Shown: positions 1-64,000 of the stretch, piece by piece
Numbering within the stretch: the first letter of the stretch is position 1
How the letters are laid out: every line of letters starts with the position of its first letter
Virus record (IMG/VR): IMGVR_UViG_3300034073_003340
Location: 310,001 to 374,000 of that record
Reading direction: 5' to 3' (one strand)
Length of the DNA stretch: 64,000 nucleotides
Program-made: the position numbers and the translations under genes
Notes under the pieces: model-generated
Databases searched by the model: none
What the model was told of the DNA's origin: nothing
The model's input: only the letters and a program-made list of their open reading frames with translations

Positions 1-272
1 CAAATGCTAGACTTGTCTCGATTTGCTTCCATGGCAATTCGTTCAGCTTCGGCCTGCGCTTTGCGCTCTGCCTTTGTTGGAACAGCCGTCATAGCTTTGA
101 TGTAACCGGCCTGTTCCTCGGCACCCATACGAGATAACACATCTTCTCGAATGAATTCAAACCGACTAATTTCTGTGCTTTCTGCGTTATGACCCCGGAG
201 ACTTCGTAGTCGCATATCAATCAACTGGAGATACTTCTGGTTTTCCGTGAGGATGATCTTATCGTCGGCCAT
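1..272 (-). CDS. hypothetical protein, 3' end outside window
   Basis: Open frame from ATG at 272 (MADDKIILTENQKYLQLIDMRLRSL...) runs off the left edge. Confidence 0.65.
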   Translation of the reverse strand, partial: MADDKIILTENQKYLQLIDMRLRSLRGHNAESTEISRFEFIREDVLSRMGAEEQAGYIKAMTAVPTKAERKAQAEAERIAMEANRDKSSI

Positions 273-348
273 GCTTGTTCCTTTTGCTCTAGTGAGAACA
301 CCAGTAGAGCAAGGCAACGCAGGTAACAATATCTTTTTTGCTCAAAAG

Positions 349-379
349 AAAACCCCCGGCCTTTGAGACCGGGGGTTTT
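349..379 (-). terminator. intrinsic terminator at the end of the tRNA array
   Basis: aaaacccccgg/ccgggggtttt inverted repeat directly after the last tRNA. Confidence 0.75.
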
Positions 380-464
380 GGCGGAAAGCTAGAGACTCGA
401 ACTCTACCCCTTGCGGAGCACATTCCTTAGCAGGGAAGTCCAGACCCTGTCTGGTTAACTTTCC
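379..464 (-). tRNA. tRNA-Ser(GCT)
   Basis: Cloverleaf, loop CT-GCT-AA, long variable arm, G73, CCA encoded. Confidence 0.9.
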
Positions 465-483
465 GTAATGCTGACTAACAGCT

Positions 484-569
484 TGGCGGATAGCGAGGGA
501 CTCGAACTCTACCCCTTGCGGAGCCAATCGCTTTCCAGGCGATGCCACACCCTGTGTGGTTCACTATCC
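484..569 (-). tRNA. tRNA-Ser(GGA)
   Basis: ATCGC-CTGGAAA-GCGAT arm, long variable arm, CCA. Confidence 0.9.
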
Positions 570-570
570 G

Positions 571-659
571 TGGAGGAAGACTAGGGACTTGAACCCTACA
601 CCCATAAGGGTGCCCACTGGTTTCGAATCAGGTCCGGGGCCCTCCCCGGTTAATCTTCC
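571..659 (-). tRNA. tRNA-Ser(CGA)
   Basis: Loop TT-CGA-AA, long variable arm, CCA, imperfect anticodon stem. Confidence 0.8.
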
Positions 660-668
660 ATGGTATTT

Positions 669-816
669 AGTTGAGGGCAAGTATCCGTATGGCATCTTTC
701 CGTTGCGTTTGCCAATTCCGCCACTTCCCGTCACAGAGTCGGGAAGCCAGGACTCGAACCTGGAAGACTAAAAGTCCACAGTTTTCTTTGATAAGCCAAA
801 CAATCGGCCCTCAACT
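669..816 (-). ncRNA. Y-RNA-like element A enclosing a permuted class II tRNA-like module
   Basis: AGTTGAGGGC-CGA...TTATC / CTTGCCCTCAACT; inside, T-arm plus CTTCCCG precede CGGGAAG plus D-arm. Confidence 0.75.
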
Positions 817-819
817 TTG

Positions 820-892
820 CGACCTATAGGGGAATCGAACCCCTCAAATTCCGCTAGACAGGCGGTTCTCTTTCCCAGCTGAGTCATAGGCC
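820..892 (-). tRNA. tRNA-Asp(GTC)
   Basis: Loop CT-GTC-TA, G73, CAA instead of CCA. Confidence 0.85.
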
Positions 893-1135
893 ATATGACA
901 CATTTTATGATGTGTAGCTATCAACAATCTTAGCAATTGCTCGATGTCTTTGTCTATATTCTTTTGCCGAAGCATTGGCTTCAAAATCCGTTGAATGGTA
1001 GGTTCCCATAACCAAGGTCCTACAATCCTCGCTGATCATAAACCATCGGAAGCGCCCACAAGGCTGAAGCAACACTTCGATCATTTTTCACCAATAATAT
1101 GAGTGGATTATGCTCATATTTACCTGGTGTTAGTT

Positions 1136-1274
1136 TCAACGGGCAAGTTGCGAAAAGGATGTTTTTCGGTGTCCTAACCACTAGACGAACCCCGCATAAT
1201 ATAGAGCGGGGTATGGGATTCGAACCCATGTAACCGGCGTGATAAGCGATAACCCTTATCAGTCGGCCCGTTGA
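1136..1274 (-). ncRNA. Y-RNA-like element B enclosing a permuted tRNA-Asp-like module (ATC)
   Basis: TCAACGGGC-CGA...GGGTTATC / CTTGCCCGTTGA; ACCCCGC and GCGGGGT form a 7-bp acceptor stem in reversed order. Confidence 0.8.
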
Positions 1275-1682
1275 TTATTTTGGATTGCGCATCATATCCA
1301 CTGCGCCGTCAACCTCATCTAAAACCTCGAAGCCATGCTTTTTATACCAAGCCACCAAAGCTTCAGTCGAGGTATCAGCATAACCATCGGCACTGAGTTT
1401 GATAGTCACGCCATGCTTGTCGGCGAGATCGCATATGGCGCGCAAAGCTTGGGTTCCGGAACCGGAGCCTGAGCCCTGTATATCACTTAAACGAATAGAG
1501 CTATTTCCTTGACCTCGGACTTCCACCTTGGCTGATCCAATAAGTCTCTGACGATGATTGAATGGACTCTCTTGTGAGATGCTATCAAGTTCATCAAGCA
1601 ACCTCTGAGTGGGAGAATCAGGATCAGGAGTGGTCTTCCCCAATTTTATGGTTAGCTCATTTGTGATTTCATTCCAGCGCAT
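1275..1682 (-). CDS. late protein with GNAT-like domain
   Basis: Start at MRWNEITNE after TAAATA; GSGTQALRAICDLAD...LVAWYKKHGF resembles a GNAT acetyl-CoA-binding motif. Confidence 0.55.
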   Translation of the reverse strand: MRWNEITNELTIKLGKTTPDPDSPTQRLLDELDSISQESPFNHRQRLIGSAKVEVRGQGNSSIRLSDIQGSGSGSGTQALRAICDLADKHGVTIKLSADGYADTSTEALVAWYKKHGFEVLDEVDGAVDMMRNPK

Positions 1683-1693
1683 GTTGTATTTAT

Positions 1694-1764
1694 TGGCGCT
1701 CCGAGTAGGATTCGAACCTACAATAGCAGTCTTAGGAGGACCGCTCCCATCCATTGGCCGGAGC
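1694..1764 (-). tRNA. tRNA-Arg(CCT), short D-arm
   Basis: Loop CT-CCT-AA, T-arm, CCA; only 71 nt. Confidence 0.8.
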
Positions 1765-2061
1765 ATCTTTCCAAGTCAACTTAAACAACATAGCGTCTTT
1801 GGGATCCACAAAGCTGAAGCCTCGACGATGATCATCTGTGTAAAGCTTATAGGTAAAATACTTGATCTTGCGCTCTTCCAGCCAGTTGATCAATATCATC
1901 CATATGGGAGGATCCGCATATGTGTCCAACACATCTATTTCCAACATAAAGGTGACCTGTAGTTTTTCCGCAAGATCACCTAGATTGGCACGATTGCGAT
2001 TGGCTCGTATTTTCATACGAGTGTGCATATAAGGATTATGTTTGAATGGGCCTTTGAACAT
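1732..2061 (-). CDS. small protein, DAxLFKLxW family
   Basis: ORF track; C-terminal FVDPKDAMLFKLTW; tail overlaps the tRNA-Arg gene. Confidence 0.7.
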   Translation of the reverse strand: MFKGPFKHNPYMHTRMKIRANRNRANLGDLAEKLQVTFMLEIDVLDTYADPPIWMILINWLEERKIKYFTYKLYTDDHRRGFSFVDPKDAMLFKLTWKDAPANGWERSS

Positions 2062-2066
2062 TCCTT

Positions 2067-2094
2067 ATTCTAACATAGAGTAGAGAAATGTCAA
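2067..2094 (-). promoter_or_regulatory. sigma70-like promoter
   Basis: TTGACA-N16-TAGAAT just upstream of ORF 2061. Confidence 0.5.
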
Positions 2095-2096
2095 CC

Positions 2097-2173
2097 TGGC
2101 GTCCTCGAGAGGATTCGAACCTCTGACCTGAAGATTAGAAGTCTCCTGCTCTATCCAGCTGAGCTACGAGGAC
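2097..2173 (-). tRNA. tRNA-Arg(TCT)
   Basis: Canonical cloverleaf, CT-TCT-AA, CCA. Confidence 0.95.
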
Positions 2174-2179
2174 ATCAAG

Positions 2180-2869
2180 TTATTTTCTTACGATGAATTC
2201 CTTGCTATTGCCGGAATTCGTAATCCACACTATTCGGTTACGATCAATTTCGCTAGAAAAAACTTCGGCCTTGTCCAAGATTTTTTGGTTATACTCTAGA
2301 GCCCATTTTCGATCACTCAAGAGATCTTTCTTCAGGTCGTCGCCATCTGTTATAAAGCTCTTTTTGGAATTATAGATATTGTAATATTCAGGGTGTTCCC
2401 GATTTCTCACATAATAGCGACCATCGACCTTTAAAAATCCAGACTCTTCGTATTTGGAAACCAGTTGATCGATTTCTTCTTCTGATTTGACTGGTTTTAA
2501 AAGCTCTCTCCAGTTACCCGACGTTCTCATACCAGCAAAATGTTCCGCTACCCTCTTGTCAGAGCTCCAGGATTCCAAGATACCCTTTTGCCAAGTGGTG
2601 TATGAACCATCCTTGATGATACCTCTGTAGAGTGAAACTTTAGGAGGCAATGATGCTCTCACAGGAGCAAAAGCTGCCTCAATCTCTTGAGCAATCTCAT
2701 CATTGGCCTTGATATGATTTACTAAATCACCTTCGGTCCAATTCACAGTTTCCCATAAATCAATAGCCGATTGAGCTTCACGACTAAGAGTCGAGTAAGC
2801 TTTCTTGGCCAGTCCAAACACATTGCTGATCGGGGCTTTTTCGAAGATTTCTTTGTAACGCATAGCCAT
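2180..2869 (-). CDS. ADP-ribosyltransferase-like late protein (R-S-E type)
   Basis: LYRG...SWSSD..VA..FA...KEFIV motifs; TATAAATA abuts the start; N-terminus MRYKEIFE. Confidence 0.6.
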   Translation of the reverse strand: MAMRYKEIFEKAPISNVFGLAKKAYSTLSREAQSAIDLWETVNWTEGDLVNHIKANDEIAQEIEAAFAPVRASLPPKVSLYRGIIKDGSYTTWQKGILESWSSDKRVAEHFAGMRTSGNWRELLKPVKSEEEIDQLVSKYEESGFLKVDGRYYVRNREHPEYYNIYNSKKSFITDGDDLKKDLLSDRKWALEYNQKILDKAEVFSSEIDRNRIVWITNSGNSKEFIVRK

Positions 2870-2894
2870 ATTTATAGGCTAGAAGCAAACGATA

Positions 2895-3593
2895 TCACGT
2901 ACCGACTACAAAAACATCAACAGTCGTGTTAGCGTTCACCATGTTAAAAGTGGTGAGCAGACCTGAAACGTTCTGAGATTTCACATAACCTCGAATAGAG
3001 GTATTGGATGATTCCTGTCTAGATACGCTTACAAAGCATGAGTCATTGGCATTGATTCCAGATGACGCGTTTGGTCTAGCATTGGCACCAACAAACAATA
3101 CTGTTGTAAAATTGGCAGATGATATATCACAAGTCCAAACACCGTTACTGGAGGCAACTGAACCTGTCCAGAATTTCACATTGGAATCTATTAGACCGCT
3201 TGATCCAAAAGGCGTAGAGTAGCCTTTTGGGCGTCCTATCACATTCCATTGTGAACCATTGTATACTAATGAAACACCGGAATAGTTAACATTGATTACC
3301 AAAGAGGATTCACCATCAATCAGTTTTCCGTTGCCCTGAATTGTGATGTTATGAACGGCCGCATTTCCGTTGCCGTCTTTTATCTTAATCATCTTTCCCG
3401 AAGATGGATCAGAGGGAAGATTGAGCACAGTGGGAGAATTTCTCGTCACCACTACCACTGAGTTGAGCATTGAAATCAAAGTAGGGGAAGTTGTCACGAT
3501 GGCAACATCAGCAAGAACGTTGGACAGATCAGCAAGAGCTTTTTCATCCAGTGTTTCTTCTAAATCTTTGATTTGCTTGATACGGACCTGCAC
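2895..3593 (-). CDS. putative virion structural or tail-fibre-like protein
   Basis: S/T/V/G/N-rich beta sequence; TITIxGNGxxIDG...LVYNGSQW-type module typical of fibre proteins. Confidence 0.5.
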   Translation of the reverse strand: MQVRIKQIKDLEETLDEKALADLSNVLADVAIVTTSPTLISMLNSVVVVTRNSPTVLNLPSDPSSGKMIKIKDGNGNAAVHNITIQGNGKLIDGESSLVINVNYSGVSLVYNGSQWNVIGRPKGYSTPFGSSGLIDSNVKFWTGSVASSNGVWTCDISSANFTTVLFVGANARPNASSGINANDSCFVSVSRQESSNTSIRGYVKSQNVSGLLTTFNMVNANTTVDVFVVGT

Positions 3594-3731
3594 CGTGTTT
3601 CCTCTATACTATAGGTGCGATATTTTGATTATCACACCAAGATAGAGTCAGGCTCCCAATATGTCAATATTAACCCTAGGTTAACCTATCCAAAGCTCGT
3701 CTTTTGACATATTATGTGATTTGAAAAGAAT

Positions 3732-3885
3732 AAGATCCAAGGCCGGATTCCACACCCCGGCTCCAACACGGTTACCGGGTTCTCTGCCCGGACCGTCAGC
3801 CCAACAAAGCAATCACTAGCCTTGGGGGTGAGGGCTCCGGAAACCCAACCTTATCCCAATATTCATTCATGCCTTCAAGGATCTT
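3732..3885 (-). ncRNA. unassigned structured RNA candidate
   Basis: Closed by AAGATCC/GGATCTT; shares GAATATTGGG and AAGGTTGGGT with 4406-4474. Confidence 0.4.
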
Positions 3886-3934
3886 GGTGCTTTCACTGAG
3901 AATCGAACTCAATTTGTAGCCAATCTACAGAAGC
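3885..3934 (-). pseudogene. 50-nt mini-tRNA (acceptor, one arm, T-arm, CCA)
   Basis: GCTTCTGTAG start is identical to tRNA-Ile at 13161; TTCGATT T-loop; ACCA end. Confidence 0.5.
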
Positions 3935-3981
3935 ATAGTCATGAGCAGGTGGGTCAGCTTTTCAACTGACCCACCGCATGA

Positions 3982-4068
3982 TTAGATAATCATGAACAGA
4001 TGGTTGAGGATGATTGAGATCAGATATCCCAGCATCGCTTCAACGATCACGCGAATAATACACGCCAT
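3982..4068 (-). CDS. 28-aa hydrophobic peptide
   Basis: AAGGAGG SD, MACIIRVIVEAMLGYLISIILNHLFMII*. Confidence 0.6.
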   Translation of the reverse strand: MACIIRVIVEAMLGYLISIILNHLFMII

Positions 4069-4115
4069 CTTAGCACCTCCTTGAGGTTGCTACATCCGTT
4101 AAAACCTAACAAGAA

Positions 4116-4148
4116 TCAACGGATGTAAATTGTTTTAACATACATCAT
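4116..4148 (-). CDS. 10-aa leader peptide (uORF)
   Basis: AAGGAG SD, MMYVKTIYIR*; the ORF end forms one arm of a 10-bp hairpin. Confidence 0.4.
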   Translation of the reverse strand: MMYVKTIYIR

Positions 4149-4319
4149 TGTTTTCTCCTTTTTTAGGCTTCGTGATGATCTAGAGGGTAAATTACCCTCT
4201 AAGGCACAACCACGAGTCGTGCTTAGCCTTCGCTATTAATGAGTTGTTAGCCCCAACATAGCTACGATGTTACCATCGATTTCTTATCATACACAACTAA
4301 CTTTGTTGTGTCTATATTC

Positions 4320-4401
4320 TGGTGCTGACGGTGGGACTCGAACCCACGATGTGGTATGAGGCCTTACGAAAGCCTTGGAATCGCCGCTATCCGACATCAG
4401 C
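4320..4401 (-). tRNA. tRNA-Thr(CGT)
   Basis: AGGCT-TTCGTAA-GGCCT arm, extended variable loop, CCA. Confidence 0.8.
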
Positions 4402-4405
4402 AGAT

Positions 4406-4474
4406 TAGGACCCAATATTCATAGCGTCCCCGCTTTAGATGGGAGTGACCCAACCTTGCCCGCTTGGGGCCTTA
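4406..4474 (-). ncRNA. unassigned small structured RNA candidate
   Basis: AGGCCCCAA/TTGGGTCCT closing stem; motifs shared with 3732-3885. Confidence 0.35.
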
Positions 4475-4477
4475 CCT

Positions 4478-4553
4478 TGGTGCCGGCACGAGGGATCGAA
4501 CCCCGGGCCTCAAGATTACAAATCTAGCGCTCTACCAACTGAGCTATACCGGC
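4478..4553 (-). tRNA. tRNA-Thr(TGT)
   Basis: Canonical, TT-TGT-AA, CCA. Confidence 0.92.
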
Positions 4554-4685
4554 ATGTGAGTGGTCCAATGTCTGTTGCCAGCACAGTCCCTTAGGGACTT
4601 CATTGGACCACTGATTTGTGTTTAACAAAAGTGGCCACCTTTGTCAAACTAAAACATTAGCCAGTACATCCGTGGTCTAATGTTT

Positions 4686-4756
4686 TGGAGCCCCAACTAG
4701 GATTCGAACCTAGCCTCCAGCGTTCGAAGCGCCGGGTCCCATCCATGGGCTGGGGC
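4686..4756 (-). tRNA. tRNA-Arg(TCG), short D-arm
   Basis: CGGCG-CTTCGAA-CGCTG arm, CCA, 71 nt. Confidence 0.82.
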
Positions 4757-4757
4757 A

Positions 4758-5054
4758 TTACGCCGGACAGCGATCAAAAACCAACTTGAACGCCATCGCA
4801 TGTCGTTTTTCCATGAACCAGATTTCCATCTGGTCACCTATACCTTCTTCTATTGGGGTATCAACCCAATAGTCGCCGCGTGGGCCAACCATTCTATTGA
4901 GCCATTCTTCAGTTTCTGGTTTCATCCAACGATGCCTAGTCAAGTATTGCTTGAGAGTCATTGTTGGATGATTTTTAAAAGGTTCATAGAATCGATCTGT
5001 TTCAGCTTCGGATAGTTCAAAAACGTATCCGCCTTCATCTTCATAAAGATTCAT
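4758..5054 (-). CDS. small protein, DAxLFKLxW family
   Basis: AGGAGG SD; C-terminal WFMEKRHAMAFKLVF. Confidence 0.75.
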   Translation of the reverse strand: MNLYEDEGGYVFELSEAETDRFYEPFKNHPTMTLKQYLTRHRWMKPETEEWLNRMVGPRGDYWVDTPIEEGIGDQMEIWFMEKRHAMAFKLVFDRCPA

Positions 5055-5105
5055 AAGTCACCTCCTACACCCAGATTATAACCAGGTGTAAGAGATGTCA
5101 ACACC

Positions 5106-5375
5106 TTACTTTTCAGAAAGTGGCTGAGTAGTGGCATATCGCAGCAAAGCGGTAATAATACCAACTACTGTCAGGATAACACCGCTATGCTCACCCATAA
5201 GGGCCTGCATCGAAGGCAAATAAATTTGAAGGGCGCCAAAAATAGTCAGTGCCGTTGAAAACCAAATCGTCTTAGACTTGGCCGCTTTGATTAGCCATGT
5301 CTTAGCGTTAATCCCCATTGCCTGAAGCATATCAAGATATGGGATAACATTTGGTTCTTTGCTTGGTTCAGTCAT
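5106..5375 (-). CDS. two-TM membrane protein, possibly holin-like
   Basis: Two hydrophobic segments, AAGGAG SD, TAAATA upstream. Confidence 0.5.
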   Translation of the reverse strand: MTEPSKEPNVIPYLDMLQAMGINAKTWLIKAAKSKTIWFSTALTIFGALQIYLPSMQALMGEHSGVILTVVGIITALLRYATTQPLSEK

Positions 5376-5418
5376 AGTCGATCTCCTTGTCAGAGTGTCG
5401 ACTATTTACCGCAATGGT

Positions 5419-5491
5419 ATATGGGCAAGTTGGTGGCCAGGGGCTTGGTTCAAAGTTTGAGTTTGATAACCCTGAGCCGTCCGGCCCATAT
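5419..5491 (-). ncRNA. Y-RNA-like element G (no tRNA module)
   Basis: ATATGGGC-CGG...GGGTTATC / CTTGCCCATAT. Confidence 0.7.
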
Positions 5492-5493
5492 TT

Positions 5494-5570
5494 TGGTTGC
5501 GGAGGACGGATTCGAACCGCCGACCTTTAGGTTATGAGCCTAACGAGCTACCAGGCTGCTCCACCCCGCG
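5494..5570 (-). tRNA. tRNA-fMet(CAT)
   Basis: C1:A72 mismatch, CT-CAT-AA, CCA. Confidence 0.92.
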
Positions 5571-5614
5571 TCAATACGATTAGCAAGAACTGTTTCTTGT
5601 GTCAATAATTTTTG

Positions 5615-5803
5615 TGGAGACGACGGGATTCGAACCCGCACGAAAAGCTGACCCAAGCATTACCAAGGGCTGGTGTGTAGGTTCAAAGACTCGTCGCGAG
5701 CCTATAAAAAATATCCCACACCATCTTACGCAACCTTTCAGGTTTTACCCTGAATCGCGGTCTTGTCTTTTGCGATTGCCTGTCCCTCTAGGCGGACGTC
5801 CCC
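5615..5803 (-). ncRNA. tmRNA-like or tRNA-Ala-like RNA with a ~115-nt internal domain
   Basis: Acceptor GGGGACG/CGTCTCC with G3:U70 and A73; T-arm GCGGG-TTCGAAT-CCCGT; no anticodon arm. Confidence 0.55.
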
Positions 5804-5829
5804 ATGTAGTGAATTTTTAGTCTACCAGG

Positions 5830-5902
5830 TACAGGGTGGGAGAATCGAACTCCCTTCTTCCGATTTTCAGCCGGCCGCATTGACCACAGTTGCTTACCCT
5901 GC
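5830..5902 (-). tRNA. tRNA-Phe(GAA)
   Basis: CT-GAA-AA loop; CCA not encoded. Confidence 0.85.
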
Positions 5903-5922
5903 ATGAGGGAGTAGACTCGCGC

Positions 5923-6291
5923 CTACTCCCCTTCGAACTTTGCCTTTAAGGCTTCGTAGAGCTTTCGCTCTTCGTCGTCCTTTTTCAGCTTCTTTGCGAG
6001 GGCGGTTGCTCGTCTCTTTTCAGCGGCAATCGCAGCTTTTGCCTTTTTGGCTTTCAGCTTTTCAATTCGCGTTTCATATTCATCATCCGTCTCCAGACGA
6101 TTACATGACAGACGAATTGTTACCTCACAATCATCATAATACCAGTTGGTTTCGACGTAGAGTTCTAAACCCTCGCCATACTGGGCTATGAGATCCGCCA
6201 GTTTGTAGGTTTCATGCGTGTTGAGGATTTCAACAGTATGTGATACATTCCGACGGGCAAGTTCTTTTTCGTTCAAATCAACCATATTCAC
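5923..6291 (-). CDS. hypothetical protein
   Basis: AGGAGG SD, basic coiled-coil C-terminus. Confidence 0.7.
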   Translation of the reverse strand: MNMVDLNEKELARRNVSHTVEILNTHETYKLADLIAQYGEGLELYVETNWYYDDCEVTIRLSCNRLETDDEYETRIEKLKAKKAKAAIAAEKRRATALAKKLKKDDEERKLYEALKAKFEGE

Positions 6292-6334
6292 CTCCTATTC
6301 CAACACAAAAGGATAGAGGTTTCCAAGGTATCAT

Positions 6335-6410
6335 TGGAGGCCCCAGTGGGAATCGAACCCACATAGATCCGCTTTGCAGGCGGTCACAATTCCCATTCTG
6401 TCATGGGGCC
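6335..6410 (-). tRNA. tRNA-Cys(GCA)
   Basis: CT-GCA-AA, U73, CCA. Confidence 0.88.
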
Positions 6411-6431
6411 ATGTTGCTGTTCAAAACAGCT

Positions 6432-6505
6432 TGGAGCGGGTGAAGGGAATCGAACCCTCGTCTTCAGCTTGGAAGGCTGTAATAATACCATTATACGACA
6501 CCCGC
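6432..6505 (-). tRNA. tRNA-Gly(TCC)
   Basis: CT-TCC-AA, U73, CCA. Confidence 0.92.
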
Positions 6506-6508
6506 GTG

Positions 6509-6670
6509 TCAGGTCTTCTTTGAGATGCCAAAACACCTGAGAAGCTTTGCCAAAAAGGGATGGCGCTCACTGAAGGTCAGCGGTCGAAACCAACAGTAAT
6601 CGTGAGCAATACCCTCACGAGTATCACAGCACCATTCTCCGTTTTCATCATAGTGATGATCTAGGTTCAT
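6509..6670 (-). CDS. small hypothetical protein
   Basis: Start MNLDHHYDENGEWCC after an AGAGG SD, lying between two tRNAs. Confidence 0.45.
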   Translation of the reverse strand: MNLDHHYDENGEWCCDTREGIAHDYCWFRPLTFSERHPFLAKLLRCFGISKKT

Positions 6671-6685
6671 CAAAGCCTCTTTGGT

Positions 6686-6763
6686 TGGAGCGGGTAACGG
6701 GAATCGAACCCGTCTCTTCACCATGGCAAGGTGACATAATCCAGACCAATATACTATACCCGC
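6686..6763 (-). tRNA. tRNA-Gly(GCC)
   Basis: TT-GCC-AT, U73, CCA. Confidence 0.9.
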
Positions 6764-6769
6764 GTGTTC

Positions 6770-6990
6770 AATCTTGAAGATCCGTAGCCGCGATCTTGTT
6801 CTATGCTACAATCTACCTACCTGAATATCACTATTCAAGTGCCTCGCCATTATGCGATGAGACCTTATTGGTCTCCGGCTGCGCCAACCCGACCATATAG
6901 CTGAAGGATTGCCATGGTCTGTTTGGCTTGCTGGCTTAATCACGGTGGTCTCTTCCCTTGTGCTGGTCTATTCGCCCAACTCCCACTCGT
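6770..6990 (-). ncRNA. rnpB: RNase P RNA, 3' piece
   Basis: P15 GCCAA/TTGGC with L15 GGU, P16 GACCAT/ATGGTC, P18 with GUGA loop, and the 3' strands of P2 (TGTAGC), P4 (TCGCGGCT) and P1 (CAAGATT). Confidence 0.8.
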
Positions 6991-7590
6991 TCACTTCTTA
7001 CGGTTTGTTTTTCTGGCCTTAATCAACTGAGAAGCTTTCTCTTTTCCGTGAATTTCTACTAGGGTTTTACCCTTTAGTTTGGCTCTGATATTATCTCCCC
7101 AACCCTCAGGGACCGTTCTCCCTTTAGACCACCCTTGCTTAGTCCAAGTATCAAGCTCATCCGACTTGATCTTTTTATTACCAAGTTCTGGATGAGTGAT
7201 CCATATAGATCCAAATTGGGTATTGTTAGAACCAACACCGACTTGTTTTAGTTGTCGGGTAGATTGTCTCTTCTTCTGAGCTTGTGGCGTTTGAGCAAAC
7301 TTTCGAGCAAATTCATACCCGCCGTCACCGCCCTTTGTCAAATTATAGGTATCAGTGCGGGCTACAAACTCTTCTGTAACGACCTCTTTCTCTTTCAGAT
7401 ACATTTCTGATCTTGAAGAAAAATTTTCTAGAACCTCCTTTTGAAAGTTCTCGATACCATACTTGGCAATAGCTGACTTGATAAGTTCTCCTGAACCCAT
7501 ATAGCCATCGTCTAAATCAGTAGTTGAATGAACCCCGATATAGATCTTGCCATTAATGAGATTGGTGATCTTGTAGAGTATGTAATTCAT
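6991..7590 (-). CDS. GIY-YIG homing endonuclease (Seg-like)
   Basis: YILYKITNLINGKIYIGVH...YMGSG...KYG.ENF.KEVLE...E...YN motifs; own TAAATA box. Confidence 0.9.
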   Translation of the reverse strand: MNYILYKITNLINGKIYIGVHSTTDLDDGYMGSGELIKSAIAKYGIENFQKEVLENFSSRSEMYLKEKEVVTEEFVARTDTYNLTKGGDGGYEFARKFAQTPQAQKKRQSTRQLKQVGVGSNNTQFGSIWITHPELGNKKIKSDELDTWTKQGWSKGRTVPEGWGDNIRAKLKGKTLVEIHGKEKASQLIKARKTNRKK

Positions 7591-7601
7591 ACTCTATTTA
7601 C

Positions 7602-7658
7602 CTCGTCGCGAACTTCCTCAAAAGCTTTCGCTCCTGCTGTAGCTCGACCTGCAAGATT
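7602..7658 (-). ncRNA. rnpB: RNase P RNA, 5' piece
   Basis: P1 AATCTTG, P2 GCTACA, P3 GGAGC-GAAA-GCTTT and CR-I-like GAGGAAGTTCGCGA, each pairing with the 3' piece. Confidence 0.8.
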
Positions 7659-7731
7659 GGTACGCCCACGAAGACTCGAACTCCGATAAACCGGTAATCG
7701 GCCGGTTGCCTTACCATTAGACGATGGGCGC
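7658..7731 (-). tRNA. tRNA-Ile(GAT), atypical C33
   Basis: ACCGG-CCGATTA-CCGGT arm, T-arm, CCA. Confidence 0.65.
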
Positions 7732-7735
7732 AAGC

Positions 7736-7919
7736 TTGATTCAAAAAGCGTGGCTTGGTTCCCCGTTTCAAGCACCACAAGCGACTCTATACCAATACTC
7801 CGCCGGAGCATTCAGTGCGCAACTCTGACTCTACCAGGTTCAAATCCTGGTCATAATATTCAGCAACCATACCCACGAGACCTTTGATGTCTGCGAAGGT
7901 ATCACGCTTTTTGAATCAA
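7736..7919. ncRNA. 184-nt region closed by a 17-bp inverted repeat
   Basis: TTGATTCAAAAAGCGTG/CACGCTTTTTGAATCAA. Confidence 0.4.
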
Positions 7920-7954
7920 TTGAATATAACAAAGGACATGGCCTTTGTCAACAT

Positions 7955-8028
7955 TGGAGCGGATAGGGAGAATCGAACTCCCCTAACTACGTTGGCAACG
8001 TAACGCATTACCACTATGCTATACCCGC
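7955..8028 (-). tRNA. tRNA-Gly(GCC)
   Basis: TT-GCC-AA, U73, CCA. Confidence 0.9.
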
Positions 8029-8195
8029 ATGGTATTTGCTGACCGGAACCTCTCGCCAACAGCGCAAGCTCACCACACTTCCGTGCCCGGCCATCTTGCC
8101 ATTTTTGCTCGACCGCTAGGTAGTCTGTGCCTCTAAAGGTTTCACATCCTACATCAGCAGATTTGTTCTAACAAATCGTAATCAATTTGTCAATC

Positions 8196-8274
8196 TGGGG
8201 TGACCGGCGGGAATTGAACCCAGCACCTTCGGCTTCACAGGCCGCTATCCACAAACCAGTAGACCACGGTCACC
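8196..8274 (-). tRNA. tRNA-His(GTG)
   Basis: G-1:C73, CT-GTG-AA, CCA. Confidence 0.9.
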
Positions 8275-8281
8275 ATACAGA

Positions 8282-8692
8282 TCAGAGGGCTTTGCCCGTC
8301 CTCGCATCAACAATTCTTACTCCTGGAAAAACTGCTAGGCTACCACTTTCTCCACCTTGGAAATAAGCGTCGTATCCTTTTGCTCGGAGTTCTCTAAAAA
8401 ACCCCGGTATCTTTTCCATTTCACCATAATACTCTTCTATTTCATCCTCTGTGGGATAGTAGATATTATGAACATCCAAATAGCAAGCATAGGTTTCGGC
8501 CAAATTGTCCCCGTAGATTTTCTCACCCCAAGTGGGCGAATCAGAGAACCATAAACCAGCATCTGGTATCTTGAACTTGGTAATATTCTTGGTATTACTA
8601 CCATGATACATGACGCTCTTGACCTTGGAGCCAGAGAACGGATTTGGAACAAACTGCTCCGAATCTTCACCAATGATTTGTTTCCATCGCAT
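8282..8692 (-). CDS. ADP-ribosyltransferase-like late protein
   Basis: MYHGS...F...GLWFSDSP..(IY)G motifs; TAAATA-N4-ATG; N-terminus MRWKQIIGE. Confidence 0.55.
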   Translation of the reverse strand: MRWKQIIGEDSEQFVPNPFSGSKVKSVMYHGSNTKNITKFKIPDAGLWFSDSPTWGEKIYGDNLAETYACYLDVHNIYYPTEDEIEEYYGEMEKIPGFFRELRAKGYDAYFQGGESGSLAVFPGVRIVDARTGKAL

Positions 8693-8705
8693 TGAATATT
8701 TATTC

Positions 8706-8793
8706 TGCTGAGCGCGGAGTCGAACCGCCTACCGTTTATGGCATCGCCCATCACTTCTTATTGATTCGTACTGGCCCGGCCAGCTACTCAGCA
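8706..8793 (-). pseudogene. tRNA-like RNA without a recognisable anticodon arm
   Basis: TGCTGAG/CTCAGCA acceptor and GGCGG-TTCGACT-CCGC T-arm. Confidence 0.5.
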
Positions 8794-8870
8794 TGGCCCT
8801 CTGGACGGGACTCGAACCCGCCTCGACCCGGCGTGACAAGCCAGCGGCGTCACCCGACGCCTCCCAGAGG
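8794..8870 (-). tRNA. tRNA-Asp(GTC)
   Basis: CTGGC-TTGTCAC-GCCGG arm, G73, CCA. Confidence 0.9.
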
Positions 8871-8924
8871 ATATGGTTTTCTGCTCTCAGAATGTCACGC
8901 CTAGTTTCAGCGGCGTTCCCTCGG

Positions 8925-8997
8925 TGGAGACTAGGGGGATCGAACCCCTGACCTACGCAATGCCATCGCGTCGCTCTCCCAGCTGAGCTAAGTCCCC
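8925..8997 (-). tRNA. tRNA-Ala(GGC)
   Basis: G3:U70, AT-GGC-AT loop. Confidence 0.9.
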
Positions 8998-9007
8998 ATG
9001 GGAGGGG

Positions 9008-9632
9008 TCACAAGGACCCCTTGGCTAGGATCAGTCTTTCTAGACCAATTGCCCAGCCAACACCTTCGGCGTATCTACCGCCTCCAGCGATTTGTTTTTG
9101 CGCGCCAAGCTGCTCGCATACGCCTTCGAATCCATCCTCTATATAATAGGATAATCCGCGTTTTACAGCGTCATTGAGCTGCCACTCGACCCCTTGAGAG
9201 TCAATACAGCGTCGCAGTAGCTCAACAACTTCGTCGCGGTCCTCAGGGCCCTGTGAGCCCAGATACTCTACGCCAAATTGTATGAACTCCCGATACCGGC
9301 CTGCTTGTGGGCGCTCGTATCGGTAACAACGACTCACATAGAAGATCTTTAGTGTCTTTTCTGTGTGTCGCCATTTTTCTCGCCAGAGCTCTTGGATGAG
9401 CCCGGTGACTTCGGGAATCAAGCAAACATCTCGACCTCCCTTATCCTGGAAGGCCCACATTTGATTGATTATCTCTGGACCGGCTTTGTCGATGAAAGTC
9501 TGTTGTTCCCATATTGCGGGCAGAATAACCTCGTTGAAACCAGCTTCAGTGAACCAACCCCCTCAAGGAGTTGATTACATTGGTCATTTCACGGGCGTCG
9601 TCGCCCATGAGGACCCTTGTTCCCCTTAGCAT
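9008..9632 (-). CDS. hisS: histidyl-tRNA synthetase catalytic core only, frameshifted at a G5 run (9558-9562)
   Basis: MLRGTRVL, then after the shift GFNEVILP (motif 1), CYRYERPQAGRYREF (motif 2) and GGGRY...AIGLERL (motif 3); no anticodon-binding domain. Confidence 0.75.
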
Positions 9633-9668
9633 AAATCACCTCTTGTTTTCAGCGACCCTAATGGTCGT

Positions 9669-9742
9669 TGGATGCCCCTCTAGGGATCGAACCTAGGTTA
9701 CAACATTCAAAGTGTCGTGTCTTACCATTAGACGAAGGGGCA
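9669..9742 (-). tRNA. tRNA-Gln(TTG)
   Basis: CT-TTG-AA, CCA. Confidence 0.9.
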
Positions 9743-9753
9743 ATGTAGAGACC

Positions 9754-9813
9754 TGAGCAAGTTGATGCGGCGAGGGGTTCATCACCAAAAGATAACCCTC
9801 ATGCTTCGGCTCA
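9754..9813 (-). ncRNA. Y-RNA-like element C (no tRNA module)
   Basis: TGAGC-CGA-AGCATGAGGG-TTATC...CCCTCG...CAACTTGCTCA. Confidence 0.7.
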
Positions 9814-9819
9814 AATCTA

Positions 9820-9895
9820 TGGCTCCGGAGGAGGGACTCGAACCCCCAACATCCTCGTTAACAGCGAGGCGCATCTACCATTGAGCTACTCCGGA
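9820..9895 (-). tRNA. tRNA-Asn(GTT)
   Basis: CT-GTT-AA, G73, CCA. Confidence 0.92.
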
Positions 9896-9899
9896 ATGA

Positions 9900-10015
9900 A
9901 TATGAGCAAGTTTTGTAAAGGACTTTCCCAGTTGCCTGGGGTGATGGATTTGAACCATCTAGTTTTGATTTGAAGTCAAAAGTTTTTCCGATAACCCTTT
10001 ACTATCGGCTCATAT
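9900..10015 (-). ncRNA. Y-RNA-like element D with a TCA anticodon arm, T-arm and loop-closed acceptor
   Basis: ATATGAGC-CGA...GGGTTATC / CTTGCTCATAT; TTTTGA-CTTCAAA-TCAAAA arm. Confidence 0.75.
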
Positions 10016-10088
10016 GGCGCCCTCGGGAGGATTCGAACCTACCTCATCTTCCCTTCGCAGGGGAAGTGCATGATCCACATGCGAGGGC
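10015..10088 (-). tRNA. tRNA-Arg(GCG), short D-arm
   Basis: TTCCC-CTGCGAA-GGGAA arm, CCA. Confidence 0.8.
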
Positions 10089-10093
10089 ATTAG

Positions 10094-10165
10094 TAGTCCC
10101 GTGGTGACTCGAACACCAATCCGCCCTTTATGAGAGGGTGGCACTAACCTTTGTGCTACAGGACC
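10094..10165 (-). tRNA. tRNA with CAT anticodon (Met or Ile2)
   Basis: CT-CAT-AA loop with paired position 1. Confidence 0.8.
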
Positions 10166-10168
10166 ATA

Positions 10169-10244
10169 TGGTGAACCGGGCGGGACTCGAACCCGCGACC
10201 AGCTGATTAAAAGTCAGCTGCTCTACCGACTGAGCTACCGGTCC
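10169..10244 (-). tRNA. tRNA-Lys(TTT)
   Basis: Canonical, CT-TTT-AA, CCA. Confidence 0.95.
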
Positions 10245-10300
10245 ACTCCAGCTCTCTTTAGCTAAAGATTTCCGTTAGTCAAAGATTTTTCTTACACCAA

Positions 10301-10753
10301 CTACTTTAAAATCACCGGTATGTTCATTTTCTTAGCCAGATCTTCAACCTGGTCTCGAAAATATTCATCATCGTCCTGTCCACCTTCGTCTCTTATCCAT
10401 ATCTCCTTGACTGTAGAGGAGTTTATTGGATAAAGAGGTGATGGTTCTATCACCGTTTCATCTTCGGGACGGGTCCCCAAAATGATTCGGACTTCATCCC
10501 AACGATCAACCACTTGCGTTTCAAAACCCTTGGGGGCTTTTAGCACAAATGTCACATTGGCTGAATTCTTTACACCACCAGAGAACCAAAGATTGGGATC
10601 AGTAGTGGTTGAAACAAAATATTCAACATTGCGATCATGGTCGATGTCGTCATAGCTGGTATGGATGCCACCGTCTCTTAATATTGAAAGGGCAGGCCTC
10701 ATATCAGTAGCATGATACAAAACACCGCCAGTCAAGACTTCATATAACCGCAT
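10301..10753 (-). CDS. ART-fold-like late protein
   Basis: LYHAT...SIL..GG...FVSTTTDP...DEVRI; TAAATA-N5-ATG; N-terminus MRLYEVL. Confidence 0.5.
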   Translation of the reverse strand: MRLYEVLTGGVLYHATDMRPALSILRDGGIHTSYDDIDHDRNVEYFVSTTTDPNLWFSGGVKNSANVTFVLKAPKGFETQVVDRWDEVRIILGTRPEDETVIEPSPLYPINSSTVKEIWIRDEGGQDDDEYFRDQVEDLAKKMNIPVILK

Positions 10754-10765
10754 ATCTGTATTTAT

Positions 10766-10841
10766 TGGTGGGAGCCGTGGGGATTGAACCCACCTCGTTC
10801 TGCTTGTAAAACAGATGTCATCACCAGATGGCTAGACTCCC
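10766..10841 (-). tRNA. tRNA-Val(TAC)
   Basis: TT-TAC-AA, CCA. Confidence 0.88.
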
Positions 10842-10842
10842 A

Positions 10843-10917
10843 TGGTAGTCGGTGAGGGTTTCGAACCCCCGACCCTCTCGGTGTAAACGAGATGCTCTAC
10901 CACTGAGCTAACCGACC
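10843..10917 (-). tRNA. tRNA-Val(TAC)
   Basis: TT-TAC-AC, CCA. Confidence 0.92.
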
Positions 10918-10957
10918 ATGTTATCAACATAAACAATCCTATTTGGAATGTCAATAT

Positions 10958-11040
10958 TGGTGGGAAGCAATGGAGTCGAACCATTCCCCGAAAGCGCGGT
11001 TTTACAGACCGCTTGCTAGAACCGCTAGCTTTTACTTCCC
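10958..11040 (-). tRNA. tRNA-Tyr(GTA)
   Basis: GCGGT-CTGTAAA-ACCGC, CCA. Confidence 0.88.
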
Positions 11041-11054
11041 ATATTTGTAATCAG

Positions 11055-11126
11055 TAGCGCGGACGGGAATCGAACCCGCTTACACCTGGGTGAAAACCAA
11101 GCCGCCTGCCATTAGCGTTCCGCGCC
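11055..11126 (-). tRNA. tRNA-Glu(TTC)
   Basis: TT-TTC-AC loop; CCA not encoded. Confidence 0.8.
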
Positions 11127-11137
11127 ATGAAGTATTG

Positions 11138-11209
11138 TGACCCATAGGGGGATCGAACCCCTGTTCTCGCCTTGAAAGGGCGCGCTCTTAACCATTAGAG
11201 GAATGGGCC
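11138..11209 (-). tRNA. tRNA-Glu(TTC)
   Basis: CT-TTC-AA loop; ends CAA. Confidence 0.88.
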
Positions 11210-11240
11210 GTGTGGGCAAATACCCTGCTGACTTACAGCT

Positions 11241-11315
11241 TGGTGGACGATACAGGGATTGAACCTGTGACCTTTCCCATGTCAAGGGAACGCGCTACCG
11301 CTGCGCCAATCGTCC
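11241..11315 (-). tRNA. tRNA-Val(GAC)
   Basis: TTCCC-TTGACAT-GGGAA, CCA. Confidence 0.92.
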
Positions 11316-11318
11316 ATA

Positions 11319-11984
11319 TCAAGCAAACAAGGAATTTTTTGCTTGAATCTTATTACCATTTGAATCAATACCTGGATACCCGTGATTCTGTAAAATCACA
11401 TGGGCCGCTGCCTTGAGACGCAACCTCGGGAAATCTTTGGTATAGAGGATCAAAGAGTAGGTTAGCTTTTCTTCACAACCGCCACCTGATCCAGTATTGA
11501 TTCCGATCCTTTTTAGGTGGTCAGAATGAATTAAATGCTTTCGGTAAACATTTCCTTTGGGGCGAATTATAATCTTGCCCTCCCAACCCGCTTCCGGAAC
11601 GTGGGGTGACTCACTACTCCAACCAGTTTCTTTCTGACCAATAGGAGAAGTGTGGGTCGTTGGACAAAGTGGGTTGAAGTTCAAATTTGAGATTTCAAAT
11701 TCAACATAATCACTAGCGGTTGGATAATAGGGATTTTTAGCTTCCCAACGTGGTCCAAAGTGTATGGCGATCTTCATGTAATTGGCTGTCAGCCACTCCG
11801 CAATTGCGTTAGTGGTATCCAGACAATACAAAGACTTCAAAAACTCATCGAACTCAAGAGCCAACTTGGACTGTTCGCGCTTGAAGCGCAAATCAAAACG
11901 AGTTCGCTTCAAGTGCTCAGCATATTCACTGGAGCACTCAAAAAGCTTACCGGTCCAAGGGCACTTGTTAACAATTACCTTCAT
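11319..11984 (-). CDS. hypothetical protein
   Basis: 221-aa ORF filling the gap between tRNAs. Confidence 0.75.
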   Translation of the reverse strand: MKVIVNKCPWTGKLFECSSEYAEHLKRTRFDLRFKREQSKLALEFDEFLKSLYCLDTTNAIAEWLTANYMKIAIHFGPRWEAKNPYYPTASDYVEFEISNLNFNPLCPTTHTSPIGQKETGWSSESPHVPEAGWEGKIIIRPKGNVYRKHLIHSDHLKRIGINTGSGGGCEEKLTYSLILYTKDFPRLRLKAAAHVILQNHGYPGIDSNGNKIQAKNSLFA

Positions 11985-12020
11985 GCCAACTGAGTAGCAT
12001 AAAAAGACCAGTTGTCAACA

Positions 12021-12107
12021 TGGTTGCAGAGGTGGGATTTGAACCCACGTAGCCTTTCGGCAGCCTCGGTTATGAGCCGAGCGAGATAACCACTCCTCTA
12101 CCCTGCG
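12021..12107 (-). tRNA. initiator-like tRNA(CAT) with a long variable arm
   Basis: C1:A72, CT-CAT-AA, GCC-GAAA-GGC variable stem, CCA. Confidence 0.8.
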
Positions 12108-12109
12108 AG

Positions 12110-12182
12110 TGCAACCAGTTGGAATCGAACCAACGACACGCGCATTTTCAGTGCGCTGCTCTACCTGCTGAGCTATGGTTAC
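12110..12182 (-). tRNA. tRNA-Phe(GAA)
   Basis: GCGCA-CTGAAAA-TGCGC. Confidence 0.9.
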
Positions 12183-12183
12183 A

Positions 12184-12259
12184 TGGACCTAACAGGGGCA
12201 TTTCAGCCCTCACTTTCTGACCAGCGTGGCGGTCAGCCGTGCCTCTTACACTAGTTAGG
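12184..12259 (-). pseudogene. tRNA-like RNA, 8-nt anticodon loop, non-canonical T-loop
   Basis: CCTAAC/GTTAGG acceptor, CTGACC-GCCACGCT-GGTCAG, CCA. Confidence 0.5.
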
Positions 12260-12262
12260 ATT

Positions 12263-12339
12263 TGGTGCCGACACCTGGAATCGAACCAGGAAAATCACCC
12301 TTATGAGAGGTAATAGGAGACCGCCTCCTTCCTACCGGC
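12263..12339 (-). tRNA. tRNA with CAT anticodon (Met or Ile2)
   Basis: CT-CAT-AA, CCA. Confidence 0.78.
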
Positions 12340-12345
12340 AAAGTT

Positions 12346-12420
12346 TGGCACGGGTGGAGGGATTCGAACCCTCTCTGCATGGTTTTGGAGACCAGCCGAC
12401 TACCAGTATCATACACCCAT
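12346..12420 (-). tRNA. tRNA-Trp(CCA)
   Basis: CT-CCA-AA, G73, CCA. Confidence 0.88.
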
Positions 12421-12435
12421 ATGAAAGATTTTTAG

Positions 12436-12506
12436 CAGGGCCAGTAGGAATCGAACCCACAAGAGCTGGTTTGGAGCCAACCATGATACCATTTCATCAT
12501 AACCCT
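12436..12506 (-). tRNA. tRNA-Trp(CCA)
   Basis: CT-CCA-AA, G73. Confidence 0.85.
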
Positions 12507-12529
12507 ATAGGTCAGAAAAGCTGACACAG

Positions 12530-12598
12530 TGGAAGCCTGGGATTTGAACCCACCAAACGGCTTTTATTCACCGTCATGCACCAAAACATCTGGCCCCC
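12530..12598 (-). pseudogene. tRNA-like RNA, Ala-type acceptor, 8-nt loop
   Basis: GGGGGCC/GGCTTCC-A, ACGGT-GAATAAAA-GCCGT, TTCAAAT T-loop. Confidence 0.5.
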
Positions 12599-12626
12599 AT
12601 GGAGGACGGATAGTAATCCGTCTTTG

Positions 12627-12697
12627 CGCAGCATGGGGGAATCGAACCCACCACCTCCAGGATTCCGCCTGGTATGCTAAACCTACAACATAGCCGC
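12627..12697 (-). pseudogene. tRNA-like RNA, 6-nt anticodon loop (Pro-like)
   Basis: CCAGG-CGGAAT-CCTGG, TTCGATT T-loop, imperfect acceptor. Confidence 0.45.
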
Positions 12698-12698
12698 A

Positions 12699-12783
12699 TG
12701 GTGGGTAGGTGCGGAATCGAACCACTCCCCGAAGGATCTGATTTACAGTCAGACTGCCGTATCCAAGACGACTTTACCTACCC
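12699..12783 (-). tRNA. tRNA-Tyr(GTA)
   Basis: TCTGA-CTGTAAA-TCAGA, variable arm, CCA. Confidence 0.88.
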
Positions 12784-12787
12784 ATAG

Positions 12788-12867
12788 AGGACCAGGTGGG
12801 ACTCGAACCCACGATGTATAATAGCCGGTTAAAAGCCGACGCCGATCGCCGCTACGGTGACTGGTCC
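12788..12867 (-). tRNA. tRNA-Lys(TTT)
   Basis: CT-TTT-AA, extended variable loop. Confidence 0.8.
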
Positions 12868-12873
12868 AAAGAT

Positions 12874-12951
12874 TGGTCAGGGTGAGAGGACTCGAACCTC
12901 CACGATGTCCTCCTTCCAAAGGAGACGACTTACCAATTAGTCCACACCCTG
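12874..12951 (-). tRNA. tRNA-Pro(TGG)
   Basis: TT-TGG-AA, C1-G72, CCA. Confidence 0.9.
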
Positions 12952-13087
12952 ATGTGGTCAAGACTTGCTAGATATATTGCTGTCCCGCATGGGACACCTG
13001 CCCGTCGGGGAGTCGAACCCTTCCGGTTGGGGACTTGAACCCCGCTTCACCCTAGCACCTACCCACTCGGTAGCTTTCGCTAAGTCT

Positions 13088-13161
13088 TGGTGCTTCAGCA
13101 AGGAATCGAACCTTGGTCGTGCCATTATCAGTGGCGTGCTCTACCATTGAGCTACAGAAGC
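13088..13161 (-). tRNA. tRNA-Ile(GAT)
   Basis: CT-GAT-AA, CCA. Confidence 0.92.
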
Positions 13162-13166
13162 ATGAT

Positions 13167-13294
13167 CGATGAGCAAGGAGGTGTGCTAGGAGATTGACTA
13201 GGTCCTACCCCGGCCCTCATTGTGGACCGGCCGAGACTCGAACTCGGATCGTTTGTTTCACAGACAAAGATAACCTAACGCTATCGGCTCATCG
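13167..13294 (-). ncRNA. Y-RNA-like element E enclosing a permuted tRNA-His-like module (GTG)
   Basis: CGATGAGC-CGA...GGTTATC / CTTGCTCATCG; TTTGT-CTGTGAA-ACAAA arm, T-arm, CCGGTCC then GGGCCGG. Confidence 0.8.
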
Positions 13295-13295
13295 G

Positions 13296-13378
13296 TGCGG
13301 ATGACTGGACTCGAACCAGCACGCCACTAGGGCACCGCCTTCTGAGGACGGCAAGTCTACCAATTTCATCACATCCGC
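13296..13378 (-). tRNA. tRNA-Leu(CAG)
   Basis: CT-CAG-AA, long variable arm. Confidence 0.9.
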
Positions 13379-13400
13379 ATGTAAAAGGCTTGTGAACCTT

Positions 13401-13477
13401 TGGTGCTCCCCGTGGGACTCGAACCCACACTGAACGGAGTTTGAACCCGCTGACTCTACCAATTGGCCTAGAGGAGC
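13401..13477 (-). tRNA. tRNA-Leu(CAA), short variable arm
   Basis: TT-CAA-AC, CCA. Confidence 0.85.
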
Positions 13478-13496
13478 ATGACACTGGCTAACAGCT

Positions 13497-13581
13497 TGGT
13501 GCGGATAGTGGGACTCGAACCCACACGCCCTAAGGCACAGGCCTCTCATGCCTGCAAGTCTACCAGTTTCATCATATCCGC
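13497..13581 (-). tRNA. tRNA-Leu(GAG)
   Basis: AT-GAG-AG, long variable arm, CCA. Confidence 0.88.
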
Positions 13582-13652
13582 ATAGTCAACAAAGTGTCAA
13601 TATTAACGACCTTTACTCTTACCTCCCGGAACGGTCAAGCGGGCGACTTTGT

Positions 13653-13727
13653 TGGTGCCCCATCCAAGAATCGAACTTGGATCTACGCCTTACCAAGGCG
13701 TTATAATAACCATTATAATAATGGGGC
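13653..13727 (-). tRNA. tRNA-Thr(GGT)
   Basis: ACGCC-TTGGTAA-GGCGT, CCA. Confidence 0.92.
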
Positions 13728-13728
13728 A

Positions 13729-13803
13729 TGGAGCAGGTAGAGGGGATCGAACCCTCTTCTACGGTTTGGAAGACCATCATAATAACCAATATACTATACC
13801 TGC
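13729..13803 (-). tRNA. tRNA-Gly(TCC)
   Basis: CT-TCC-AA, U73, CCA. Confidence 0.9.
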
Positions 13804-13804
13804 A

Positions 13805-13881
13805 TGGTGTCCATGGAGAGATTCGAACTCTCACTGTCTGCATTCTAAGCGCAGTGCCTCTTCCGATTGGGCTACATGGAC
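13805..13881 (-). tRNA. tRNA-Leu(TAG), short variable arm
   Basis: CT-TAG-AA, CCA. Confidence 0.88.
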
Positions 13882-13882
13882 A

Positions 13883-13980
13883 TGGCAGAGAGCAGAGGAC
13901 TTGAACCTCAAGCGCATGTAGGGGTAAATGGCGCTCACATGATTTTCATCAGCCCAGCGACCTCGCTGGTTTTACTCTCT
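13883..13980 (-). tRNA. Ser-like tRNA (TGA uncertain), degenerate anticodon arm
   Basis: G73, CCA, very long variable arm, 7-bp D-stem; anticodon loop does not fit 7 nt. Confidence 0.5.
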
Positions 13981-13981
13981 A

Positions 13982-14058
13982 TGGTAGATGATCAGGGGTT
14001 CGAACCCTGGACCTACGGTTTAAGAGACCGTCGCTACTACCAACTGAGCTAATCATCC
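13982..14058 (-). tRNA. tRNA-Lys(CTT)
   Basis: ACGGT-CTCTTAA-ACCGT, CCA. Confidence 0.92.
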
Positions 14059-14180
14059 ATAAGGGGCGCCACTAGCTTGTTCGTTTCCCTGGCGTGCCAT
14101 GGCGCCCAGCCAACAGCACTAGGGAGAAACCTTGCTTAAGGGTTTCGTAAGCATTGCCCCGTCCGACAATACTTGGAACT

Positions 14181-14254
14181 TGGATGCCCATCGAGGATTC
14201 GAACCTCGGTTGACCGGTTCAGAGCCGGGTCTCTTACCGTTAGAGGAATGGGCA
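14181..14254 (-). tRNA. tRNA-Gln(CTG)
   Basis: CT-CTG-AA, CCA. Confidence 0.9.
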
Positions 14255-14268
14255 ATAAGAGATAAAGT

Positions 14269-14342
14269 TGGTAGCCCCAACGGGGATCGAACCCGTTTCG
14301 CCGCCTTGAGAGGGCAGCAGCTTACCAATAGAAGATGGGGCC
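14269..14342 (-). tRNA. tRNA-Glu(CTC)
   Basis: CT-CTC-AA, CCA. Confidence 0.88.
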
Positions 14343-14343
14343 A

Positions 14344-14431
14344 TGGAGGACCAGGTGGGGTTCGAACCCACAAGGGACTTTCATCCGTCGCATTAAGAGT
14401 GCGGTGAGCCAACCAACTGCTCAACTGGTCC
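14344..14431 (-). tRNA. tRNA-Lys(CTT) with a long variable arm
   Basis: CT-CTT-AA, GGA-TGAAAG-TCC variable stem, CCA. Confidence 0.8.
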
Positions 14432-14436
14432 ATGAT

Positions 14437-14573
14437 CAACGGGCAAGTGGTGAAAAGGATGTTTTTCCCGGCTTTACCAATTTGCCTATCCCCCGTCAAT
14501 GGTCGGGGGAGGAGGACTTGAACCTCCAAACAGGGTCTCCTAATGACGATAACCCTTATCAATCGGCCCGTTG
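14437..14573 (-). ncRNA. Y-RNA-like element F enclosing a permuted tRNA-Leu-like module (TAG)
   Basis: CAACGGGC-CGA...GGGTTATC / CTTGCCCGTTG; TCCCCCG-A-CCA-TTGA-CGGGGGA. Confidence 0.8.
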
Positions 14574-14648
14574 GTCTAGGTGAGAGGATTCGAACCTCCA
14601 ATCCCTTGCTCCCGAAGCAAGTGCCTTACCAGATTAGGCCACACCTAG
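14572..14648 (-). tRNA. tRNA-Pro(CGG)
   Basis: CTTGC-TTCGGGA-GCAAG, CCA. Confidence 0.92.
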
Positions 14649-14679
14649 ATGATAGTTTACCGACATTTCGGTCAATATC

Positions 14680-14756
14680 TGGCTCCCAATGTAGGACTCG
14701 AACCTACAGCATCGACGTTAACAGCGTCGCTCCCCTACCGACAGGGACCATTGGGA
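14680..14756 (-). tRNA. tRNA-Asn(GTT)
   Basis: CGACG-CTGTTAA-CGTCG, CCA. Confidence 0.9.
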
Positions 14757-14780
14757 ATGGAATAAACCACTTTGGTTTAT

Positions 14781-14852
14781 TGGTGGAGCATAAGAGAATC
14801 GAACTCTTCCTACCGCGGTGCAAGCGCAGCGACTAGACCCACTAGATGCCCC
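14781..14852 (-). tRNA. tRNA-Ala(TGC), short D-arm
   Basis: G3:U70, CT-TGC-AC, CCA, 72 nt. Confidence 0.8.
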
Positions 14853-14920
14853 AAAAGGGATTGCCCGCCCCATCGGGTTTGTCCGCATTAGGCTAACTTT
14901 CAGGACTTGTTAGCTAACAG

Positions 14921-14989
14921 TGGATATCTTGGACTCGAACCATTTTCTCCAGCTAGACGCTGGCGCATTACCATATATGCTACCAATCC
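14921..14989 (-). pseudogene. degenerate tRNA with a 5-nt loop containing CTA
   Basis: CCAGC-GTCTA-GCTGG, D-arm and T-loop present, weak acceptor. Confidence 0.45.
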
Positions 14990-14992
14990 ATT

Positions 14993-15069
14993 TGGTCGGG
15001 ATAGCAGGACTCGAACCTGCGACCTCTTGTCCCCCAGACAAACGCGCTACCAGGCTGCGCTATACCCCG
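14993..15069 (-). tRNA. tRNA-Pro(GGG)
   Basis: CT-GGG-GG, C1-G72, CCA. Confidence 0.92.
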
Positions 15070-15506
15070 ATGATTTGGCCTTTTGTTTGTGATATGCGAA
15101 ATATATTCCCTGGCACTTCAGGGTGATCCGCATGAGGAAGGATTACTCCTTTCCCCTGTGCCTAAAGAACGGCGCATCACTACACCGTCCAATTTTTACT
15201 CCCACGTTCTCTCCGTGGTTTCATCCTTGGCCCGCCCATATGGGTTTATTTTAAGTGGCTATCCCGCAGTCTCGTTCCGCATATACCACTTGACAATTCA
15301 GGGAACCTGCACTAGGCATTTTCCTTGAAAGGTCGATCTATATCACACTAAGAAACTTTCGTTCCTTGGTGCTACGTCGTTGTGCCTTGTGGACATCAAC
15401 TCCGTTTTTGAGTTTAGCAGCTTCTTTTTGCTGTGTCAACAACTTTTTTGTTGCTGCTAAACTTTTTTGTTTGTGCCTTCTGCGCTAGCATCGGGCGGTT
15501 AAAAGG

Positions 15507-15533
15507 AAAGCCCCGGTAGTTTCCTACCGGGGC
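15507..15533 (-). terminator. intrinsic terminator
   Basis: GCCCCGGTAG/CTACCGGGGC followed by a T-rich tract on the minus strand. Confidence 0.65.
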
Positions 15534-15566
15534 CTTGTTTCCTTTTATGGGATGGACTTTTTGGAG

Positions 15567-15770
15567 TTATCCTCCGTGTCCCTCCTGGAAACTGGCCCCG
15601 GTCGTATCAAGATTCGCAGGCTTATTATAACCGACGAGTGTCCCGACTGGGCGGGTAATTTGTTCGCTACGCTGCCATTCGGCGCCCATAGCGGAGGCGG
15701 TAAACAACACGGCTTTCAGGCCGGCCTTTCCGCATTCCATATGGGTTCCAATATGCGACATAGAAATCAA
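15567..15770 (-). CDS. possible small late protein
   Basis: TATAAATA upstream, GAGG SD and a downstream terminator; no recognisable motif. Confidence 0.35.
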   Translation of the reverse strand: MISMSHIGTHMECGKAGLKAVLFTASAMGAEWQRSEQITRPVGTLVGYNKPANLDTTGASFQEGHGG

Positions 15771-15958
15771 TTACCTCAAATTCTGTGATGCCCGAATTGG
15801 CATCTGTGTTTCTATTTATACTGAACGATTCATTCGTCAAGCACAAAATGACCACAAAGCAAAAAAGTTTTCTACTTTGCTTCCAAGGGGCTTAATGTAC
15901 TCCTTGGACTTTAGTTGCAAGCCCTTAGAAAAATAAATTTCAAAGCCTACAACCTTTG

Positions 15959-16031
15959 TGGAGAATATCGGACTCGAACCGATCACCTACGCCTTGCAAA
16001 AGCGTCGCTCTCCCAGATGAGCTAATCCCCC
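15959..16031 (-). tRNA. tRNA-Ala(TGC)
   Basis: G3:U70, TT-TGC-AA; ends CAA. Confidence 0.9.
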
Positions 16032-16195
16032 TTGGTTGCTATAGTCTCCCCGACCCTCCGGGTATAACCTCGCTTCTCGCTTGGTGCCTATAGCTAGAGC
16101 ATCTAGTAAGCTAATGCTGTTCTGCTGCTCTATGTTCCCAATATACTGAAGTCCGTAGCCTAGGGCAATAACTTTTTCAGCTTCTACAAATCTAT

Positions 16196-17254
16196 TTATA
16201 CCTGGTTAATTTCTATAAGCTCAAAAGCTAGCAAAACCCTATTTCTATCAACCAGTGCCTTTATGAACTGCTGAGTGGCATTTTCCCATGTAAACTTTTC
16301 GCTATGAGCCACAACGTCCCAGCGAGGAATAACAGAGCAAACATTGATAGCCATGGCCAAGTCGTCATGGGTATATCCATTGAAGCATCCTTCAATTATA
16401 TCCTTGGGACCAGTAACCGGATAGGCAGCAACCGGCGTTCCACAACGCATTGCTTCAATCATGACTAATCCAAAGGTATCTGACTTACTGGGGAAAACAA
16501 ACACATCAGCATAACTGTACCAACGCGCCAGATCTTCACCTTGTTTAGATCCCAAAAATATCACATCAGGATATTTGGCCTTATAGGTTTCCAACATTGG
16601 CCCATCGCCGATTTGGATTTTTGTTCCAGGCATCTTGAGTTCATAAAAAGCTTCAAGATTCTTTTCAACGCTAACACGACCAACATTGAGATAAAATGGG
16701 CGTGGCATATCCTCAGATTTCATAGGTGATCTTTCCCGAGGATAAAACAATTTGGTATCGACACCTCGCCCCCAAACAATGAGCTTGTGCTCAGGGAAAC
16801 CATGAGAGATCATTTCTTCTTTCATGGATTTGGTTGTGACTAGAATATAGGAATCATTGCGGTAAACATGACGAAGCCACTTCCATGCGAGATTTTTACC
16901 AAATCCAACGCGGGCTTCAATATACTCAGCAAATTTGGTATGGAAACTTGATGACCATTTTTCCCCTCGACGCTTTAAGATTTTACGCATGGAGAGACCA
17001 AGCGGGCCTTCGGTGGCAATATGAACCATAGCGGGGTTTTCAGCAGCAAGAAAACTCTCGAGCACTGCTGATGGAAAAAGGGCAAGACGTATCTCGGAAT
17101 AACCAGGGCACGGGATATTTCTGAATAGTCCAGGATGGACTACCTTGACACGATATCCCTGATTCTTCAATTCTTTTATTGTATTCTTAAGGGTAGTAAC
17201 CACCCCATTGACTTGAGGCTCCCAAGCATCGGTTACGATCAGGATTTTCTTCAT
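16196..17254 (-). CDS. GT4 (GT-B) glycosyltransferase, Agt-like glycolipid synthase
   Basis: VTDAWEPQVNGVV, HIATEGPLG, VGRVSVEKNL and SDTFGLVMIEAM..G.PV motifs. Confidence 0.85.
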   Translation of the reverse strand: MKKILIVTDAWEPQVNGVVTTLKNTIKELKNQGYRVKVVHPGLFRNIPCPGYSEIRLALFPSAVLESFLAAENPAMVHIATEGPLGLSMRKILKRRGEKWSSSFHTKFAEYIEARVGFGKNLAWKWLRHVYRNDSYILVTTKSMKEEMISHGFPEHKLIVWGRGVDTKLFYPRERSPMKSEDMPRPFYLNVGRVSVEKNLEAFYELKMPGTKIQIGDGPMLETYKAKYPDVIFLGSKQGEDLARWYSYADVFVFPSKSDTFGLVMIEAMRCGTPVAAYPVTGPKDIIEGCFNGYTHDDLAMAINVCSVIPRWDVVAHSEKFTWENATQQFIKALVDRNRVLLAFELIEINQV

Positions 17255-18078
17255 TGCTTATCCTCCAAGAGCACAATAGGTTGCTCGTATGTATGAGCTT
17301 CCAAGAGCCCAGCGTTCCAAGTTGCTAGTTCCAGCAGCTTGCCTTCGCGCCATTCAAGAAGGACGAATCGACCATCATGATGTTCCGCAAGGGCTGTTTT
17401 GCTTTCTACAAAATCGCCATCATTCATATAGAGAATGCCGTCGATCATTCTAATCTCAGCATGATGAATATGACCAGCAATGATACCATCATAATTTCTA
17501 ATCTTACATGCTTCTGCCAAACCTTCTTCAAACTTGCCAATAAAACTAGCCGCGTTCTTGACTTTGGTCTTCACGTATTTGCTGAGACTCCAGTAACCCA
17601 TTTTGAACCTACGACGAAACCAATTTAGATAACGATTGATTTCAATAAGAGTAACATAGCCCCAGTCACCCAACTTTGCCAACCATTTGTGATAAGTGGT
17701 GATAATATCGTATAGGTCACCGTGCGTTACTAACATGCGCTTACCAGAAACCGTGGTATAATCGTATTCCTGGACTATCTCAACATCACCGAGCATCAAA
17801 GGTAGGTAATCTCTTACAGTCTCATCGTGATTTCCAGGTATATAGACTACGCGAGTGCCTTTGCGGCTTTTACGTAGGATCTTTTGAACAACTTCGTTGT
17901 GGGCTTTTGGCCAATACCATTTCTTACTCAACTGCCACATATCAATTATGTCGCCGACTAAGAAGAGATTATCGGATTCAGTGTTGCGGAGAAACGCCAA
18001 CAACTCCTGAGCGCTCGCGCCCTTGGTTCCAAGGTGTAGATCAGAGATCCAGATACTTTTGTAAATTTTCGGTTCCAT
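17251..18078 (-). CDS. plcP: metallophosphoesterase, PlcP/LpxH-like
   Basis: ISDLHLG, LVGDIIDMW, WYWP..HNEVVQK, PGNHDE, THGD and GHIH motifs; coupled to the GT4 gene. Confidence 0.7.
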   Translation of the reverse strand: MEPKIYKSIWISDLHLGTKGASAQELLAFLRNTESDNLFLVGDIIDMWQLSKKWYWPKAHNEVVQKILRKSRKGTRVVYIPGNHDETVRDYLPLMLGDVEIVQEYDYTTVSGKRMLVTHGDLYDIITTYHKWLAKLGDWGYVTLIEINRYLNWFRRRFKMGYWSLSKYVKTKVKNAASFIGKFEEGLAEACKIRNYDGIIAGHIHHAEIRMIDGILYMNDGDFVESKTALAEHHDGRFVLLEWREGKLLELATWNAGLLEAHTYEQPIVLLEDKQ

Positions 18079-18162
18079 GCTTCCTAATTAGCTAATTAGG
18101 AAACACAAAATCTATTTTAATGGAATCGTAACAAAGACCCAGTTGCTGATTGAGCATTCAGC

Positions 18163-18408
18163 TCATGAAGTGGTAAACCCTTTTTCATGAAATTTGGCAG
18201 CAATCGTGAGACGCTGGGCAAAGGGAACCTGGATGGTTGCTCGTCCACCATCTTTACAATGTTGGATGATTTTCTTGGCTTCCCTTATGTCACAATTCGT
18301 GATATCACGAATCAACATAGCTAGACCTTTGGTATCAGTCTTTCCATCATGCTTGTGAATCGTCAATTCTGCCATATAACTCATTCCTATGATAGAGACA
18401 GTAGGCAA
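18163..18408 (-). CDS. small protein, possible ribosomal bL12 C-terminal-like domain
   Basis: LIRDITNCDIREAKKII resembles the bL12 helix pattern. Confidence 0.4.
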   Translation of the reverse strand: MPTVSIIGMSYMAELTIHKHDGKTDTKGLAMLIRDITNCDIREAKKIIQHCKDGGRATIQVPFAQRLTIAAKFHEKGFTTS

Positions 18409-18480
18409 GCACTAGCACTAGGACGGAAACAATGTCAGTAATTAATTCCCACATATAGTTCTCCATATACTAAATACTCA

Positions 18481-18648
18481 ATGCGTATTCGAGAATTCCT
18501 ACCGGAGAATTGGTGGAAAGACCTCGATCCTGGTTTTCTTGGGATGATGGGTTATACAGAAGAAACCCAGAAACCCAAAGAAGATCCAGCCGATCTTGTG
18601 TCCAGTGTAGCCAGTGACGTTAAGCAGATTCGCCGTCGTCCCCGCTAA
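18481..18648 (+). CDS. 55-aa late protein absent from the ORF track
   Basis: TAAATA-N4-ATG; MRIREFLPE matches the shared N-terminal motif. Confidence 0.65.
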   Translation: MRIREFLPENWWKDLDPGFLGMMGYTEETQKPKEDPADLVSSVASDVKQIRRRPR

Positions 18649-19060
18649 GCTTTGCTATCCGCCTTGCTTCTGCCCTAGCTGTCGCTTCAGCACCCGTCTT
18701 TTTGAAATGACAAGGCTGACATAACGTCTGAAGGTTGGGCAATTTCCAGTATTCAAGGTCACCATTGCTTTCAATCAATGGCTTCTTATGATCTAAGTGC
18801 CAGACATCTTTGCCCTTACGAGCACATTGATGTCCACACTCCCTACAGATGCCCTTATCTCTTCTATAAACGACCTTACGGGTTACTGCTGGCCAGTGGA
18901 GTATTTTGTATTCCTTGACGCATGATGGGTGCCAATTGGCCCTTTTATTCAGCGTTTGGCCGTCTTTCTTAAAAATCAATTGACCACACCAACGACATTG
19001 TCCCGGTAGTGGGTTATGATAATGCGGAGGCTTTGGTGGTTCTCTATGTGAGCTCATCAC
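18620..19060 (-). CDS. HNH endonuclease
   Basis: CRECG...WHLDHKKPL...NLQTLCQPCHFKKT. Confidence 0.85.
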   Translation of the reverse strand: MMSSHREPPKPPHYHNPLPGQCRWCGQLIFKKDGQTLNKRANWHPSCVKEYKILHWPAVTRKVVYRRDKGICRECGHQCARKGKDVWHLDHKKPLIESNGDLEYWKLPNLQTLCQPCHFKKTGAEATARAEARRIAKLSGDDGESA

Positions 19061-19073
19061 ATATTTATGACAT

Positions 19074-19502
19074 TCAAGCTTTACCTAGGAGCCGTCGAGT
19101 ATCTTCTTTGCTAGGATATTTCTTTAGACTTGTCATTTTCAAAGCCAACTGATACTGTTTCCAAGCTGCGATCACCTGTTCACTTTGAGTTTCTTCACCA
19201 GTCAAAGTGGGCATAAGATCCATCCACACCGCTTCCTCAGACACAAACCTAGGAAACTTTCCTTGAAGTCTTGGCTGAATCAGTTTTCCACTAAGATAGA
19301 GTTCAGTTGCCACATCATAACATCGTCCCTGATCTAGACCCATCAGGTAATCAGGTCGATGAAGATATTCGTCAACCACGTCTTCTATCTGACTGGAGTC
19401 GTAGATAGCCGTTTGGGCAATGACTAGATAGACATCGTCATAATCCACCGTGCCTTTTACAATGTCACGGACACAACGTCCAAAAGAGAATCCTATTTTC
19501 AT
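19074..19502 (-). CDS. hypothetical phage protein
   Basis: Probable start MKIGFSFGRCVRDIVKG. Confidence 0.7.
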   Translation of the reverse strand: MKIGFSFGRCVRDIVKGTVDYDDVYLVIAQTAIYDSSQIEDVVDEYLHRPDYLMGLDQGRCYDVATELYLSGKLIQPRLQGKFPRFVSEEAVWMDLMPTLTGEETQSEQVIAAWKQYQLALKMTSLKKYPSKEDTRRLLGKA

Positions 19503-19509
19503 GCTGATA

Positions 19510-19758
19510 CTATGATGCGACCAGCACCTTTGCGTCAAGATTCTTCTCGAGTTTATCAATAGATTGTAAGATGTTTCTGGTTTGGTTGATCCGCTCACGA
19601 GTCAGCCTATCCCCCAGATCCTGCGCCGCGGCTAAATCATCATCGGTTAATCTGTTCCCAAGACCTTTGAGAACTAAAAGCAATTCCTTTTGTGTAACAT
19701 GGAAATTCCACATGATACTGGCCGTCAGATGACCGTGGTGGATTTTGGTGTCAGACAT
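19510..19758 (-). CDS. hypothetical protein
   Basis: ORF with an SD, in operon context. Confidence 0.65.
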   Translation of the reverse strand: MSDTKIHHGHLTASIMWNFHVTQKELLLVLKGLGNRLTDDDLAAAQDLGDRLTRERINQTRNILQSIDKLEKNLDAKVLVAS

Positions 19759-19868
19759 TTTTCTTCCTCACTATAAAAACTTCTCAGGCTCTTATAATGA
19801 AGTGTGTGAGAATGACGGTTCGTAACACTTTAGATGAATAATATCGATGTGTTGTGCTAAACAAACGA

Positions 19869-20312
19869 TCAGTCGTAATCTATGTCCAATGACAAAACGA
19901 TGACATGGCGTTCAATCCCTGGGGCTGGATTGATCACAACTTCGTGACCCTCACGGCCGCAGGAGATGATATTTCCCTCATAGACAGAACCATCTGATAA
20001 CATCATTCCACCAGGATGAATTTCGCGATCAAGGCAGAGGGACTTTACGACTTTTGTGATCTTGAAAATATGATCCGTGTTATCATCCAAGGTGAAATCG
20101 CAACCCAAAGTGGTAGCTACCTTTCGACGATTGGAGTGATCGGCAATATCGATCAATCTTTCCAAAGCACCATTCACCGGTTTGGCCGGACAAATGTAGG
20201 TTCCGTGCGAAATATTGATATCCATACCAGGAGACATCTCTTCAGCATATGAGATAGGAAGTGTCTGCGAACTCAGAGCAAGAGCAACCAAACCGATCAT
20301 CATATTGGCCAT
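19869..20312 (-). CDS. exported hypothetical protein
   Basis: AGGAGG SD, signal-peptide-like MANMMIGLVALALSS. Confidence 0.6.
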   Translation of the reverse strand: MANMMIGLVALALSSQTLPISYAEEMSPGMDINISHGTYICPAKPVNGALERLIDIADHSNRRKVATTLGCDFTLDDNTDHIFKITKVVKSLCLDREIHPGGMMLSDGSVYEGNIISCGREGHEVVINPAPGIERHVIVLSLDIDYD

Positions 20313-20368
20313 CGATACCTCCTGTATTATCCGTATGCTATGCTCTTCTTGATTTGGGTCAAGAAGTC

Positions 20369-21271
20369 TTAGGCGCAGCTCGTCGCAGCCATCTTGCGAG
20401 ACCAAGAGCGAGCAGTTTTAGTAATACTACTCTTGGCATTAGCAATCTTCTTTTTGGACTGGGCAATCTCCAACTGTCTGAGCTCCTCAGAAAGAGCAGG
20501 GCTTTGACCAATGATGTCTCGAACTTCTTGGCTATAAGCATACAGCAGGCTCAGCTTACAGCGACAAAGCGAACCATCTTTCTTTTTTACCATATAGCCA
20601 TAAAGTTTGGCATTCCGAGGATTGAGACCAGCGATCTCCAAAACTTCCCCCTTGAAGAGAAACTTTATGCCGACCAGAGGATGCTCACCCGTCTTAGTCT
20701 TCATACGGGTTTCAAAAAGATCACCTTCAACAAATTCCTTTTTGGGATTGTTGAATGCCGACAGCGGAACTCGGTGGTTGATAAAGTGTCGACGGAATCG
20801 CTTATAGATTTGACGGAAAAACGCGCCGTGACCCGACTCATATTGGCCAAGCCCTTCAAAAAACAAAGATTTGCCGCATTTTTCAATGAACAACGGATGA
20901 CGACTACCAGCATCCTTCAACATAAACTGAGCAATATGTGAAAGCTCGTGAGCAATGATACCATCCACCGCAATCCGCCAGTCGTTGGTTTCAAAACCTC
21001 CGATCTCACGCGAATCATTATAGCTGGAATATTCAACAAAGGCTCTGATATCTTCCCGAAGATAGTGATAGGACTGAATGAGAATCCTGAAACCTGCGAA
21101 TTGGTTGGACTTTACCAGTCGACGAGCTTGGCCAACCGGACCAGTGGGAACGTCTGCGATTTTGATGAAAAGAGGAACGCAGGGGAACTGGAACTCGTTC
21201 TTCATCCACTCTACCTGTTCAGCTGTGGTCTTTTCCACATGAGCTTTGAACTGGTCCATAGTGGGAAGCAT
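20369..21271 (-). CDS. putative zinc metalloprotease-like protein
   Basis: IIAHELSH (HExxH) and a downstream GHG..F motif as in SprT-like proteins. Confidence 0.5.
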   Translation of the reverse strand: MLPTMDQFKAHVEKTTAEQVEWMKNEFQFPCVPLFIKIADVPTGPVGQARRLVKSNQFAGFRILIQSYHYLREDIRAFVEYSSYNDSREIGGFETNDWRIAVDGIIAHELSHIAQFMLKDAGSRHPLFIEKCGKSLFFEGLGQYESGHGAFFRQIYKRFRRHFINHRVPLSAFNNPKKEFVEGDLFETRMKTKTGEHPLVGIKFLFKGEVLEIAGLNPRNAKLYGYMVKKKDGSLCRCKLSLLYAYSQEVRDIIGQSPALSEELRQLEIAQSKKKIANAKSSITKTARSWSRKMAATSCA

Positions 21272-21335
21272 ATTCGATCTCCTGTTTCTACCTAAGCTTC
21301 CTATTAGCAGAAACAGGTGAGTAGTCAACCTGTTT

Positions 21336-22004
21336 TTAGAATTTTCTTTCTTTTATATAGGCCTTAACCTGTTCGTGAATATGAGAACTTTCCAAGGAGA
21401 TTTGTTCAATCTCTTTGGTCAAACCTTTGACCAGTCGTTCTATTTCATGAATTGATTCAGTATTCATATGGCAGATCTTATCAAACTGACTTTCATCAGA
21501 GCCTAGTCTACCATTAAGCGTTCTTAACGAATAGGCATGGGAATTCAAAGTTCCAATTCTAGATTGCGCAATTGCTCGTTTGGTTTTCAAAATTTGATAG
21601 TCTTGTATATGGGTCTCGAGGGCAACTGGATCTAGATCTCGCCAGGAACCAATATACTTGGTTACGTTTTTGCCGACACGATCATAATTCAGTTTAAACC
21701 ATACAGCATTACTGGCTTCCTCAATCTGGATAATGTGACCATAAAATTCTTCTTGGAGATCCAGCTTTAGAAGAGCTTTTTGGAAGTCATGCTCACCATG
21801 TGGTAGAATTTTATATCGACCCCTGATACCTCTTTTGAGCAATTCTAGATCAAAGTCACCTCGAATGGTACCCTGCTTGTATCGACTCCTGTTATTACGA
21901 TATGAATAGGAATACGGACTTGTATTCGTGGGCGAGTGCCGACTGGCTTGATAAAGAAATAGATGCATGACTCTCTTGTGCAGAATCACCACATGGAAAA
22001 TCAA
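21336..22004 (-). CDS. hypothetical protein with an internal DAxLFKLxW-like motif and coiled coil
   Basis: ASNAVWFKLNYD; start uncertain. Confidence 0.6.
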   Translation of the reverse strand: MIFHVVILHKRVMHLFLYQASRHSPTNTSPYSYSYRNNRSRYKQGTIRGDFDLELLKRGIRGRYKILPHGEHDFQKALLKLDLQEEFYGHIIQIEEASNAVWFKLNYDRVGKNVTKYIGSWRDLDPVALETHIQDYQILKTKRAIAQSRIGTLNSHAYSLRTLNGRLGSDESQFDKICHMNTESIHEIERLVKGLTKEIEQISLESSHIHEQVKAYIKERKF

Positions 22005-22034
22005 TAAATAGGTGAAAATATCTAGGAGGCTCCT

Positions 22035-23378
22035 ATGACTGACGCAAATAACATGCGCCGCTACCTCAAACTTTTTGAAGCTGCCGCGCCGGACTACGTA
22101 GGCCCCAAAGCCTCCGATACCGTTACCTATGCCGCTGAGCAGACCAAGGGACAGGTTACCAAGATTACCGCTACTCTGAAATCCTATAATTCAGCTCGCT
22201 ATACCAAGCTAGGTCGTAACCTACTTCGCATTGAAGCTCTCACGGAAGAGATCAAGACCCTACAAACCGAAACCAAGGCAGAAGCCCGTGAATTGGTTGC
22301 TGACTTATTCAATGCTGAAGATGCTGCCTGCACCCGTGTTGTAGATACAGTTGGATTCATGTTCCACATGAGCAAAGATCCAGTAGCTTCTGGATCGGTT
22401 AGCTACAGCAAGGTTCTAGACGAGCTCCAGGCTCACTTGACTCCTGAACTAATCAGCATTCTTGAAACCCTGAAGGCGAAGCATACTAGCGCCCCAGTTC
22501 AGAGAGCTGCTAGTCTCAAGGCAACTGACAAGGCGGCTCAGACGGAAGAATCCATTGTTGAAGGCATTGGCGACAAGCTTGTTGGATTTTTCAAGAAGCT
22601 TTATCAGAGCATTAAGGCATGGGGTGTTAGCTACGATAGCAAACTAGATGCCCTCAAGGCTGAAGTTGGTATCATGGAAGAGTTAGAAGAGGGATGGGCA
22701 GAAGAACGCCAGAAATTCTTTAATCAAATTGCCAATAGAATGAATCAGAAATTGGATAGTTCTCTTATCAGAGCCATTGAAGCTACCGATATTACCCCAG
22801 ACGAATGGCAGATGAATCCTATCAACTGTATAATGAGAATTCGAGGGGCTCAAGAGGAACTCAATAGTTTTGAGTCCATTCAAGAAGACCAGGACGATGG
22901 CTGGTATACTCATCATGAAATGTATGGTAAGATTTCCAAGGAAGATTGGAAAAAGGGCTGGAGATATAATCATCTAAAGAAGCAGCCATTTTTCAATTCA
23001 AACACCAAGACCTGGCACGATAATATTTCCGAAGAGACAACTGAGTTCAATGTTGGCGACGTCGTCCGTATTAACGCTGGGCGCTCACAAGCTCATGGTG
23101 AATACGGTATGATTGATGCGATAGATGAGGCCCCTGAAGATCAGGGTGGCAACATCTATAAAGTGGTCTTGATCGGCACTGGATATTGGGCCGAATACGA
23201 GGAACATGAGCTTGAAATGAGCTCAGAAGCAGAGGCCAGAGCAGCCTCTCGTTTGTATACTCCGGTAAAAGAAAGCGACGATTGTGATCACGAGTGGGTC
23301 GAGGGCGTGGATGACGATGGTAATCTAGAAGAGCCGGCTTACGACGTCTGTGTCAATTGCGGAGAAATCCGAGATTAA
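22035..23378 (+). CDS. late protein, probably virion-internal
   Basis: TAAATA and GGAGG upstream; MRRYLKLFE motif; E-rich linkers between short domains. Confidence 0.75.
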   Translation: MTDANNMRRYLKLFEAAAPDYVGPKASDTVTYAAEQTKGQVTKITATLKSYNSARYTKLGRNLLRIEALTEEIKTLQTETKAEARELVADLFNAEDAACTRVVDTVGFMFHMSKDPVASGSVSYSKVLDELQAHLTPELISILETLKAKHTSAPVQRAASLKATDKAAQTEESIVEGIGDKLVGFFKKLYQSIKAWGVSYDSKLDALKAEVGIMEELEEGWAEERQKFFNQIANRMNQKLDSSLIRAIEATDITPDEWQMNPINCIMRIRGAQEELNSFESIQEDQDDGWYTHHEMYGKISKEDWKKGWRYNHLKKQPFFNSNTKTWHDNISEETTEFNVGDVVRINAGRSQAHGEYGMIDAIDEAPEDQGGNIYKVVLIGTGYWAEYEEHELEMSSEAEARAASRLYTPVKESDDCDHEWVEGVDDDGNLEEPAYDVCVNCGEIRD

Positions 23379-23848
23379 CAAGGAATCCTTCGCAAGAGGG
23401 GATTAGATAAATCGGACAACTTACGAAGCATTTCATATTTCTTGAAAGCTTCGTCTCTAGAGACCTTGAGGTGCTTTAAATCATCCTCAAGGTCTCTTAT
23501 CACGTTCTTGAAAATCCAACGGGTCAAAAAGAACTTTTCGCGCTCACTCGAGAGCTTTTGCTGCTGTATAGCAACCTGTATATTTGCCTCAAGAAAGGCC
23601 CGTAGCAGGGATCTCAGATGATCATTGGTCTTGATAATGTCAAACGATGGCTTGTTGATAACATGATCGTATATGGTGCTGGAACTGTAGGTGTTGGCTC
23701 CTCTTGGAGGGCTGTTATGAAACCAGCCCTCCGTTTCACCTTCAACTAACCGTATTGCCCTGAGCAACGTATAGTCGTCAACAACAATCATATCATGTTT
23801 GTGTAAAATCATATCGTCACTTGAGCCGCCGATGATTTCCTTGACCAT
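23375..23848 (-). CDS. hypothetical protein
   Basis: ORF coupled to the upstream gene. Confidence 0.65.
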   Translation of the reverse strand: MVKEIIGGSSDDMILHKHDMIVVDDYTLLRAIRLVEGETEGWFHNSPPRGANTYSSSTIYDHVINKPSFDIIKTNDHLRSLLRAFLEANIQVAIQQQKLSSEREKFFLTRWIFKNVIRDLEDDLKHLKVSRDEAFKKYEMLRKLSDLSNPLLRRIPC

Positions 23849-25383
23849 TATGAGGCTCGGAGACGCACCAGCCACACATCAATAGATGGCCCAGCCTCCT
23901 CTGACTTGGAAGCTTTGCGCTGAACGTAGATGCCGTATCCATCATCCGATGGATTCTCACGACTTACCACCATGGCTCCGGGGCCGCTCATCGTCATAGT
24001 GCCTTCAATAGTCAGATTATGACCGCCGACCATTCGCATACCATTTGGATTCAGGCTATCGAATGGGAGAATTGCTCGTCCGGCCAGTTCACTGTTGAAG
24101 GGATAGTTTTTGACCAGGATCTCATCCTTTTCTAGACCATTTTCCTCGAGCAGTTTCTGCAGATCCTCGGGCAGTTCTGAGAACGGAGTGGGGTCATCGT
24201 CGTGAACGAGGTCGGCACCCTTGAAGATACCGCGATCGCGCTCGCCGCGCGCCTTAACGTCGGCTTCCTTCTCGGCCTGCTGACGACGACGCTTCATTTC
24301 CTTGCGCTCATTTTCCTGATGCTCAGCCCTGGCCGCTTCTGCTTCATCGCTCAACTTGGGGCGGGCCATACCTTCACCGCGCCGAATACGATCATCGCCC
24401 TTGACATTGACCACACTGTCAGCCGAACCATCGCCGCGCAATACCGCAGCGAAATCCTCAGGACTAAAGGAACGACGTCCCTGCTTCTTAGCCGTGACAT
24501 TTTCCTCATGGGCAGCGAGACGAGCCGCACGGGTAACCTCGTCGATTTCCCCTCCGACCTTGTGAGCGTGGACGCTGGAAATACTATCGAGGTCGATGCT
24601 ACCGTCTGCGTTGGTATCGGCCTGGATATCATTGATGAAAATCTCGCCAGGATCGGCCTTGGCCTTTTGAGGAACCGAATCGTCGTCATAAACGCCCTGA
24701 ATATCCGGGACGCCCATGTCCTTGAGAGCCTGCGCCAATTCTTCGTTGGTCTTGGACTCATAATCCGTATTGGGATCAAACTCCTTGAGTGCTTCCTGGG
24801 CCTGAGTTCGACCATACGCGCCAGGAACATTGTTGGCACCCGGTCGTTCGCGAGACTTACGCTGATCATCAGCGCCGCCGAAGGAATCACCGGACATTTC
24901 GCCCGACTTGGCCATTTCCTTCATTTTCTTTTTCATTTCGTTATCGGCCGCAACTTCCTCTTCCGTGCGGCGATCCCAAGGGTCATGTTTGTCCAGACCA
25001 AAACGTTCTTCAATCGTCTTGTTTCGGTCTTCCTCGGTTTCAGTTTCCTGACGAATCTTTTCCTTGGCGTCATGTAGCATATCGGCCTGACGATCTCGGC
25101 CAACCATGCTCTGAACCTCTGTGAGCATAGGCCATTCAGTCCAGAACGCATCTCGCTGGGCTTCGTCATCATGATAAATGGCAAGAACGCTATGCTTATA
25201 GCCCTTGAAGGCATCAGATCGCATAGCATCCAGGAAAGTGGAGGCGTATGTTTCGTTCCAGTTACGATTCTCTTCCTGGCCTGGGATAGCTTCGATAAAA
25301 GCAACGAACTCTTCAACGGTGTCGCCAGCTACCGCAAGGGTAGCTACTCGCCCGTCAATCATTTCCTTATAGCCGTAAATCAT
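23848..25383 (-). CDS. acidic low-complexity hypothetical protein
   Basis: CAGGAG SD, D/E-rich ORF of about 511 aa. Confidence 0.75.
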   Translation of the reverse strand: MIYGYKEMIDGRVATLAVAGDTVEEFVAFIEAIPGQEENRNWNETYASTFLDAMRSDAFKGYKHSVLAIYHDDEAQRDAFWTEWPMLTEVQSMVGRDRQADMLHDAKEKIRQETETEEDRNKTIEERFGLDKHDPWDRRTEEEVAADNEMKKKMKEMAKSGEMSGDSFGGADDQRKSRERPGANNVPGAYGRTQAQEALKEFDPNTDYESKTNEELAQALKDMGVPDIQGVYDDDSVPQKAKADPGEIFINDIQADTNADGSIDLDSISSVHAHKVGGEIDEVTRAARLAAHEENVTAKKQGRRSFSPEDFAAVLRGDGSADSVVNVKGDDRIRRGEGMARPKLSDEAEAARAEHQENERKEMKRRRQQAEKEADVKARGERDRGIFKGADLVHDDDPTPFSELPEDLQKLLEENGLEKDEILVKNYPFNSELAGRAILPFDSLNPNGMRMVGGHNLTIEGTMTMSGPGAMVVSRENPSDDGYGIYVQRKASKSEEAGPSIDVWLVRLRAS

Positions 25384-25444
25384 ATTCGCTCCTGGAGAAA
25401 TTGTTCTTGCTGTTGTAGCAGGAAACACCAGGGCGTCAATACTA

Positions 25445-25855
25445 TTATGGTGTGATCGGATTGGCTGTTATAGAAAAATCTAACTCAAAGGCGTTGTATT
25501 TGTTTTGTAGATTCTTTGCGTTCAGATAATAAGTTCGCATAGAATCAAGGAACAGGCGATCATCTTCCTCATTCGCCTTCAAGTAAGAGTCGTATATTAC
25601 AAACTTATCAGCGCGCCTATGCGCTTTATGATGACCAAAGCCTCTATTCAACAACAGACCATCTAGCGGCTTCTCTGATATCCAAAAGTCAATGGAGAAA
25701 TCCTGACTGTTTGGAAGAATATGGGCTATTTTGATTTCCAGTGATCCAAACATCGGAATACTGAATTCAAAGACCTGAATGTGGCCCGGAAGGATTCGAT
25801 ATTGACCATATGTGTCACGCTGGTCGGGTTTTAAAATCGTGACAACAGAGCTCAT
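25445..25855 (-). CDS. hypothetical protein
   Basis: Probable start MSSVVTILKP downstream of the tRNA-like gene. Confidence 0.65.
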   Translation of the reverse strand: MSSVVTILKPDQRDTYGQYRILPGHIQVFEFSIPMFGSLEIKIAHILPNSQDFSIDFWISEKPLDGLLLNRGFGHHKAHRRADKFVIYDSYLKANEEDDRLFLDSMRTYYLNAKNLQNKYNAFELDFSITANPITP

Positions 25856-25869
25856 ACAACACCTAGAAA

Positions 25870-25955
25870 TGGAGACCCCTGGAGGAATCGAACCTCGCAC
25901 CGTCCTTCCTACGTTTAACGGACCGGCTTAGAAGACCAGGGTAGGGACAGGGGCC
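25870..25955 (-). tRNA. D-armless tRNA-Arg(TCT)-like RNA
   Basis: GGCCCCT/AGGGGTC acceptor, CT-TCT-AA, long variable region, T-loop, CCA. Confidence 0.6.
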
Positions 25956-26072
25956 AATTGCCAGACTTGCTGGCTAGAATGCAGACAGTCTATTTACCGT
26001 CTAAAATGAGGTCTACTCGTTGTCATAAGGCAACCATAAGACAAAATTGAGTGTTTGTCAATAAATATAGAT

Positions 26073-26777
26073 ATGAGACTTTGGGAACTAAATTCGAGCA
26101 CTAGATCTTGGCCACTTGAGGATCGTCGTGATCCCGAGGACAAGCCATGTCAGATAAATGAACTGTTTGATCAACCGTATGAATGGGAATGGATAAAGAC
26201 CCCCATGGGCCAGCCTGCTGCTGAATTTCAGACAGACTCAGAAACCTATTTTGTTGAGTTTACTACTTTTCAAAATGGACAGACCATGTTCTATTTTGAA
26301 AGCGATGAATACGGTGATGATATTTCAGGGGTAGGAGATCAGTTTAGGGTATTCGCTACCGTATACCAAATTCTAGATGAATATCTTAGAAAGAATAATG
26401 TGAAATGGCTACATTTCACAGGGGATGAACCAAGTCGTGTAAAGCTTTATAAGCGTTTTGCTGAGAAAATATCAAAAAAATATGACATGAAGCTTGAGAT
26501 TGGAACTCATTCTGGTCAAACAACTTTTGATTTATTTTCCGAGTCGATCAACGAAGAAGGTAAAATCGTCCCTAACGTCAACACAACTATTGACGTTCAG
26601 CCTGGCGAGACCCAAAGACTGGCCGCCAAGTTTGGAAATAAACTGGATGATAAAAGCCGTCCACCGCTGCTACGTGGTAGCTACGGGGACGACTCGGCGC
26701 GCTTTTCAGCTAATCAGGGCGATCCATTCTACGGCCCAGATGGAACTCGCTTGCCCAAAAACAAAAAGTGGTCTTAA
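26073..26777 (+). CDS. late protein, probably virion-internal
   Basis: TAAATA-N5-ATG; MRLWELN start. Confidence 0.7.
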   Translation: MRLWELNSSTRSWPLEDRRDPEDKPCQINELFDQPYEWEWIKTPMGQPAAEFQTDSETYFVEFTTFQNGQTMFYFESDEYGDDISGVGDQFRVFATVYQILDEYLRKNNVKWLHFTGDEPSRVKLYKRFAEKISKKYDMKLEIGTHSGQTTFDLFSESINEEGKIVPNVNTTIDVQPGETQRLAAKFGNKLDDKSRPPLLRGSYGDDSARFSANQGDPFYGPDGTRLPKNKKWS

Positions 26778-27259
26778 GGGCGAACGTAGGTAATCTTCGT
26801 GAATCCCTCTTCCACCGTGGGTGCCTGATATCGCGCGTTCATAGCCAGTAGAGCGACGTGCGGAACACTCTTTCCAGTTGCTTCAAAACGCGCCTTCATA
26901 CGACGCTCAAGCTCAGGCTGCGGAACTACGAATACCACTGCTTCAACTTCATAACCCTCAGGGAGATTCTTAAAATACTCCTTGCGATTCTTGGCGCTCA
27001 TCGACGTGCGATCAATGATGATATTCTTGCCCGCATTCAAAGCATTGCGAATAGCATACTTGAACGTCTTATTGAATTGACCCCAAGGAGCCAGTCCATG
27101 AGCTTCATTGTAGGTTAGACCGCGCTCAGCGGCCCACTCCTCAACGAGGTCATCAGTGGAACAAACAACCCATTCGTCAGTCTGTGATGAGAGAAACTTT
27201 TCTCTCCAAGTTGACTTGCCACTAGCGGGCGGTCCGATAAGAATGATTAGCTTTGACAT
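26774..27259 (-). CDS. P-loop kinase, polynucleotide-kinase-like (AAA_33 type)
   Basis: LIGPPASGKSTW...STDD...IIIDRT...R. Confidence 0.8.
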   Translation of the reverse strand: MSKLIILIGPPASGKSTWREKFLSSQTDEWVVCSTDDLVEEWAAERGLTYNEAHGLAPWGQFNKTFKYAIRNALNAGKNIIIDRTSMSAKNRKEYFKNLPEGYEVEAVVFVVPQPELERRMKARFEATGKSVPHVALLAMNARYQAPTVEEGFTKITYVRP

Positions 27260-27265
27260 ATGCTG

Positions 27266-27294
27266 TCTATAGACTAGATTACACCAAGTGTCAA
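27266..27294 (-). promoter_or_regulatory. sigma70-like promoter
   Basis: TTGACA-N17-TATAGA upstream of the kinase. Confidence 0.55.
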
Positions 27295-27295
27295 C

Positions 27296-28201
27296 CTATT
27301 GATGAATGCGACGAACTTCAGCTTCCAGAGAGTTCAGAAATCCTACCCCAAACCCTACATTGGCAGCGTCCATGCCATCAATCAGATGTTGCGGAAGATC
27401 ATTAGTGATTTCGTCGGTACATGACGCAACCGCGATGGCCACTGCGGCAGCACTATCAGTATCTCCGCCCCGATCAATAGCATCGTGGATGATCTGGGTC
27501 ATACTATCAAAGGCCGTGAGCGCATAAACCATATAACTGGAAATACTGCTAGCTTTGATGCTGGTTCCAAGACCTCTGTCATGTGAATCAACGAGATAAG
27601 ACCAACGGTAGGACTCATCGGTTCCATCAACCCAGTCAACGTGATTCATTAGCCAACCTTGTAGACTGTCTTTGGATCCTTGCTCGTGAGTAAAGTAATG
27701 AACTGCGAGAGCAACAATTTGAGCGTGAACTGCGGTAGACGGATGATGGGTGGAAATAGCCTGGATGGTAGAAGCAAGCTTTACCATAGAGATATCAGGC
27801 AATAGACCTAGCGGAGCGACACCCATGACACTACCGTTGCTTTGCTTGGTGCGACTGATATTCATAAGAAAATCGTCGGCATCACCAACACTCTTGAGAA
27901 ACGCCTGATAACCGCGACTATACCCTTCACGAGGATCTTGACGGTAGGCCGTTAGGTAGGCTTCCACATATGCCCAGGGATTGAATAGATCAGATGGTAG
28001 ATCACCGATCATGACCATACAGTTAGCAATGGCCCGCTGGGTATCATCGGTATACTGACCAGGTGATAGCTCTAAGTAGGTTGGATGTTGGACAAACGTC
28101 GAGAAGTCAATTGGCGCCTTCTGTTGCTTGCGCGCAAACTCCCATGCGATAGCATAGGCATCAGCTACAGCCATTTCAACTAGCATGGGAGATTTCCTCA
28201 A
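27296..28201 (-). CDS. ADP-ribosylglycohydrolase (DraG/ARH family)
   Basis: GQYTDDTQ, SNGSVM...P, TH and GGDTDS motifs. Confidence 0.85.
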   Translation of the reverse strand: MRKSPMLVEMAVADAYAIAWEFARKQQKAPIDFSTFVQHPTYLELSPGQYTDDTQRAIANCMVMIGDLPSDLFNPWAYVEAYLTAYRQDPREGYSRGYQAFLKSVGDADDFLMNISRTKQSNGSVMGVAPLGLLPDISMVKLASTIQAISTHHPSTAVHAQIVALAVHYFTHEQGSKDSLQGWLMNHVDWVDGTDESYRWSYLVDSHDRGLGTSIKASSISSYMVYALTAFDSMTQIIHDAIDRGGDTDSAAAVAIAVASCTDEITNDLPQHLIDGMDAANVGFGVGFLNSLEAEVRRIHQ

Positions 28202-28464
28202 TTATGAAAGGGAAAGTGACCAAAAGAATTTCCTATGACCTTGCGAATAGTCATCGCCTCTTCTTTGGAAATCTCTTCGACAGTGAAGTCATCTTCATCA
28301 AACTCACCTTCGTCCCAACCTTCGTTGGTTCCAAACATATATGAATGTTCGGAAAGATCACCTTTGGTTCTAAGCCAGTCAGCCTCACTATTGAAGATTT
28401 TGAATCCGTCAACATCGAACTCGTCACCCCAATCCTTGCTGAACTTTACTAGAACCGGCATCAA
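28198..28464 (-). CDS. hypothetical protein
   Basis: Translationally coupled ORF. Confidence 0.65.
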   Translation of the reverse strand: MMPVLVKFSKDWGDEFDVDGFKIFNSEADWLRTKGDLSEHSYMFGTNEGWDEGEFDEDDFTVEEISKEEAMTIRKVIGNSFGHFPFHN

Positions 28465-29219
28465 AGTTCTCCCTTAAATTTTACAAGGTTGGAGGGTCCA
28501 GGATCGAATCCTCTGGCTTCCTGAAAAAGTTGACGAGTAGACGTTTCGATATCGTTTTCCAAGCGAGCCATGAACTCCTCCTTATTAAGGCCAGGCTCTA
28601 TAGGAGGTAGATATTCCACTACCGCATTACCAGGAGTCTTGCGAAAATTGGCCTGCTCCCAGAAACAGCCCAGATTTGTTCCTGCTGGGACCACTGGGAC
28701 ATTGTGAGTGTTATACATGGACCAAATGCCCAGTCGATAGCGATGATGCTCACCGGGCTTGGACAGGTGTCCCTCGGGATAGATGAGGATTCGCTTACCT
28801 GCCCGAAACGCTCGGTCCGCGCCCTTCATCAAGTCTTCTTTGGATTGGCCTCCGCCACAAGAATCAACCACAATGGCGCCGATTTTACGCAAGAGTCCCT
28901 TGAGCAGAGGGATCTTTTCAAGATGGTTACCAGTGACAAAAACAAGGTCCTTGACCACACTAAAGCTGGCGAAGCCGTCACCCCACGACTGGTGCTTGGG
29001 AGCAAGAATGAATGGACCGCTAGGTAGATTTTCCAGTCCTCGATGCTCGACCCGGATACCAGCAAACCAACGCATAGCAGTCAACATCCGCTGAGCATAG
29101 CGTCGCACGATCCAACGGGTAATGAATTTGCCTGGGAAGATGACACTCAGTGTCGCCATAAACACATACGCTATGCTGATGACGTAATAGGCCAGCGTGA
29201 AGATGGTGCTGCGGATCAT
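28461..29219 (-). CDS. plsC: 1-acyl-sn-glycerol-3-phosphate acyltransferase
   Basis: KHQSWGD (HxxxxD), IYPEG and VPVVP motifs, N-terminal TM segment. Confidence 0.85.
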   Translation of the reverse strand: MIRSTIFTLAYYVISIAYVFMATLSVIFPGKFITRWIVRRYAQRMLTAMRWFAGIRVEHRGLENLPSGPFILAPKHQSWGDGFASFSVVKDLVFVTGNHLEKIPLLKGLLRKIGAIVVDSCGGGQSKEDLMKGADRAFRAGKRILIYPEGHLSKPGEHHRYRLGIWSMYNTHNVPVVPAGTNLGCFWEQANFRKTPGNAVVEYLPPIEPGLNKEEFMARLENDIETSTRQLFQEARGFDPGPSNLVKFKGEL

Positions 29220-29716
29220 GCTTCTGGTTCACCTAGATTGGCGCGGCGATAAGCTTCCCCGCGAGCAGCTTTAGCCAGTTTGGCTCGCTTTTGCTCCTCG
29301 ACCTTTTCTGCGACTTTTTTGTCAATCAGTCGCTTGCCCTGATCTGACATGAGGAACTCTTCGACCGCCTCTGCCTTTTCCGCCGGTGAAAGTACTGATA
29401 CGGGAGCAGGAGTATAGGAGTGCTTGAAGTAAGCCTCATCATATACCTTGTAGTCGTTGGTATCCTCGTCCCAGTGTCGGGAATCGTAGAATCGCCCCTC
29501 TACCTGGTATCCGAAAAGACCCAGCTTGAGTGACACGCCAGCGTGGTCACACTTTCGAGTCCATGTGAATTCAAAGGTGAATAAGTCACCCCAACCGAAG
29601 TTTTGTCCTTCGATTTCCCAGGCCTTGTTAGGCCAACGGGTCTTACCGTGCTTCGAGAAGAGATGCTCCCACTTATTGTGGTCCTCGAAGATTGCGAGAT
29701 TGAGTCCTATACGCAT
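29216..29716 (-). CDS. hypothetical protein
   Basis: Coupled ORF. Confidence 0.7.
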   Translation of the reverse strand: MRIGLNLAIFEDHNKWEHLFSKHGKTRWPNKAWEIEGQNFGWGDLFTFEFTWTRKCDHAGVSLKLGLFGYQVEGRFYDSRHWDEDTNDYKVYDEAYFKHSYTPAPVSVLSPAEKAEAVEEFLMSDQGKRLIDKKVAEKVEEQKRAKLAKAARGEAYRRANLGEPEA

Positions 29717-29797
29717 CCAGCTTGCCTATAGGCAATTGGATCATATGTCAAGCAAATGGTGCCGAAAATCAGCACCATTTGCCCTTGAATATCAGAT

Positions 29798-30208
29798 TCA
29801 GATAGAGGCTGAAGCCATTGGGCTCCCAACGGGAACCGGCAGATCTTTGCCTACACCGGTGGCAGCAAAGATATTATCCCATTTTGAGATATCACCGGCA
29901 CGGTCAGGATGATTTTCCATATGCTCCCCGTTGAGTTCTACCTTCTTGACTCGTCGCATGTCGTATCGTCGGATACCTGGGTCGCCTCCGCTGACTTGAT
30001 ATCCGTAGAGACTTTCCTTGCCATTTTTGGAACCATAAATCCAAGGCTCGACCACACGATCAGTCGGTTCTTCCACGGAAGAGTTCTCGCTATGATAACG
30101 AAAACATACCTGTAGACGATTTTGAATCGCGTCCACGAGGGTAGGATGATTTGGTTCCATCATTTCAGGGTCTCCACTAAAGGTTGCGTGGTAACATAAG
30201 GCTAGCAT
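29798..30208 (-). CDS. WYL-domain protein
   Basis: FRY...RVVEPWIYG...LYGYQ...RRYDMRRV. Confidence 0.7.
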   Translation of the reverse strand: MLALCYHATFSGDPEMMEPNHPTLVDAIQNRLQVCFRYHSENSSVEEPTDRVVEPWIYGSKNGKESLYGYQVSGGDPGIRRYDMRRVKKVELNGEHMENHPDRAGDISKWDNIFAATGVGKDLPVPVGSPMASASI

Positions 30209-30245
30209 TGATCTTTAGTGCTAGCAAGCGTGATCAACGTATGAT

Positions 30246-30665
30246 TCAAACAATGCGCAGCGGTTTTTGTTTGAAGCCAGGTTTGCTAAAACGCTCTTCA
30301 CACTTTGTTGTTGGGTTTCCAAACATTGTTATATCAAAGTAATCTCTTGGTATTATTTCGCTTCGCTTGTCAGAGACCTTGATTTCGACGAAGGTCCATG
30401 ACAGTTTGAGCAAGGCATACTGAGCCTTGGTGAGACCATAGGCACAGAAATGTCTATCGGTCCATCCATAAGTCCCATCGGTATACCACTGAACGGGAAC
30501 TTCTCTGAATTCATTTCTGACTTCTGGAAATACCTTACGGATATGATTGATGATAGTTTTGTTAGAGTCTCGTTGTTTCTTATATGCTGGAGAATATATA
30601 TAACTGGGATGACGAATATAGAGGTTTATTAATCCATCTGTGCGGGTGAAAATTCGAACTCTCAT
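30246..30665 (-). CDS. divergent DAxLFKLxW family protein
   Basis: YGLTKAQYALLKLSW; paralogous to the neighbouring ORF. Confidence 0.65.
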   Translation of the reverse strand: MRVRIFTRTDGLINLYIRHPSYIYSPAYKKQRDSNKTIINHIRKVFPEVRNEFREVPVQWYTDGTYGWTDRHFCAYGLTKAQYALLKLSWTFVEIKVSDKRSEIIPRDYFDITMFGNPTTKCEERFSKPGFKQKPLRIV

Positions 30666-31129
30666 TACACCCTCACTGGCTTGGCTTTGGTATTTTTCTC
30701 AAGACGTGCCAAGAGGGCATTGCTTGGTCCGAAGATACCAGGTGAGTCAATTGTGAAGGCAAGAGGATCCGCCGGATCATTTTGTAAACGAACCGGTTGA
30801 GTAGAGAATTGCCAGGAAAGCTTGATCAGCATCAATTCTGTTTTAGACAGATTGTATGCTATAAAATGTTTGTCACATTTGACTGTTTTGAAACGGCGTA
30901 TAGACCAAGACTTTGATCCTGGTATGCGAACCTGTTTGGTGTTCACATATCTGAATTCCGTAGGAATATGACTAAATTGGCGACGGATCCAATTACAAAA
31001 TTCTCTGGTTTTGTTTCTATTGGTTTTGCCTTCAGTGTCCCTCCACTGGGAAAGACTGTCATGTGGCACCAGTATAGAGAATTTGGAATCCTGTTCCAAA
31101 ATACGGATGGGATAGGCGAGTGTCTGCAT
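30665..31129 (-). CDS. divergent DAxLFKLxW family protein
   Basis: YNLSKTELMLIKLSW. Confidence 0.65.
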   Translation of the reverse strand: MQTLAYPIRILEQDSKFSILVPHDSLSQWRDTEGKTNRNKTREFCNWIRRQFSHIPTEFRYVNTKQVRIPGSKSWSIRRFKTVKCDKHFIAYNLSKTELMLIKLSWQFSTQPVRLQNDPADPLAFTIDSPGIFGPSNALLARLEKNTKAKPVRV

Positions 31130-31182
31130 AACCTACACTGTAGATAGGTGTAGGTCTGGTTGTCATTATTTAGATGAGAGTT

Positions 31183-31488
31183 TTAGAGCCTGCTCAGCTT
31201 ATCCATCATAAAGCTGCTCACTGTGGCATTACTTAAACGATAGGAAGTGTTGGCACTTTTGATTTCGATCTCACGAACCTCATCTCTGGGGTGGAGTTTC
31301 ACAGCCTCAACATGGACCTTGCCAGTCTTACCTATACGAATCACTTTACCCAAAGCAGCCATTGGATAGGTAGACCAGTTGACAAACATTAGGTAATCAC
31401 CGACGTCAATTTCGTCACCATGGCGATCTTTGGGCCAGCGAGAGCCCCTCATGAGCTTGATGCGCTCAACTGAACTCTCGCTGGTCAT
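31183..31488 (-). CDS. SH3/KOW-like small protein
   Basis: DRHGDEIDVGDYL...GKVIRI..TG.V; paralogous to the C-termini of 31825 and 32529. Confidence 0.6.
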   Translation of the reverse strand: MTSESSVERIKLMRGSRWPKDRHGDEIDVGDYLMFVNWSTYPMAALGKVIRIGKTGKVHVEAVKLHPRDEVREIEIKSANTSYRLSNATVSSFMMDKLSRL

Positions 31489-31489
31489 A

Positions 31490-31771
31490 TTAATTGGTCA
31501 CCTTGCGTTCATCTACCTTATAGGTCACGGAGTCATTACCCTTGAGGTAGCAAATCTGTCCAGTGACCGGCTTGTTGGCCTTGGTAGCAATGAAAATTCG
31601 TCCCTTGCCGGCGCGACCACAATCCAAGGGCTGGCATATGATGATCTTGCTATAGCCTTGACTCTCCAGATGATCGATTAGATCACCGGTCTTCATGACC
31701 GGCTGGGTCATCGACCCACAAGCGGAAAGCATGAGCGAGGTCAGGGCTATCAGCCCAGGGGTATTCATCAT
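31490..31771 (-). CDS. putative lipoprotein
   Basis: Lipobox LSAC. Confidence 0.65.
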   Translation of the reverse strand: MMNTPGLIALTSLMLSACGSMTQPVMKTGDLIDHLESQGYSKIIICQPLDCGRAGKGRIFIATKANKPVTGQICYLKGNDSVTYKVDERKVTN

Positions 31772-31824
31772 GTCAATCTCCTTTGATTTAAGACTCTAGC
31801 ATAAGACTGGAGGTAGTCAACTAC

Positions 31825-32529
31825 TCAAAGGATAGAGAGCCTAGCCATCATAAGTTTATCCATGAGATCCTTTGTCATGATTACGATGAGACTGTTGTCT
31901 TTGATTCGCTTTTCTGCCACAATATCATCCTCTTTGAGCTTGATGTTCTTGGCATAAACCGTTCCATCCTTGTCAATCTTAGTGACCTTACCGTAGTAGA
32001 TTCCCGCGGCATTGCGATCATTGTTGAAGTGATAGAGAATATAGGAAATAAAATCACCAACCTTGATCTCACGATCCAGCTTGTCATAAGCCAAAGCCTG
32101 TGGCTTATCTTCAGGCTTTTCATAAGCCCAAACCGTTCCTATCTCAGGCTTATGATCTTTTTCCCAAAACGCAATATAGGGATGAAACTGAATTCGGTTT
32201 TTACGGCCTTCCCACACCACGTGACCAGTAATTTGGACTTTGGTAAAATGGTCCTCTTTGACATTTTCAGGAAGTTCCGGTATAGGTTTTCTTGGGTTGA
32301 AAATCCCTCTATAATTGAATTCATAACTGCCATGTAGGAGATCCTGGACATTATTGATTACAAGTCGCCCAATAGATCCCTTCCTTTTTGGCTCATATCC
32401 TTCGTCAAAGGAAACATAGATAGGTTCATCCTGTAGATATTTGCGCAGTAGTTCTGCCATCAAAGATGGCCACGGACCAGGGCCGGGCGATGATTTATTA
32501 TAGAAGGAAGAAAATGAAATTCTTGTCAT
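31825..32529 (-). CDS. two-domain SH3-like protein
   Basis: RKGSIGRL N-domain; DKLDREIKVGD...KLMMARL C-domain. Confidence 0.7.
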   Translation of the reverse strand: MTRISFSSFYNKSSPGPGPWPSLMAELLRKYLQDEPIYVSFDEGYEPKRKGSIGRLVINNVQDLLHGSYEFNYRGIFNPRKPIPELPENVKEDHFTKVQITGHVVWEGRKNRIQFHPYIAFWEKDHKPEIGTVWAYEKPEDKPQALAYDKLDREIKVGDFISYILYHFNNDRNAAGIYYGKVTKIDKDGTVYAKNIKLKEDDIVAEKRIKDNSLIVIMTKDLMDKLMMARLSIL

Positions 32530-33239
32530 CAGTCTGCTGCCAGTCTAGCCATCATGAGACGGCTCATAAGTTTATCGTTTACAATCAGGAGTTCACTGGC
32601 ACCAAAGGCTTTGACTTCTTCGCCTGCCTTTTCACCATCGCGAAGTTTTAATGTCTTTACAAAGACGCCGCCCCGATCAGTCATTCGAGTAACGGTACCA
32701 AACTTCATGGAGATATGACCATACCGGCGATGAACAAAACAAACAAATTGACCAGTCTCGATTTCCTGACCAAGAGAATCATATGGAATTACCCTAGGTG
32801 CTTTGGGCTTTGCGTCGCCTGGAGTCCACTCCCACTGAGTGCCACCGGACCAGTTGGGGAGATATTCTACTTCCCCAGCAGATGGAGAACATTTGTTCTT
32901 TCTTCCATCCCAAACGACTTCAATATCTCTTATACCTAGATAATGGTCGGAACGATTATAATAGCTGCTATTAGGAGAATTGGGCGGACGGTAATCAAAA
33001 GTAATAGAATTGAGCCTACCCACACTTCCTTTGCGTCGCTCGTCTAAAACTTGAACATAAACTGGCTCACCAGCTATCAGCTTTCCTTCAATTTCATTCT
33101 TCAACGCAAGATATGTATTAACATCATTGTCAACACGAGTATATCGTGCCCCCCACCGGGTTGAACAGAGTAGAATACCATCATCATGGAATTCAAGCTT
33201 TTTTGGAATTTCGTTATTAGAGTTCTGATTTTCTGTCAT
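32529..33239 (-). CDS. two-domain SH3-like protein, paralogue of 31825
   Basis: RKGSVGRL; DSLGQEIETGQ...RLMMARL. Confidence 0.7.
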   Translation of the reverse strand: MTENQNSNNEIPKKLEFHDDGILLCSTRWGARYTRVDNDVNTYLALKNEIEGKLIAGEPVYVQVLDERRKGSVGRLNSITFDYRPPNSPNSSYYNRSDHYLGIRDIEVVWDGRKNKCSPSAGEVEYLPNWSGGTQWEWTPGDAKPKAPRVIPYDSLGQEIETGQFVCFVHRRYGHISMKFGTVTRMTDRGGVFVKTLKLRDGEKAGEEVKAFGASELLIVNDKLMSRLMMARLAAD

Positions 33240-33332
33240 TGTGTCTCACCAGTTTATTCGATCTGGCCGACACAGAAGTGGGGCGTAGTCCTATAGTAAG
33301 ACTACGCCCGGTGTCCTGTCTATATTATTTGG

Positions 33333-33545
33333 TTAGGCTTCGGTAGCCTTGTGGACAGCTTCGATCAGTTGGATCTGACTCTCCAGAATGTGCTTGATGT
33401 TCTCGTATGCGTTGACCTGGTGCAGAAACAACCGGCGGGCCTTCTTCAGCATGGGGAAGAAAAGTTCATACACCTCGCGGATGTATTCCTTTAGCTTTTC
33501 CAGCTTGAATACACCGACCATGGACTGTAGGTTGTGCTCAGACCG
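33333..33545 (-). pseudogene. C-terminal remnant of an HD-hydrolase paralogue
   Basis: HNLQSMVGVF...KKARRLFLHQVNAYENIK nearly matches the C-terminus of 34076-34708. Confidence 0.6.
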
Positions 33546-33864
33546 CAAGCAGAGTCTTCGCCAATGTGATATCCTCCTCATTGGAGAAGAATAAGCGGTC
33601 ATCAGAGATGAAGGTAATCCCAGCAGGTAGCCCCTCTGAAATGCTGTCAAAGCACCAATTTGAAAGTGAGAGTGAGCTCGAAATTAGCTTGAGAACCAAC
33701 TGTCCTGCCGACTCGACACCTGCATCAAGCGTATATGGATACACAGATTGGTCCGGCCGGAAACAATCGTCCATGTTGAAGCCCGTACAAATTACCTTTT
33801 GCCGATCAGCAGGATCCTCTCCATAGTAGAGTTCGAGAACCTTTTCCCATGCGCTTTCTTTCAT
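33538..33864 (-). CDS. hypothetical protein
   Basis: ORF track; GAGG SD. Confidence 0.55.
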   Translation of the reverse strand: MKESAWEKVLELYYGEDPADRQKVICTGFNMDDCFRPDQSVYPYTLDAGVESAGQLVLKLISSSLSLSNWCFDSISEGLPAGITFISDDRLFFSNEEDITLAKTLLAV

Positions 33865-34075
33865 TTTAGCCTCTGTTTAACGTTTCTTCACCTAAACTAC
33901 GCGAATTCAGGAAAGAATCAACCACTTTTCCATGACTGAAGATTATGGATTCTTGCTAAAAGAGGAACCTGTCACCAGATCTGTTTCAAACTAACAGGTT
34001 CTCGAACTGTTACGCCTTTCTGATTGCGAGAACCCGGGGTCAGAACGTGCCGCTGGAACAAGCCTTACAAAGGCT

Positions 34076-34708
34076 TTAGGGTTTCGAAGGTTCTACCCAC
34101 GTGAACTTAATAAGGTCCATCTGAGTCTGAAGCACGAACTTGATGTTCTCATACGCATTGACCTGATGTGGGAAGAGGCGACGGGCTCGCTTCAACATAG
34201 GCAAGAACAGATCAACCACTTCTTGAATGTAGATCTTCTGCTTCTCGACAGTGAACACCCCAAGCATTGAGCTGACGTTATGAATCCGGTCGCAACCCTT
34301 TGCGATACTTGCGATGGGATCTTTGCTCATTGCTTCGAAAAGAGCAACTTCGTCTTTTTTGACGCCGCGAAATTCCTTGGTCATGTTCTCAACCGCACAG
34401 TCGACTCGCTCTGCGAATTCAGGATCCTCAAAGAATAGTTCGCGAATCTCGGCGGCCGTTACTCCATAGTCCTCGCGGACATCGTGAAGCATAATGGTGG
34501 CAATAACTTCCTGACGATACATGAGATCGGGAAGGGTCAGTGCGAACAGCGCAATTTCGATTTGGTGTTGGAACTCGGGGGTTACGCCGTCCTTACGGAG
34601 GCCGGTATGATACCTGTGGGCAAATTCCAATGCAGCTAGGGCATGATGATAGCGGGCGCCGACCAGTTGCTGACGAAGCGTAAGAAGCTTTTTCTGATAC
34701 TCTGTCAC
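34076..34708 (-). CDS. HD-domain hydrolase, RelA/SpoT hydrolase (Mesh1/SAH)-like
   Basis: H.G.RKDG.TP...H...LHDVRED...K..DRIHN motifs. Confidence 0.8.
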   Translation of the reverse strand: MTEYQKKLLTLRQQLVGARYHHALAALEFAHRYHTGLRKDGVTPEFQHQIEIALFALTLPDLMYRQEVIATIMLHDVREDYGVTAAEIRELFFEDPEFAERVDCAVENMTKEFRGVKKDEVALFEAMSKDPIASIAKGCDRIHNVSSMLGVFTVEKQKIYIQEVVDLFLPMLKRARRLFPHQVNAYENIKFVLQTQMDLIKFTWVEPSKP

Positions 34709-34766
34709 CTGCGTCTCCTTTGTCTATGCTCATAAGAGAACATAGATTAAACCAGGTGTCAACTAA

Positions 34767-35213
34767 TCAGATGTATGAGATAGAGAACATATAGCCGAGA
34801 CCTTCAATCATCTGACTCTGGACTTGGCGCGCACCAGGGCAAGCCTGCATCAACTCACTTATATATTCCTGTTTGGTCTTGCCCATGAAGGGCGGTGGGA
34901 CCATGATACGAATTGAGCCTTGTCGCAAAAACTGAATGTCGTTGGGAGGGGGATTTAGAGAGCAAAGACCATCGTATAATTGCCCCAAATTCAGCCCTAT
35001 GAGGAAGTCACGATCTAGGTCTTCCTCGGTTACATTCGTGGATACAACGATGCGCTGCGGGGCTTCTATGGGGCACTCACTAGCCATGAGCAGCTCAAGC
35101 CGACCTTGAGCTACACTGCGAACAGTTTCTTCAGTCGATGGATGATCGATCAGCGCCTTGAGCTTTTCGATTTTTGATCGACCATCTTCGAATAGGAATT
35201 CTCGAGCTCGCAC
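34767..35213 (-). CDS. late protein with the shared N-terminal motif
   Basis: MRAREFLFE; TAAATA upstream. Confidence 0.7.
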   Translation of the reverse strand: MRAREFLFEDGRSKIEKLKALIDHPSTEETVRSVAQGRLELLMASECPIEAPQRIVVSTNVTEEDLDRDFLIGLNLGQLYDGLCSLNPPPNDIQFLRQGSIRIMVPPPFMGKTKQEYISELMQACPGARQVQSQMIEGLGYMFSISYI

Positions 35214-35249
35214 GATGACCTCTGGGTAGGATTAACTACCCATATTTAG

Positions 35250-35660
35250 TCACGGAGCGAATTGGGTATTGGGTCCAATCTCTCGGTTTGTTCGCGCCAA
35301 TTGTTCTGCTGGCGTGAGGATCTTGTTGATCAAGGTGCGAGCCTGCTTGCTGGCCAGACGCAGTTTTTCACCAGGTATGAGGTCAAAGTCAACCCCTTCT
35401 CTAGGCTGATGCGGCTCAAACAAGATCCCAGTCCAAATGCGATTACCCTGGCCTGGCTTCACCAATTCCAAGCGCCCATTACAGACATGGCGCAGATAGA
35501 CCTTGGTATTGATTTTGGCCTTGGCTCCCTGGGTCCCATCGAAATCGCGAAGGGACCGCACGGCGATCACCTCGCTATTCTCAAGCTGGATACCGTTTGA
35601 TAGCTCAACGTATGGCCACCGCCAGTCACACGTTGAGGAACGACGACAGATCACGCTCAT
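35250..35660 (-). CDS. hypothetical protein
   Basis: Coupled ORF. Confidence 0.6.
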   Translation of the reverse strand: MSVICRRSSTCDWRWPYVELSNGIQLENSEVIAVRSLRDFDGTQGAKAKINTKVYLRHVCNGRLELVKPGQGNRIWTGILFEPHQPREGVDFDLIPGEKLRLASKQARTLINKILTPAEQLARTNREIGPNTQFAP

Positions 35661-36094
35661 TCCTCGGAGATCTTTTCGTAGTTCTCGTCAATTTCGCCAT
35701 TTTCAATGGCTTGATGGAGACCCTCGCCAATTATGTCCAAATCGCAATTGCTGAAACCGTGAATTTTGTGGAAAGCAATGATTTCTTCATGATCTGTAAT
35801 CTCTTCCAGATCAACATTGCTCCAGAACTCCACGTTGGTTTGGCTATGCTTGCCTGCGAAATCACAAAAGAAGGCAGTGGTTCCTTCAAGAGCCGCTTTT
35901 ATCTTAGCCCACTCGTCGCGGTCGTAGATTACCTGATCTTCGATTTCAGATACCCGACCGTAACGAAAGCCCACCTTGACCAAAACACTGTTGGCAAAGC
36001 GGAAAACATTCCGCTCCTTGTCAATCTCTTCCCATGTTGCTACGAGCTGGCCAGCAATATGCAGGCCCTTTTCAGAAAATCCGTAATCAGCCAT
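35657..36094 (-). CDS. hypothetical protein
   Basis: Coupled ORF. Confidence 0.65.
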   Translation of the reverse strand: MADYGFSEKGLHIAGQLVATWEEIDKERNVFRFANSVLVKVGFRYGRVSEIEDQVIYDRDEWAKIKAALEGTTAFFCDFAGKHSQTNVEFWSNVDLEEITDHEEIIAFHKIHGFSNCDLDIIGEGLHQAIENGEIDENYEKISEE

Positions 36095-37859
36095 CGACGG
36101 CCTCCGTAAGTGTTTCGAGATCGAGAATCGTGGTCTTGAGCTTGCCGTTATAGGCCAGCTTGAACATCATTGCCGCACCCTTGTTAGGGAAAGTTACCGC
36201 GACACTCTTGATGTCAACGGCCTTCTTGAAGGTGCCCTTTTTCATTTGGGTACTCGCGATAGCAGCATCAATCAGTGCCTTTTCCTCGTCACTGATTGCG
36301 GTCTTATCGCCATGGTAGCCAGCATTATCCAGCTTTTCTTCGTCGGTCTCCGTGAAAACCACCATACCCTTCTGACTGTCTAGAAGGTTAGCCTTCTCGA
36401 GTGCCTGGTAGGCAGTACGCACAGACGATCCATATTTGACGGTAAGTTCTCGCAATTCCCAGGAACGCTTGAACCATTTGTGAAAGTCAGCAACCGGACC
36501 TATCTCCTGCCGTCCTAGCTTGTCGAACTGGACTAATTCCCAATCTTCAGTCATGTGGAATGTCTTTCCGCCGCTTCCCCATTCGGGCAGAGACTCGCCG
36601 GCACCTGGGAGACCGTCATAGTAGCCAGTCATCATCAGGATACTAGTCTTGGCCCTGCCAAGATTGTCCCATTTCTTGCCTTTCATGAAAGTGTCGACCA
36701 TCTCCTGATAATCAACACTTTTATCATCGTTGGCATCATCTTCGTAGTGATTCTTCCAGCGAAAGTTTCCTTTGCGGTAATCGGGAGCCTTGTAATAGGC
36801 CCCCGATGGCTTATATCGCAGAACCCAGACATCCACAGTGGGTATGCTTTCTAACTCGATGAAATCCTTGATCATACTGTATTCCAATCCAAGGATCTCA
36901 CTTTCACCATCGAACTGGACTACAGCAGTGTTAGTATACTTCTGACCATGCCAGCCGTGAGGATGAAAGTAGGTATTGAACTTGCCTTGAACTGTGAACA
37001 CTTCACCGGCCTTGATGCTGCGATAAAGAACCGGGGTATACTCACCCAAACTCTTTTCCGCTGCCTGTCGCATTGCCTGGCGATCTTCCCCATGCTTCTG
37101 CCATGCCGCACTAAAGGCCGCCTCTTTGATTTCCCAATCCTGGTAAGCTGCCTCCGAAGCGTTGTGTGGAATATTCGGCGGGCGTTCAGGTCGAGGATTG
37201 GCTTTGTCCCATGCGGCAATATGGCGATTGAAGACTGGATTGGGAGCACCATAATAGATGTCTACATCATGCGTGAATTTCCAGCGACTCTTGTCGACCA
37301 TCTGCTGGCGAATGTTGACCTTGGGCTGCTTCTTGCGAGACTCGGGTTTCTCTGCAATCTCAAGATTCTTGGCTTCTGCCCATTTATTGTTACTGGACCA
37401 ACCGACCAAAACATCATCGGGAGAAAAGCGGGACTCGCCCAGCTTCTTGTATTCGTCGATTACCTCATTATCGGCTTCACTCATGGCTTTCCAGAGTTTC
37501 TGGTAAGCGGCTTCGTTCTCAGGACGGATTTCACTACGGGTATAGGCCGGTCGTGTGTAGGCGTGAGGCGTTCCTGGGTTGATGGTCTGCGAGGGATACT
37601 CTACATCGTGGCTCAGAGCTTGGCGCTTGTCGTCGAAATCACGCGCAATCTCAGATAGACGACGAGTCCTCTCTGCCTTCTCTTCCTCAGACAACATAGT
37701 GTCTGGGGCAGGGAGAGCAACATCGCTGATTTCCACTACTACTTCACGGTTAGTGGTTTCAGTCTTATCGCGCTGGTGTCCCCAGCGGCTGACGAGTGGC
37801 GTGCCCTTAGGCACCCGAGCATATAAACCTTTTTGGAAAGGACTGTCGGCGAGTTTCAT
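36087..37859 (-). CDS. large hypothetical protein with a C-terminal DAxLFKLxW-like motif
   Basis: AAGGAG SD; FPNKGAAMMFKLAY near the C-terminus. Confidence 0.75.
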   Translation of the reverse strand: MKLADSPFQKGLYARVPKGTPLVSRWGHQRDKTETTNREVVVEISDVALPAPDTMLSEEEKAERTRRLSEIARDFDDKRQALSHDVEYPSQTINPGTPHAYTRPAYTRSEIRPENEAAYQKLWKAMSEADNEVIDEYKKLGESRFSPDDVLVGWSSNNKWAEAKNLEIAEKPESRKKQPKVNIRQQMVDKSRWKFTHDVDIYYGAPNPVFNRHIAAWDKANPRPERPPNIPHNASEAAYQDWEIKEAAFSAAWQKHGEDRQAMRQAAEKSLGEYTPVLYRSIKAGEVFTVQGKFNTYFHPHGWHGQKYTNTAVVQFDGESEILGLEYSMIKDFIELESIPTVDVWVLRYKPSGAYYKAPDYRKGNFRWKNHYEDDANDDKSVDYQEMVDTFMKGKKWDNLGRAKTSILMMTGYYDGLPGAGESLPEWGSGGKTFHMTEDWELVQFDKLGRQEIGPVADFHKWFKRSWELRELTVKYGSSVRTAYQALEKANLLDSQKGMVVFTETDEEKLDNAGYHGDKTAISDEEKALIDAAIASTQMKKGTFKKAVDIKSVAVTFPNKGAAMMFKLAYNGKLKTTILDLETLTEAVDG

Positions 37860-38161
37860 AGGATCTCCTTTGAAACAACCTAACATCAAGGCTTAGAATA
37901 TCAAGACAAAAAAGGCTCTGGGTCACCCCAGAGCCTTAGTATTGGTAGTGCGTGGTTCTACCAGAAGTTGGCGCAAAACGGGTAGCTAATCCCGCCAAGA
38001 TAAAAATCTCTGTCCAACAGAAACTCGGTGCAAGATTATTGTTGAGCCCTATTGTCGGGCTGGAGTGGACGGCTTTTCCAGACCAGTAAGTCCCTATCGT
38101 TGGGCTCTATCGTCATCTTGCTCTGGTGTCTATAGCGACATCTATATTAGCTGTCAACCGC

Positions 38162-38353
38162 TCAGGTGAAAGAATGTCGAGAAATATTTCCTAGGTGAAT
38201 GAGAACTCTATTAGTTCCTTCGTCTGTGGAACTCAGAGCTCTTGGCGTGCCACCCAGTGTCGCACTAGTATGATCAATCCAGTCTGTTGCTCTTTCTTCC
38301 GAGCCAAGGATATCAACAGCTTTATCGTAAATCTTTTGTAAGTTAGGTGTCAT
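38162..38353 (-). CDS. orphan antitoxin-like protein (Xre/MbcA/ParS C-terminal, DUF2384-like)
   Basis: AVDILGSEERATDWI...LGGTPRAL..T.EG..RV...LGNI. Confidence 0.6.
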   Translation of the reverse strand: MTPNLQKIYDKAVDILGSEERATDWIDHTSATLGGTPRALSSTDEGTNRVLIHLGNISRHSFT

Positions 38354-38356
38354 AAT

Positions 38357-38851
38357 TCACTCCACGCGGAGATCAACATTTCTTACTGTCTTTGCGAAGT
38401 CTTCCACATTGCCGCATTTAAAGATAGCCAAACGACTGAGCGTATAATCACCAGCCGGTAACTTGTCTGGAATTTGAACTGCCTGTGCTAGGGATTCAGT
38501 ACGGTCGCCTGAATAAAACTCACCATCCGTAGTGTTCCAAAGAACACTATTACCCGTAGGTAAATGTAAAACCCAAAGCCAGCTGGTCCTTACAAAACAA
38601 GGTTTACCGGGCTGTCGCTCGATCTGCATATTGTAGAAGATTTGCGTTCCGCGCTTTACCACATGAGTGGATTCACCAAACGGTTCATTGCTTATATAGC
38701 TAGTTACAATATAGGCACTAGCATCATTATCTCTTGCGGTCTGGATATTAGCCTTTGTTTGCGCAATGAGTTCATCTAACCCAATATAGATAACAATCAG
38801 GCCCAAAGAAAGCAAGATTATCTTCAAAAAGTTAAGAATCCATTCAGGCAT
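38357..38851 (-). CDS. membrane-anchored late protein
   Basis: N-terminal TM segment, GGAGG SD, TAAATA upstream. Confidence 0.65.
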   Translation of the reverse strand: MPEWILNFLKIILLSLGLIVIYIGLDELIAQTKANIQTARDNDASAYIVTSYISNEPFGESTHVVKRGTQIFYNMQIERQPGKPCFVRTSWLWVLHLPTGNSVLWNTTDGEFYSGDRTESLAQAVQIPDKLPAGDYTLSRLAIFKCGNVEDFAKTVRNVDLRVE

Positions 38852-38932
38852 AAGGCCTCCAGAAACTAAAAGGGCTCACTGTATTTACCAGTGAGCCCCA
38901 AAGTCCTAGATTTTTATTTAGCCAAGGACTGA

Positions 38933-39364
38933 TTACGGCACCATACAAGCTGCCTGCAGAATGCCGATGCCGAAACCGATGCCGCCGATAAAGGTGCCAC
39001 TGGCCACGCAATTGTCTTCAATTCGCTTTTCGATTGCCGGGAAAAGCTTGCTGATCACGAAAAACACCGCGAGCTGAATGATGCCACTGACCGCACCCCA
39101 CATCGCCATGTCGAGCATGTTGACTGAGTGACCAATGACCACGGCCATTGGAACCGCAAAGCCCAGGAACGTTCCAACCAGCTGAACGGCGGCCGCATTG
39201 TTGCCTGCCTTGATCAGGGCAAATTCCTTGTGCGGGGTGATCATCACGTAAAGCGCGAGAAAGACCACAGCCAGGACCATACTGGCGCCGAAATATGCGA
39301 GGAAGTGAGGGATAGCGTCACTAAAATAGGCAACGGTTTCCTTGGCAACTGCTGACTTACTCAT
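38933..39364 (-). CDS. DUF350-family membrane protein
   Basis: Four TM segments; Y..ITPHKEF.LIK.GN.AAA motif. Confidence 0.8.
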   Translation of the reverse strand: MSKSAVAKETVAYFSDAIPHFLAYFGASMVLAVVFLALYVMITPHKEFALIKAGNNAAAVQLVGTFLGFAVPMAVVIGHSVNMLDMAMWGAVSGIIQLAVFFVISKLFPAIEKRIEDNCVASGTFIGGIGFGIGILQAACMVP

Positions 39365-39376
39365 AAAGGTGTCTCC

Positions 39377-40552
39377 TTATTCTTCGGGCACAAAGTAATG
39401 TGGGATGAAACGCGAGGCATTTCCCGTGACCTCGCTCACGTCTTCACGGATGCCCATGCCCGAAGGACGACCGCCAACAATCCAGCTGCCAATGATGGGA
39501 GTCATTCCATCAAACTTGGGCAGTGGAAGGTATTCCTGGAAGATTGATTCAGCAAGTTGATCATAGCCGCGAGAAACTCCCTGAATCGCAACCTTACCAT
39601 CCTTGATGATCTTTACATCAGCGCCTTCACGCGCCAGCATAGGCTTTTGGACATAGTTGCCCTTAAGAGGGGTCGAAGACCAATAAGCCGGGAGAAGGTT
39701 TTCATGACCGGGGTAGAGTTCCCACAGGATGGGAAGAATACCCTTGTTGCTCAGGACCAGCTTCCACGCTGGTTCAATGACGTCCCAGGGTTCGTTGAGC
39801 ATGAAACGTCCAAAATCCTCACGGATCAGCCATTCCCAGGGATAGAGCTTGAAGATTGTGTTAATTGACTTCTCATTGAGATCAGTGAATGTCGAGCCGT
39901 TCCAGCCGATATTCTCAATGTCAATGTAGTCAGTGTTGAGACCGGCCTGTACCGCACAATCCCGGAGGTATTCAGCGGTGCCCTTGTCTTCGAGGTTTTC
40001 AGCGACCGCAGCAAAGTAAAAAGTTTCGTTGGGTCCGAGAACCTTGCCACCAATATCCTTGAGAACCTCGATCAAACGTTCGTGGATGCTGTTGAACTGA
40101 TCAATAGTTTGACCCGTACGCTGAGCATACTGCTCCATCCAAAACCACTGGACTACCGAGGCTTCCAGTAGACTGGTCGGAGTATCCGCGTTGAACTCCA
40201 GCATCTTTGGAGTGCCTTGCGCATCAAAGGCAAAGTCAAAACGACCATAGAGGTCAACGTCCTGGCGCTCCCAGGACTTCTTGATCAATCCATGAAAGTC
40301 TGCCGGGATCGCGAGCTGACTGAGCATGTCGCGTTCGATCGCATAATCAACAGCCGAGAGGCACATACGATAAAGAATCGTGCTAGCGTCTTCGACCTTA
40401 TCGATTTCAGCAGAGGTGAATTCGTATGCCTTACTTTCATCCCAATAGGCGGGATCCACACCAGGCTCCGTCACAAGAGTGTGCCAGTTGAAGCCAACCT
40501 TCTCACATTCTTCCTGCCAATTAGGCCGGACTTCGATCTCAAGACGCTTCAA
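39377..40552 (-). CDS. glutathionylspermidine synthase-like ATP-grasp protein (YgiC/YjfC family)
   Basis: YGRFDF, KMLEFNADTPTSLLE, IFKLYPWEW, EPAWK..LSNK and KP...REG motifs. Confidence 0.9.
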   Translation of the reverse strand: MKRLEIEVRPNWQEECEKVGFNWHTLVTEPGVDPAYWDESKAYEFTSAEIDKVEDASTILYRMCLSAVDYAIERDMLSQLAIPADFHGLIKKSWERQDVDLYGRFDFAFDAQGTPKMLEFNADTPTSLLEASVVQWFWMEQYAQRTGQTIDQFNSIHERLIEVLKDIGGKVLGPNETFYFAAVAENLEDKGTAEYLRDCAVQAGLNTDYIDIENIGWNGSTFTDLNEKSINTIFKLYPWEWLIREDFGRFMLNEPWDVIEPAWKLVLSNKGILPILWELYPGHENLLPAYWSSTPLKGNYVQKPMLAREGADVKIIKDGKVAIQGVSRGYDQLAESIFQEYLPLPKFDGMTPIIGSWIVGGRPSGMGIREDVSEVTGNASRFIPHYFVPEE

Positions 40553-40612
40553 TTTATTCTCCTGTAACTACTGCTCAATATCTACACTGGACATTGAACA
40601 AGTCAACCGCTT

Positions 40613-41092
40613 TTAACTATTTTCGCCGTTTGCCGGCAACTGAACTATTGATCCACGCTTATAAAAGTCGGCAAAATGACCTGGAATCCTACAAGTGATC
40701 TGAACCTTTGATCCAGGAACATGCCCAAGTATCCAAGTGGTAACCTCTTTGTCTTTGCCATTAGTAGTAACTTGGTCCATGATCAAAGCTACTCCGCCCT
40801 GACAAGCGGACTTTGTGTCTATTGGTTCCAAATCACGGCCTGGAATTCTATAAACAATCTTGTCACGATAAACCACTGATGGCGGCTTCTTGTATTTGAG
40901 TACTACTACCTTTTCCACTTTTTCCTTGCGGGTCACCGGGATAGATTTTGCGATTATTATTGCCGCACCAATCAGGCTACCAAGTACCAACCCGGTGAAT
41001 AATACCGTTACAAGGCTTCGCTGATCTTTTGGCCAAAAGTAAAAGCTTATGAGCAGGACAACAGCAAATACAATGAGGCAAAAGATCAGCAT
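40613..41092 (-). CDS. membrane protein
   Basis: Two N-terminal TM segments. Confidence 0.65.
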   Translation of the reverse strand: MLIFCLIVFAVVLLISFYFWPKDQRSLVTVLFTGLVLGSLIGAAIIIAKSIPVTRKEKVEKVVVLKYKKPPSVVYRDKIVYRIPGRDLEPIDTKSACQGGVALIMDQVTTNGKDKEVTTWILGHVPGSKVQITCRIPGHFADFYKRGSIVQLPANGENS

Positions 41093-41100
41093 TCTATACC

Positions 41101-41544
41101 TTACTTGGCTACTGGGGCTTCAGAAACCTTCGTGGTATCAGGTAGATAAAAAGGAGAAATACCCAGTGGATTCAGACCGGCTCGCTGAACCAGTTCCTGA
41201 ATCGTAAGACTTTCGGCCCAGAGGATACAATCGGAAGTCTCATTGGTATAGTAAACCGTGGTGCTTCCATAACTGGTAATTTCAGTTCCAGAAACAAAAA
41301 CTCGAACCCGTGCCAGAGAAGCCTCCGGTGTGAGAAATCGAGTTCTGATTTCCCCTACCAGCTCTTTTGATGGGGCAGAAAGACCCATCTTGGATGCTGG
41401 AATACAGAGACTTTCCTTATCGGCAAGAGTCGTTACCTTGGTTCCGCCGCTTGCGTTACGCGCTTCAGCGGCTGTTTCAGCTGGAGGGGCGCAAGCCGCA
41501 AGGCCAGCACAAAGAATCAATGTCGCTAGAGATTTGCGAATCAT
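41101..41544 (-). CDS. putative lipoprotein
   Basis: Lipobox LAAC. Confidence 0.7.
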   Translation of the reverse strand: MIRKSLATLILCAGLAACAPPAETAAEARNASGGTKVTTLADKESLCIPASKMGLSAPSKELVGEIRTRFLTPEASLARVRVFVSGTEITSYGSTTVYYTNETSDCILWAESLTIQELVQRAGLNPLGISPFYLPDTTKVSEAPVAK

Positions 41545-42314
41545 CCGCCGAAACCTCCGCCAAAGGAACGTCCCATGCCTCCGAAACCGCCACGTGAACT
41601 AACACTGGGGCTGGACTTGAAACTACTGCCGCTGCCGCTGCTGATAGAGCTACGGCTACCACTTCCTGACGAAATGGTGCTGCGACTTCCAGCTGCCGAA
41701 AGAGGATCCACAGTCGATTTGAACGTGTTGGTCGGCTTGAACGAGTTTCCAAAGCCACCACGGATACTGGACGGTGGCGTCATCGCAGTGCTGGACTTCA
41801 GGGAACCCTTGGTAGAAACCCCAGATCCAGAAGCACGAACATTGTAGGGCGCGGTCCCAATGGGAGCCGAACGGCTATAGCCTCGTCCCGACGTATAGAT
41901 AGGCGCCTGGTAACCATTACCGCGACGCTCACGCTCACGATAGCTTCCAGGTCCATAATAAAGAGGAGCCGGCGTCGACATCGCCGAACCCATCATGTAT
42001 CCCAGCATCATTGGCATGAACACGTCGCCAGAACCACCATACATGCTGGCAGGGCGACACATATCTGCGCCAAACTGCTCAATACACGCCTGGCGGTCGT
42101 TGAACTTGGGCGCGTTCTGAAGATGCTCACGCTGCGCTAGCTTGTCAGCTGCTTCACAGGTTGCTTCATCATATACGGCAACACATTCCGCCTTGTTGGC
42201 AAAGGTTCCGCCGTTGTCTGCTGGAGTCTGGGGAGCCGGTTCGCATCCCGAGAGAGCAGCAGCGGCACTTACACTGGTCAACAGAACCAGCGATACTCGG
42301 GTGCTACGCTTCAT
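41541..42314 (-). CDS. DUF1190-family (YgiB/YjfM-like) lipoprotein
   Basis: LSGC lipobox; C...APKF.....C..QFG...C, FMPMMLGYMMG, RGGFGG tail. Confidence 0.8.
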   Translation of the reverse strand: MKRSTRVSLVLLTSVSAAAALSGCEPAPQTPADNGGTFANKAECVAVYDEATCEAADKLAQREHLQNAPKFNDRQACIEQFGADMCRPASMYGGSGDVFMPMMLGYMMGSAMSTPAPLYYGPGSYRERERRGNGYQAPIYTSGRGYSRSAPIGTAPYNVRASGSGVSTKGSLKSSTAMTPPSSIRGGFGNSFKPTNTFKSTVDPLSAAGSRSTISSGSGSRSSISSGSGSSFKSSPSVSSRGGFGGMGRSFGGGFGG

Positions 42315-42382
42315 GGTATTCCTTTCATCCCGTGGCCGATTGCCATTAGATGCTATCCATCTGCTAGATATTGGTCTACCTG

Positions 42383-42613
42383 TCAATTACTTTTTGATCC
42401 AAAGTCCACCACCAGTAAATTATCGCTCTTTTCTATAAGATGGTTTGAGGACTCAACAGCTTCAGCGGCTTCTGCTACTGAATCCAAATGGATTAGTAGA
42501 TTTTCTAAGACATTGGGATCGATATTGCCATTTTCAAAATTACAAAGAAAATAGTCAACCGCGACGGCTATGATGCTGAGTTCTTGAGAAGAAAGGTCTT
42601 CAATTTTATACAT
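42383..42613 (-). CDS. hypothetical protein
   Basis: ORF track. Confidence 0.55.
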   Translation of the reverse strand: MYKIEDLSSQELSIIAVAVDYFLCNFENGNIDPNVLENLLIHLDSVAEAAEAVESSNHLIEKSDNLLVVDFGSKSN

Positions 42614-42681
42614 CGTCTATTCACCATAAAGGGAGAAGTTTCCTTCTCCCTTTATAGCAAAAACTGGTGATAAAATCTAAA

Positions 42682-43539
42682 TTATCCTGCCCAGCCTGGA
42701 GGCGGAGTACAACCAGTTCCAATGAACGCAGGCGGCAACTCATTGAGATAACGCTGATCTTTCTTTGCTACCTGGATACCTCTTTTTTCGAGGTTCTTTC
42801 GACTATCATAATAGAGAATCATCGTACAAAGGATACTGCCGCGCTGGAATGCCACGCTGGTCGTCTTAAAGCTTGTCTGTGGACCAAAACCAGCACCCAT
42901 GTCAAAAGATGTGTCAGAAGCCGTATCGGTTGGTTCCGCGCTGTTGGAACAGCTAGCAGACAAAGTGGCTGAGGTGTTGGCACCTCGGAACACAGACTTC
43001 GTCATTTCACTAGAGCAGGTAACATCACCAGATGACCACATTGGACCACTATAGGGCCAATTGGTCGGACTACGCGGGAAGCTGGTTGGTGATGGATAGA
43101 CGGGATACGGGTGATGGTGATGAATTACCGTGGTAGTGTTTGGCTTTTCCTTTTCTTCAAAAACGATTACGCCAATTACACCACTCACCACTGCCTGACC
43201 CTCTTGTGTCATAGCAGCACTGTAGCTTTTGTCTTTATCCTCAAATGTGAACTTGGCTACCGCATTATTATCTAGTGTCCAACCTGGAATGCGAATGCTG
43301 CCATAGGGGCTAATAATATACCCCTGGCTACTTGGAGTGGCAGGCTTGCCATCGAAGACACTTTTGCCATCAACGCTAGGGACAATCAGGACTTGTTTGC
43401 TGGATCTATTTTTGAATTCAACTTCGAATTCAGAACCCTTGCGACCTTCTACGAATACGTTGCTCTCATGGGAGTACTCCGTAATGGGTCTGCCACCAAT
43501 CAGAATATTGAGCTCAAAAGGGTTTGACTGATCTTTCAT
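42682..43539 (-). CDS. hypothetical protein
   Basis: AAGGAG SD, TAAATA upstream, 285 aa. Confidence 0.75.
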   Translation of the reverse strand: MKDQSNPFELNILIGGRPITEYSHESNVFVEGRKGSEFEVEFKNRSSKQVLIVPSVDGKSVFDGKPATPSSQGYIISPYGSIRIPGWTLDNNAVAKFTFEDKDKSYSAAMTQEGQAVVSGVIGVIVFEEKEKPNTTTVIHHHHPYPVYPSPTSFPRSPTNWPYSGPMWSSGDVTCSSEMTKSVFRGANTSATLSASCSNSAEPTDTASDTSFDMGAGFGPQTSFKTTSVAFQRGSILCTMILYYDSRKNLEKRGIQVAKKDQRYLNELPPAFIGTGCTPPPGWAG

Positions 43540-43631
43540 ATATTTCTCCTTACAGGACTTCTGCTCACCTGCGCGTGAGACTTCTGCCTGTTCTATGGTC
43601 CACTCCGAGTGGGACCGTTACTCAGCAGTAT

Positions 43632-44006
43632 TTATGCCTTAATAGACACACTTAATGCCAAATAAACTAATAGCACATAAGTGAGCCCATGCGCAAGATG
43701 GTCTATACCATGGGCATACACGGTTGCCTGGTCAATGTTTGACCCAAACCATTTATTGGCTTTATATCTTAGATAATCAATATGATAGTGGATCAGTACA
43801 TCAAAGAATGCCAAAACAACGGCCACTTCATGGAAGCCAAATGCCATGAAAACGACCATGGTTCCTGCTCCATGGACACAAGCATGGAGGACGCCCCAGA
43901 GCTGTAAATAGGAACTCTTTTCATCAAGCATTTGCTTGGTCTGAAAAGGATAGTCACATAGAAAGTCTTTGATCAGTAGACTGGATATCAACCATAATGA
44001 AATCAT
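43632..44006 (-). CDS. DUF3307-like membrane protein
   Basis: D...QT..M..K, HACVHG, HYHID and D...H motifs. Confidence 0.7.
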   Translation of the reverse strand: MISLWLISSLLIKDFLCDYPFQTKQMLDEKSSYLQLWGVLHACVHGAGTMVVFMAFGFHEVAVVLAFFDVLIHYHIDYLRYKANKWFGSNIDQATVYAHGIDHLAHGLTYVLLVYLALSVSIKA

Positions 44007-44009
44007 AAT

Positions 44010-44474
44010 TCAATCTACAACAGAAGAGTACTGCTCGTCATTAATCACTTCATCCTGCTTGCTTAAAAGCAGCGGGAGGATAGCGAGTATGATAACGATA
44101 GCGACCGCTATCTTGTAAGGTTGACCTTTGGCACTGGTTGCCGCAGCACTGATAACAAAGAATGCCAAGATACTAGTGGAGACAGGGCGTAGTCGAAAAT
44201 AGGATTCAACTTTATCAAGAAGATTTTTATCCCGTTCAATGCTACGGGCTAACGCCTGCTCTTCTTGAGTCTGATAACCTTCTGGGTTGGTTGAGGTGCG
44301 ATTTTGTGGGTTGACCGGATCATATTGGACCCGGTTGAGTCTACGATGAAGATACGCCACTAGTCGTCTAAATGGCCCAAAGCGCAAAAGCCAACCTTCA
44401 TATCGTTTTAGCAAGGAATTCTTAGTAACAATCGCTTGCTTGGTCATGTCTTCAAAGAAATCCAGCTGTTTCAT
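44010..44474 (-). CDS. membrane protein
   Basis: Two C-terminal TM segments. Confidence 0.6.
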   Translation of the reverse strand: MKQLDFFEDMTKQAIVTKNSLLKRYEGWLLRFGPFRRLVAYLHRRLNRVQYDPVNPQNRTSTNPEGYQTQEEQALARSIERDKNLLDKVESYFRLRPVSTSILAFFVISAAATSAKGQPYKIAVAIVIILAILPLLLSKQDEVINDEQYSSVVD

Positions 44475-45043
44475 CTTCCTACCATACTGATAATCTTAGC
44501 AACGGATCTCTTTACTCTTTCATCAGGCAAACGCTCTGCCTCATCAAGAGGAATCCATTTAGCTGCTGATACTTCGTCAACTTGTGGAGTCAAAGCTACA
44601 AGATCTCTTGCCAGTCCAAGATACAAGAAGTCATGATGCCAATGCTCGTCTTCATTCTTATGAGGGCGAGCCGGAATATAATGTGAATCGACATCAAGCG
44701 CAATGTGATGGCTATAATGAAGGTAATCAACCAATTCAATTGGGAAACCAGTTTCTTCAGCAAGTTCCCTTAACGCGGAATCTCGAGGGGCAACATCGCC
44801 TTCATAATGCCCACCAGGAAAAAGCCATTTGTCAAAACCCAAATGATGAATCATCAAAAGATGTGTCTTATCAGGGTTCAAAAGAGCAAAGCTGGAAGTC
44901 ACGTGACCATCAAAATTTCGACGGTCCTGCAGATCTTGATCTTCCGCAAGTTGTCGTGATAGATGAGAGAACATTTGTCTATCATAGCCATTGAATAGCA
45001 GATAGTTGTCCAAATGTAGGTTAATCAAAACATTGATGTTCAC
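44471..45043 (-). CDS. NUDIX hydrolase
   Basis: FPGGHYE...ALRELAEETG Nudix box. Confidence 0.88.
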   Translation of the reverse strand: MNINVLINLHLDNYLLFNGYDRQMFSHLSRQLAEDQDLQDRRNFDGHVTSSFALLNPDKTHLLMIHHLGFDKWLFPGGHYEGDVAPRDSALRELAEETGFPIELVDYLHYSHHIALDVDSHYIPARPHKNEDEHWHHDFLYLGLARDLVALTPQVDEVSAAKWIPLDEAERLPDERVKRSVAKIISMVGR

Positions 45044-45197
45044 GGGTTGATTCCGAGGATCTTGAGATAATTTCTAGCCACTTGAAGTTCTAACTCATAA
45101 TCCTCAGGAGTATGATTTCCATTGAAACGAGCCAAAGCTGAATCAACTATCAACTTGAGCTTTTGCTCATAGCGAGTTTGAGGAATGGAGCCGTCCT

Positions 45198-45491
45198 TCA
45201 CGCAAGTTCAACAATCGCTTTGAGAGGATGCTTATAGCTTTTGGCAACCTGATTACACTCGAAAACCTTTTGCTCGGCAATTTCCTTGGTGTAAACACCA
45301 GCAACTCCACGACCTTTTTCGTGAACATCCATAGTGAGCTGATGAGCTTCTGTGGCTGACTTGTTGAAAATTTCAACCAACACCTGGATGACAAAATCCA
45401 TTGGGGTATAGTCATCATTCAAAAGCAAAACCTTATAAAGGCTAGGAACTTTCAACTTGGTAACAGTCTGGGTGTCGAGTGCGGTGCTCAT
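45198..45491 (-). CDS. clpS: ATP-dependent Clp protease adaptor ClpS
   Basis: YKVLLLNDDYTPMDFV...VHEKG..VAGVY..EIAEQK...HPL. Confidence 0.93.
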   Translation of the reverse strand: MSTALDTQTVTKLKVPSLYKVLLLNDDYTPMDFVIQVLVEIFNKSATEAHQLTMDVHEKGRGVAGVYTKEIAEQKVFECNQVAKSYKHPLKAIVELA

Positions 45492-45565
45492 ATAGTCTCC
45501 TTTAATGATCTCCACATAACGTTAAAAACGTGTGTAATCAATATCTGTTTGAAATCAGATAACCA

Positions 45566-46369
45566 TCATCCAAAGTCGGCATCGGTTAACTTCAGACTTT
45601 CAATCCATTCTAAATATGCCGGAAAAGCATCATAACCAAAAGACCGCAAATATCTAATAAATGAGTCATAGTTGGTTTCGTTTTTCAACGCCCAAGGTAG
45701 CTGATCCACATTGTAGTTTGTGATATCGCTGTTGTTCCAGCGATTGTGGACAATCTTATGAGCCGTTGGACTCAAGAAGTTTGTTCTCATCATGTCTTCA
45801 ATGGCCATGCGACTGCGAGGAGAAGGAGCACGAAAATCAGTTGATCGCAAAATCTCACCGGGATCACTTCCCTCTTTTTGTATGGATGATCGATTCACCA
45901 CCTTGTAATGATGTTGCTCCCAAATGTTGAAAACAGGCTCACCTTCAAATTCCAAGCTGTCAATCTGATGCTTAGTCCAAGGACATATGATAGGTAGTGA
46001 TTCGTCTCCCATCATATACATTCTGAGAATTGGTAGATTGTTGGCTTTAAAAACTAGAGCCTTTTCCACGTTGATCAAATTGAGCTTAGTCCGCAGACTG
46101 GAGGTGAACTTTCCGTTCTTAATCTCAAAATCACCCAAAGGATAGAAAACAGCTTGCTCGCCACGCTTGGTTGAAGCTGAGCAACGCTGATAGATTTGAA
46201 TATACTCCAAAGATCTTGGATTCTTAACCAGATGCCTAAGAGTTTCCTTTAGATCATCTCTCCACTCGGGACTGTCCATGTCCACATAGAAATCAGCATC
46301 ACCGTTTGCCTTGATTCCAGCGGGCAAAAGCCCGCTGGATTCTAAGTCTTCCCATAGATAACCTGACAT
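45566..46369 (-). CDS. hypothetical protein
   Basis: 267-aa ORF in an operon. Confidence 0.7.
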   Translation of the reverse strand: MSGYLWEDLESSGLLPAGIKANGDADFYVDMDSPEWRDDLKETLRHLVKNPRSLEYIQIYQRCSASTKRGEQAVFYPLGDFEIKNGKFTSSLRTKLNLINVEKALVFKANNLPILRMYMMGDESLPIICPWTKHQIDSLEFEGEPVFNIWEQHHYKVVNRSSIQKEGSDPGEILRSTDFRAPSPRSRMAIEDMMRTNFLSPTAHKIVHNRWNNSDITNYNVDQLPWALKNETNYDSFIRYLRSFGYDAFPAYLEWIESLKLTDADFG

Positions 46370-47313
46370 TAGATGAATGCCTTCAATGCGCGTGGATCAG
46401 AAGGACCACCAACATACTGGTTGAAGATATAACGAATAGTCTTTGCTACCCAAACATCCAATGTAGTTTTGGTATTCTTGCTTGTGTTAGAACTTTCATC
46501 ATCAACGTAATTGCTGACTTCAGCCATTGTGGTAAGAGAGCCGGACATTGTCAAAGCGTCAAATAAAGTATCCAGATCATACTGACTTCCGGGAAGGTTT
46601 CGTGCCTTCGGACCAGCAAATTTCTGAATAAATCGAGCAAGACCATAAAACAGACGAGCATCGATTGGACAATTGGGGAAACGCTTGCGAAGATACGTCA
46701 AAGCTTCCTCAGTTGGACCATGTCCAACCTGCTTCCAAGCATTGGTTAAATTACTGATGTGACTCATAGCACCAGGACGCTTTTTATCTGCTAGTGAATT
46801 TCCACAAGGCGTTACACCCGCACGGGCACAGGCCGAAGCCAAAGCCAAGGTATCAGGATCCTGCTGGATTAGCAGATTACGGTACATGTCATACTTGCTA
46901 ACCGGTTTCTGATTGGAGTTGATCGCAATAAACTGCTGACTCTGAAGTGCTACTGCCTGGGTGGCAGAGAGGCCAGCCGGCATTTCCATGACATAAACTT
47001 TGATTTTAGGAATCTTGGCCAAATATGCGCCAACACAAGTATGTTGCCCGTCAGTAATCAAAATCTTACCGTTGGAGTCAATGAAGCCGCTGGGGATTTT
47101 CATCTTCATAAAGCTGAATGCCTGGCCAATCTTAGTGGCGTGTGGTACATTCAAATTGCGCTGATAGCTATGATCCAGATGGAGTTCTGCAGGATCAACA
47201 TCCATGATGATCCCAGCGTTACCTGGATTTACATAGTTCAGATTGATAACGAGTTTGTGCTGTGCGGCAAGATCCGCGATAGAAATGGTATTCTGGTTGG
47301 TTACAGCGTTCAT
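46369..47313 (-). CDS. ParB-N/DGQHR-like domain protein
   Basis: LDHSYQR...ITDGQHT...F..IN motif. Confidence 0.6.
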   Translation of the reverse strand: MNAVTNQNTISIADLAAQHKLVINLNYVNPGNAGIIMDVDPAELHLDHSYQRNLNVPHATKIGQAFSFMKMKIPSGFIDSNGKILITDGQHTCVGAYLAKIPKIKVYVMEMPAGLSATQAVALQSQQFIAINSNQKPVSKYDMYRNLLIQQDPDTLALASACARAGVTPCGNSLADKKRPGAMSHISNLTNAWKQVGHGPTEEALTYLRKRFPNCPIDARLFYGLARFIQKFAGPKARNLPGSQYDLDTLFDALTMSGSLTTMAEVSNYVDDESSNTSKNTKTTLDVWVAKTIRYIFNQYVGGPSDPRALKAFI

Positions 47314-47699
47314 GGCTGGTCCTCCCTTTCTTTAAGCGAGAATGTTTTTGTTTTTCAAAAGCGCCGTCTAATTCGGATCAGGACCGCTCCCTCGGGCTGT
47401 CCTCACTTTCTTATCACCAGTTATACTATTTCTGGTTAGGGGAGTCAAAATAGAAAAGGCGACCCAAGGGTCGCCTTTTCGAGAGTCCTAAATATGCGCC
47501 ATGCTAACTCTTCTGCATGTCTGGTTGTTGCGCCGCAGTTACACCCTCTCGAGGAGTCGCAGAACAATTCCGAAGCCATACACCGGAAAGGGGAACCAGA
47601 ACCCAACGCTGACTACAGCGTTCTTTTATATTTCATATTGGTAGAAGTCTATAATTCAAAAATTGGAGAAAGGTAGAAGGCACCTTTCTCCAATTTCAA

Positions 47700-48512
47700 T
47701 TAAGCAGTGACTTCGTAAGTGAAGACAATCTGGTCAGCCGCATCTAGCGTATAGCCCAACACACCAGTGTTGAAGGTAACAACTTTGGTTGTTCCATTAT
47801 AAGCATAAAGTTCTGATTTGACCGTCAATCCGTTTAAATGGACGATGATAGATGCTGGAATTGTTTTGTCAGCAAGAACAAAAGTCTGAGAGCCATTAAA
47901 CTCACTGCGAGTCTGAGTTACTTTTGCTGCTTCAGTGGCAGCAGTAACCGCGCCAACTGTGGCAATTTCAAGATCTGGATCTGTGGCATCACTAGCATAG
48001 TAGATTTTACCAGTGCCACCACCATTGAGGAAAAGGTTTCCTGAACCAGCGCCACCAAGGAGAGCAAGGTCTTCGTCATCGTCAGCTTGGATGATACCGC
48101 CGCCAGCATTACCGATGATGACTTCACCGTTACCCTGTGGGGCAATTACGATATCAATGTCAGCTTCGGTTCCCTTGGCCGCCACAGTTAGTCGACCGGT
48201 TTCGCCACTGAATTCAAAATTTTCATCGGTAGTGACGCCGCTCTTGAAAGTAGCAAAGTCCACAGCCTCAGTACCGTCAACATTTTCAACTGCGATCTTT
48301 ACACCAGTTTCATCAGCGGCAGTGATTTTGTTGAAGGTGTTGATGCTATTGAGATGATCGTTAACCGACCATACAGGTGATCCACTAACCACACGAAGGA
48401 CCTGATCGTCCTTACCAGAAGCACTGATGGTAGTGCCAGTTCCGCCTACGCCACCAATAAGCAGCGCGCCTGCTTCTGGTAGCTTTAGCTGTTTTGCTTT
48501 TAGCTGAGACAT
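47700..48512 (-). CDS. putative virion structural protein
   Basis: TAAATA and AGGAGG upstream; G/T/A/D-rich beta sequence. Confidence 0.6.
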   Translation of the reverse strand: MSQLKAKQLKLPEAGALLIGGVGGTGTTISASGKDDQVLRVVSGSPVWSVNDHLNSINTFNKITAADETGVKIAVENVDGTEAVDFATFKSGVTTDENFEFSGETGRLTVAAKGTEADIDIVIAPQGNGEVIIGNAGGGIIQADDDEDLALLGGAGSGNLFLNGGGTGKIYYASDATDPDLEIATVGAVTAATEAAKVTQTRSEFNGSQTFVLADKTIPASIIVHLNGLTVKSELYAYNGTTKVVTFNTGVLGYTLDAADQIVFTYEVTA

Positions 48513-48597
48513 AAATTTCCTCCTACAGGATCAGTAATCGTATTTATTCTAACTGAGTTGAGGAAATTTATGAAAGAGCTGGATTTGGTCCAAAATA

Positions 48598-48954
48598 TCA
48601 AAAAGGCTTTGCTAGCTTGAACAAGCTGTTGAACTGTAGAATTGCCTGACAAATAGCATGGGGCAAAGTGGTTCCTTTTGAACCAAAGTTGATTCCAGGA
48701 ACCTGAGGATGTGTAATGGTCACGGACCAAGAAAGATCATCTTCGGCCTTGATCGCAAACGCGCATCCGGCAGCTTTATACCGTGATACCAATGAATGCG
48801 CTGTGGAGGTATCGGTACTATAAGGAGGAACAGAAACAAACTTTCTGTTTTCCATGTCACGAAGCTGAAAGGAGCCAGTCTCGGTGTCATGTATTACCAC
48901 AACACCGAGAATTTTTCTGGCCACTTCAGCATCTAGTTCAGGACCAGGTAGCAT
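48598..48954 (-). CDS. phage ABA-sandwich-like protein
   Basis: ELDAEVA..I.G...PPYSTD..A...AICQA pattern. Confidence 0.55.
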   Translation of the reverse strand: MLPGPELDAEVARKILGVVVIHDTETGSFQLRDMENRKFVSVPPYSTDTSTAHSLVSRYKAAGCAFAIKAEDDLSWSVTITHPQVPGINFGSKGTTLPHAICQAILQFNSLFKLAKPF

Positions 48955-49217
48955 CAGCTTTCCTGAAGACGATTCTTTTTCTTCTGACGGCGGACCGCTT
49001 CCTGACGCTTTTTACGAGCCACCTGACCCTTGGTCTCAGCATACTCCTTGCGGCGCATGTCCCTGATAAGACCTTCCTGGACTACTCGACGCTTGAGGGT
49101 CCTCATAGCAGAATCCAAATTCTTCAGAGCCTGCTCAGGGGTAAAAGCCGGCTTGACCTCGACCGCTAGTCCACGCTTGTGAATATCGCGACCGTTACCA
49201 TTATAGTGTTGTCCCAC
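48954..49217 (-). CDS. rpsU: ribosomal protein bS21
   Basis: V.V...LDSAMRTLKRRV..EG...DMRRKEYAETK...RKK..EA.RR. Confidence 0.85.
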   Translation of the reverse strand: MGQHYNGNGRDIHKRGLAVEVKPAFTPEQALKNLDSAMRTLKRRVVQEGLIRDMRRKEYAETKGQVARKKRQEAVRRQKKKNRLQES

Positions 49218-49335
49218 GCTGGGATCTCCTGTTTGTAGTTAACTTAGATACTTTACTTATATCTAGCCAATTCTTCAATATTCAGGTTGACTTTGTGGAC
49301 ACAAAGTTTTACGGAAAACCCGCAGAGGAGATCTT

Positions 49336-49737
49336 ATGAATAAAATTGCCATGATTGCTGCCGTTAGTTTGGCTCTTACCGCTTGCGGTCCTGAACATAT
49401 TCGTGACGAAGTTCGTGAAGTGGAAACCGGCGATACTATCGTCTCCGATGGTTGGACGGACGTCGTTTTCCAAGGAGAAACGGATCCCAAGGTATCAGAT
49501 CCAAACGCCCTGGCACTTCTCGATGAAAATAGCGATCCCGAACTGTATGTGAAAATCAAGGATATCAGCACGGGAGAGGAATTCAAAGTCTGGCTGGGGT
49601 ATGAATGTAATAGATTCCCAATCCCCAAGGGTGCGAGATTCTTGGCGAAATTTGATATCATGGCGTATGAAAAATCCCCCAAGGAACTCTATATTCGCCC
49701 ATACAGTGAACCAATCAACAAATATCTTTGCTCCTGA
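49336..49737 (+). CDS. putative lipoprotein
   Basis: GAGGAG SD, lipobox LTAC. Confidence 0.7.
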   Translation: MNKIAMIAAVSLALTACGPEHIRDEVREVETGDTIVSDGWTDVVFQGETDPKVSDPNALALLDENSDPELYVKIKDISTGEEFKVWLGYECNRFPIPKGARFLAKFDIMAYEKSPKELYIRPYSEPINKYLCS

Positions 49738-50339
49738 TCCTCTTTGAAAATTCGTCACGAATCAAGGTAGTTGATTCGAGTTCATTGATTTGAACGGAAT
49801 GAACGAACTAGTGAGTGAATGTTGATCTTGCAGTAGGCGTGAAAGCCACACCTTTATCCCCCATTACGATACTGACATAAAAGTGTCATTGTTTCGTAAT
49901 GAGGGATTCAGTGTCTTGCAGTTAGAGGCTGTCAGAGCACACCTTGAAACTGACGCTGAATAAATTCAGCACCGGGGTCACATTGTCGGTCTTACGGTCA
50001 GGAATCCTGGGGTAGTGGCGGCGTCCCAGTCACACGTTTCAAGTCGCATGAGCTGGGCAAAGAGGTGGTCGGAGTGGACCAGAACTCTTATCCAGGGGGT
50101 TCCTTGCGTTGTTTATACTGGCGCCAGACATAACCTTTTCAACTCCTTGCGGAGGAGGCTGTCACCCCATGCTATGGCTCCTCACCATAGCTGATCTTCC
50201 AGTTTGCGCCTAGCCGCTCCCATCCCGTCTTCTTCCGGGCAAGGTATGGATGATGCTAGGTTGTTGGTGTCCTATTTACGGACGTTGAGTATAGGAATAA
50301 CGTACTGGGTAATCCAGAGTCAGTATTATTCTAAACCAG

Positions 50340-51029
50340 TTAGCTGATTTTTCCGAGCATGAATTGACCAAAAGTCTTCATGTCGGGAAGCTGGTGTTCC
50401 AGCCAGTCATTGAATCGTTGTATCTGTTCCTGGCGACGAATATCAGAAGTCTGTTTGATATGTTCAACGCAGCCCACGACTACAGCATAACATTGCGAGA
50501 TGTCCTCAATACGCGCCCTATGAACGCCAGTGAGAACCATGTCCACTGTCACTATATCAAGAGCTTGCTCTTCGCGGACTTCGTTAGCAAGGGCGTCTAA
50601 ACGCTCCTCAAAGGTAGTGCCGTCGAGAAACTCGATCGGCCAAGGATAGTGAGCAATCAGCTCAAACGTTTCTTCCTTGTATCCCAGCTTGGTTCCAATG
50701 CCTATACGCTCTTCAAGCCGAGCCATACGTGCCTCGGTCTTTTCATTGGCGTCGAATTCAATTTGATGATAATTCAACAACAGCTGAAAAGCGTAAACCT
50801 GTAAATCGGGATGAAGCCCTCCCAACCAAAGCGCGAAATTGTTGACCTTTAGATCAACCTCGGCAAAATCCATACCGGTGGTAAAATCTTCTAGAAGTAT
50901 CTTACCAATCTTGTTGATAACCCGAACTTGATCGTCCAGAGACATAGCCTTTTCAGGGAACTTGCCTTTGAGGATTTTCTTAGCTTTTCCCATAAGATCT
51001 CCTATGTCAACGTGAGTTATGTCTAACAT
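50340..51029 (-). CDS. hypothetical protein
   Basis: 229-aa ORF. Confidence 0.65.
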   Translation of the reverse strand: MLDITHVDIGDLMGKAKKILKGKFPEKAMSLDDQVRVINKIGKILLEDFTTGMDFAEVDLKVNNFALWLGGLHPDLQVYAFQLLLNYHQIEFDANEKTEARMARLEERIGIGTKLGYKEETFELIAHYPWPIEFLDGTTFEERLDALANEVREEQALDIVTVDMVLTGVHRARIEDISQCYAVVVGCVEHIKQTSDIRRQEQIQRFNDWLEHQLPDMKTFGQFMLGKIS

Positions 51030-51043
51030 AGGAGATCATGACG

Positions 51044-51229
51044 TCAACCATTTAATCCTTCTTCAAAGCCTAGGTTCCAATAGATATATTCTTCAGAACC
51101 TCTTGAATAGGGATTGTGAGCAAGGGAATCACATCCTAGTCTGACAGCGGTTCCTGCTAGCCAGCCAGCATGTTTAGCCTGTGATAATGTCTTGGAGTCA
51201 GATGCGTCTTTTTTATGCCTCTCGGTCAA
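51044..51229 (-). CDS. small protein, ribosome-modulation-factor-like
   Basis: A..AGW.AG...NPY......W..GF.EG resembles the RMF pattern; TTG start inferred. Confidence 0.4.
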   Translation of the reverse strand: MTERHKKDASDSKTLSQAKHAGWLAGTAVRLGCDSLAHNPYSRGSEEYIYWNLGFEEGLNG

Positions 51230-51551
51230 GCCTACCGAGCAACTCCCCAAATAGCTCTTCTGTATCACTTGGCACCTCATAGGCCAGCGCAAGACGTAAT
51301 GTGTCAAGCAAAATACACCGATCTGAAATTATGCCACTAGTTCTATCAAGCATACCTTGGAGAAGAAACGATACTACTTTGAAATCGCTAGCCGTTTTAT
51401 CTTCCAACATATCTACGCCGTTGGCTATCAGAAGAGCTTCCAATTGCCGATATATTGGGGTAGCCGGAACTCCTTTTGCTATTTTCTTGTTTGTTACCAG
51501 TTTGATAACATTATCTTCATTATGATTAGCGGGTTCGATTTTTGACGACAC
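51213..51551 (-). CDS. hypothetical protein
   Basis: ORF track; GTG start inferred. Confidence 0.5.
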   Translation of the reverse strand: MSSKIEPANHNEDNVIKLVTNKKIAKGVPATPIYRQLEALLIANGVDMLEDKTASDFKVVSFLLQGMLDRTSGIISDRCILLDTLRLALAYEVPSDTEELFGELLGRLDREA

Positions 51552-51967
51552 ATTTTCCCGCTCGGAGCTCAATTGAACCCCGAACAAATTTACTACTTTG
51601 GTGTTCACAAGGGCTCCTGTAATAACGCAATTGGATAAAGGATATTTGGATAGCGACCCCCAATCATCCATATAACACAACGTGGCCCCTCCGCCGTTGC
51701 GCTATTAAGCAAAGCTATAGAAAACGGTTTTTCCTTTCAAGCAAAAAGTTACGCAGAGGTTAAATTTGTCAGTGGATAACTCCAGTAAATCGCAAGTCCT
51801 TTTGTAGAGCCAAGGAAATAGCGTTACTTACATGGAGATAGGTTATGAAGTCTAATAACAAATGTTATTAGACTTCATAGAATACAGAATTTAGGATATG
51901 TTTTATACAAGCTTTGCTTGCTTGAAAAGCATATAAACAAAGCTTTATATCTGCTTAGTTCTGCAGA

Positions 51968-52543
51968 TTACTTCTTAGGTAGTGGAGCAATGATAGCAAA
52001 AAGCTGGCGCTCGCTTCGAACCACCGGACGTTCAAACTTGTAATCCGTGAGAGCATCGCAGAATTCCCGCATCACGTTTGCTCCCACATCCAAATGGGTA
52101 ATCTCACGCCCTTTGAACTTCATGACAATTTTGACCTTGTCGCCATCTTCAAGAAAGCTTTGGGCGCGGCGTGCTTTGACCTTGAGATCATTGCTGTCAG
52201 TTGTAGGACGAAGTTGAATTTCTTTGAGCTCAACTCTGGCCTCTCGGGCTTTTGCTTTGTTTTCCTTCTCTTTACGGCTCTGCTCATATTTGAACCGCCC
52301 GTAATCGAGAATCTTACATACTGGAACTCCATCGGCAATATTAATTGCCACTAGATCCAGACCTGCTGCGCTCGCTCGACGTCTTGCTTCGATGGTGGGT
52401 ATAATGCCTACCTGCTCGCCAGAGTCAGCAATGAGACGAACCTCCCTTGCTCGGATTTGATCGTTCACCGCATATTGAAAATTCAAAGTCGTTATTCCTT
52501 TCTGTTGCCAAGCTATCCTATGATAGAAATTTCTTGGTGTCAA
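51968..52543 (-). CDS. infC: translation initiation factor IF3
   Basis: NDQIRAREVRLI...GLDLVAI...PVCKILDYGRFKYE...KEIQLRP...GDKVK..FKGRE; true start probably near 52486. Confidence 0.93.
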   Translation of the reverse strand: MTPRNFYHRIAWQQKGITTLNFQYAVNDQIRAREVRLIADSGEQVGIIPTIEARRRASAAGLDLVAINIADGVPVCKILDYGRFKYEQSRKEKENKAKAREARVELKEIQLRPTTDSNDLKVKARRAQSFLEDGDKVKIVMKFKGREITHLDVGANVMREFCDALTDYKFERPVVRSERQLFAIIAPLPKK

Positions 52544-53797
52544 TTACTCGTTAGCTGCCTTGGTATCAAATACTACCAAGGGCTCACACTTTCCTTCAAT
52601 TACATCGGCGGTTACCCTGACCGTATGTGCGCCCTGTTCCTTTAGATCCGGAAGATCATATTGTACTCGAATAAGGCGTTTCTCAATAACAGACCTAAGA
52701 CCTCTGGCTCCTGTCTTACGAGAAATAGCATCTTTTGCTACTGCGCGAAGAGCCTCCTCGTCGAACTCCAGAGATACTTCTTCGAGACTAAACATCTTCT
52801 GAAATTGCTTTACCAAGGAATTCTTGGGTTCAGTTAGAACCTGAACCAGTTGATCCTGATCCAACTCTTCAAGACTGGTGATAACGGGAAGTCGTCCCAC
52901 GAGTTCAGGAATCAAACCAAATTTTGTTAGGTCCTCTGGTTCAACAGCTGATAGAACTTTGTTTGATTCGCTCTTTTCCTGTTCAGTCTGAACGTTGGCT
53001 CCAAAACCAATTGATCCCTTGTTTTTATTCTGTCGCTTGTTGATGATTTCGTCCAGACCCACAAATGCCCCACCAACAATGAACAGAATATTCTTGGTAT
53101 TCACAATGGCCATTTCCGCATTAGGGTGTTTGCGATTGCCTGTGACTGGAACTCGAACTTCGCTTCCTTCGATGATCTTCAAAAGAGCTTGCTGAACTCC
53201 TTCACCCGAGACATCACGGGAGATGCTCGCACTGTCGCCCCTCTTGGCTTTTTTATCAACTTCGTCGAGATAAACGATGCCTCTTTCGGCCTTTGCTATA
53301 TCATTGTCACAGACCTGGAGAAGGCGAGAAATGATAGTTTCCACATCATCGCCCACATATCCAGATTCAGTCAAAGACGTGGCATCAGCAATAGTAAATG
53401 GAACGTCCAACAGCTTGGCGATGCTACGAGCCATCAAAGTCTTACCAGAGCCAGTAGGACCAAGGAGTAGAATGTTGGATTTCTCCAGTTCCACGTCGTC
53501 AACCACAGGATTAGCAAGTCGCTTATAATGATTATGGACCGCGACTGCCATCACCATTTTGGCATCATTTTGACCAATAACATACTGGTCAAGGAACTCT
53601 CGGATCTGTCGAGGGCTTGGAATGCTGCCATCTTTTAGAAGCTTGGCTTCAGCGTTGCTATCCTCTTTTAGAATATCTGCGCAAAGTTGAACACAGTCAT
53701 TACAGATGAAAACATCTGGACCCGCGATCAACTTGGTTACCTGTTCTTGACGCTTACCGCAAAAAGAGCAGCTTAGATTTTTCTTATTCTCGCTCAT
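52544..53797 (-). CDS. clpX: ClpX ATPase subunit
   Basis: CSFCGK zinc finger, GPTGSGKT, RDVSGEGVQQALLK, IGF loop, TGARGLRS. Confidence 0.97.
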   Translation of the reverse strand: MSENKKNLSCSFCGKRQEQVTKLIAGPDVFICNDCVQLCADILKEDSNAEAKLLKDGSIPSPRQIREFLDQYVIGQNDAKMVMAVAVHNHYKRLANPVVDDVELEKSNILLLGPTGSGKTLMARSIAKLLDVPFTIADATSLTESGYVGDDVETIISRLLQVCDNDIAKAERGIVYLDEVDKKAKRGDSASISRDVSGEGVQQALLKIIEGSEVRVPVTGNRKHPNAEMAIVNTKNILFIVGGAFVGLDEIINKRQNKNKGSIGFGANVQTEQEKSESNKVLSAVEPEDLTKFGLIPELVGRLPVITSLEELDQDQLVQVLTEPKNSLVKQFQKMFSLEEVSLEFDEEALRAVAKDAISRKTGARGLRSVIEKRLIRVQYDLPDLKEQGAHTVRVTADVIEGKCEPLVVFDTKAANE

Positions 53798-53887
53798 TCT
53801 GACCTCAGAGTAAACAGGGGATGTCTGATATTTAGTAGGTGTCTATCCATGCTCTGATACTAAGTCCTTGATGTTGAAATCGCATTA

Positions 53888-55168
53888 TTAAAGTCCAGGT
53901 CTAGGATTCTGCATAGCAATCGCTACCTGGACAATATCATTCACGATGTCTGGATTCATTTCTAGAACCTCTATGATAAGATCCTTGGGATCCTTGCCGT
54001 CATCCTGATCATGCCTTTCAGGCTTCCATTCGTTTATTGCCTGTTGTTGAGCAATGAGATCTTTTTCCCAGTCACTCAAAAGCTGACGGTCGTCGTTTAG
54101 TCTAGCTTCCATTTCCAATAATTGCTTATGGGCAATTCCAAGTGCTTCTTGATCCGCCATAATCTGAGATTTTGCTTTTTCCAGGTTTGAATTCTCTTCA
54201 GCAATGACGTTTGACATTTCTAAAATAGAAGCTTCCAGCTCTTCTTTTTCTTGGAGTATTTTACGCTTGGCATCCTCCAAAGCAAATTCATCCAATCCGT
54301 CTGATTCAAGAACAGTCTCTTCAGTTATTGGACTATTCTCAATGGTTTCATTTGGTAGTATACCATTTGAGTCAAAAGAATTCTTTGGTGATTCTTCACC
54401 ACTTTCTTCAGCAAGGATCACATGATCCTTGGATCGCCTTTCCTGATAATCCTTGAGAGAGATACTTCCGGCAATGAAGAGCGAAAGGGCCAACGGATCA
54501 AAAGCTATCATGATGATTACGATAATGATACGAACTGCTGCCTCTGGGTCCCAACCAAACAGCTCTGCTACATATTTTACTGGACCTAGCTTTGCTTCAA
54601 CTTCAGCACCTTGTGTTTTCAAAGGAACTAGTTTGGTGTTGAGGTCATTTATGGCAGAATTATTGGCATCAATTTTCTCTTGGATCTTGGCCGACTCTTG
54701 TCTTTGGGAATTTGCCGCACGGAGACCTGCGCGTCCACTGGATTCAAGACTTCTATCGGTAATTCGGCTGATTTGATCCAAACGTGATTGAAGCTGGTCG
54801 TTTTCTGTTTGTTTCTGCTTCAGCTGGGTTTCAAGCTGAGCTACTTGGATATTGATACCAGCCACCGGGGCATTTTGTTCTAGGTGCCCCTTGCTCAGAT
54901 ATCCATATATGCCAAGACTGGTTATAGCCATTAGAGCGGCAATGAAGACGCAAAACAGACCACGAAAATACCACGGAGCTCTAGGGTTTCTCCAATTAGC
55001 ATGAACCCACTTCGTTGCTACGATCTTTCCGACCTCTAATGTACCAGTCATAACAACCACTCCCCAGAAGGTGGCAGCAAACAATGCGCCCATGCCGACC
55101 AAGGAGAAATAAGCGGCAACGCTAGAAATTGCGGCCGCGATGAAGAAGATTAGAAAAATGAATGCCAT
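53888..55168 (-). CDS. membrane-anchored coiled-coil protein
   Basis: N-terminal TM segments, FDPLA motif, long coiled coil. Confidence 0.75.
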   Translation of the reverse strand: MAFIFLIFFIAAAISSVAAYFSLVGMGALFAATFWGVVVMTGTLEVGKIVATKWVHANWRNPRAPWYFRGLFCVFIAALMAITSLGIYGYLSKGHLEQNAPVAGINIQVAQLETQLKQKQTENDQLQSRLDQISRITDRSLESSGRAGLRAANSQRQESAKIQEKIDANNSAINDLNTKLVPLKTQGAEVEAKLGPVKYVAELFGWDPEAAVRIIIVIIMIAFDPLALSLFIAGSISLKDYQERRSKDHVILAEESGEESPKNSFDSNGILPNETIENSPITEETVLESDGLDEFALEDAKRKILQEKEELEASILEMSNVIAEENSNLEKAKSQIMADQEALGIAHKQLLEMEARLNDDRQLLSDWEKDLIAQQQAINEWKPERHDQDDGKDPKDLIIEVLEMNPDIVNDIVQVAIAMQNPRPGL

Positions 55169-55252
55169 GTTTTGCCTCTGAGATATCTGATAGTGATACG
55201 GACCGCAACCGCGGACTGTCTACTTATCACTATCAGATATTATCAGGGTAGT

Positions 55253-55717
55253 TTATACACGCTTGCTCAAGAGACGCTTGAACAAACCAATGAAGCGATT
55301 ACCTAAACATTCAAGTTGAGTTTTGATAGAAGGATCTCGCTGAGGCGTGATATCAGTCAGGCCGTTATAACGATCCAAGAATTTCCAAGAAATATCCTTG
55401 GCTCCGAAAACCTCAAGAGCCTTGAATGCCATTTCTGGATCTAGGTCGCTACAGGTGTAGATGTCAAATTCAATAAAAGGCTGCTCGCACTCATCCCAAG
55501 TATGTAGGACCATATGAGATGTTGTGATGAGAACCATCGCGGTCATTCCGCGATTTCCAACCTGTTCACAATATTCAGCAGAAGCCTCTTTGAGAACTTC
55601 CATATTCATTGCGTGAACGATGTCAGTAAGCCACTGTTCGACCATTCGCTCATCCTTTTTCAAGGGCGGACGATCAACAGCGGCGTGAACAATCAGGTGC
55701 TTGTGAAGCTTTGCCAT
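55253..55717 (-). CDS. speD: S-adenosylmethionine decarboxylase proenzyme-like protein
   Basis: GMTAMVLITTSHMVLHTW.E...DIYTC; TSH in place of the usual ESH. Confidence 0.75.
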   Translation of the reverse strand: MAKLHKHLIVHAAVDRPPLKKDERMVEQWLTDIVHAMNMEVLKEASAEYCEQVGNRGMTAMVLITTSHMVLHTWDECEQPFIEFDIYTCSDLDPEMAFKALEVFGAKDISWKFLDRYNGLTDITPQRDPSIKTQLECLGNRFIGLFKRLLSKRV

Positions 55718-55802
55718 TTTATCTCCTAATCAAAAGATCGCGCTCTGCGATAAGCGTGTCTCGGGAAGATTAGGAAATCCGCTTCTTCCTCCGTAGCACT
55801 GT

Positions 55803-56216
55803 TTAGAAAAACTTTGCCGTAGCGGTGATATTTATCGGACTAGAGATCTTCTCATATCCTCGACTGGCTATGAGGTCATTGGACTTTACTGGCTTGAATC
55901 CAGCGTCACGATCCAACGACCAAGTGATATGAAAAGTCTTACCGTCTGGTCGAACGGTTGTTCCGTCCACCTCTACAACCAGGGCTTCAATACCCAAGGG
56001 ATCACAAGCATAACCAACCACCTTAAAAGTAGAAGCCTCGGGTAATGGCTGATCGCTCTTGACTCCCATCTTATACGTGATGTGATGACCAATGAACTCA
56101 GGGAACTTGGGAGGGAAAATGCTGGCAAGGTGTGAGCGACTTTGGTCACTGACTTCGAACGCCTGGTAGCCCCCGCGAGGCTTAGGCGCACTTTCCAAGA
56201 TGTCTTTTGCTCTCAT
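55803..56216 (-). CDS. 2H phosphoesterase-like protein
   Basis: Two HxT motifs (HHITY, FHITW); start MRAKDILES. Confidence 0.65.
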   Translation of the reverse strand: MRAKDILESAPKPRGGYQAFEVSDQSRSHLASIFPPKFPEFIGHHITYKMGVKSDQPLPEASTFKVVGYACDPLGIEALVVEVDGTTVRPDGKTFHITWSLDRDAGFKPVKSNDLIASRGYEKISSPINITATAKFF

Positions 56217-56356
56217 TTTTCCTCCACAAGAAAACTTCTTATTGCGCACCTAATGATAGACGTCAACCTTGATTTGATAAATCGTTCTGTATCCTGGTAG
56301 AAATAGACTTCTAGGGTTCTATACCTGTAAAAAGAATTCATAAGCAGAGGCAAGAG

Positions 56357-58228
56357 ATGTCCAATAACATTAAGAAACTAACAGATTATCAGCACGCTAG
56401 ACTCAGAACAGAGATGTATCTGGGCTCAAGAGCGCTTCATACCCAAAGCGTCCTACAGTTTGTAGATGGTGTTCCTAAGCCAGTTGAAACAAGTTGGGTT
56501 CCGGCAACCTATACGGCTTTCAGAGAAGTTCTAGACAATGCCTTAGATGAGGTGGTAGGCCATGGACACGGATCCAGGATTGACGTAAACTACGACGTCA
56601 AGACTAGGGAAATCAGTATTTCTGATGACGGGCGTGGTATCCCCTTTACCTATGATGAATCACATAAGATGCATCTTGCTACCTTGGTTATGACCGAAGC
56701 GCGAGCTGGTCGAAACTTTGAGGAGCGTGGCGAAGTAGCAGGCACCAATGGTATTGGTGCGTCGGTTGTAAACTTTTGTTCAGAATATTTCCGAATGGAA
56801 ATCAACAAGGACGGTGAACGTTTTCAACAAGAGTTCACGCAGGGCAATGCGGTTTTCGGTGATGAGCTTCAAGTTGGTAAAGCTAAAATCACCAAGAAGC
56901 AAGGTAAGAACGGAACCAAGATTACATTCAAACTTTCAGACGAAGTATTTCCTGACCTAACACTACCTGAGGAATTTATCAGGACCAGAGTAACAGAGGT
57001 CGCGATCTGTAATCCTCTTATCAAAGTCTATTACAATGGTGAACAGATCAAGGTAAAGCCCCGTCCAGAGCAAAGTTTGTTTCCTGGTTTGAAGCCTATT
57101 GCTCTTGAGGTAAAGGAAGACACGTTCCGTTCGCGCTTTTGGATTGTGCCTAACTGGATTGATGGCGGTGAACACGTTCACACGATTGTAAACAACATTC
57201 CCGCGTTCAACGGCGGGGTTCATATCGACACATTCCGTCGTTTGTTCTATGGAAATCTTCTGACCGCGCTGGAGCGTGAAAGCAAGCGTCGCAAATTGAG
57301 TCCCAACCGCAGTGACGTCACTGAGGGTGTTCTGATCTACAATATTACGAACATGCGAGCTCCTAACTTTGACAGCCAGAGCAAGACTCGACTGATCAAC
57401 GAAGAGGTAGGTAAGATCCTCAAGGATCACCTCGACAACCCAGAACTCTACAAGGACTTCATCAAGAAGAACAAAGAGTGGATTGAAGAGATCTACAAGC
57501 GTTGCGCAGAGCGTACGATGAAAAAGGATCTTGGGGACTTAGCAAAGGCTGCTAAGAAGAACCTTCGTAATAAGGTTCCTCGTCTCATGGACGCTGCGGG
57601 TCAAGATAGATCCAAATGTATCCTATTTCTAGCAGAGGGTGAATCAGCCATCTCAGGAATGGGTGCCGCCCGCGATCCTGATCTACATGGCGGTCTCGGC
57701 ATGAAAGGCAAGGTTCTCAACGTTAACGGTGAAATGCCCAAGAGGGTTATCGAGAACAAAGAGCTCGCTGACATCATGAATTGCTTGGGGCTGATTATTG
57801 GCCAAAAGGCGCACCGTGGTGCTTTGCGTTATGGTAAGGTTTACATTGCGCACGACATGGATCCTGACGGTTTGAACATTGGCGCTTTGATGATCAATTT
57901 TTTCCACACTTATTGGCCTGAGCTGTTTGATCCCAATCAGGAACCCTTTGTTCATATTTTTCGAACTCCCTTTATTATTGCGGAAAAGGGTAAGACTCGC
58001 AAATATTGGTATGCCCACAATTATCATGAGTTCAAACCTGAAGAATATAGTGGTTGGACCATCACGCGGGCCAAGGGGCTTGGAACGCTAACTAGGGAAG
58101 ATTGGGAATATAGCTTAAAGAACCCAGAAGTATATCCGGTCTTGGATGATGGCAAAATTGGTGAAACTCTAGATTTGATTTTCAATAGCAAACGTTCAGA
58201 CGATCGCAAGGCGTGGATTGGACTCTAA
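56357..58228 (+). CDS. DNA topoisomerase II large subunit (gp39/GyrB-like; GHKL ATPase plus TOPRIM)
   Basis: EVLDNALDE, DDGRGIP, GTNGIG, AEGESA and DMDPDG...KGLG motifs. Confidence 0.95.
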   Translation: MSNNIKKLTDYQHARLRTEMYLGSRALHTQSVLQFVDGVPKPVETSWVPATYTAFREVLDNALDEVVGHGHGSRIDVNYDVKTREISISDDGRGIPFTYDESHKMHLATLVMTEARAGRNFEERGEVAGTNGIGASVVNFCSEYFRMEINKDGERFQQEFTQGNAVFGDELQVGKAKITKKQGKNGTKITFKLSDEVFPDLTLPEEFIRTRVTEVAICNPLIKVYYNGEQIKVKPRPEQSLFPGLKPIALEVKEDTFRSRFWIVPNWIDGGEHVHTIVNNIPAFNGGVHIDTFRRLFYGNLLTALERESKRRKLSPNRSDVTEGVLIYNITNMRAPNFDSQSKTRLINEEVGKILKDHLDNPELYKDFIKKNKEWIEEIYKRCAERTMKKDLGDLAKAAKKNLRNKVPRLMDAAGQDRSKCILFLAEGESAISGMGAARDPDLHGGLGMKGKVLNVNGEMPKRVIENKELADIMNCLGLIIGQKAHRGALRYGKVYIAHDMDPDGLNIGALMINFFHTYWPELFDPNQEPFVHIFRTPFIIAEKGKTRKYWYAHNYHEFKPEEYSGWTITRAKGLGTLTREDWEYSLKNPEVYPVLDDGKIGETLDLIFNSKRSDDRKAWIGL

Positions 58229-58241
58229 ATCTTGGTGACCA

Positions 58242-58526
58242 ATGAGCTATCATGACTGGCTTTCAATATGGTATTCCCCTAGTGAAGATGACATAATTGC
58301 CTTTATAACACTAGAGCGAATTGCGGAAATTGGGGGTGTTGATCTTTCCAACACCCCCAATGGGGTTGACGCCCACCAGATAAACTATGGTCTTTCTGTC
58401 ATACAGAGATGGTGTCGACACCACTGCTCTTCGGTTCCAAGACCGGTCAATATTAGGGGTAAATCAGGCTTCGCCTTTACAAACCAGTCTGACGCAGTTC
58501 TGTTTAAACTTACCTGGGGTGGATAA
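58242..58526 (+). CDS. DAxLFKLxW family protein
   Basis: FTNQSDAVLFKLTWGG. Confidence 0.75.
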   Translation: MSYHDWLSIWYSPSEDDIIAFITLERIAEIGGVDLSNTPNGVDAHQINYGLSVIQRWCRHHCSSVPRPVNIRGKSGFAFTNQSDAVLFKLTWGG

Positions 58527-58816
58527 TGGAATCAGATTACGACTACATAACAATTTGGATGACAACCAGGAATCCATCAAACGAAGACTACACTACATCA
58601 AAGTTGAGCAATGAGTGTGTTGAATGGCTGGAGACCAATGTTGGCAAAGGTCTCTACAATTTTCACGCTTGGCTTCTATCCCATGACGACGACGATGTTC
58701 AATGGTGTTATTTAGGGTTTGAATGGCAGGACGGCAGATTATCAGATTATAGAAAATTCATGTTCAAAGATAGAAGAAAAGCTTTTCTTTTCAAATTGAT
58801 TTGGGGAGGAAAGTGA
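58526..58816 (+). CDS. DAxLFKLxW family protein
   Basis: FKDRRKAFLFKLIWGG. Confidence 0.75.
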   Translation: MESDYDYITIWMTTRNPSNEDYTTSKLSNECVEWLETNVGKGLYNFHAWLLSHDDDDVQWCYLGFEWQDGRLSDYRKFMFKDRRKAFLFKLIWGGK

Positions 58817-59091
58817 AACAGTTTGTTTTCACTAGAAGTCGCCAGACTCCAGGAAATTCTATTAATGCCTGGCGATTGGGCGAACTCATGGGAGTGAAAT
58901 TTGAAATCCTAGAAACCTATGAAAAATCGTGGAACCAATTTGCTACCAGAATTATTGACGAGCTAAGTCTCTGGTGTAAGAATAGTGGGATAAGGCATTT
59001 TGGTCTTGGCTATACTCAGATCGCTATTCAAATAACATTTGCGGAACCAGCAGATGCTATGCTTTTTAAGTTGAGATGGCACAATGCCTAG
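58801..59091 (+). CDS. DAxLFKLxW family protein
   Basis: FAEPADAMLFKLRW. Confidence 0.75.
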   Translation: MGRKVKQFVFTRSRQTPGNSINAWRLGELMGVKFEILETYEKSWNQFATRIIDELSLWCKNSGIRHFGLGYTQIAIQITFAEPADAMLFKLRWHNA

Positions 59092-59287
59092 ACCACCTGA
59101 ACCTGGATACCTACGATTCAATCCTCCTATAGCTCTGGGATCTGATCGATATTTTCGAGCCTGGGCCCTACTGGAAGATATGGGCATCAAAAACAAGGTG
59201 GCCTTTATCTACAGAGGAAGACAAGATCTCCACGGTCTGGCCTTTCCTTCAAAAGAACAAGCAATGATTTTTAAGTTGAGGTTGTGA
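59084..59287 (+). CDS. DAxLFKLxW family protein
   Basis: FPSKEQAMIFKLRL. Confidence 0.7.
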   Translation: MPRPPEPGYLRFNPPIALGSDRYFRAWALLEDMGIKNKVAFIYRGRQDLHGLAFPSKEQAMIFKLRL

Positions 59288-59538
59288 TGGGAACGGTTCA
59301 CCGAAATGGCACTCCGCCAAAAAAGCTACTATTCAAAAAAGTAATCACGTTCTCTGACATGAAGTTCAATGAGGAAATCATTTGTAAATGGGCTCGAGAA
59401 CACTTGGTTCATCATATGCAATATGATTTTGTCTTATTCAATGGTTCCAAGGGTAAGCTGAATAGATCAGTTGAATTCACTGCTTGGTTTCAAACCAAAA
59501 CAGACTCTGAACGTTTTGAGTTAGCGTGGTTTCAATGA
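59284..59538 (+). CDS. divergent DAxLFKLxW family protein
   Basis: FQTKTDSERFELAW. Confidence 0.6.
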   Translation: MMGTVHRNGTPPKKLLFKKVITFSDMKFNEEIICKWAREHLVHHMQYDFVLFNGSKGKLNRSVEFTAWFQTKTDSERFELAWFQ

Positions 59539-59831
59539 ATCAAAAAATCTACATAGTGGATAGAGAAGACCAGGTGGGTTGGTATCTAGATCCTGAATCC
59601 ATAAGCTTTTGCCTCAACCTAAAGGATAAAAAGCGAGAGGTGAGAGAATGGCTAGAAGAAATGACCAATAGTATTGTCGTCATAAGCGGCCAGGGCAAGA
59701 TGCCAAGATGTGGCACCGAGGATCATCCCACGAATATGTTTAGTTCTATTCAAAGACATCAGTTCAGAGTATATTTTGCCGATGAGCAAGATGCTATGAT
59801 CTTCAAGCTTAGGTGGGGAGGTTCTCCTTGA
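59526..59831 (+). CDS. DAxLFKLxW family protein
   Basis: FADEQDAMIFKLRWGG. Confidence 0.75.
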   Translation: MVSMNQKIYIVDREDQVGWYLDPESISFCLNLKDKKREVREWLEEMTNSIVVISGQGKMPRCGTEDHPTNMFSSIQRHQFRVYFADEQDAMIFKLRWGGSP

Positions 59832-60109
59832 GCAGTAATGTCTTTGAATGTGATGTTGATAACAAACATTACTGGATTATTTCTGTAGGTCTTGGTTCGT
59901 CTATAGCAATGCGTTTGTTAGACGTAGCCAGGTCTGAGGGTCGATGCCCTATGAGTCTGAGCAATCTAGCTGATGAAATACTCGATGCTTGTGGTCAATG
60001 GTGCTTTGAAAATTGTTCAGGAAATTATCAGCTTGACCCAACCTATAGATTAGAGATTTGGTTTGATGATCCAAGTGACGCAATGCTTTTTAAGTTAACT
60101 CATGGGTAA
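59813..60109 (+). CDS. DAxLFKLxW family protein
   Basis: FDDPSDAMLFKLTHG. Confidence 0.75.
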   Translation: MGRFSLSSNVFECDVDNKHYWIISVGLGSSIAMRLLDVARSEGRCPMSLSNLADEILDACGQWCFENCSGNYQLDPTYRLEIWFDDPSDAMLFKLTHG

Positions 60110-60302
60110 CAATATGTTTAGTTGTAGATTATGGAAAATTACGATTTCGTCATTGTTTCCAAACGGTAACAACGTCAGAAACGTCTTTTGGGCTTACAAC
60201 TTTGATGAGATCAGAGCGAGAGCAGCAGCAAAGCGATGGATCAAAAATGAAAACAACGGCGAGTCCGTTGACACCATCGTATCGGTTGACGTTATCAAGT
60301 AA
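60102..60302 (+). CDS. hypothetical protein
   Basis: Coupled ORF lacking the family motif. Confidence 0.55.
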   Translation: MGNNMFSCRLWKITISSLFPNGNNVRNVFWAYNFDEIRARAAAKRWIKNENNGESVDTIVSVDVIK

Positions 60303-60385
60303 GAGCTTAGAAGAGGGCATATGAGAAAACGATCAGCCCTTTTCAGCGAACACTAGGAAGCAATCCCGCTTCCTGGAGTATTGTT

Positions 60386-60655
60386 ATGTCTTGGAGCCCT
60401 CCCCGTAAGTATAAGGGGAAGAGAAGTCAGTGGCCGCAGGCTGCTGAAGTCACGATTCATTATCCCGAAACCCTGTCGGGCCGTTCTCTGAATGCCATCA
60501 GCTCACGCGAAGCCGTCCGCCAGATGCTTTATGAAATGGAAGAATGGTGTGAAACCCATTGCTCGCATGAATGGTATTCTGCCGGATATTCTCGGTGGTC
60601 TTTTGCTAAGACTTCTGAGGCGGTATGGTTTAAGATGGTCTTTGGAGGCAAATAA
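60386..60655 (+). CDS. DAxLFKLxW family protein
   Basis: FAKTSEAVWFKMVFGG. Confidence 0.72.
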   Translation: MSWSPPRKYKGKRSQWPQAAEVTIHYPETLSGRSLNAISSREAVRQMLYEMEEWCETHCSHEWYSAGYSRWSFAKTSEAVWFKMVFGGK

Positions 60656-61020
60656 TGTCAGAAATGAAAATCACCAGGGTTTGGTGGCGAATCTTGAGAC
60701 CTTACAAGGTCGAGTGGCAGGAAGCCTATTCCAAGCATCAAACTCAGGCCGGGGGTGGTCCGTTGAGGGGCGAAGAACTTCAAGGACCCTTTTATGTGAT
60801 GCGATCTAAGGTTCAAAATTTTCTAGTAAATTTGCCGGAAGCATCATTCTTTGGAATCTCATATAAGGCATGCTGCTATGTCTACCAGACCAGACGGGTC
60901 GACTTTGGAACTGCTCCGGGACCATACGGTGGAAAAATCATAGCAAGTCCTCCGCCGCCATTCTATATGGCTAGGAAAGCAGATGCCCTGATGCTAAAGC
61001 TAGCGTGTGGAGGAGATTGA
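60655..61020 (+). CDS. DAxLFKLxW family protein
   Basis: MARKADALMLKLACGG. Confidence 0.68.
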   Translation: MSEMKITRVWWRILRPYKVEWQEAYSKHQTQAGGGPLRGEELQGPFYVMRSKVQNFLVNLPEASFFGISYKACCYVYQTRRVDFGTAPGPYGGKIIASPPPPFYMARKADALMLKLACGGD

Positions 61021-61366
61021 GCCTGGTCCAGCGCATGGAAGCGCAGAGAACGCATCCGTTAGGGTAGTCTCTGGAATACGTCTGAGGATTGGATTCACCG
61101 ATCAAAAATTCAAGTATAGATTTGATTCACGTAATTTCTATTGGAAACATGGTATCTCCCATGAAGTTCATCGATGGCTTAAAAGAACCTTTGGTCCCCA
61201 ATGTCAAAATCGTGCGCTTTGGGATAACGAAAACCCCGAGGATGGTCAGTGGATTTATTTAGGAAGTCAGAACCGCAAGAATCGCTCACAAAATACAGTG
61301 ACGCTCCAGTTCAGATCTGTGAGTCAGGCATTGTTATTCAAGCTGACTTGGACGGGGCGTCTCTAG
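61007..61366 (+). CDS. DAxLFKLxW family protein
   Basis: FRSVSQALLFKLTW. Confidence 0.72.
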   Translation: MEEIEPGPAHGSAENASVRVVSGIRLRIGFTDQKFKYRFDSRNFYWKHGISHEVHRWLKRTFGPQCQNRALWDNENPEDGQWIYLGSQNRKNRSQNTVTLQFRSVSQALLFKLTWTGRL

Positions 61367-61713
61367 AGTCTACCGGGCGCATTATACCGGATCATATAGG
61401 CAAAAGCATCAGACTAACTCAAGGATACAAAGTAAGTATACGTGGCCCCTCTCAGGGCCCATATAGTGGCAAAATTAATGGGTTTCATCGACACGGCTTC
61501 CCTTTGGATCTCAAGGATTGGTTAGACCGAAATGTTGGTGATACTGCCCCTCATCATTTCTGGGAGGAGGGCCAAGGTGACTGGCTTTATCAAGGAAGTA
61601 GGTGGGCAAAAGGATATTCTAGTTTCAAAGGCGGAAGTCTTTATCTGGATTTCCGCATCAGGGATCGTCACAAAGCCTTACTCTTCAAGCTAACCTGGTA
61701 TGATACTCTGTAG
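61249..61713 (+). CDS. DAxLFKLxW family protein (start probably near 61350)
   Basis: IRDRHKALLFKLTW. Confidence 0.7.
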   Translation: MDLFRKSEPQESLTKYSDAPVQICESGIVIQADLDGASLESTGRIIPDHIGKSIRLTQGYKVSIRGPSQGPYSGKINGFHRHGFPLDLKDWLDRNVGDTAPHHFWEEGQGDWLYQGSRWAKGYSSFKGGSLYLDFRIRDRHKALLFKLTWYDTL

Positions 61714-61984
61714 ACTCCCATATGATCGCTGCTCGCAGCGATTTCACTATCATAACGACTGGGGTCGGCCAACAGTCAGTGTAGGCCTTAGAACTGATAT
61801 GGACGAATGGTTTGTTGAGTATATGGGCAAGCGTCCACGTTATGATATAAACACTTGTCCTGGTTATATTGAATTCTATATGCCCAACCGTGGACTAGCA
61901 GCGTTATTCATACTAAGTTGGATCGGTGAGGAATCTGTGATGAAGAACAAGCCTGTGCCCCGACCAGGTGGGGATCTCTGCTAA
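61700..61984 (+). CDS. divergent DAxLFKLxW family protein
   Basis: MPNRGLAALFILSW. Confidence 0.65.
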   Translation: MILCRLPYDRCSQRFHYHNDWGRPTVSVGLRTDMDEWFVEYMGKRPRYDINTCPGYIEFYMPNRGLAALFILSWIGEESVMKNKPVPRPGGDLC

Positions 61985-62045
61985 CCTAGATATAGACGTG
62001 GCCCTGGTGTAATAAGTAAAATACACATATAAACAGAGGCCACTA

Positions 62046-63398
62046 ATGAATCAAAATAGCTCATCAGATTATATCCTAGACACCAGTCGCGAATACTCAA
62101 TTTACGTTTGCGAAAGCCGAGCAATTCCAAAAGTTGCTGACGGTCTCAAAGACGCCCAACGCAAGGCGTTATGGTTGGTTCGCAATAGATCAGATAAAAC
62201 AAAAACCGTTTCGCTAGCTGGTGAAATGATTTCCAGCGGCCTTTATCTACATGGTGACCAAAGTGCGGCCGGGGCTATCAGCATGTTGGCTGCTCCATAT
62301 GTTAACAATGTTCCACTTTTGGAAGGTATTGGTTCGTTTGGAACCCGAGTGGCACCGGTAGACGGTATCGGCGCTCCGCGTTATACCTATGTCAAACGTG
62401 GAAAAGCGGCCCAAGATCTTATGTTTATGGATCTTGATATCGTACCGGTCAAAGAAAATTATGACGGTTCCACTATCGAACCCCAAAACTTCCTTCCCCT
62501 CATCCCAACAGTGCTCTTAAATGGAGTCTCAGGCATTGCTGTTGGTTGGTCTACCGAGATCTTACCCAGATCCTTTAAGAGCCTCGTAGACGCCACATTG
62601 GCCATTTTAGACGGAAAAAAGATCAAGCGTATTCCACCTTCCTATGATCTCTACGACGTGGGGGTCAAACACTTGGAGGATAATTCTTGGGAGTTCACTG
62701 GTAAGTTGGAGATTGTTGATACCAGCACGATCAAAGTTACCGAACTGCCTCCAGAACTCACGTTGGAGAAATTCAAAGAACGTCTCAACACCTATGAAGA
62801 CGAAAATAAGATCTCTTCATATACTGATCGTTCAACTGATACCATTGATATCACGATCAAAATGGCTAGAGGGTCTTGTAAGGGTTGGTCTTCTACTAGA
62901 GCTATTGAATATTTCAAACTCAAGCAGAAGAAGTCAGAACGTATTGTGGTTATCGACTGGAATGGATCCTCTATTCGTCAGTATGAAAGCGCCGAAAAGC
63001 TTGTTGAGGATTTTGTTGAATGGCGACTGGGATGGTATAAGACCCGCTATGAAAACAAAGTGGCCAAGGACGAATATGAACTAGGATTTTGGAAGGGGGT
63101 CAAGCTTTGCTTTGATGATAAACTTCCTGCTCGACTAGGTGCTATCAAGAGTCGATCTGAACTAGATCAGGACGTCAACAACGTTACATCAAAGCTTGCC
63201 CTTGATAACAAGCGTATTGACCGCATCGTCAATCTCCCAGCTCATCGTTGGACCAAGGATGCGTATGGTGATGTTTTGGCCAAAATCAAAGAGCTAGAAG
63301 CTAACATTAAGGAATACAAGCGTATTCTAAAGGATCCTGAGGAGCGAAAGTCCATCTACCGATCAGAAGTAGAGGCTCTAAAAAAGACCAAGTTCTAA
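62046..63398 (+). CDS. DNA topoisomerase II medium subunit (gp52/GyrA-like)
   Basis: DGLK..QRK, Y.HGD, GAPRYT catalytic Tyr, NG.SGIAVGWST. Confidence 0.95.
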   Translation: MNQNSSSDYILDTSREYSIYVCESRAIPKVADGLKDAQRKALWLVRNRSDKTKTVSLAGEMISSGLYLHGDQSAAGAISMLAAPYVNNVPLLEGIGSFGTRVAPVDGIGAPRYTYVKRGKAAQDLMFMDLDIVPVKENYDGSTIEPQNFLPLIPTVLLNGVSGIAVGWSTEILPRSFKSLVDATLAILDGKKIKRIPPSYDLYDVGVKHLEDNSWEFTGKLEIVDTSTIKVTELPPELTLEKFKERLNTYEDENKISSYTDRSTDTIDITIKMARGSCKGWSSTRAIEYFKLKQKKSERIVVIDWNGSSIRQYESAEKLVEDFVEWRLGWYKTRYENKVAKDEYELGFWKGVKLCFDDKLPARLGAIKSRSELDQDVNNVTSKLALDNKRIDRIVNLPAHRWTKDAYGDVLAKIKELEANIKEYKRILKDPEERKSIYRSEVEALKKTKF

Positions 63399-63400
63399 GC

Positions 63401-63427
63401 AAATGGGGAGGCTCAGCCTCCCCATTT
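63401..63427. terminator. bidirectional terminator between convergent genes
   Basis: AAATGGGGAGGC/GCCTCCCCATTT. Confidence 0.7.
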
Positions 63428-63432
63428 CTTTA

Positions 63433-63993
63433 TCAGTAATCAAAGTTATCATCCACCAACACGATATCTCCACTATGGGTGGTCTTGATCTTGATAGTAT
63501 ACTTGGTCACCTCATCAGGCATGTGGGTATGTGGTTGACGTTCAGGCTCGTGTAGACTTCGGTTATATCCATAACTAAGGGTTCTTGCCGGTTGGGTGCT
63601 GACAAACTCACAATCGTTATCGATTTTGTCCTTGTCCCATGAATAGATCCAAACTTTATCAAAACCGTTGCGATTTCGAGCACAAGTTTCATGATACTGA
63701 TTCATCGAGAAAGAGCACCAGCGATCTTTCTGTCCAGGCATGAAGCCAAAGAATGTCCCCTTTTTATATTTGCTGGCTTCCACAAACGGCAGAGTCTCCG
63801 GTATAATGATCAGATCACTTTTTTTTGGCGGCTGGGTTGTTACAGCTGAAATTCGACCCCGGTAGCTGGGGCTAGTTTCGCTTACAGCTGAATGATAATG
63901 GTTGGTCTTAATAGTCTTGATACAAGCCGCATTGATCTCTTTCTCGGCGGCTTCCTGCGTCAGAGAGCCGTCTCCGGGAATGATTTCAGCCAA
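63433..63993 (-). CDS. hypothetical protein
   Basis: 186-aa ORF; start may lie outside the window. Confidence 0.65.
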   Translation of the reverse strand: MAEIIPGDGSLTQEAAEKEINAACIKTIKTNHYHSAVSETSPSYRGRISAVTTQPPKKSDLIIIPETLPFVEASKYKKGTFFGFMPGQKDRWCSFSMNQYHETCARNRNGFDKVWIYSWDKDKIDNDCEFVSTQPARTLSYGYNRSLHEPERQPHTHMPDEVTKYTIKIKTTHSGDIVLVDDNFDY

Positions 63994-64000
63994 CTTGGGC

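What the first reader, a model, noticed from the sequence alone, without database searches (positions are those of the whole stretch)
1275..56216. Shared N-terminal peptide plus TAAATA boxes marks probable capsid cargo on leaderless mRNAs
Seen: MRWNEITNE (1682), MRYKEIFE (2863), MRWKQIIGE (8692), MRLYEVL (10753), MRIREFLPE (18481), MRRYLKLFE (within 22035), MRLWELN (26073), MRAREFLFE (35213) and MRAKDILE (56216). In five of these TAAATA lies 4-5 nt before the ATG with no SD. Established: TATAAATA is the T4 late promoter, and T4 internal proteins have N-terminal capsid-targeting peptides cut after Glu. Inference: unrelated enzyme domains (ART-like, GNAT-like, 2H) are tagged for packaging and injection, and many are translated leaderless.
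Basis: partly seen in the sequence, partly recalled or inferred. Interest (0 to 1): 0.62.

Follow-up and report, generated by a model that had tools for sequence, protein, structure and literature searches.

The report
Capsid-targeting tag and leaderless late genes
A 436-kb T4-related giant phage puts a short shared N-terminal peptide, much like the T4 capsid-targeting sequence, on about 15 unrelated late proteins, and half of these genes sit 4-5 bases behind a late-promoter box, so their mRNAs probably start at the AUG; this lets likely virion cargo be read from sequence alone.

Summary
All nine N-termini exist. Six of them, not five, have TAAATA 4-5 nt before the ATG and no Shine-Dalgarno. 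The window is part of a 435,856-bp IMG/VR phage with a T4-type capsid protein, prohead protease, portal and gp55-type late sigma factor. Its nearest cultured kin are Sinorhizobium phage Phosso and Agrobacterium phage Atu_ph07.

TAAATA is the most enriched word upstream of genes. It precedes tail sheath, fibre and portal genes at 18-40 nt with an SD, and 14 genes at exactly 4-5 nt without one. Orthologs in four related contigs keep that spacing while the spacer letters differ.

The tag M-[RK]-x-x-[EDQ]-[ILVF], usually followed by [LIVMF]-x-E, heads about 15 otherwise unrelated proteins here and a similar set in each relative. It resembles T4 IPII/IPIII MKTYQEFIAE.

In Atu_ph07, 19 of 21 tagged proteins map to the published virion proteome. 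An untagged homolog of the tagged 2H protein does not.

Best reading: a T4-like capsid-targeting propeptide combined with leaderless late transcripts. Cleavage, injection and transcript starts remain untested. I rate it a new variant of a known kind.

The parts
1275..1682 (-). Tagged CDS, 135 aa, MRWNEITNE; weak GNAT-like domain that also matches an internal part of a 3925-position phage giant-protein family
1687..1692 (-). TAAATA late-promoter box, 4 nt before the ATG at 1682; it abuts the 3' end of a low-scoring tRNA-like sequence (1694-1775)
2180..2863 (-). Tagged CDS, 227 aa, MRYKEIFE (I-F-E); function unknown
2869..2874 (-). TAAATA box, 5 nt before the ATG at 2863; the in-frame ATG at 2869 overlaps the box and should lie upstream of the transcript start
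8282..8692 (-). Tagged CDS, 136 aa, MRWKQIIGE (I-G-E); ART-PolyVal-like ADP-ribosyltransferase (26.6 bits, cut-off 31.2)
8697..8702 (-). TAAATA box, 4 nt before the ATG at 8692; abuts a tRNA-like sequence (8705-8793)
10301..10753 (-). Tagged CDS, 150 aa, MRLYEVL; DarT/PARP-like ADP-ribosyltransferase fold as a lead only
10759..10764 (-). TAAATA box, 5 nt before the ATG at 10753; directly follows the CCA end of tRNA-Val (10766-10841)
18481..18648 (+). Tagged small CDS, 55 aa, MRIREFLPE (L-P-E); orthologs in G003 and G004 keep tag and box
18471..18476 (+). TAAATA box, 4 nt before the ATG at 18481
22035..23378 (+). CDS, 447 aa, MTDANN-MRRYLKLFE (L-F-E); tag 6 residues in; weak phiKZ internal-head-protein hit; the Atu_ph07 homolog gp475 is in the virion proteome
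22005..22010 (+). TAAATA box, 24 nt before the ATG at 22035, followed by an AGGAGG SD (leadered late class)
26073..26777 (+). Tagged CDS, 234 aa, MRLWELN; DUF6934; Atu_ph07 proteins with this domain (gp53, gp483) are in the virion proteome
26062..26067 (+). TAAATA box, 5 nt before the ATG at 26073
34767..35213 (-). Tagged CDS, 148 aa, GTG start, MRAREFLFE (L-F-E); orthologs in G003 and G004 keep the tag
35243..35248 (-). TAAATA box, 29 nt before the GTG at 35213, with an SD (leadered late class)
55803..56216 (-). Tagged CDS, 137 aa, MRAKDILE (I-L-E); 2H-phosphoesterase-like with two invariant HxT motifs; GGAGG SD, no box; an outgroup homolog lacks the first 15 residues
6991..7590 (-). Untagged GIY-YIG-type endonuclease gene inside the tRNA array with box (7595-7600) + 4 nt + ATG: shows the leaderless layout is not limited to tagged genes
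18620..19057 (-). Untagged zinc-ribbon-like gene with box (19062-19067) + 4 nt + ATG; three orthologs in related contigs keep the 4-5 nt spacing with other spacer letters
484..16031 (-). Array of 50 tRNA genes with sigma-70-like promoters, in which four tagged leaderless genes and the endonuclease gene are embedded

Best explanation
Two linked devices of a T4-related giant phage.

(1) The capsid-targeting tag. A roughly 9-residue N-terminal peptide, M-[RK]-(W/L/Y)-x-[E/D/Q]-[I/L/F/V], is usually followed within a few residues by [LIVMF]-x-Glu. It is the local form of the T4 capsid-targeting sequence. It would bind late-made proteins to the scaffolding core of the prohead, so that unrelated enzymes are enclosed in the head. 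These include ADP-ribosyltransferase-like and 2H-phosphodiesterase-like proteins and many of unknown function. The gp21-type prohead protease would then cut after the Glu. The mature proteins would leave with the DNA at the next infection, which suits counter-defence or takeover enzymes.

(2) The leaderless late promoter. [C/A]TAAATA is the gp55-type late promoter. In T4 the box lies at -13 to -6. A box 4-5 nt before an ATG therefore puts the transcript start on or next to the A of the start codon, giving a leaderless mRNA.

Because these genes lack an SD and sit inside tRNA operons read from sigma-70-type promoters, read-through RNA should not be translated. Only the late-initiated RNA exposes a 5'-terminal AUG. 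This would limit synthesis to the time when proheads assemble.

Shown here: the motifs, their statistics, their conservation, the T4-type machinery, and virion presence of tagged proteins in a relative. Inferred: binding to the core, cleavage, injection, the transcript 5' ends and the timing logic.
For: Machinery. Peptidase_S77 prohead protease (E 3.5e-25) and gp23 capsid protein (E 2.4e-81); portal; gp55-type sigma factor (phrog_12791, E 5.6e-93).

Tag.
- About 15 gene starts against 2 of 2111 internal Met.
- The proteins are unrelated beyond the tag.
- 68 tags in five genomes show R/K at position 2, W/L/Y at 3, E/D/Q at 5 and I/L at 6. [LIVMF]-x-E ends at residues 7-14 in 49 of 68, against 13% of other N-termini.
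- T4 IPII/IPIII start MKTYQEFIAE and IPI MKTFKEFTST. In T4, residues 4 and 7 target and residues 8 and 10 direct processing (PMC9026906).
- Orthologs keep the tag while the linker behind it varies. An outgroup homolog of the 2H protein starts without it.

Link to the head.
- The 88-aa gene after the portal, at the T4 gp67/68 position, carries the tag in all relatives, and tag-like N-termini (MKLTELFNPLTE, MKINDIITE) occur at that position in Atu_ph07 and PA5oct. There the proteins were found by MS.
- The capsid protein has a conserved ...PLME|TASAG junction. A 63-aa tagged protein copies it (68% identity over 19 residues, E 5e-6).

Virion presence. Atu_ph07 tagged proteins map to 19 of 21 entries of the published virion proteome, by mass to 0.01 kDa and by gene order. 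Fisher p = 5e-13, or 8e-7 with the gp54-63 paralog cluster counted once. The untagged Atu_ph07 2H homolog is not listed.

Late promoter.
- TAAATA words are about 10-fold enriched upstream of genes.
- Leadered boxes precede tail sheath, fibre, minor tail and portal genes.
- 13 of 15 tagged genes have a box within 60 nt (p = 4e-11).

Leaderless layout.
- 14 genes sit at 4-5 nt. 13 of 14 lack an SD-like word by the scan; the one exception (317590) has it upstream of the box. 13 of 14 start with ATG.
- Box position is -13 to -6 in T4 and -12 in Aeh1 (PMC1524935).
- Orthologs in G001-G005 keep the 4-5 nt spacing with different spacer letters.
- T4 itself has no such genes.

Sigma-70-like promoters and no strong terminators lie in the tRNA array. 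T4 reaches late-only translation of e, I-TevI and segB through hairpins (PMC3014915).
Against: - No RNA run holds this phage, so no transcript 5' end is known.
- No proteome exists for this phage. The Atu_ph07 stock was PEG-purified, and its list also holds RecA-like, SSB and reductase proteins, so some entries may be carry-over.
- Ten of the 19 Atu_ph07 hits are paralogs of one cluster. They could be structural parts such as whiskers rather than internal cargo.
- Atu_ph07 gp475, the homolog of the 22035 protein, is in the virion without a tag.
- A tag-like leaderless PA5oct gene (EST35_0271) is not flagged as MS-detected.
- Two window tags (10753, 26073) have Glu only at position 5.
- With a 4-nt spacer, the T4 rule puts +1 on the T of ATG unless the start shifts by one base.
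- T4 gp45 found no homolog by tblastn, and gp33 was not sought.
- Three boxes abut tRNA 3' ends, so tRNA processing could make the mRNA ends instead.
Confidence: 0.62

Rival explanations
1. The tag is an assembly or anchoring motif for virion structural proteins in general. It might attach proteins to external whiskers, decoration sites or the tail. It would not be a cleaved propeptide that loads internal, injected cargo.
For: Atu_ph07 is a 'hairy' phage. Its tagged gp54-63 proteins are about 30 kDa paralogs of unknown role that are abundant in virions. No data show cleavage or an internal location.
Against: - Tagged proteins include small enzymes (ART-PolyVal-like, 2H-like), which are unlikely surface parts.
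- The tag ends in the protease-type [LI]-x-E.
- It sits on the protein at the position of the T4 core proteins gp67/68.
- One tagged protein copies the capsid maturation junction.
- It is close to the T4 capsid-targeting sequence.
Confidence: 0.15
2. The TAAATA next to the ATG does not act as a promoter there. The genes are read from upstream promoters. The A/U-rich box would serve as an SD-independent ribosome landing site, or the mRNA 5' end would be made by tRNA 3' processing, leaving an 11-nt leader.
For: Three boxes directly follow tRNA or tRNA-like 3' ends. Sigma-70-like promoters lie upstream in the array. No start sites have been mapped.
Against: - The same word at 18-40 nt precedes SD-led structural genes.
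- The 4-5 nt spacing is exact and conserved in orthologs that are not next to tRNAs.
- The spacing equals the T4 box-to-start distance.
- Almost all other genes in the genome use strong AAGGAG-type SDs.
Confidence: 0.15
3. The shared N-terminus serves another purpose. It might be a degradation or unfoldase tag (the phage encodes ClpX- and ClpP-like proteins), or codons that favour translation initiation.
For: A ClpX-like late gene lies in the window at 52544-53797. Half of the tagged genes are leaderless, so early codons could matter.
Against: - The Arg codon is synonymously varied, and tags occur equally on SD-led genes.
- Tagged proteins accumulate in Atu_ph07 virions rather than being degraded.
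Confidence: 0.05
4. Chance, or a paralogous family that merely shares an N-terminal helix.
For: The motif is short.
Against: About 15 observed against about 1 expected. There is no similarity beyond residue 9 or so. The tag is conserved in orthologs across five genomes.
Confidence: 0.01

Closest known systems
T4 capsid-targeting sequence on internal proteins IPI, IPII, IPIII and on Alt (Mullaney and Black 1996; reviewed in PMC9026906, PMC3012670, PMC5694885)
   Same: - A roughly 10-residue N-terminal peptide on otherwise unrelated proteins.
- M-K/R, then an aromatic residue, then Glu, then a hydrophobic residue, ending in [LI]-x-Glu (T4: MKTYQEFIAE).
- A T4-type protease and core.
- Cargo includes an ADP-ribosyltransferase, as Alt is.
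- The genes flank the tRNA cluster, which holds a GIY-YIG endonuclease gene, as in T4.
   Different: - The consensus is one residue shorter and prefers Arg-Trp.
- About 15 bearers per genome instead of four.
- The bearers are scattered, and many lie inside the tRNA array.
- Half are expressed from a leaderless late promoter.
- Packaging, cleavage and sufficiency of the peptide are untested here.
T4-type late promoters read by gp55 (TATAAATA at -13 to -6; CTAAATA in Aeh1; PMC1524935, PMC2988020)
   Same: The same core word, a gp55-type sigma factor in the genome, and position upstream of structural genes.
   Different: Here a second class places the box 4-5 nt from the start codon. T4 has no such genes.
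Late-only translation of T4 e, soc, 49, I-TevI and segB by hairpins that hide the ribosome site in early read-through RNA (PMC3014915)
   Same: Genes lying in early transcription units are translated only from transcripts that start at a late promoter just upstream. One example in each phage is a homing endonuclease.
   Different: The proposed device is absence of any leader and SD, not a hairpin. This is inferred, not shown.
phiKZ, 201phi2-1 and SPN3US ejection and inner-body proteins processed by the prohead protease (PMC5694885)
   Same: Many head-internal proteins are cut after Glu by a protease related to gp21.
   Different: Those propeptides are mostly over 100 residues, and the motif is A/S/G-x-E. 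The phage lineage differs (own RNA polymerases, nucleus).
Polyvalent proteins of phages and conjugative elements (Iyer et al. 2017, cited in PMC7824862)
   Same: The same kinds of domains (ART-PolyVal, GNAT-like) are thought to be delivered with the DNA. One tagged protein matches an internal part of a 3925-position giant-protein family.
   Different: Here the domains are separate small proteins, each with its own tag, not beads on one giant protein.

Membership tests
T4-type capsid-targeting sequence system | Short shared peptide at the extreme N-terminus of otherwise unrelated proteins | tested here: met
T4-type capsid-targeting sequence system | Hydrophobic or aromatic targeting residues, and a [LI]-x-Glu processing site at the end of the peptide | tested here: met
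   49 of 68 tags against 13% of controls. Two window tags have Glu only at position 5.
T4-type capsid-targeting sequence system | gp21-type prohead protease and gp23-type head in the same genome | tested here: met
T4-type capsid-targeting sequence system | Late expression of the bearers | tested here: met
   By promoter motif only: 13 of 15 have a TAAATA box within 60 nt. There are no expression data.
T4-type capsid-targeting sequence system | Bearers are physically present in virions | tested here: met
   Only in the relative Atu_ph07: 19 of 21 are in the published ESI-MS/MS list. For this phage itself it cannot be tested.
T4-type capsid-targeting sequence system | The peptide is removed by the prohead protease | not testable with these tools
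The published table gives no peptide positions.
T4-type capsid-targeting sequence system | The peptide alone suffices to package a foreign protein; the cargo is injected | not testable with these tools
   Needs experiments.
gp55-dependent late promoter | gp55-type sigma factor encoded | tested here: met
   phrog_234 E 2.4e-23; phrog_12791 E 5.6e-93
gp55-dependent late promoter | Conserved (T)ATAAATA-type box upstream of structural genes | tested here: met
gp55-dependent late promoter | Co-activators gp33 and the sliding clamp gp45 | tested here: inconclusive
   T4 gp45 gave no tblastn hit at E 0.01. gp33 was not searched.
Leaderless mRNA | Transcript 5' end at the A of the start codon | not testable with these tools
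   No RNA run holds this phage.
Leaderless mRNA | No SD, and an AUG start codon | tested here: met
   13 of 14 have no SD-like word by the scan; the exception (317590) has it upstream of the box, outside the predicted transcript. 13 of 14 start with ATG.
ART-PolyVal (PF18760), gene 8282-8692 | Pfam score over the gathering cut-off | tested here: not met
   26.6 bits against 31.2, E 1.1e-5. It is ART-like, but not filed as a member.
2H phosphoesterase, gene 55803-56216 | Two HxT/S motifs on a 2H fold | tested here: inconclusive
   Both HxT motifs are invariant in 7 homologs. The model has pLDDT 73.5. Most of the best fold matches are 2H enzymes (CNPase, phage phosphodiesterase, Acb1), but at E 0.04 or weaker.
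GNAT acetyltransferase, gene 1275-1682 | Pfam GNAT score over the cut-off | tested here: not met
   16 bits against 27

The most novel reading that the evidence does not exclude
Box, ATG and tag together form a minimal, portable module of about 40 nt that turns any acquired gene into a late-made, head-packaged, injected effector. Leaving out leader and SD is a general timing device that silences such genes in early read-through RNA. If so, the tag would give a sequence-only read-out of the injected counter-defence arsenal across the Atu_ph07-like giant phages.
Probability: 0.3. Interest if true: 0.75.

Novelty: new variant of a known kind. Interest (0 to 1): 0.6.

Why it matters
Giant phages carry hundreds of genes of unknown role. 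A short tag that marks head cargo would sort out, from sequence alone, which proteins travel with the DNA and act first in the next host. Examples are ADP-ribosyltransferase-like and cyclic-nucleotide-phosphodiesterase-like counter-defence candidates.

The tag could also serve as a packaging handle in phages of Rhizobiales.

A promoter fused to the start codon would be a compact way to restrict translation to late transcripts. It differs from the hairpin device of T4 and can be tested with a single 5'-end mapping experiment in the cultured relatives.

Tried and rejected
- Megablast of 32 kb of the window against GenBank phages gave only tRNA matches.
- tblastn with T4 gp55, gp45, gp22, gp24, gp67, gp68 and the three internal proteins found nothing. 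gp55 needed profile searches.
- No RNA run exists for the stretch, only DNA contigs from subsurface, soil and other metagenomes. Read laying was therefore not used, because contigs cannot show starts.
No verdict.
- AlphaFold2 of 10301-10753 from a single sequence failed (pLDDT 36.6). The ART call for that gene rests only on Atlas leads.
- The 2H-like protein against T4 57B, and against PDB sequences, gave nothing significant.
- The window ART against Atu_ph07 gp381 gave only E 0.012 around the YHGS motif.
- A strict tag pattern in PA5oct gave one hit. That gene is not flagged as MS-detected.
- The idea that the leaderless cassettes are recent DNA duplicates was rejected. Boxes, spacers and codons differ between them.
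- The large protein searches were not used. Family scans and related contigs answered the questions.
- Only genetic code 11 was used.


Full report
WHAT THE WINDOW IS. The window is bases 310,001-374,000 of a single 435,856-bp IMG/VR virus record with terminal repeats and 46% G+C. The record encodes several T4-type functions:
- a gp23 major capsid protein (E 2.4e-81) and a Peptidase_S77 (gp21) prohead protease (E 3.5e-25);
- a portal protein and a DNA polymerase;
- a gp55-type late sigma factor (phrog_234 E 2.4e-23; phrog_12791 E 5.6e-93).

By capsid protein, the nearest cultured phages are Sinorhizobium phage Phosso (87%), Agrobacterium phage Atu_ph07 (70%) and Pseudomonas phage PA5oct (67%). 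The first 16 kb of the window hold 50 tRNA genes on the minus strand.

THE OBSERVATION. TAAATA lies 4 nt (1682, 8692, 18481) or 5 nt (2863, 10753, 26073) before the ATG in six of them, not five, and none of those six has an SD. The other three differ:
- 35213 starts with GTG and has an SD, with a box 29 nt upstream.
- The 22053 motif is codon 7 of an ORF that starts at 22035, behind AGGAGG and a box 24 nt upstream.
- 56216 has GGAGG and no box.

Genome-wide the motif MR..[ED][ILVFM] heads about 15 genes, six of them outside the window. It follows only 2 of 2111 internal methionines. The proteins share nothing beyond the first nine or so residues. The Arg codon is CGC, CGT, CGA, CGG or AGA, so the peptide, not the DNA, is conserved.

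THE BOX IS THE LATE PROMOTER. Words containing TAAATA are the most enriched 7-mers in the 80 nt upstream of genes, about 10-fold. SD words and TTGACA come next. ATAAATA occurs 40 times in the genome, and 35 of these lie outside same-strand genes.

The distance from box to start codon is bimodal:
- 14 genes at 4-5 nt, essentially without an SD (one has an SD-like word upstream of the box), 13 of them with ATG;
- almost nothing at 6-17 nt;
- a broad class at 18-40 nt with an SD.

The leadered class includes the portal gene, two tail-sheath genes, four fibre or tail genes and a minor tail gene. T4 late promoters are TATAAATA at -13 to -6, and Aeh1 uses CTAAATA from -12 (PMC1524935). In T4, genes 22 and 24 have the box about 28 nt before the ATG.

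With the last A at -6, a 5-nt spacer puts +1 on the A of ATG. A 4-nt spacer needs a shift of one base.

CONSERVATION OF THE LEADERLESS LAYOUT. Five related IMG/VR contigs (G001-G005, up to 465 kb) have 28 matches to TAAATA-N4-5-ATG, against 6 for the reversed control. Most head conserved ORFs. Orthologs of the G000 genes at 19057, 18481, 394274, 293179, 15562, 216399 and 103826 keep the 4-5 nt spacing, while the spacer letters differ.

The peak at 4-5 nt recurs in G004, and more weakly in G003 and Phosso. It is not clear in Atu_ph07. It is absent from T4, where the two matches head ORFs of 6 and 12 codons.

No RNA run holds this phage. The transcript starts therefore remain an inference from spacing and conservation.

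THE TAG. In five genomes I collected 68 tags. Position 2 is R (48) or K (20). Position 3 is W, L or Y. Position 5 is E, D or Q. Position 6 is I or L.

A [LIVMF]-x-E ends at residues 7-14 in 49 of the 68, against 13% of other N-termini.

T4 IPII and IPIII start MKTYQEFIAE, and IPI starts MKTFKEFTST. In T4, residues 4 and 7 direct targeting and residues 8 and 10 direct processing (PMC9026906). With one residue removed, these map onto W3, I6, position 7 and E9 of MRWKEIVTE.

Orthologs in the relatives keep the tag. For the 2H-like protein, five relatives have M-[RK]-A-x-[ED]-[IFV] followed by a variable linker. A more distant homolog starts directly at the domain.

In the AlphaFold model the tag is a short, low-confidence helix before a disordered linker.

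LINKS TO THE HEAD.
- The 88-aa gene right after the portal gene, at the position of the T4 core genes 67 and 68, begins MRYREFSKITE. Its counterparts begin MRYNEFSKE in Phosso, MR[YF]LEILRE in G003 and G004, MKLTELFNPLTE in Atu_ph07 and MKINDIITE in PA5oct. The last two were detected in virions by MS.
- A scaffold-like neighbour begins MKTVDLNKVLE.
- The capsid protein has a conserved ...NPLME|TASAG junction, placed like the T4 LTE|AEI site.
- A 63-aa tagged protein (MRWSEIVGKPILE|TASSG...) matches that junction at 68% identity over 19 residues, E 5e-6.
- 13 of the 15 tagged genes have a late box within 60 nt (p = 4e-11).

EXPERIMENTAL SUPPORT FROM A RELATIVE. Atu_ph07 has 21 clear tags of the form M-[RK]-W-x-[QED]-L-x-E, among them a run of about a dozen genes at 41.8-50.6 kb.

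The published ESI-MS/MS list of 131 virion proteins (Attai et al. 2018, PMC6102473, Table S5) contains 19 of the 21. I matched them by mass to 0.01 kDa and by rising gene number along the genome. This gives p = 5e-13, or 8e-7 if the paralog cluster counts once.

Matched entries include:
- gp561, the homolog of G000 164393;
- gp381, which is ART-like with a YHGS motif;
- gp53 and gp483, which carry the DUF6934 domain of the 26073 protein.

The Atu_ph07 homolog of the 2H-like protein has no tag and is not in the list.

Caveats:
- The stock was PEG-purified, and the list holds some replication proteins.
- gp475, the homolog of the 22035 protein, is present without a tag.
- The one tag-like leaderless PA5oct gene is not flagged as MS-detected.

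THE CARGO.
- 8282-8692 is ART-PolyVal-like (E 1.1e-5, below the cut-off).
- 10301-10753 has DarT/PARP-like leads only. My own model failed.
- 55803-56216 has two invariant HxT motifs. Most of its best fold matches are 2H enzymes (CNPase, a phage phosphodiesterase, Acb1), though weak.
- 1275-1682 has a weak GNAT signal. It also matches an internal stretch of a 3925-position giant-protein family.
- 26073-26777 is DUF6934.
- 22035-23378 has a weak phiKZ internal-head-protein hit.
- The rest are unknown.

WHY LEADERLESS. Four tagged genes and a GIY-YIG endonuclease gene sit inside the tRNA array. Three of the boxes directly abut a tRNA or tRNA-like 3' end. The array has several strong sigma-70-like promoters and no strong terminators on that strand.

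These genes are therefore also on early read-through RNA, where an internal AUG without an SD should stay silent. A late start at the AUG would make them translatable.

T4 solves the same problem for e, soc, 49, I-TevI and segB with hairpins that hide the ribosome site in early RNA (PMC3014915). In T4 the internal-protein genes also flank the tRNA cluster, which holds SegB. This timing logic is my inference.

COMPARISON AND NOVELTY. The kind is known: the T4 capsid-targeting sequence and gp55 late promoters. Neither a search for papers combining capsid-targeting, jumbo and prohead-protease terms nor a term search of the jumbo-phage review PMC7824862 turned up a description of the tag in the Atu_ph07-like lineage.

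What differs here:
- the consensus;
- the number and variety of bearers;
- their placement in the tRNA array;
- the fusion of late promoter and start codon, which T4 lacks.

I rate it a new variant of a known kind, with interest 0.6 and confidence 0.62 in the combined explanation. The main rivals are a general virion-assembly anchor (0.15) and a role for the box next to the ATG that is not a promoter (0.15).

Noticed in passing
window 58242-61984 (+); also the end of gene 1732-2061 (-): Tandem array of about ten small ORFs (66-121 aa). Each ends in a shared C-terminal peptide, roughly (D/E)AM(L/I)FKL(T/R/S)W, that overlaps the next ORF's start. The same motif precedes small genes in G003 and G004.
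   Followed up: no
G000:C1:411178-411369 (L049:179-370, minus strand): A 63-aa tagged protein whose residues 9-27 copy the capsid protein's predicted maturation junction and mature N-terminus (68% identity, E 5e-6). It is conserved in G004, and the C-terminal part of Atu_ph07 gp53 resembles it.
   Followed up: partly
window 6991-7590 (-): GIY-YIG-type endonuclease gene inside the tRNA array, with a late box 4 nt before its ATG. It parallels T4 SegB in the T4 tRNA cluster.
   Followed up: partly
window 1694-1775 and 8705-8793 (-): Low-scoring tRNA-like sequences directly upstream of two boxes. They are found only with relaxed ARAGORN settings (Arg-CCT; an odd anticodon loop), not by default ARAGORN or Rfam.
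   Followed up: partly
window 4621-4759 and 5612-5803 (-): Weak Rfam matches below the gathering score: alphaproteobacterial sRNA ar35 (E 0.0036) and a tmRNA-like stretch (22 bits).
   Followed up: no
window 52544-53797 (-): Gene with a ClpX-like zinc-finger N-terminus and a late box 31 nt upstream.
   Followed up: no
L167 (Atu_ph07 39484-51377): Run of about a dozen adjacent genes (gp53-gp63), mostly about 30 kDa paralogs. Nearly all start M[RK]W.[QD]L.E, and all are in the published virion proteome.
   Followed up: yes
L004:11953-12411 (T4 gene 57B): T4 57B starts MMEFKDFSTG, which looks like the neighbouring IPI start MKTFKEFTST. Whether 57B is packaged was not looked into.
   Followed up: no

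Follow-up and report, generated by a model that had tools for sequence, protein, structure and literature searches.

A predicted miniaturised RNase P RNA gene in a giant phage, interrupted by a free-standing homing-endonuclease gene

A 436-kb phage carries, inside its array of about 50 tRNA genes, a shrunken homologue of the tRNA-trimming ribozyme RNase P, and a GIY-YIG homing-endonuclease gene has recently inserted into the middle of that copy, probably crippling it. The analysed window comprises 64,000 nt of the IMG/VR record IMGVR_UViG_3300034073_003340 (record positions 310,001 to 374,000), and all coordinates below are window positions. On the minus strand, between tRNA-Ile and tRNA-Gly, a 68-nt piece and a 221-nt piece flank a 199-aa ORF and pair across it as P1, P2 and P4. 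The initial annotation had described these pairings, and every structural element it listed is present in the sequence. Its interpretation, a ribozyme that either tolerates a 600-nt coding loop or assembles from two pieces, is only partly supported. The identity of the flanks and the absence of an intron hold, whereas continued function is not supported as stated.

Structure of the interrupted locus

The 5' piece begins with the P1 5' strand (7658-7646): AAUCUUG at 7658-7652 pairs with CAAGAUU at 6776-6770, and GGUC at 7649-7646 pairs with GAUC at 6782-6779, the P1 3' strand occupying 6782-6770. P2 is formed by GCUACA(G) at 7643-7637 and (U)UGUAGC at 6811-6805. A P3 hairpin with a GAAA loop follows at 7635-7620. 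The CR-I and P4 5' strand, GAGGAAGUUCGCGAC, occupies 7619-7605, the counterpart of E. coli 61-75. Within it, AG-U-UCGCGA pairs with UCGCGGCU at 6793-6786, giving 8 bp with one bulged U (7614-7606/6793-6786).

The 3' piece opens with a reduced specificity domain (6990-6945), in which the helix GUGG (6986-6983)/CCAC (6948-6945) encloses a hairpin (6980-6962) and an A-rich stretch. In place of a specificity domain with T-loop recognition elements (P7-P12, CR-II/III), only this helix, hairpin and A-rich segment remain, with no established equivalence to P10-P12. The following region (6944-6931) holds two orphan 3' strands, CGUG (6944-6941, a weakly supported P7-like helix) and CCAG (6934-6931, P5), whose 5' partners were deleted by the insertion. 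Next come the J5/15 CAA (6930-6928) and a P15/L15/P16 module (6927-6883) with P15 GCC/GGC, L15 AAACA/GGGUU (6890-6886 on the 3' side, containing the GGU that binds tRNA CCA in bacteria) and the P16 hairpin at 6919-6891. Three lineage-specific hairpins lie between P15 and J18/2 (6875-6820). They are absent from short family members, and the last (6839-6820) has a GUGA loop of the GNRA type and is P18-like. J18/2 and the P2 3' strand occupy 6819-6805. The J18/2 sequence is UAGGUAGAUUG, whereas short members have AGAUGAAUG, as in E. coli 328-336. The CR-V/J2-4 segment, AUAGAACAAGA, and the P4 3' strand occupy 6804-6786. Position 6796 is A, where all other members and E. coli (G350) have G.

Comparison with intact alleles corrects the initial annotation on two points. 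Native RNA sequence ends at 7605 (GCGAC) and resumes at 6992 (GAACGAG, overlapping the stop codon), so that 14 nt of cassette leader precede the ATG and not 11. Of the ACGAG repeats found at both junctions (7606-7602 and 6990-6986), only the 3' one is native. The initial annotation also missed that 10 native nucleotides (UGGCGUGGRG) are deleted, including 3 of the 4 nt of the P5 5' strand. We searched the ORF and the leader for a substitute CUGG strand and found none.

Uninterrupted relatives and the RNase P assignment

More than 27 uninterrupted relatives, the kind of allele whose existence had been proposed as a check, are found in the tRNA arrays of large phages. Loci L009, L056, L124 and 24 others join the two halves directly, and only the window and one further locus, L149, in a second phage, are interrupted. 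One intact copy is in the cultured Stenotrophomonas phage DLP6 (KU682439.2, about 105,775-106,020), where it is unannotated. The helices covary in 27 uninterrupted relatives: 90.3% of cells are paired, against 29-38% with partners slid, 35 of 48 pairs have compensatory changes, and 0 of 500 shuffles reach the observed score. Covariation supports P1, P2 (98.9% paired, 6 of 7 pairs compensatory), P3, P5 (at least 10 pair variants), P15 and P16 in canonical order, while P4 is 100% paired and invariant in 27 members. The 15-mer GAGGAAGUUCGCGAC is invariant in 26 of 27 intact relatives. For the window's own copy, P5 is lacking.

The RNase P assignment rests on homology to the shorter members of the family. 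In these, the Rfam archaeal model (RNaseP_arch, RF00373) matches over model positions 1-288 at 18.7-51.4 bits, with E down to 3.8e-12, in eight loci (seven distinct RNAs, since L127 and L129 hold the same RNA). A further locus, L106, scores 26.1 bits, for a total of nine loci and eight distinct RNAs. All scores fall below the gathering score of 84. The window gave no RNase P hit at gathering or E-value thresholds, and neither did the intact long forms of DLP6 and L009, the closest intact long-form allele, at E<=10. No match to a bacterial model was displayed, as only the best family of the RNase P clan is listed and this was the archaeal one. A model of the family (R1) finds held-out long forms at 122-157 bits. 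In E. coli, its best hit is inside rnpB in the correct register, although the match is weak (8.7 bits, E 0.0017). A MAFFT alignment with rnpB misplaced the 5' half, and only its 3' third is usable.

Conserved nucleotides coincide with those of E. coli M1 RNA. The CR-I (GAGGAAAGUCC-like) and CR-V (ACAGAA..GGCU-like) nucleotides flanking P4 match E. coli 61-74 and 347-360. CAA, GGGU, AGAUGAAUG and ACAGAA line up with A248, G292-U294, 328-336 and 347-352, respectively. CAA and (C)GGGU(U), conserved in nearly all members and present in the window, are aligned by R1 to E. coli 247-249 and 291-294; their roles are inferred from sequence alone. The order P1-P2-P3-P4-P5 ... P15/L15/P16 ... J18/2-P2'-P4'-P1', the bulged U of P4 and GAGGAA-G-U in CR-I are likewise shared with this bacterial type A RNA. 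By contrast, the phage RNAs measure 190-290 nt against 377, their specificity domain is cut to one helix plus one hairpin, P6/P17, P13 and P14 are lacking, P18 is absent in short forms, and the genes lie in phage tRNA arrays. As in the reduced type T RNA of Thermoproteaceae, the specificity domain is strongly reduced while the catalytic domain is kept. However, one cultured member has a bacterial host, and the J18/2 and L15 sequences look bacterial.

We searched the window for a second RNase P RNA copy, by motif with 3 mismatches and with R1, and found none; R1 scores only the 3' piece (53.8 bits). Exhaustive IMG/VR scans for the CR-V motif and for the long-form S-domain motif each found one locus in this contig. 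An earlier IMG/VR scan with a 15-mer returned mostly chance matches, and loci L120 and L121 from a second scan are chance matches in GC-rich coding DNA.

The endonuclease cassette

The ORF (7590-6991) encodes a predicted SegB-like GIY-YIG homing endonuclease: it matches phrog_314 at 1e-40 and PF19835 (SegE_GIY-YIG) at 27.2 bits (cut-off 25), falls below the cut-off for PF01541, and matches T-even segB by blastn. Its GC content is 40.5%, against 46% for the window. The leader (7604-7591) contains a Shine-Dalgarno-like GAGG and a TAAATA box (7600-7595). An ATAAATA box also lies upstream of related endonuclease genes in other phages, consistent with the T4 late-promoter paradigm (PMC2988022). A perfect 9-bp hairpin (7596-7574; centroid -10.1 kcal/mol, z -2.6), also formed in the full fold, has the AUG in its 5' arm and probably blocks translation on read-through transcripts. 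Relatives of the endonuclease sit between tRNA genes in other phages; none of the homologues examined lies in or next to an RNase P RNA gene, a weak motif hit in locus L150 being coding sequence.

The cassette is a very recent arrival. Between the window and L149 there are 0 differences over 632 nt, against 17 in the 584 nt upstream and about 22 in the 285 nt downstream, so that an identical cassette lies between flanks differing by 3-8%. This indicates recent homing. Two of five long-form alleles in IMG/VR carry the cassette at the identical site, and alleles with and without it occur in the same metagenome, 3300034072.

The interrupted alleles also carry substitutions at otherwise invariant core positions. 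Three of the 10 substitutions between them hit columns invariant in all others, against 5 of 259 in nine intact pairs (Fisher p = 0.002). The test is partly biased, as intact alleles were retrieved by exact matches covering the CR-V motif, which affects column 385. In addition to the A at the G350 equivalent in the window, L149 has changes in P4 and next to it. A recently arrived cassette and accumulated core substitutions in both alleles are hard to reconcile in one simple history.

Interpretation and comparison with known systems

We favor, with moderate confidence, the reading that the flanks are the two halves of a miniaturised phage RNase P RNA gene, from a newly recognised family that standard Rfam annotation does not detect. 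In this reading, a mobile cassette of TAAATA box, AUG-hiding hairpin and 600-nt ORF inserted directly after the invariant CR-I/P4 5' strand and replaced 10 nt carrying the 5' strands of P5 and of the next helix. Our data demonstrate the homology, the intact alleles, the boundaries of insertion and deletion, and the recent spread of the cassette. It is by inference that the endonuclease would cut intact alleles at the highly conserved site GAGGAAGUUCGCGAC-UGGCGUGGRG-AACGAGUGGGAG and copy itself in during co-infection with short conversion tracts. The catalytic competence of the whole family, that is, cleavage of pre-tRNA 5' leaders, is likewise inferred. Less certain is the inference that the interrupted RNA is impaired or dead as a ribozyme, which the phage would tolerate because the host's own RNase P processes its tRNAs, the element persisting by drive and not by benefit. 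Loss or impairment of function, listed in the initial annotation only as a refutation, is at least as likely as the continued activity it inferred.

A working ribozyme is not excluded, but this remains a tentative possibility. It could act as one roughly 0.9-kb RNA, both endonuclease mRNA and a ribozyme lacking P5, with the untranslated ORF looped out between P4 and the specificity domain, or as two fragments held together by P1, P2 and P4 after the mRNA part is cut or degraded. P1 (11 bp), P2 (7 bp) and P4 (8 bp), about 27 bp in total, still pair across the ORF, and the catalytic core strands, J5/15 and L15 are intact. Both the MFE and centroid folds keep P1, as does the fold of the whole 897 nt, and cofolding of the two pieces pairs their ends, although the predicted association energy is modest without P4 (-5.6 kcal/mol). 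The AUG-hiding hairpin would keep ribosomes off read-through RNA. Both phages assemble as large contigs, so the allele is not lethal. M1 RNA can be reconstituted from fragments in vitro, and catalytic domains alone retain some activity. Against this reading stand the loss of the P5 5' strand, a helix kept by compensatory changes in every intact relative, the core substitutions, and the arrival of the cassette too recently for selection to have vetted the arrangement. Were it correct, this would be the first ribozyme known to be split by an intron-less mobile element and still working, in a family whose smallest members (about 190 nt) would be among the smallest RNase P RNAs of bacterial design.

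It is unlikely that the family derives from RNase P RNA but is not catalytic, acting as a decoy for host RnpA or pre-tRNAs or as a processing spacer in the tRNA operon, in which case interruption would matter little. The scores below Rfam gathering thresholds and the drastically reduced specificity domain are compatible with this view. A precedent exists in camelpox virus, a eukaryotic virus, whose RNA resembling bacterial or archaeal RNase P RNA showed no pre-tRNA processing activity in vitro (PMC3001073); that RNA is not in a tRNA array and has no sequence relation to this family. However, the invariant P4 with its bulged U, J5/15 CAA, the L15 GGU and the ACAGAA segment are conserved far beyond what a spacer needs.

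A cryptic intron or self-cleaving element that removes the ORF is very unlikely. Homing endonuclease genes in RNA genes are normally housed in group I introns, but here only 14 nt of non-native sequence lie upstream of the ORF and none downstream, and an Rfam search of 6764-7660 in E-value mode (E<=10) found no group I or II intron and no small self-cleaving ribozyme. The junctions are direct repeats and not complementary, so no bulge-helix-bulge motif can form, and exact excision could not restore P5. An unrelated RNA that merely resembles RNase P is equally unlikely: the window and its closest intact alleles lack Rfam hits, but nine homologous loci match RNaseP_arch significantly over its full length, and topology and conserved nucleotides coincide with E. 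coli rnpB.

Large phages with tRNA arrays appear to carry their own strongly reduced RNase P RNA, missed by routine annotation: a study that ran all Rfam models on megaphage genomes reported only tRNAs and a tmRNA (PMC8172020), and our literature searches, which did not cover subscription journals, found no description of a phage-encoded RNase P RNA. If active, these RNAs would show how far a bacterial-type RNase P can be pared down, and would add tRNA 5' maturation to the functions phages bring with them. The interrupted allele is a natural experiment on whether RNase P tolerates a break after P4 and the loss of P5, and shows how selfish elements erode or remodel accessory phage genes, here by invading a ribozyme gene at its most conserved sequence without the protection of an intron.

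T4 SegB is a free-standing endonuclease of the same family in the same niche among tRNA genes, and shares a late-promoter-like box and an RNA hairpin that limits translation (PMC2988022). However, T4 segB sits between tRNA genes, whereas here the cassette sits inside a structured RNA gene and removed part of it. In Aeromonas phage Aeh1, the intron-less endonuclease gene mobE similarly splits nrdA at a conserved site (PMC3045599), but the halves of that protein gene reassemble into an active enzyme, while here a helix strand of a ribozyme was deleted and reassembly is unproven. Endonucleases encoded in group I introns (I-TevI and those in rRNA or tRNA genes) also target the most conserved part of a gene, with late-promoter and hairpin control of expression. 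In the present case no intron ribozyme is present, and the host RNA cannot be restored by splicing.

A sigma-70-like promoter (7951-7923; TTGACA-17-TATATT, TG extension, 11/12), identified by consensus match only, lies upstream of tRNA-Ile and could drive one transcript covering tRNA-Ile, the split RNA with its ORF, and tRNA-Gly. The tRNA-Ile(GAT) gene (7731-7658; ARAGORN and Rfam) has an encoded CCA, and its 3' end abuts the start of P1. The tRNA-Gly(GCC) gene (6763-6686; ARAGORN) starts 6 nt after P1. RNase P cleavage of its leader would trim the RNA's own 3' end. The same tight spacing is found in 14 of 29 family loci.

Structure and genomic setting of the interrupted gene

The interrupted gene lies on the minus strand of a 436-kb IMG/VR phage contig (IMGVR_UViG_3300034073_003340); locus L076 is 100% identical. 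It sits inside a run of co-oriented tRNA genes (484-16031, minus strand), of which ARAGORN predicts about 50 and Rfam at the gathering score 41, covering most anticodon families with duplicates (3 Val, 4 Met, 4 Lys). Read 5' to 3', tRNA-Ile (7731-7658) is followed by a 68-nt piece (7658-7591), a 199-aa ORF (7590-6991), a 221-nt piece (6990-6770) and, after 6 nt, tRNA-Gly (6763-6686). A strong sigma-70-like promoter match (7951-7923) precedes tRNA-Ile. Small ORFs are interspersed in the tRNA array. One of them, a 150-aa ORF (9008-9460, minus strand), matches the histidyl-tRNA synthetase core (PF13393 at 5.9e-15, profile positions 55-144 of 308), but is far too short for a full synthetase and is therefore a fragment or a HisZ-like remnant. 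A 136-aa ORF between tRNA genes (8282-8692, minus strand) has a sub-threshold match to the ADP-ribosyltransferase domain of polyvalent proteins (PF18760, 26.6 bits against a cut-off of 31.2).

The initial annotation described an RNase P RNA gene split by an intron-less GIY-YIG endonuclease gene, and this observation holds: both its anatomy and its headline are right, and the case appears to be new. All of the named pairings are present, including P1 (7+4 bp), P2 (6-7 bp), P4 (8 bp with one bulged U), a P15/L15/P16 module with GGGUU, a GUGA-capped hairpin and the ACGAG repeat. The ORF is a GIY-YIG homing endonuclease, matching PF19835 at 27.2 bits and phrog_314 at 1e-40, while blastn matches T-even segB genes.

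To search for uninterrupted alleles, we scanned a 15-mer from the 5' piece and a 20-23-mer from the 3' piece through IMG/VR, JGI metagenomes and GTDB genomes. In every true homologue except two, the two motifs lie 134-214 nt apart with no ORF between them. The closest relatives (loci L009, L056, L124, L126 and L141) show 82-92% identity to the flanks and read GCGAC-UGGCGUGGRG-AACGAG, where the window reads GCGAC, a 14-nt leader with the ORF, and (U)GAACGAG. The cassette therefore replaced 10 native nucleotides, and only 14 non-native nucleotides lie outside the ORF. No intron or ribozyme family in Rfam matches the region. The only hit among 185,579 reference genomes is L147 (JANXME010000285.1), a 2.3-kb contig of an Actinomycetes MAG that carries tRNA genes and is probably phage DNA binned into a MAG. 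The family seems absent from cellular genomes, at least with this exact motif.

A predicted phage family of reduced RNase P RNAs

Rfam finds no RNase P RNA in the window, nor in the intact long-form alleles of L009 and of the cultured Stenotrophomonas phage vB_SmaS-DLP_6. By contrast, the shorter family members match RF00373 (archaeal RNase P) across the whole model, with scores of 51.4 (L144), 49.3 (L136), 42.2 (L147), 36.0 (L131), 32.3 (L139), 26.1 (L106), 24.9 (L135), 21.3 (L127) and 18.7 bits (L129). The best E-value is 3.8e-12, although all of these scores are below the gathering score of 84. An alignment of 27 distinct members supports an RNase P-type fold: 90.3% of cells are paired, against 29-38% with partners slid, and 35 of 48 pairs have compensatory changes. 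The covariation score is 0.469 against 0.128 in shuffles, and 0 of 500 shuffles reach it. P2 and P15 were also found blind by RNAalifold. P5 shows at least ten compensatory versions, including CUGG/CCAG, CUCU/AGAG, CUCC/GGAG, CUGC/GCAG, CACAC/GUGUG, AACC/GGUU, CUAC/GUAG and CAUC/GAUG, whereas P4 is invariant.

Several conserved single-stranded segments coincide with E. coli rnpB: GAGGAAGUU with positions 61-69, CAA with C247-A249, GGGU with G291-U294, AGAUGAAUG with 328-336 and ACAGAA with 347-352. A covariance model built from 18 short members recovers held-out medium and long forms at 122-157 bits. Its top hit in a 1-kb E. coli locus is inside rnpB in the right register, though the match is weak (8.7 bits, E 0.0017). 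We conclude from these sequence and covariation data that the family is a reduced RNase P RNA with a near-complete catalytic domain and a vestigial specificity domain, while catalysis itself remains an inference from the sequence. The wider result of this analysis is the phage RNase P RNA family itself.

Members of the family are co-oriented with tRNA genes. In 14 of 29 loci a tRNA starts 13-19 nt after the CR-V motif, which is a few nt after P1, and in about 10 loci a tRNA ends just before P1. In this arrangement the RNA would be released from the tRNA precursor by the tRNA-processing enzymes, RNase P included. We found no published description of a phage RNase P RNA; a study that ran Rfam on megaphages saw only tRNAs and a tmRNA (PMC8172020), and a camelpox RNase P-like RNA is the only viral precedent we found (PMC3001073). 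The member in phage vB_SmaS-DLP_6 (L187:2461-2705; KU682439.2, about 105,774-106,018) is intact and unannotated, lies just upstream of tRNA-Arg and scores 157.3 bits with the family covariance model, which makes this cultured phage a ready experimental system.

Recent mobility of the endonuclease cassette

A second phage contig (L149, IMGVR_UViG_3300034072_000973) carries the same ORF at the same site, in surroundings about 92.5% identical to the window. The two phages show no difference at all over 632 nt, covering window positions 7607-6976: the leader, the ORF and 15 nt beyond. By contrast, there are 17 differences in the 584 nt upstream and about 22 in the 285 nt downstream. At the lower flank rate about 18 differences would be expected, so the probability of this identity arising by chance is about 1e-8. 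Intact alleles (L009, L124) occur in the same metagenome as L149, and the GC content of the ORF is 40.5%, against 46% for the window; both observations fit a mobile cassette.

Relatives of the endonuclease (39-65% identity) sit between tRNA genes in other phages. In one of these arrays, ARAGORN calls a permuted tmRNA (L152:3815-4235) about 0.5 kb downstream of the endonuclease homologue. Most of the related endonuclease genes, found in diverse phage tRNA arrays (L150-L159), carry a conserved, T4 late-promoter-like ATAAATA box 5-28 nt upstream of the start, and in several it lies only 5-7 nt from the start codon, which would give nearly leaderless mRNAs. The window has TAAATA at 7600-7595, and a perfect 9-bp hairpin (7596-7574) contains the AUG. 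This is the late-promoter-plus-hairpin arrangement described for I-TevI and T4 segB (PMC2988022), and implies that translation occurs only from transcripts that start inside the hairpin. The insertion point lies right after the most conserved 15-mer of the family, in agreement with the usual habit of homing endonucleases of targeting invariant sequence, although the actual cleavage site is inferred.

Functional state of the split RNA

The initial annotation inferred that the ribozyme either tolerates the coding loop or assembles from two pieces; this inference is not supported as stated, and the evidence on function leans towards a disrupted gene. The 5' strand of P5 is missing, and so is that of a weaker neighbouring helix, and the ORF contains no CUGG. 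The host supplies RNase P, so the gene would be dispensable. We consider impairment or loss of function somewhat more likely than not. Retained function is possible but doubtful: P1, P2 and P4 still pair, J5/15, L15 and the P4 strands are present, predicted folding of the 897-nt RNA keeps P1, and the two pieces could anneal. The hidden AUG would also keep ribosomes off read-through transcripts.

Substitutions in the interrupted alleles also speak against function. Three of the 10 substitutions separating the two interrupted alleles fall on columns invariant in all other members, against 5 of 259 in nine intact pairs (p = 0.002). One of these columns (385) is biased by the retrieval pattern, and without it the contrast is 2 of 9. 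A very recent cassette and core substitutions in both alleles do not fit one simple history. The window has A at 6796, where all 27 intact members, L149, the DLP_6 phage and E. coli (G350) have G. L149 has C>U in the P4 5' strand (7608) and C>U after the P4 3' strand (6784). Among the intact alleles, the only natural variant of the CR-I 15-mer is found in one family member (L139:790-805), which has GAGGAAGCUCGCGAC, with C instead of the first U next to the P4 bulge.

What the first reader, a model, noticed from the sequence alone, without database searches (positions are those of the whole stretch)
9008..9632. Catalytic-core-only HisRS with a one-base frameshift
Seen: an SD-preceded frame MLRGTRVL... 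stops at 9546-9548. Removing one G from the G5 run (9558-9562) fuses it to the downstream frame, giving 207 aa with class II motifs 1-3 but no insertion or anticodon-binding domain. Established: HisRS reads G-1:C73 in the acceptor stem. Inference: a minimal synthetase could charge acceptor-only or anticodon-damaged RNAs. The frameshift may be a sequencing error, decay or slippage.
Basis: partly seen in the sequence, partly recalled or inferred. Interest (0 to 1): 0.6.

Follow-up and report, generated by a model that had tools for sequence, protein, structure and literature searches.

The report
Histidine-sensing frameshift in a mini HisRS
The one-base break in this phage's miniature histidyl-tRNA synthetase gene is a conserved programmed +1 ribosomal frameshift, built like the release-factor-2 (prfB) site but with a histidine codon where prfB has a stop codon, and the encoded protein contains almost no histidine, so it looks like a backup enzyme made only when charged histidine tRNA runs short.

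Summary
On the minus strand, an ORF preceded by a Shine-Dalgarno (SD) sequence (ATG 9632) stops at 9548-9546. The HisRS catalytic core continues in the +1 frame to 9010-9008.

The break is not an error or decay. In 162 of 177 homologous loci, the same +1 break lies at the same place. These loci come from huge phages, metagenomes and cultured Pseudomonas, Paraburkholderia, Chromobacterium and Myxococcota. All 148 unique sequences carry an SD-like GGAGG/GGGGG, a 3-nt spacer, then CTT or GTT, then CAT or CAC. This is the prfB frameshift architecture with a His codon replacing UGA. The G5 run is the SD-like stimulator, not the slip site.

A subclade has moved the break to another position, again at CTT CAT. 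There, only a slip of the Leu tRNA with the His codon left unread restores the invariant motif VCLIPE.

The frameshifted proteins are essentially His-free: 0.039% His, and 136 of 148 have none.

The fold, predicted dimer, active-site residues and acceptor-stem-contact residues are those of HisRS. The insertion and anticodon-binding domains are absent.

Best model: a feedback switch in which a starved His codon triggers synthesis of an emergency mini-HisRS. I found no description of this in the literature. Regulation and enzymatic activity are untested.

The parts
9637..9644 (-). Initiation Shine-Dalgarno sequence AAGAGGTG, 4 nt upstream of the start codon
   Evidence: Read directly from the sequence
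9552..9632 (-). Frame-A coding part, 27 codons (MLRGTRVLMGDDAREMTNVINSLRGLV). It encodes the HisRS N-terminal strand and helix, which form much of the predicted dimer interface.
   Evidence: Aligns to T. thermophilus HisRS residues 6 onward. Third-codon-position variation follows frame A up to the site. Residues 1-17 and 24 lie in the predicted dimer interface.
9557..9563 (-). Internal Shine-Dalgarno-like stimulator AGGGGGT.
   Evidence: Positions -9 to -4 are CGGAGC, CGGAGG, AGGGGG or CGGGGG in 126 of 148 unique homologues, and T at -3 in 126 of 148. This is the same element and spacing as in prfB (PMC12421855).
9552..9554 (-). P-site slip codon GTT (Val). The tRNA is proposed to re-pair on TTC (9553-9551). 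This codon is CTT in 118 and GTT in 30 of 148 homologues.
   Evidence: The shift window is bounded by a +1-frame stop abutting TTC in 3 homologues and by a 0-frame stop right after the His codon in 49.
9549..9551 (-). 0-frame His codon CAC. This is the proposed slow or 'hungry' A-site codon that is left unread in the productive path.
   Evidence: CAT or CAC in 148 of 148 site-1 sequences and in 6 of 6 loci (4 distinct sequences) of the second site. Reading it at the second site would give VCLHPE instead of the invariant VCLIPE.
9546..9548 (-). 0-frame stop TGA. It ends the 28-aa non-shifted product.
   Evidence: A stop follows the His codon directly in 49 of 148 homologues and within 5 codons in 146.
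9008..9550 (-). +1-frame coding part: 180 codons (TEAGFNEVILP...LAKGSL) plus the stop codon. It holds motif 1, the His-binding PE.T, motif 2, the HisA and HisB motifs and motif 3. There is no insertion domain and no anticodon-binding domain.
8196..8274 (-). Neighbouring phage tRNA-His(GUG) with encoded G-1 (8274), C73 and CCA. It is the presumed substrate.
   Evidence: ARAGORN. Acceptor stem parsed. tRNA-His lies within 3 kb of the gene in 7 of 13 other phage loci and in phage Phosso.
8923..8997 (-). tRNA-Ala(GGC) immediately downstream. The gene is embedded in a same-strand array of 50 tRNA genes (484-16031).
9669..9742 (-). tRNA-Gln(UUG) immediately upstream of the gene

Best explanation
The locus encodes a 207-aa, dimeric, catalytic-core-only histidyl-tRNA synthetase. 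Its synthesis requires a programmed +1 ribosomal frameshift.

Proposed mechanism. Ribosomes start at ATG 9632 and read 27 codons. An internal Shine-Dalgarno-like AGGGGGT pairs with 16S rRNA 3 nt upstream of the P-site codon GTT (CTT in most relatives). The A-site then holds a His codon (CAC or CAT).

- If His-tRNAHis arrives promptly, the ribosome stays in frame and terminates at once, releasing a 28-aa peptide.
- If the His codon stays empty, the P-site tRNA slips one base forward onto TTC. Translation continues in the +1 frame through the whole enzyme.

The enzyme contains no (or almost no) histidine, so it can be completed during His-tRNAHis shortage. The product is inferred to charge tRNAHis through acceptor-stem and G-1 recognition, which restores His-tRNAHis and shuts off its own synthesis. 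The logic is that of prfB and RF2, with a sense codon as the sensor.

What is shown: the conserved break, its motif, coding selection in both frames, the second independent site, the His depletion, the HisRS fold and the conserved residues.

What is inferred: the slip mechanism (my estimate about 0.8), regulation by His-tRNAHis level (about 0.65) and tRNAHis charging (about 0.55).
For: **The break is conserved.** Of 177 analysable loci from IMG/VR, metagenomes, GTDB genomes, a cultured phage and a plasmid, 162 have the N-terminal ORF in the -1 frame relative to the core. The other 15 are unbroken.

**The motif is conserved.** All 148 unique site-1 sequences have exactly NTT CAY, located 75 nt after the RGTR signature.
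- N is C in 118 and G in 30.
- TTCA is invariant.
- SD-like hexamers sit 3 nt upstream.
- The commonest spacer is TAT, as in prfB.
- The prfB consensus is AGGGGG, then 3 nt, then CTT T (PMC12421855).

**Both frames are coding.** Codon-position entropy switches phase exactly at the site, and synonymous positions are frozen there.

**The unbroken homologues lack the motif.** They have neither the SD-like codons nor CTT CAY.

**A second site exists.** A subclade (L027, L205-L209; one of its proteins is listed in 39 blocks of the contig index) has the break 44 codons further on. The sequence there is GTG TGY CTT CAT CCC TGA. A slip on CTT restores VCLIPE.

**Histidine is depleted.**
- Frameshifted forms: 0.039% His; 136 of 148 have none.
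- Second-site clade: none.
- Other window ORFs: 2.14% His; 0 of 27 are His-free.

**The protein looks like HisRS.**
- AF2 model: pLDDT 92.7.
- Best structural matches: E. coli and T. thermophilus HisRS, TM 0.81-0.86.
- His-binding, ATP-binding and acceptor-stem-contact residues (Tt E81, T83, R112, Q117, R120, R122, E130, R259, Y263, Y264, motif-3 R) are invariant in 160 of 160. Residue roles are taken from PMC4357726.
- Predicted homodimer: score 0.87 against a best control of 0.00. The mark was reached by 20 of 30 proteins solved as pairs and 1 of 23 solved as single chains. Contact agreement at least 98%, pLDDT 88. The frame-A segment lies in the interface.

**A likely substrate is nearby.** A tRNA-His with G-1:C73 is adjacent.
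Against: - There is no expression, proteomic or ribosome-profiling evidence. Only assembled contigs were available, and no RNA run holds the locus.
- The window itself uses GTT. After the slip, its tRNA mismatches at the first codon position, so the slip is less favourable than with CTT.
- CAY could in part be a by-product of other constraints: C is needed for re-pairing, and AY fits an Ile or Thr codon in the new frame.
- The link between having the frameshift and avoiding His is significant only without phylogenetic correction (Fisher 1.2e-5). Only 3 independent contrasts exist.
- The unbroken homologues are also His-poor (0.55%).
- Extra HisRS does not help if free histidine itself is missing.
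- The G-1 pocket glycines (Tt G72/G73) are not conserved in the bacterial clade. Tt E64 (reported essential in TtHisRS; its listed contact is through the main chain) is Gln here. The Arg of GGGRY is Ala in 56 sequences.
- The insertion domain that clamps the acceptor stem is absent.
Confidence: 0.6

Rival explanations
1. The +1 frameshift is real and programmed but constitutive. The His codon serves only as a generally slow, low-abundance-tRNA codon that sets a fixed low yield. There is no feedback from His-tRNAHis levels.
For: CAT, the wobble-read codon, is preferred (117 of 148), which fits 'slow by nature'. Part of the CAY constraint could come from the re-pairing C and the Ile or Thr codon in the new frame. 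No regulatory data exist.
Against: This reading does not explain why the codon is His in 148 of 148 sequences and again at the independently evolved second site. It does not explain why it sits in a HisRS homologue. It does not explain why the product is nearly His-free (0.039% against 2.14%).
Confidence: 0.2
2. The frameshift works as described, but the protein is not a tRNA-charging enzyme. It could be a HisZ-like regulator of ATP phosphoribosyltransferase (as PGAP names it), or a histidine-adenylating enzyme with a non-tRNA acceptor. Either could still relieve histidine shortage.
For: PGAP names the bacterial copies 'ATP phosphoribosyltransferase regulatory subunit'. NCBIfam hisZ scores 2.9e-24. 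The anticodon-binding and insertion domains are absent. Tt E64 is not conserved, and the G72/G73 pocket varies.
Against: hisS scores far better than hisZ (141.6 against 85.7 bits). HisZ structures rank only 22nd in the fold search. Residues that contact the tRNA acceptor end (Tt E114, R115, Q117, R120, R122) and all adenylate-site residues are invariant. No hisG or any other conserved neighbour was found in 80 bacterial loci. In phages the gene sits in tRNA arrays beside tRNA-His.
Confidence: 0.15
3. The break is a sequencing or assembly error in the G5 homopolymer, or this copy is a decaying pseudogene.
For: A homopolymer lies next to the break, and removing one G restores a sensible protein.
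Against: Four runs' contigs, including another sample and a variant strain, show no indel. The same break occurs in 162 of 177 loci, including complete isolate chromosomes, and most lack any homopolymer. Both parts are under purifying selection.
Confidence: 0.01
4. The frames are joined at the RNA level by transcriptional slippage on the G run. Alternatively, they are never joined: a split gene gives a 28-aa peptide plus a core started internally.
For: G5 runs can support polymerase slippage. Gene callers routinely call the core alone.
Against: - The G run is absent in most homologues, for example CGG AGC TAT CTT CAT.
- In the window, the +1 frame has no ATG, GTG or TTG before Met 35, and upstream it reads M*STP*.
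- Three homologues have a +1-frame stop abutting TTC.
- The second-site clade would be split inside the active-site strand VCL/IPE.
- The frame-A segment forms the predicted dimer interface.
Confidence: 0.04

Closest known systems
prfB (release factor 2) programmed +1 frameshift
   Same: Both have an internal SD-like AGGGGG or GGAGG, a 3-nt spacer (often TAT), a CTT P-site slip codon, a slow A-site codon whose decoding depends on the gene's own product, a short 0-frame product and no downstream RNA structure.
   Different: The A-site sensor here is a sense codon (His CAY), not the stop UGA. The slip is onto TTC rather than TTT. GTT replaces CTT in a fifth of members, including the window. The regulated product is an aminoacyl-tRNA synthetase homologue. 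The site has been re-invented at a second position in one subclade.
Yeast Ty1/ABP140 +1 frameshift (CUU AGG C) and Gallant's 'hungry codon' frameshifting
   Same: A Leu tRNA on CUU slips +1 while the A-site waits for a scarce aminoacyl-tRNA (PMC5009743).
   Different: Ty1 senses a constitutively rare tRNA and has no SD element. Hungry-codon shifts in bacteria were known only as starvation errors. The 2016 review states that no examples producing functional trans-frame proteins are known.
Canonical bacterial HisRS (E. coli 1KMM/2EL9, T. thermophilus 1ADJ/4RDX)
   Same: The catalytic-core fold matches (TM 0.81-0.86). Motifs 1-3, the HisA and HisB motifs, and the residues that bind His, bind ATP or contact the acceptor end are shared. 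A homodimer is predicted.
   Different: The protein is about half the size. It has no insertion domain (Tt 172-228) and no anticodon-binding domain (Tt 331-421). The loop before motif 3 is 11 residues shorter. Histidines are purged, including the motif-2 His (Tt H125 becomes Thr).
HisZ and other truncated synthetase paralogues (YadB/GluQRS, PoxA/EpmA; listed in PMC9437257)
   Same: It is a stand-alone synthetase core without an anticodon-binding domain. Bacterial copies are currently annotated as HisZ.
   Different: HisZ keeps the insertion domain, has no adenylation activity (PMC9437257) and works with HisG. Here the catalytic residues are invariant and there is no hisG linkage.
Engineered catalytic-domain fragment of E. 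coli HisRS (Augustine and Francklyn 1997; recalled from memory, not retrieved here)
   Same: It showed that a HisRS lacking the anticodon-binding domain can still adenylate and charge tRNAHis, though less efficiently.
   Different: That fragment is a laboratory construct that keeps the insertion domain. This is a natural, widespread and still smaller form.

Membership tests
Class II histidyl-tRNA synthetase (catalytic core) | Sequence motifs 1, 2 and 3 and the HisRS-specific HisA (RGLxYY) and HisB (GGGRY) motifs | tested here: met
   PF13393 at 1.4e-20 and TIGR00442 at 3e-41. Alignment to 1ADJ. Invariance in 160 sequences. The Arg of GGGRY is Ala in 56 bacterial members.
Class II histidyl-tRNA synthetase (catalytic core) | Antiparallel-sheet class II fold and homodimer | tested here: met
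   AF2 model pLDDT 92.7. Foldseek top 21 matches are all HisRS, TM up to 0.86. Dimer prediction scores 0.87 against a best control of 0.00. The mark was reached by 20 of 30 solved pairs and 1 of 23 single chains; contact agreement at least 98%, pLDDT 88. This may partly reflect memory of solved HisRS dimers.
Class II histidyl-tRNA synthetase (full enzyme) | C-terminal class IIa anticodon-binding domain | tested here: not met
   The ORF ends 8 residues after motif 3. Nothing aligns to Tt 331-421. The NCBIfam hisS score of 141.6 is below the cut-off of 286.75.
Class II histidyl-tRNA synthetase (full enzyme) | Insertion domain between motif 2 and HisA | tested here: not met
   Tt residues about 157-226 have no counterpart.
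Class II histidyl-tRNA synthetase (full enzyme) | Histidine activation and charging of tRNAHis | not testable with these tools
   Supported only indirectly, by invariant active-site and acceptor-contact residues and by the neighbouring tRNA-His with G-1:C73.
HisZ (ATP phosphoribosyltransferase regulatory subunit) | Best match to HisZ models, and functional or genomic association with hisG | tested here: not met
   TIGR00443 scores 85.7 bits against a cut-off of 271.65, below the hisS score. No conserved neighbour was found in 80 bacterial loci. HisZ structures rank 22nd.
prfB-type programmed +1 ribosomal frameshift | Internal SD-like sequence 3 nt upstream of a CTT slip codon, with a +1 shift needed for the full product | tested here: met
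   compared with PMC12421855. The window has AGGGGGT, a 2-nt remainder of the spacer, then GTT. CTT occurs in 118 of 148 relatives.
prfB-type programmed +1 ribosomal frameshift | A-site codon is the in-frame stop UGA read by the gene's own product | tested here: not met
   The A-site codon is His (CAY) in 148 of 148. A stop follows it directly in only 49.
prfB-type programmed +1 ribosomal frameshift | Frameshift efficiency falls as the product's activity rises (autoregulation) | not testable with these tools
   Inferred from the His codon and the His-free product.

The most novel reading that the evidence does not exclude
This is the first natural 'hungry-codon' recoding switch. A sense codon (His) in the ribosomal A-site reports the supply of His-tRNAHis and, through a prfB-like +1 slip, turns on a His-free emergency histidyl-tRNA synthetase. 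The device is widespread in cultured Pseudomonas, Paraburkholderia, Chromobacterium, Myxococcota and huge phages. It has been invented twice within one gene family and is currently mis-annotated as HisZ or as a short CDS.
Probability: 0.55. Interest if true: 0.9.

Novelty: new variant of a known kind. Interest (0 to 1): 0.86.

Why it matters
Programmed +1 frameshifts that act as sensors are very few; prfB and antizyme are the main cases. The standard review states that no case is known in which aminoacyl-tRNA shortage at a 'hungry' codon makes a functional trans-frame protein (PMC5009743). This family would be that case. It is directly testable, because it occurs in easily grown Pseudomonas and Paraburkholderia strains and in an isolated jumbo phage (Sinorhizobium phage Phosso).

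It also defines the smallest natural HisRS-like enzyme, about 205 aa. That bears on how little protein is needed to recognise tRNAHis by G-1 and the acceptor stem.

It would show a new way for bacteria and tRNA-rich huge phages to stabilise tRNA charging.

It also exposes a systematic annotation error. Hundreds of genes are called as N-terminally wrong CDSs or as 'ATP phosphoribosyltransferase regulatory subunit'.

Tried and rejected
- Megablast of the region against INPHARED phages found no match. A protein-mode search was needed to find phage Phosso.
- An Rfam scan of 8900-9800 found only the two flanking tRNAs.
- RNAalifold on 36 diverse sites (-45 to +75) gave no conserved structure: -0.13 kcal/mol and no covariation. 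A structural stimulator is therefore rejected.
- Gene-neighbourhood clustering of 80 bacterial loci found no conserved partner. Pfam annotation of Pseudomonas neighbours gave GntR, TrmK, DUF1444-like, DUF3144 and MCP, with no shared theme.
- Reads: only Logan contigs were served, and the 'RNA' runs held at most 8% of sampled words, probably tRNA words. There is no evidence on expression or RNA-level editing.
- The phylogenetically independent test of frameshift against His avoidance was underpowered: 3 supported contrasts, p not significant. The Fisher test ignores relatedness.
- Eight literature searches found nothing on this family or on a His-codon frameshift. The 'tRNA synthetase' cluster in the GeneTack survey is classed there as phase variation and is not identified as HisRS.
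- The second tRNA-His call (13222-13298) has no proper acceptor stem and overlaps tRNA-Leu. I did not use it.
- Quadruplet decoding by a special phage tRNA is rejected as unnecessary, because ordinary bacterial chromosomes carry the same site.

Full report
**1. The observation**

The feature lies on the minus strand. An ORF preceded by AAGAGGTG starts at ATG 9632, encodes MLRGTRVLMGDDAREMTNVINSLRGLVH and stops at TGA 9548-9546. The +1 frame is open from just after TGA 9565-9563 down to the stop at 9010-9008. It encodes a HisRS-like core.
- Pfam PF13393 scores 1.4e-20.
- NCBIfam hisS scores 3e-41 (141.6 bits, below the full-length cut-off). hisZ scores only 85.7 bits.
- Against T. thermophilus HisRS, the core aligns to residues 34-156 and 227-314. 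The insertion domain and the C-terminal anticodon-binding domain are therefore absent.
- The short frame-A peptide aligns to the genuine HisRS N-terminus.

The gene sits between tRNA-Gln and tRNA-Ala, inside an array of 50 same-strand tRNA genes. The window is part of a 435,856-bp IMG/VR contig, that is, a huge phage.

**2. It is not an error or decay**

Contigs assembled from four runs cover the G run without any indel. They include a different sample and a variant strain at k-mer depth 447. Only contigs, not raw reads, were available.

The comparative evidence is stronger. A protein search found more than 1,500 short (146-233 aa) homologues, many on contigs of 250-960 kb. Their called N-termini looked like read-through of the wrong frame.

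I fetched DNA for 29 viral, 80 metagenomic and 80 genomic loci, plus a cultured phage and a plasmid. Of 177 analysable loci, 162 have the M[LIV]RGTR ORF in the -1 frame relative to the core. That is the same +1 break. The other 15 are unbroken.

Carriers include complete chromosomes of cultured Pseudomonas, as well as Paraburkholderia, Chromobacterium, Achromobacter, Thalassospira and Myxococcota MAGs.

Codon-position entropy shows third-position variation in frame A up to the site and in frame B after it. Both parts are therefore translated and under purifying selection.

**3. Anatomy of the site**

In the 78 unique viral and metagenomic frameshifted sequences first analysed, the break lies 75 nt after the RGTR signature in 77; the exception is L027, treated in section 4. 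All 148 unique site-1 sequences have one in-frame NTT CAY there.

| Element | Counts among 148 unique sequences |
|---|---|
| P-site codon | CTT 118, GTT 30; never ATT or TTT |
| His codon | CAT 117, CAC 31 |
| Positions -9 to -4 | CGGAGC 53, CGGAGG 51, AGGGGG 13, CGGGGG 9 |
| Position -3 | T in 126 |
| Commonest spacer codon | TAT (34) |

- Synonymous positions that vary freely elsewhere are frozen here.
- The unbroken homologues use CGT, AGA or CGA for the same Arg and have no CTT CAY.
- Three sequences have a +1-frame stop abutting TTC, and 49 have a 0-frame stop right after CAY. The shift must therefore happen while NTT or CAY occupies the P-site.
- No conserved RNA structure surrounds the site.
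- The motif GGRGGNNNSTTCAY occurs once in the 64-kb window, at 9562-9549.

The architecture is that of prfB. The prfB consensus is AGGGGG, three nucleotides, then CTT followed by the stop (PMC12421855). The difference is that a His codon stands where prfB has UGA.

**4. A second, independent site fixes the mechanism**

L027 has an intact first junction but breaks 44 codons later. Frame A ends ...RQVCLHP*, and the +1 frame continues IPECTALIQ. Relatives from other samples (L205-L209) share this arrangement, down to 78% identity over the core. One of their proteins is listed in 39 blocks of the contig index. All have GTG TGY CTT CAT CCC TGA.

If the Leu tRNA on CTT slips to TTC and the next codon read is ATC, the product is VCLIPE. 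This motif is invariant in the family. If His were decoded first, the product would be VCLHPE.

So the His codon is the unread A-site codon and the NTT codon is the slip site. This also matches the 3-nt SD spacing.

On a FastTree tree, this clade is nested among unbroken forms, which are themselves nested among frameshifted ones. At least 7 state changes are needed. That suggests loss and re-invention of the site. Branch supports there are modest and L027 is a long branch.

For the window, the predicted product is 27 + 180 = 207 aa, with the junction ...SLRG-LV-TEAGF. The spacing between LR and GF (6 residues) equals that of the unbroken homologues.

**5. The protein is almost free of histidine**

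| Set | His content | His-free proteins |
|---|---|---|
| All 161 unique full-length products (33,675 aa) | 0.08% | 141 of 161 |
| Frameshifted forms | 0.039% | 136 of 148 |
| Second-site clade | none | all |
| Unbroken forms | 0.55% | 5 of 13 |
| Other window ORFs of 200 aa or more | 2.14% | 0 of 27 |

Even the His of motif 2 (Tt H125) is Thr.

The association of His avoidance with the frameshift gives Fisher p = 1.2e-5. However, only 3 phylogenetically independent contrasts exist, so this particular correlation is suggestive only.

A His-free product whose only His codon is the one at the switch is what one expects of a protein that has to be made when His-tRNAHis is scarce.

**6. What the protein is**

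- An AlphaFold2 model of an unbroken homologue is confident: pLDDT 92.7, pTM 0.89.
- It matches E. coli and T. thermophilus HisRS best (TM 0.81-0.86). HisZ ranks 22nd.
- Using the T. thermophilus HisRS-tRNAHis structure paper for residue roles (PMC4357726), the following are invariant in 160 of 160: the His-binding residues (E81, T83, E130, Y263/Y264), the adenylate-site residues (R112, F124, R259, motif-3 Arg) and the acceptor-end contacts (Q117, R120, R122). E114 is conserved in 157 and R115 in 155.
- That paper also reports that insertion-domain contacts (R197, K209) are largely dispensable.
- Caveats: Tt E64 is Gln here. The G72/G73 pocket for G-1 is GG in the window but AG or KG in the bacterial clade. 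The Arg of GGGRY is Ala in 56 bacterial members.
- A homodimer is predicted, with score 0.87 against a best control of 0.00. The mark was reached by 20 of 30 proteins solved as pairs and 1 of 23 solved as single chains. Contact agreement is at least 98% and pLDDT is 88. The pass may partly reflect memory of solved HisRS dimers.
- The interface uses residues 1-17 and 24, which are encoded before the frameshift. The joined protein, not the core alone, is therefore the functional unit.

**7. Genomic context**

In phages the gene lies in tRNA arrays, often next to tRNA-His (7 of 13 other loci; also Phosso).

The window's tRNA-His (8196-8273) has a 7-bp stem, C73, an encoded CCA and a G at -1.

In bacteria the gene stands alone, with no conserved neighbour and no hisG.

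Annotators have missed the recoding. Phosso calls a frame-B CDS starting MQSTPSEVVF, and PGAP calls the Paraburkholderia copy 'ATP phosphoribosyltransferase regulatory subunit'.

**8. Interpretation**

The best-supported model is a prfB-like feedback loop.
1. A vacant His codon in the A-site lets the SD-tensioned ribosome slip +1.
2. The slip produces a His-free mini-HisRS.
3. The enzyme recharges tRNAHis.
4. The refilled A-site then aborts further synthesis after 28 codons.

The conserved recoding and its motif are shown. The slip mechanism is strongly inferred. Regulation by His-tRNAHis and tRNA charging are inferences.

Rivals are a constitutive frameshift and a non-tRNA (HisZ-like or other) function. 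Error, decay, transcriptional slippage and a split gene are effectively excluded.

**9. Novelty**

Eight full-text searches found no description of this family or of a His-codon frameshift. The comprehensive 2016 recoding review says that, for hungry-codon frameshifting yielding functional trans-frame proteins, 'no examples are known'.

I rate it a new variant of a known kind: prfB-type autoregulatory +1 frameshifting applied to an aminoacyl-tRNA sensor. It comes together with a new minimal HisRS family.

Noticed in passing
window 484-16031 (minus strand): There are 50 tRNA genes in about 16 kb, all on one strand. They cover nearly all amino acids, with several duplicates, and small ORFs are interspersed. 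This is typical of huge phages.
   Followed up: partly
window 6991-7590 (-): A 199-aa ORF inside the tRNA array has a SegE-type GIY-YIG endonuclease domain (PF19835, 4.9e-6). It is probably a homing endonuclease.
   Followed up: partly
window 8282-8692 (-): A 136-aa ORF lies directly upstream of tRNA-His. It has a sub-threshold match to ART-PolyVal ADP-ribosyltransferase (26.6 bits against a cut-off of 31.2).
   Followed up: no
window 13222-13298 (-): A second tRNA-His(GUG) call overlaps tRNA-Leu(CAG) by 5 nt and lacks a proper acceptor stem. It may be degenerate or a false call.
   Followed up: partly
L175:1246-1323 (Pararhizobium sp. BT-229): A tRNA array next to an unbroken copy of the gene contains a tRNA-His with the unusual anticodon ATG beside a normal GTG one. 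This locus and the Thalassospira locus (L129) look like phage-type tRNA islands in bacterial genomes.
   Followed up: no
L007:2206-2288: ARAGORN reports a tRNA-like gene with a two-base 'anticodon' (gc). It sits between tRNA-Tyr and tRNA-His, just upstream of the mini-HisRS gene of a 415-kb phage.
   Followed up: no
L205:1-285, L207:1-285: Contigs of the second-site clade carry a 390-aa EF-Tu-family gene (GTP_EFTU domains 1-3) about 900 nt upstream of the mini-HisRS. This suggests a cluster of translation genes.
   Followed up: no
L191 (Paraburkholderia sprentiae plasmid NZ_CP017563.2) and L190 (Sinorhizobium phage Phosso PV764938.1): Public annotations call only the +1-frame part, from spurious upstream starts. 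One is named HisZ (WP_051374196.1) and the other 'histidyl-tRNA synthetase' (XYS97181.1). The frameshift is not annotated in either.
   Followed up: yes
bacterial clade, alignment of 160 cores: Pseudomonas- and Burkholderia-type copies differ from phage copies at three conserved spots: DKAGR or DKKGR instead of DKGGR, GGGAY instead of GGGRY, and F-G instead of W-A before motif 3. This may reflect a different tRNAHis 5'-end recognition.
   Followed up: partly
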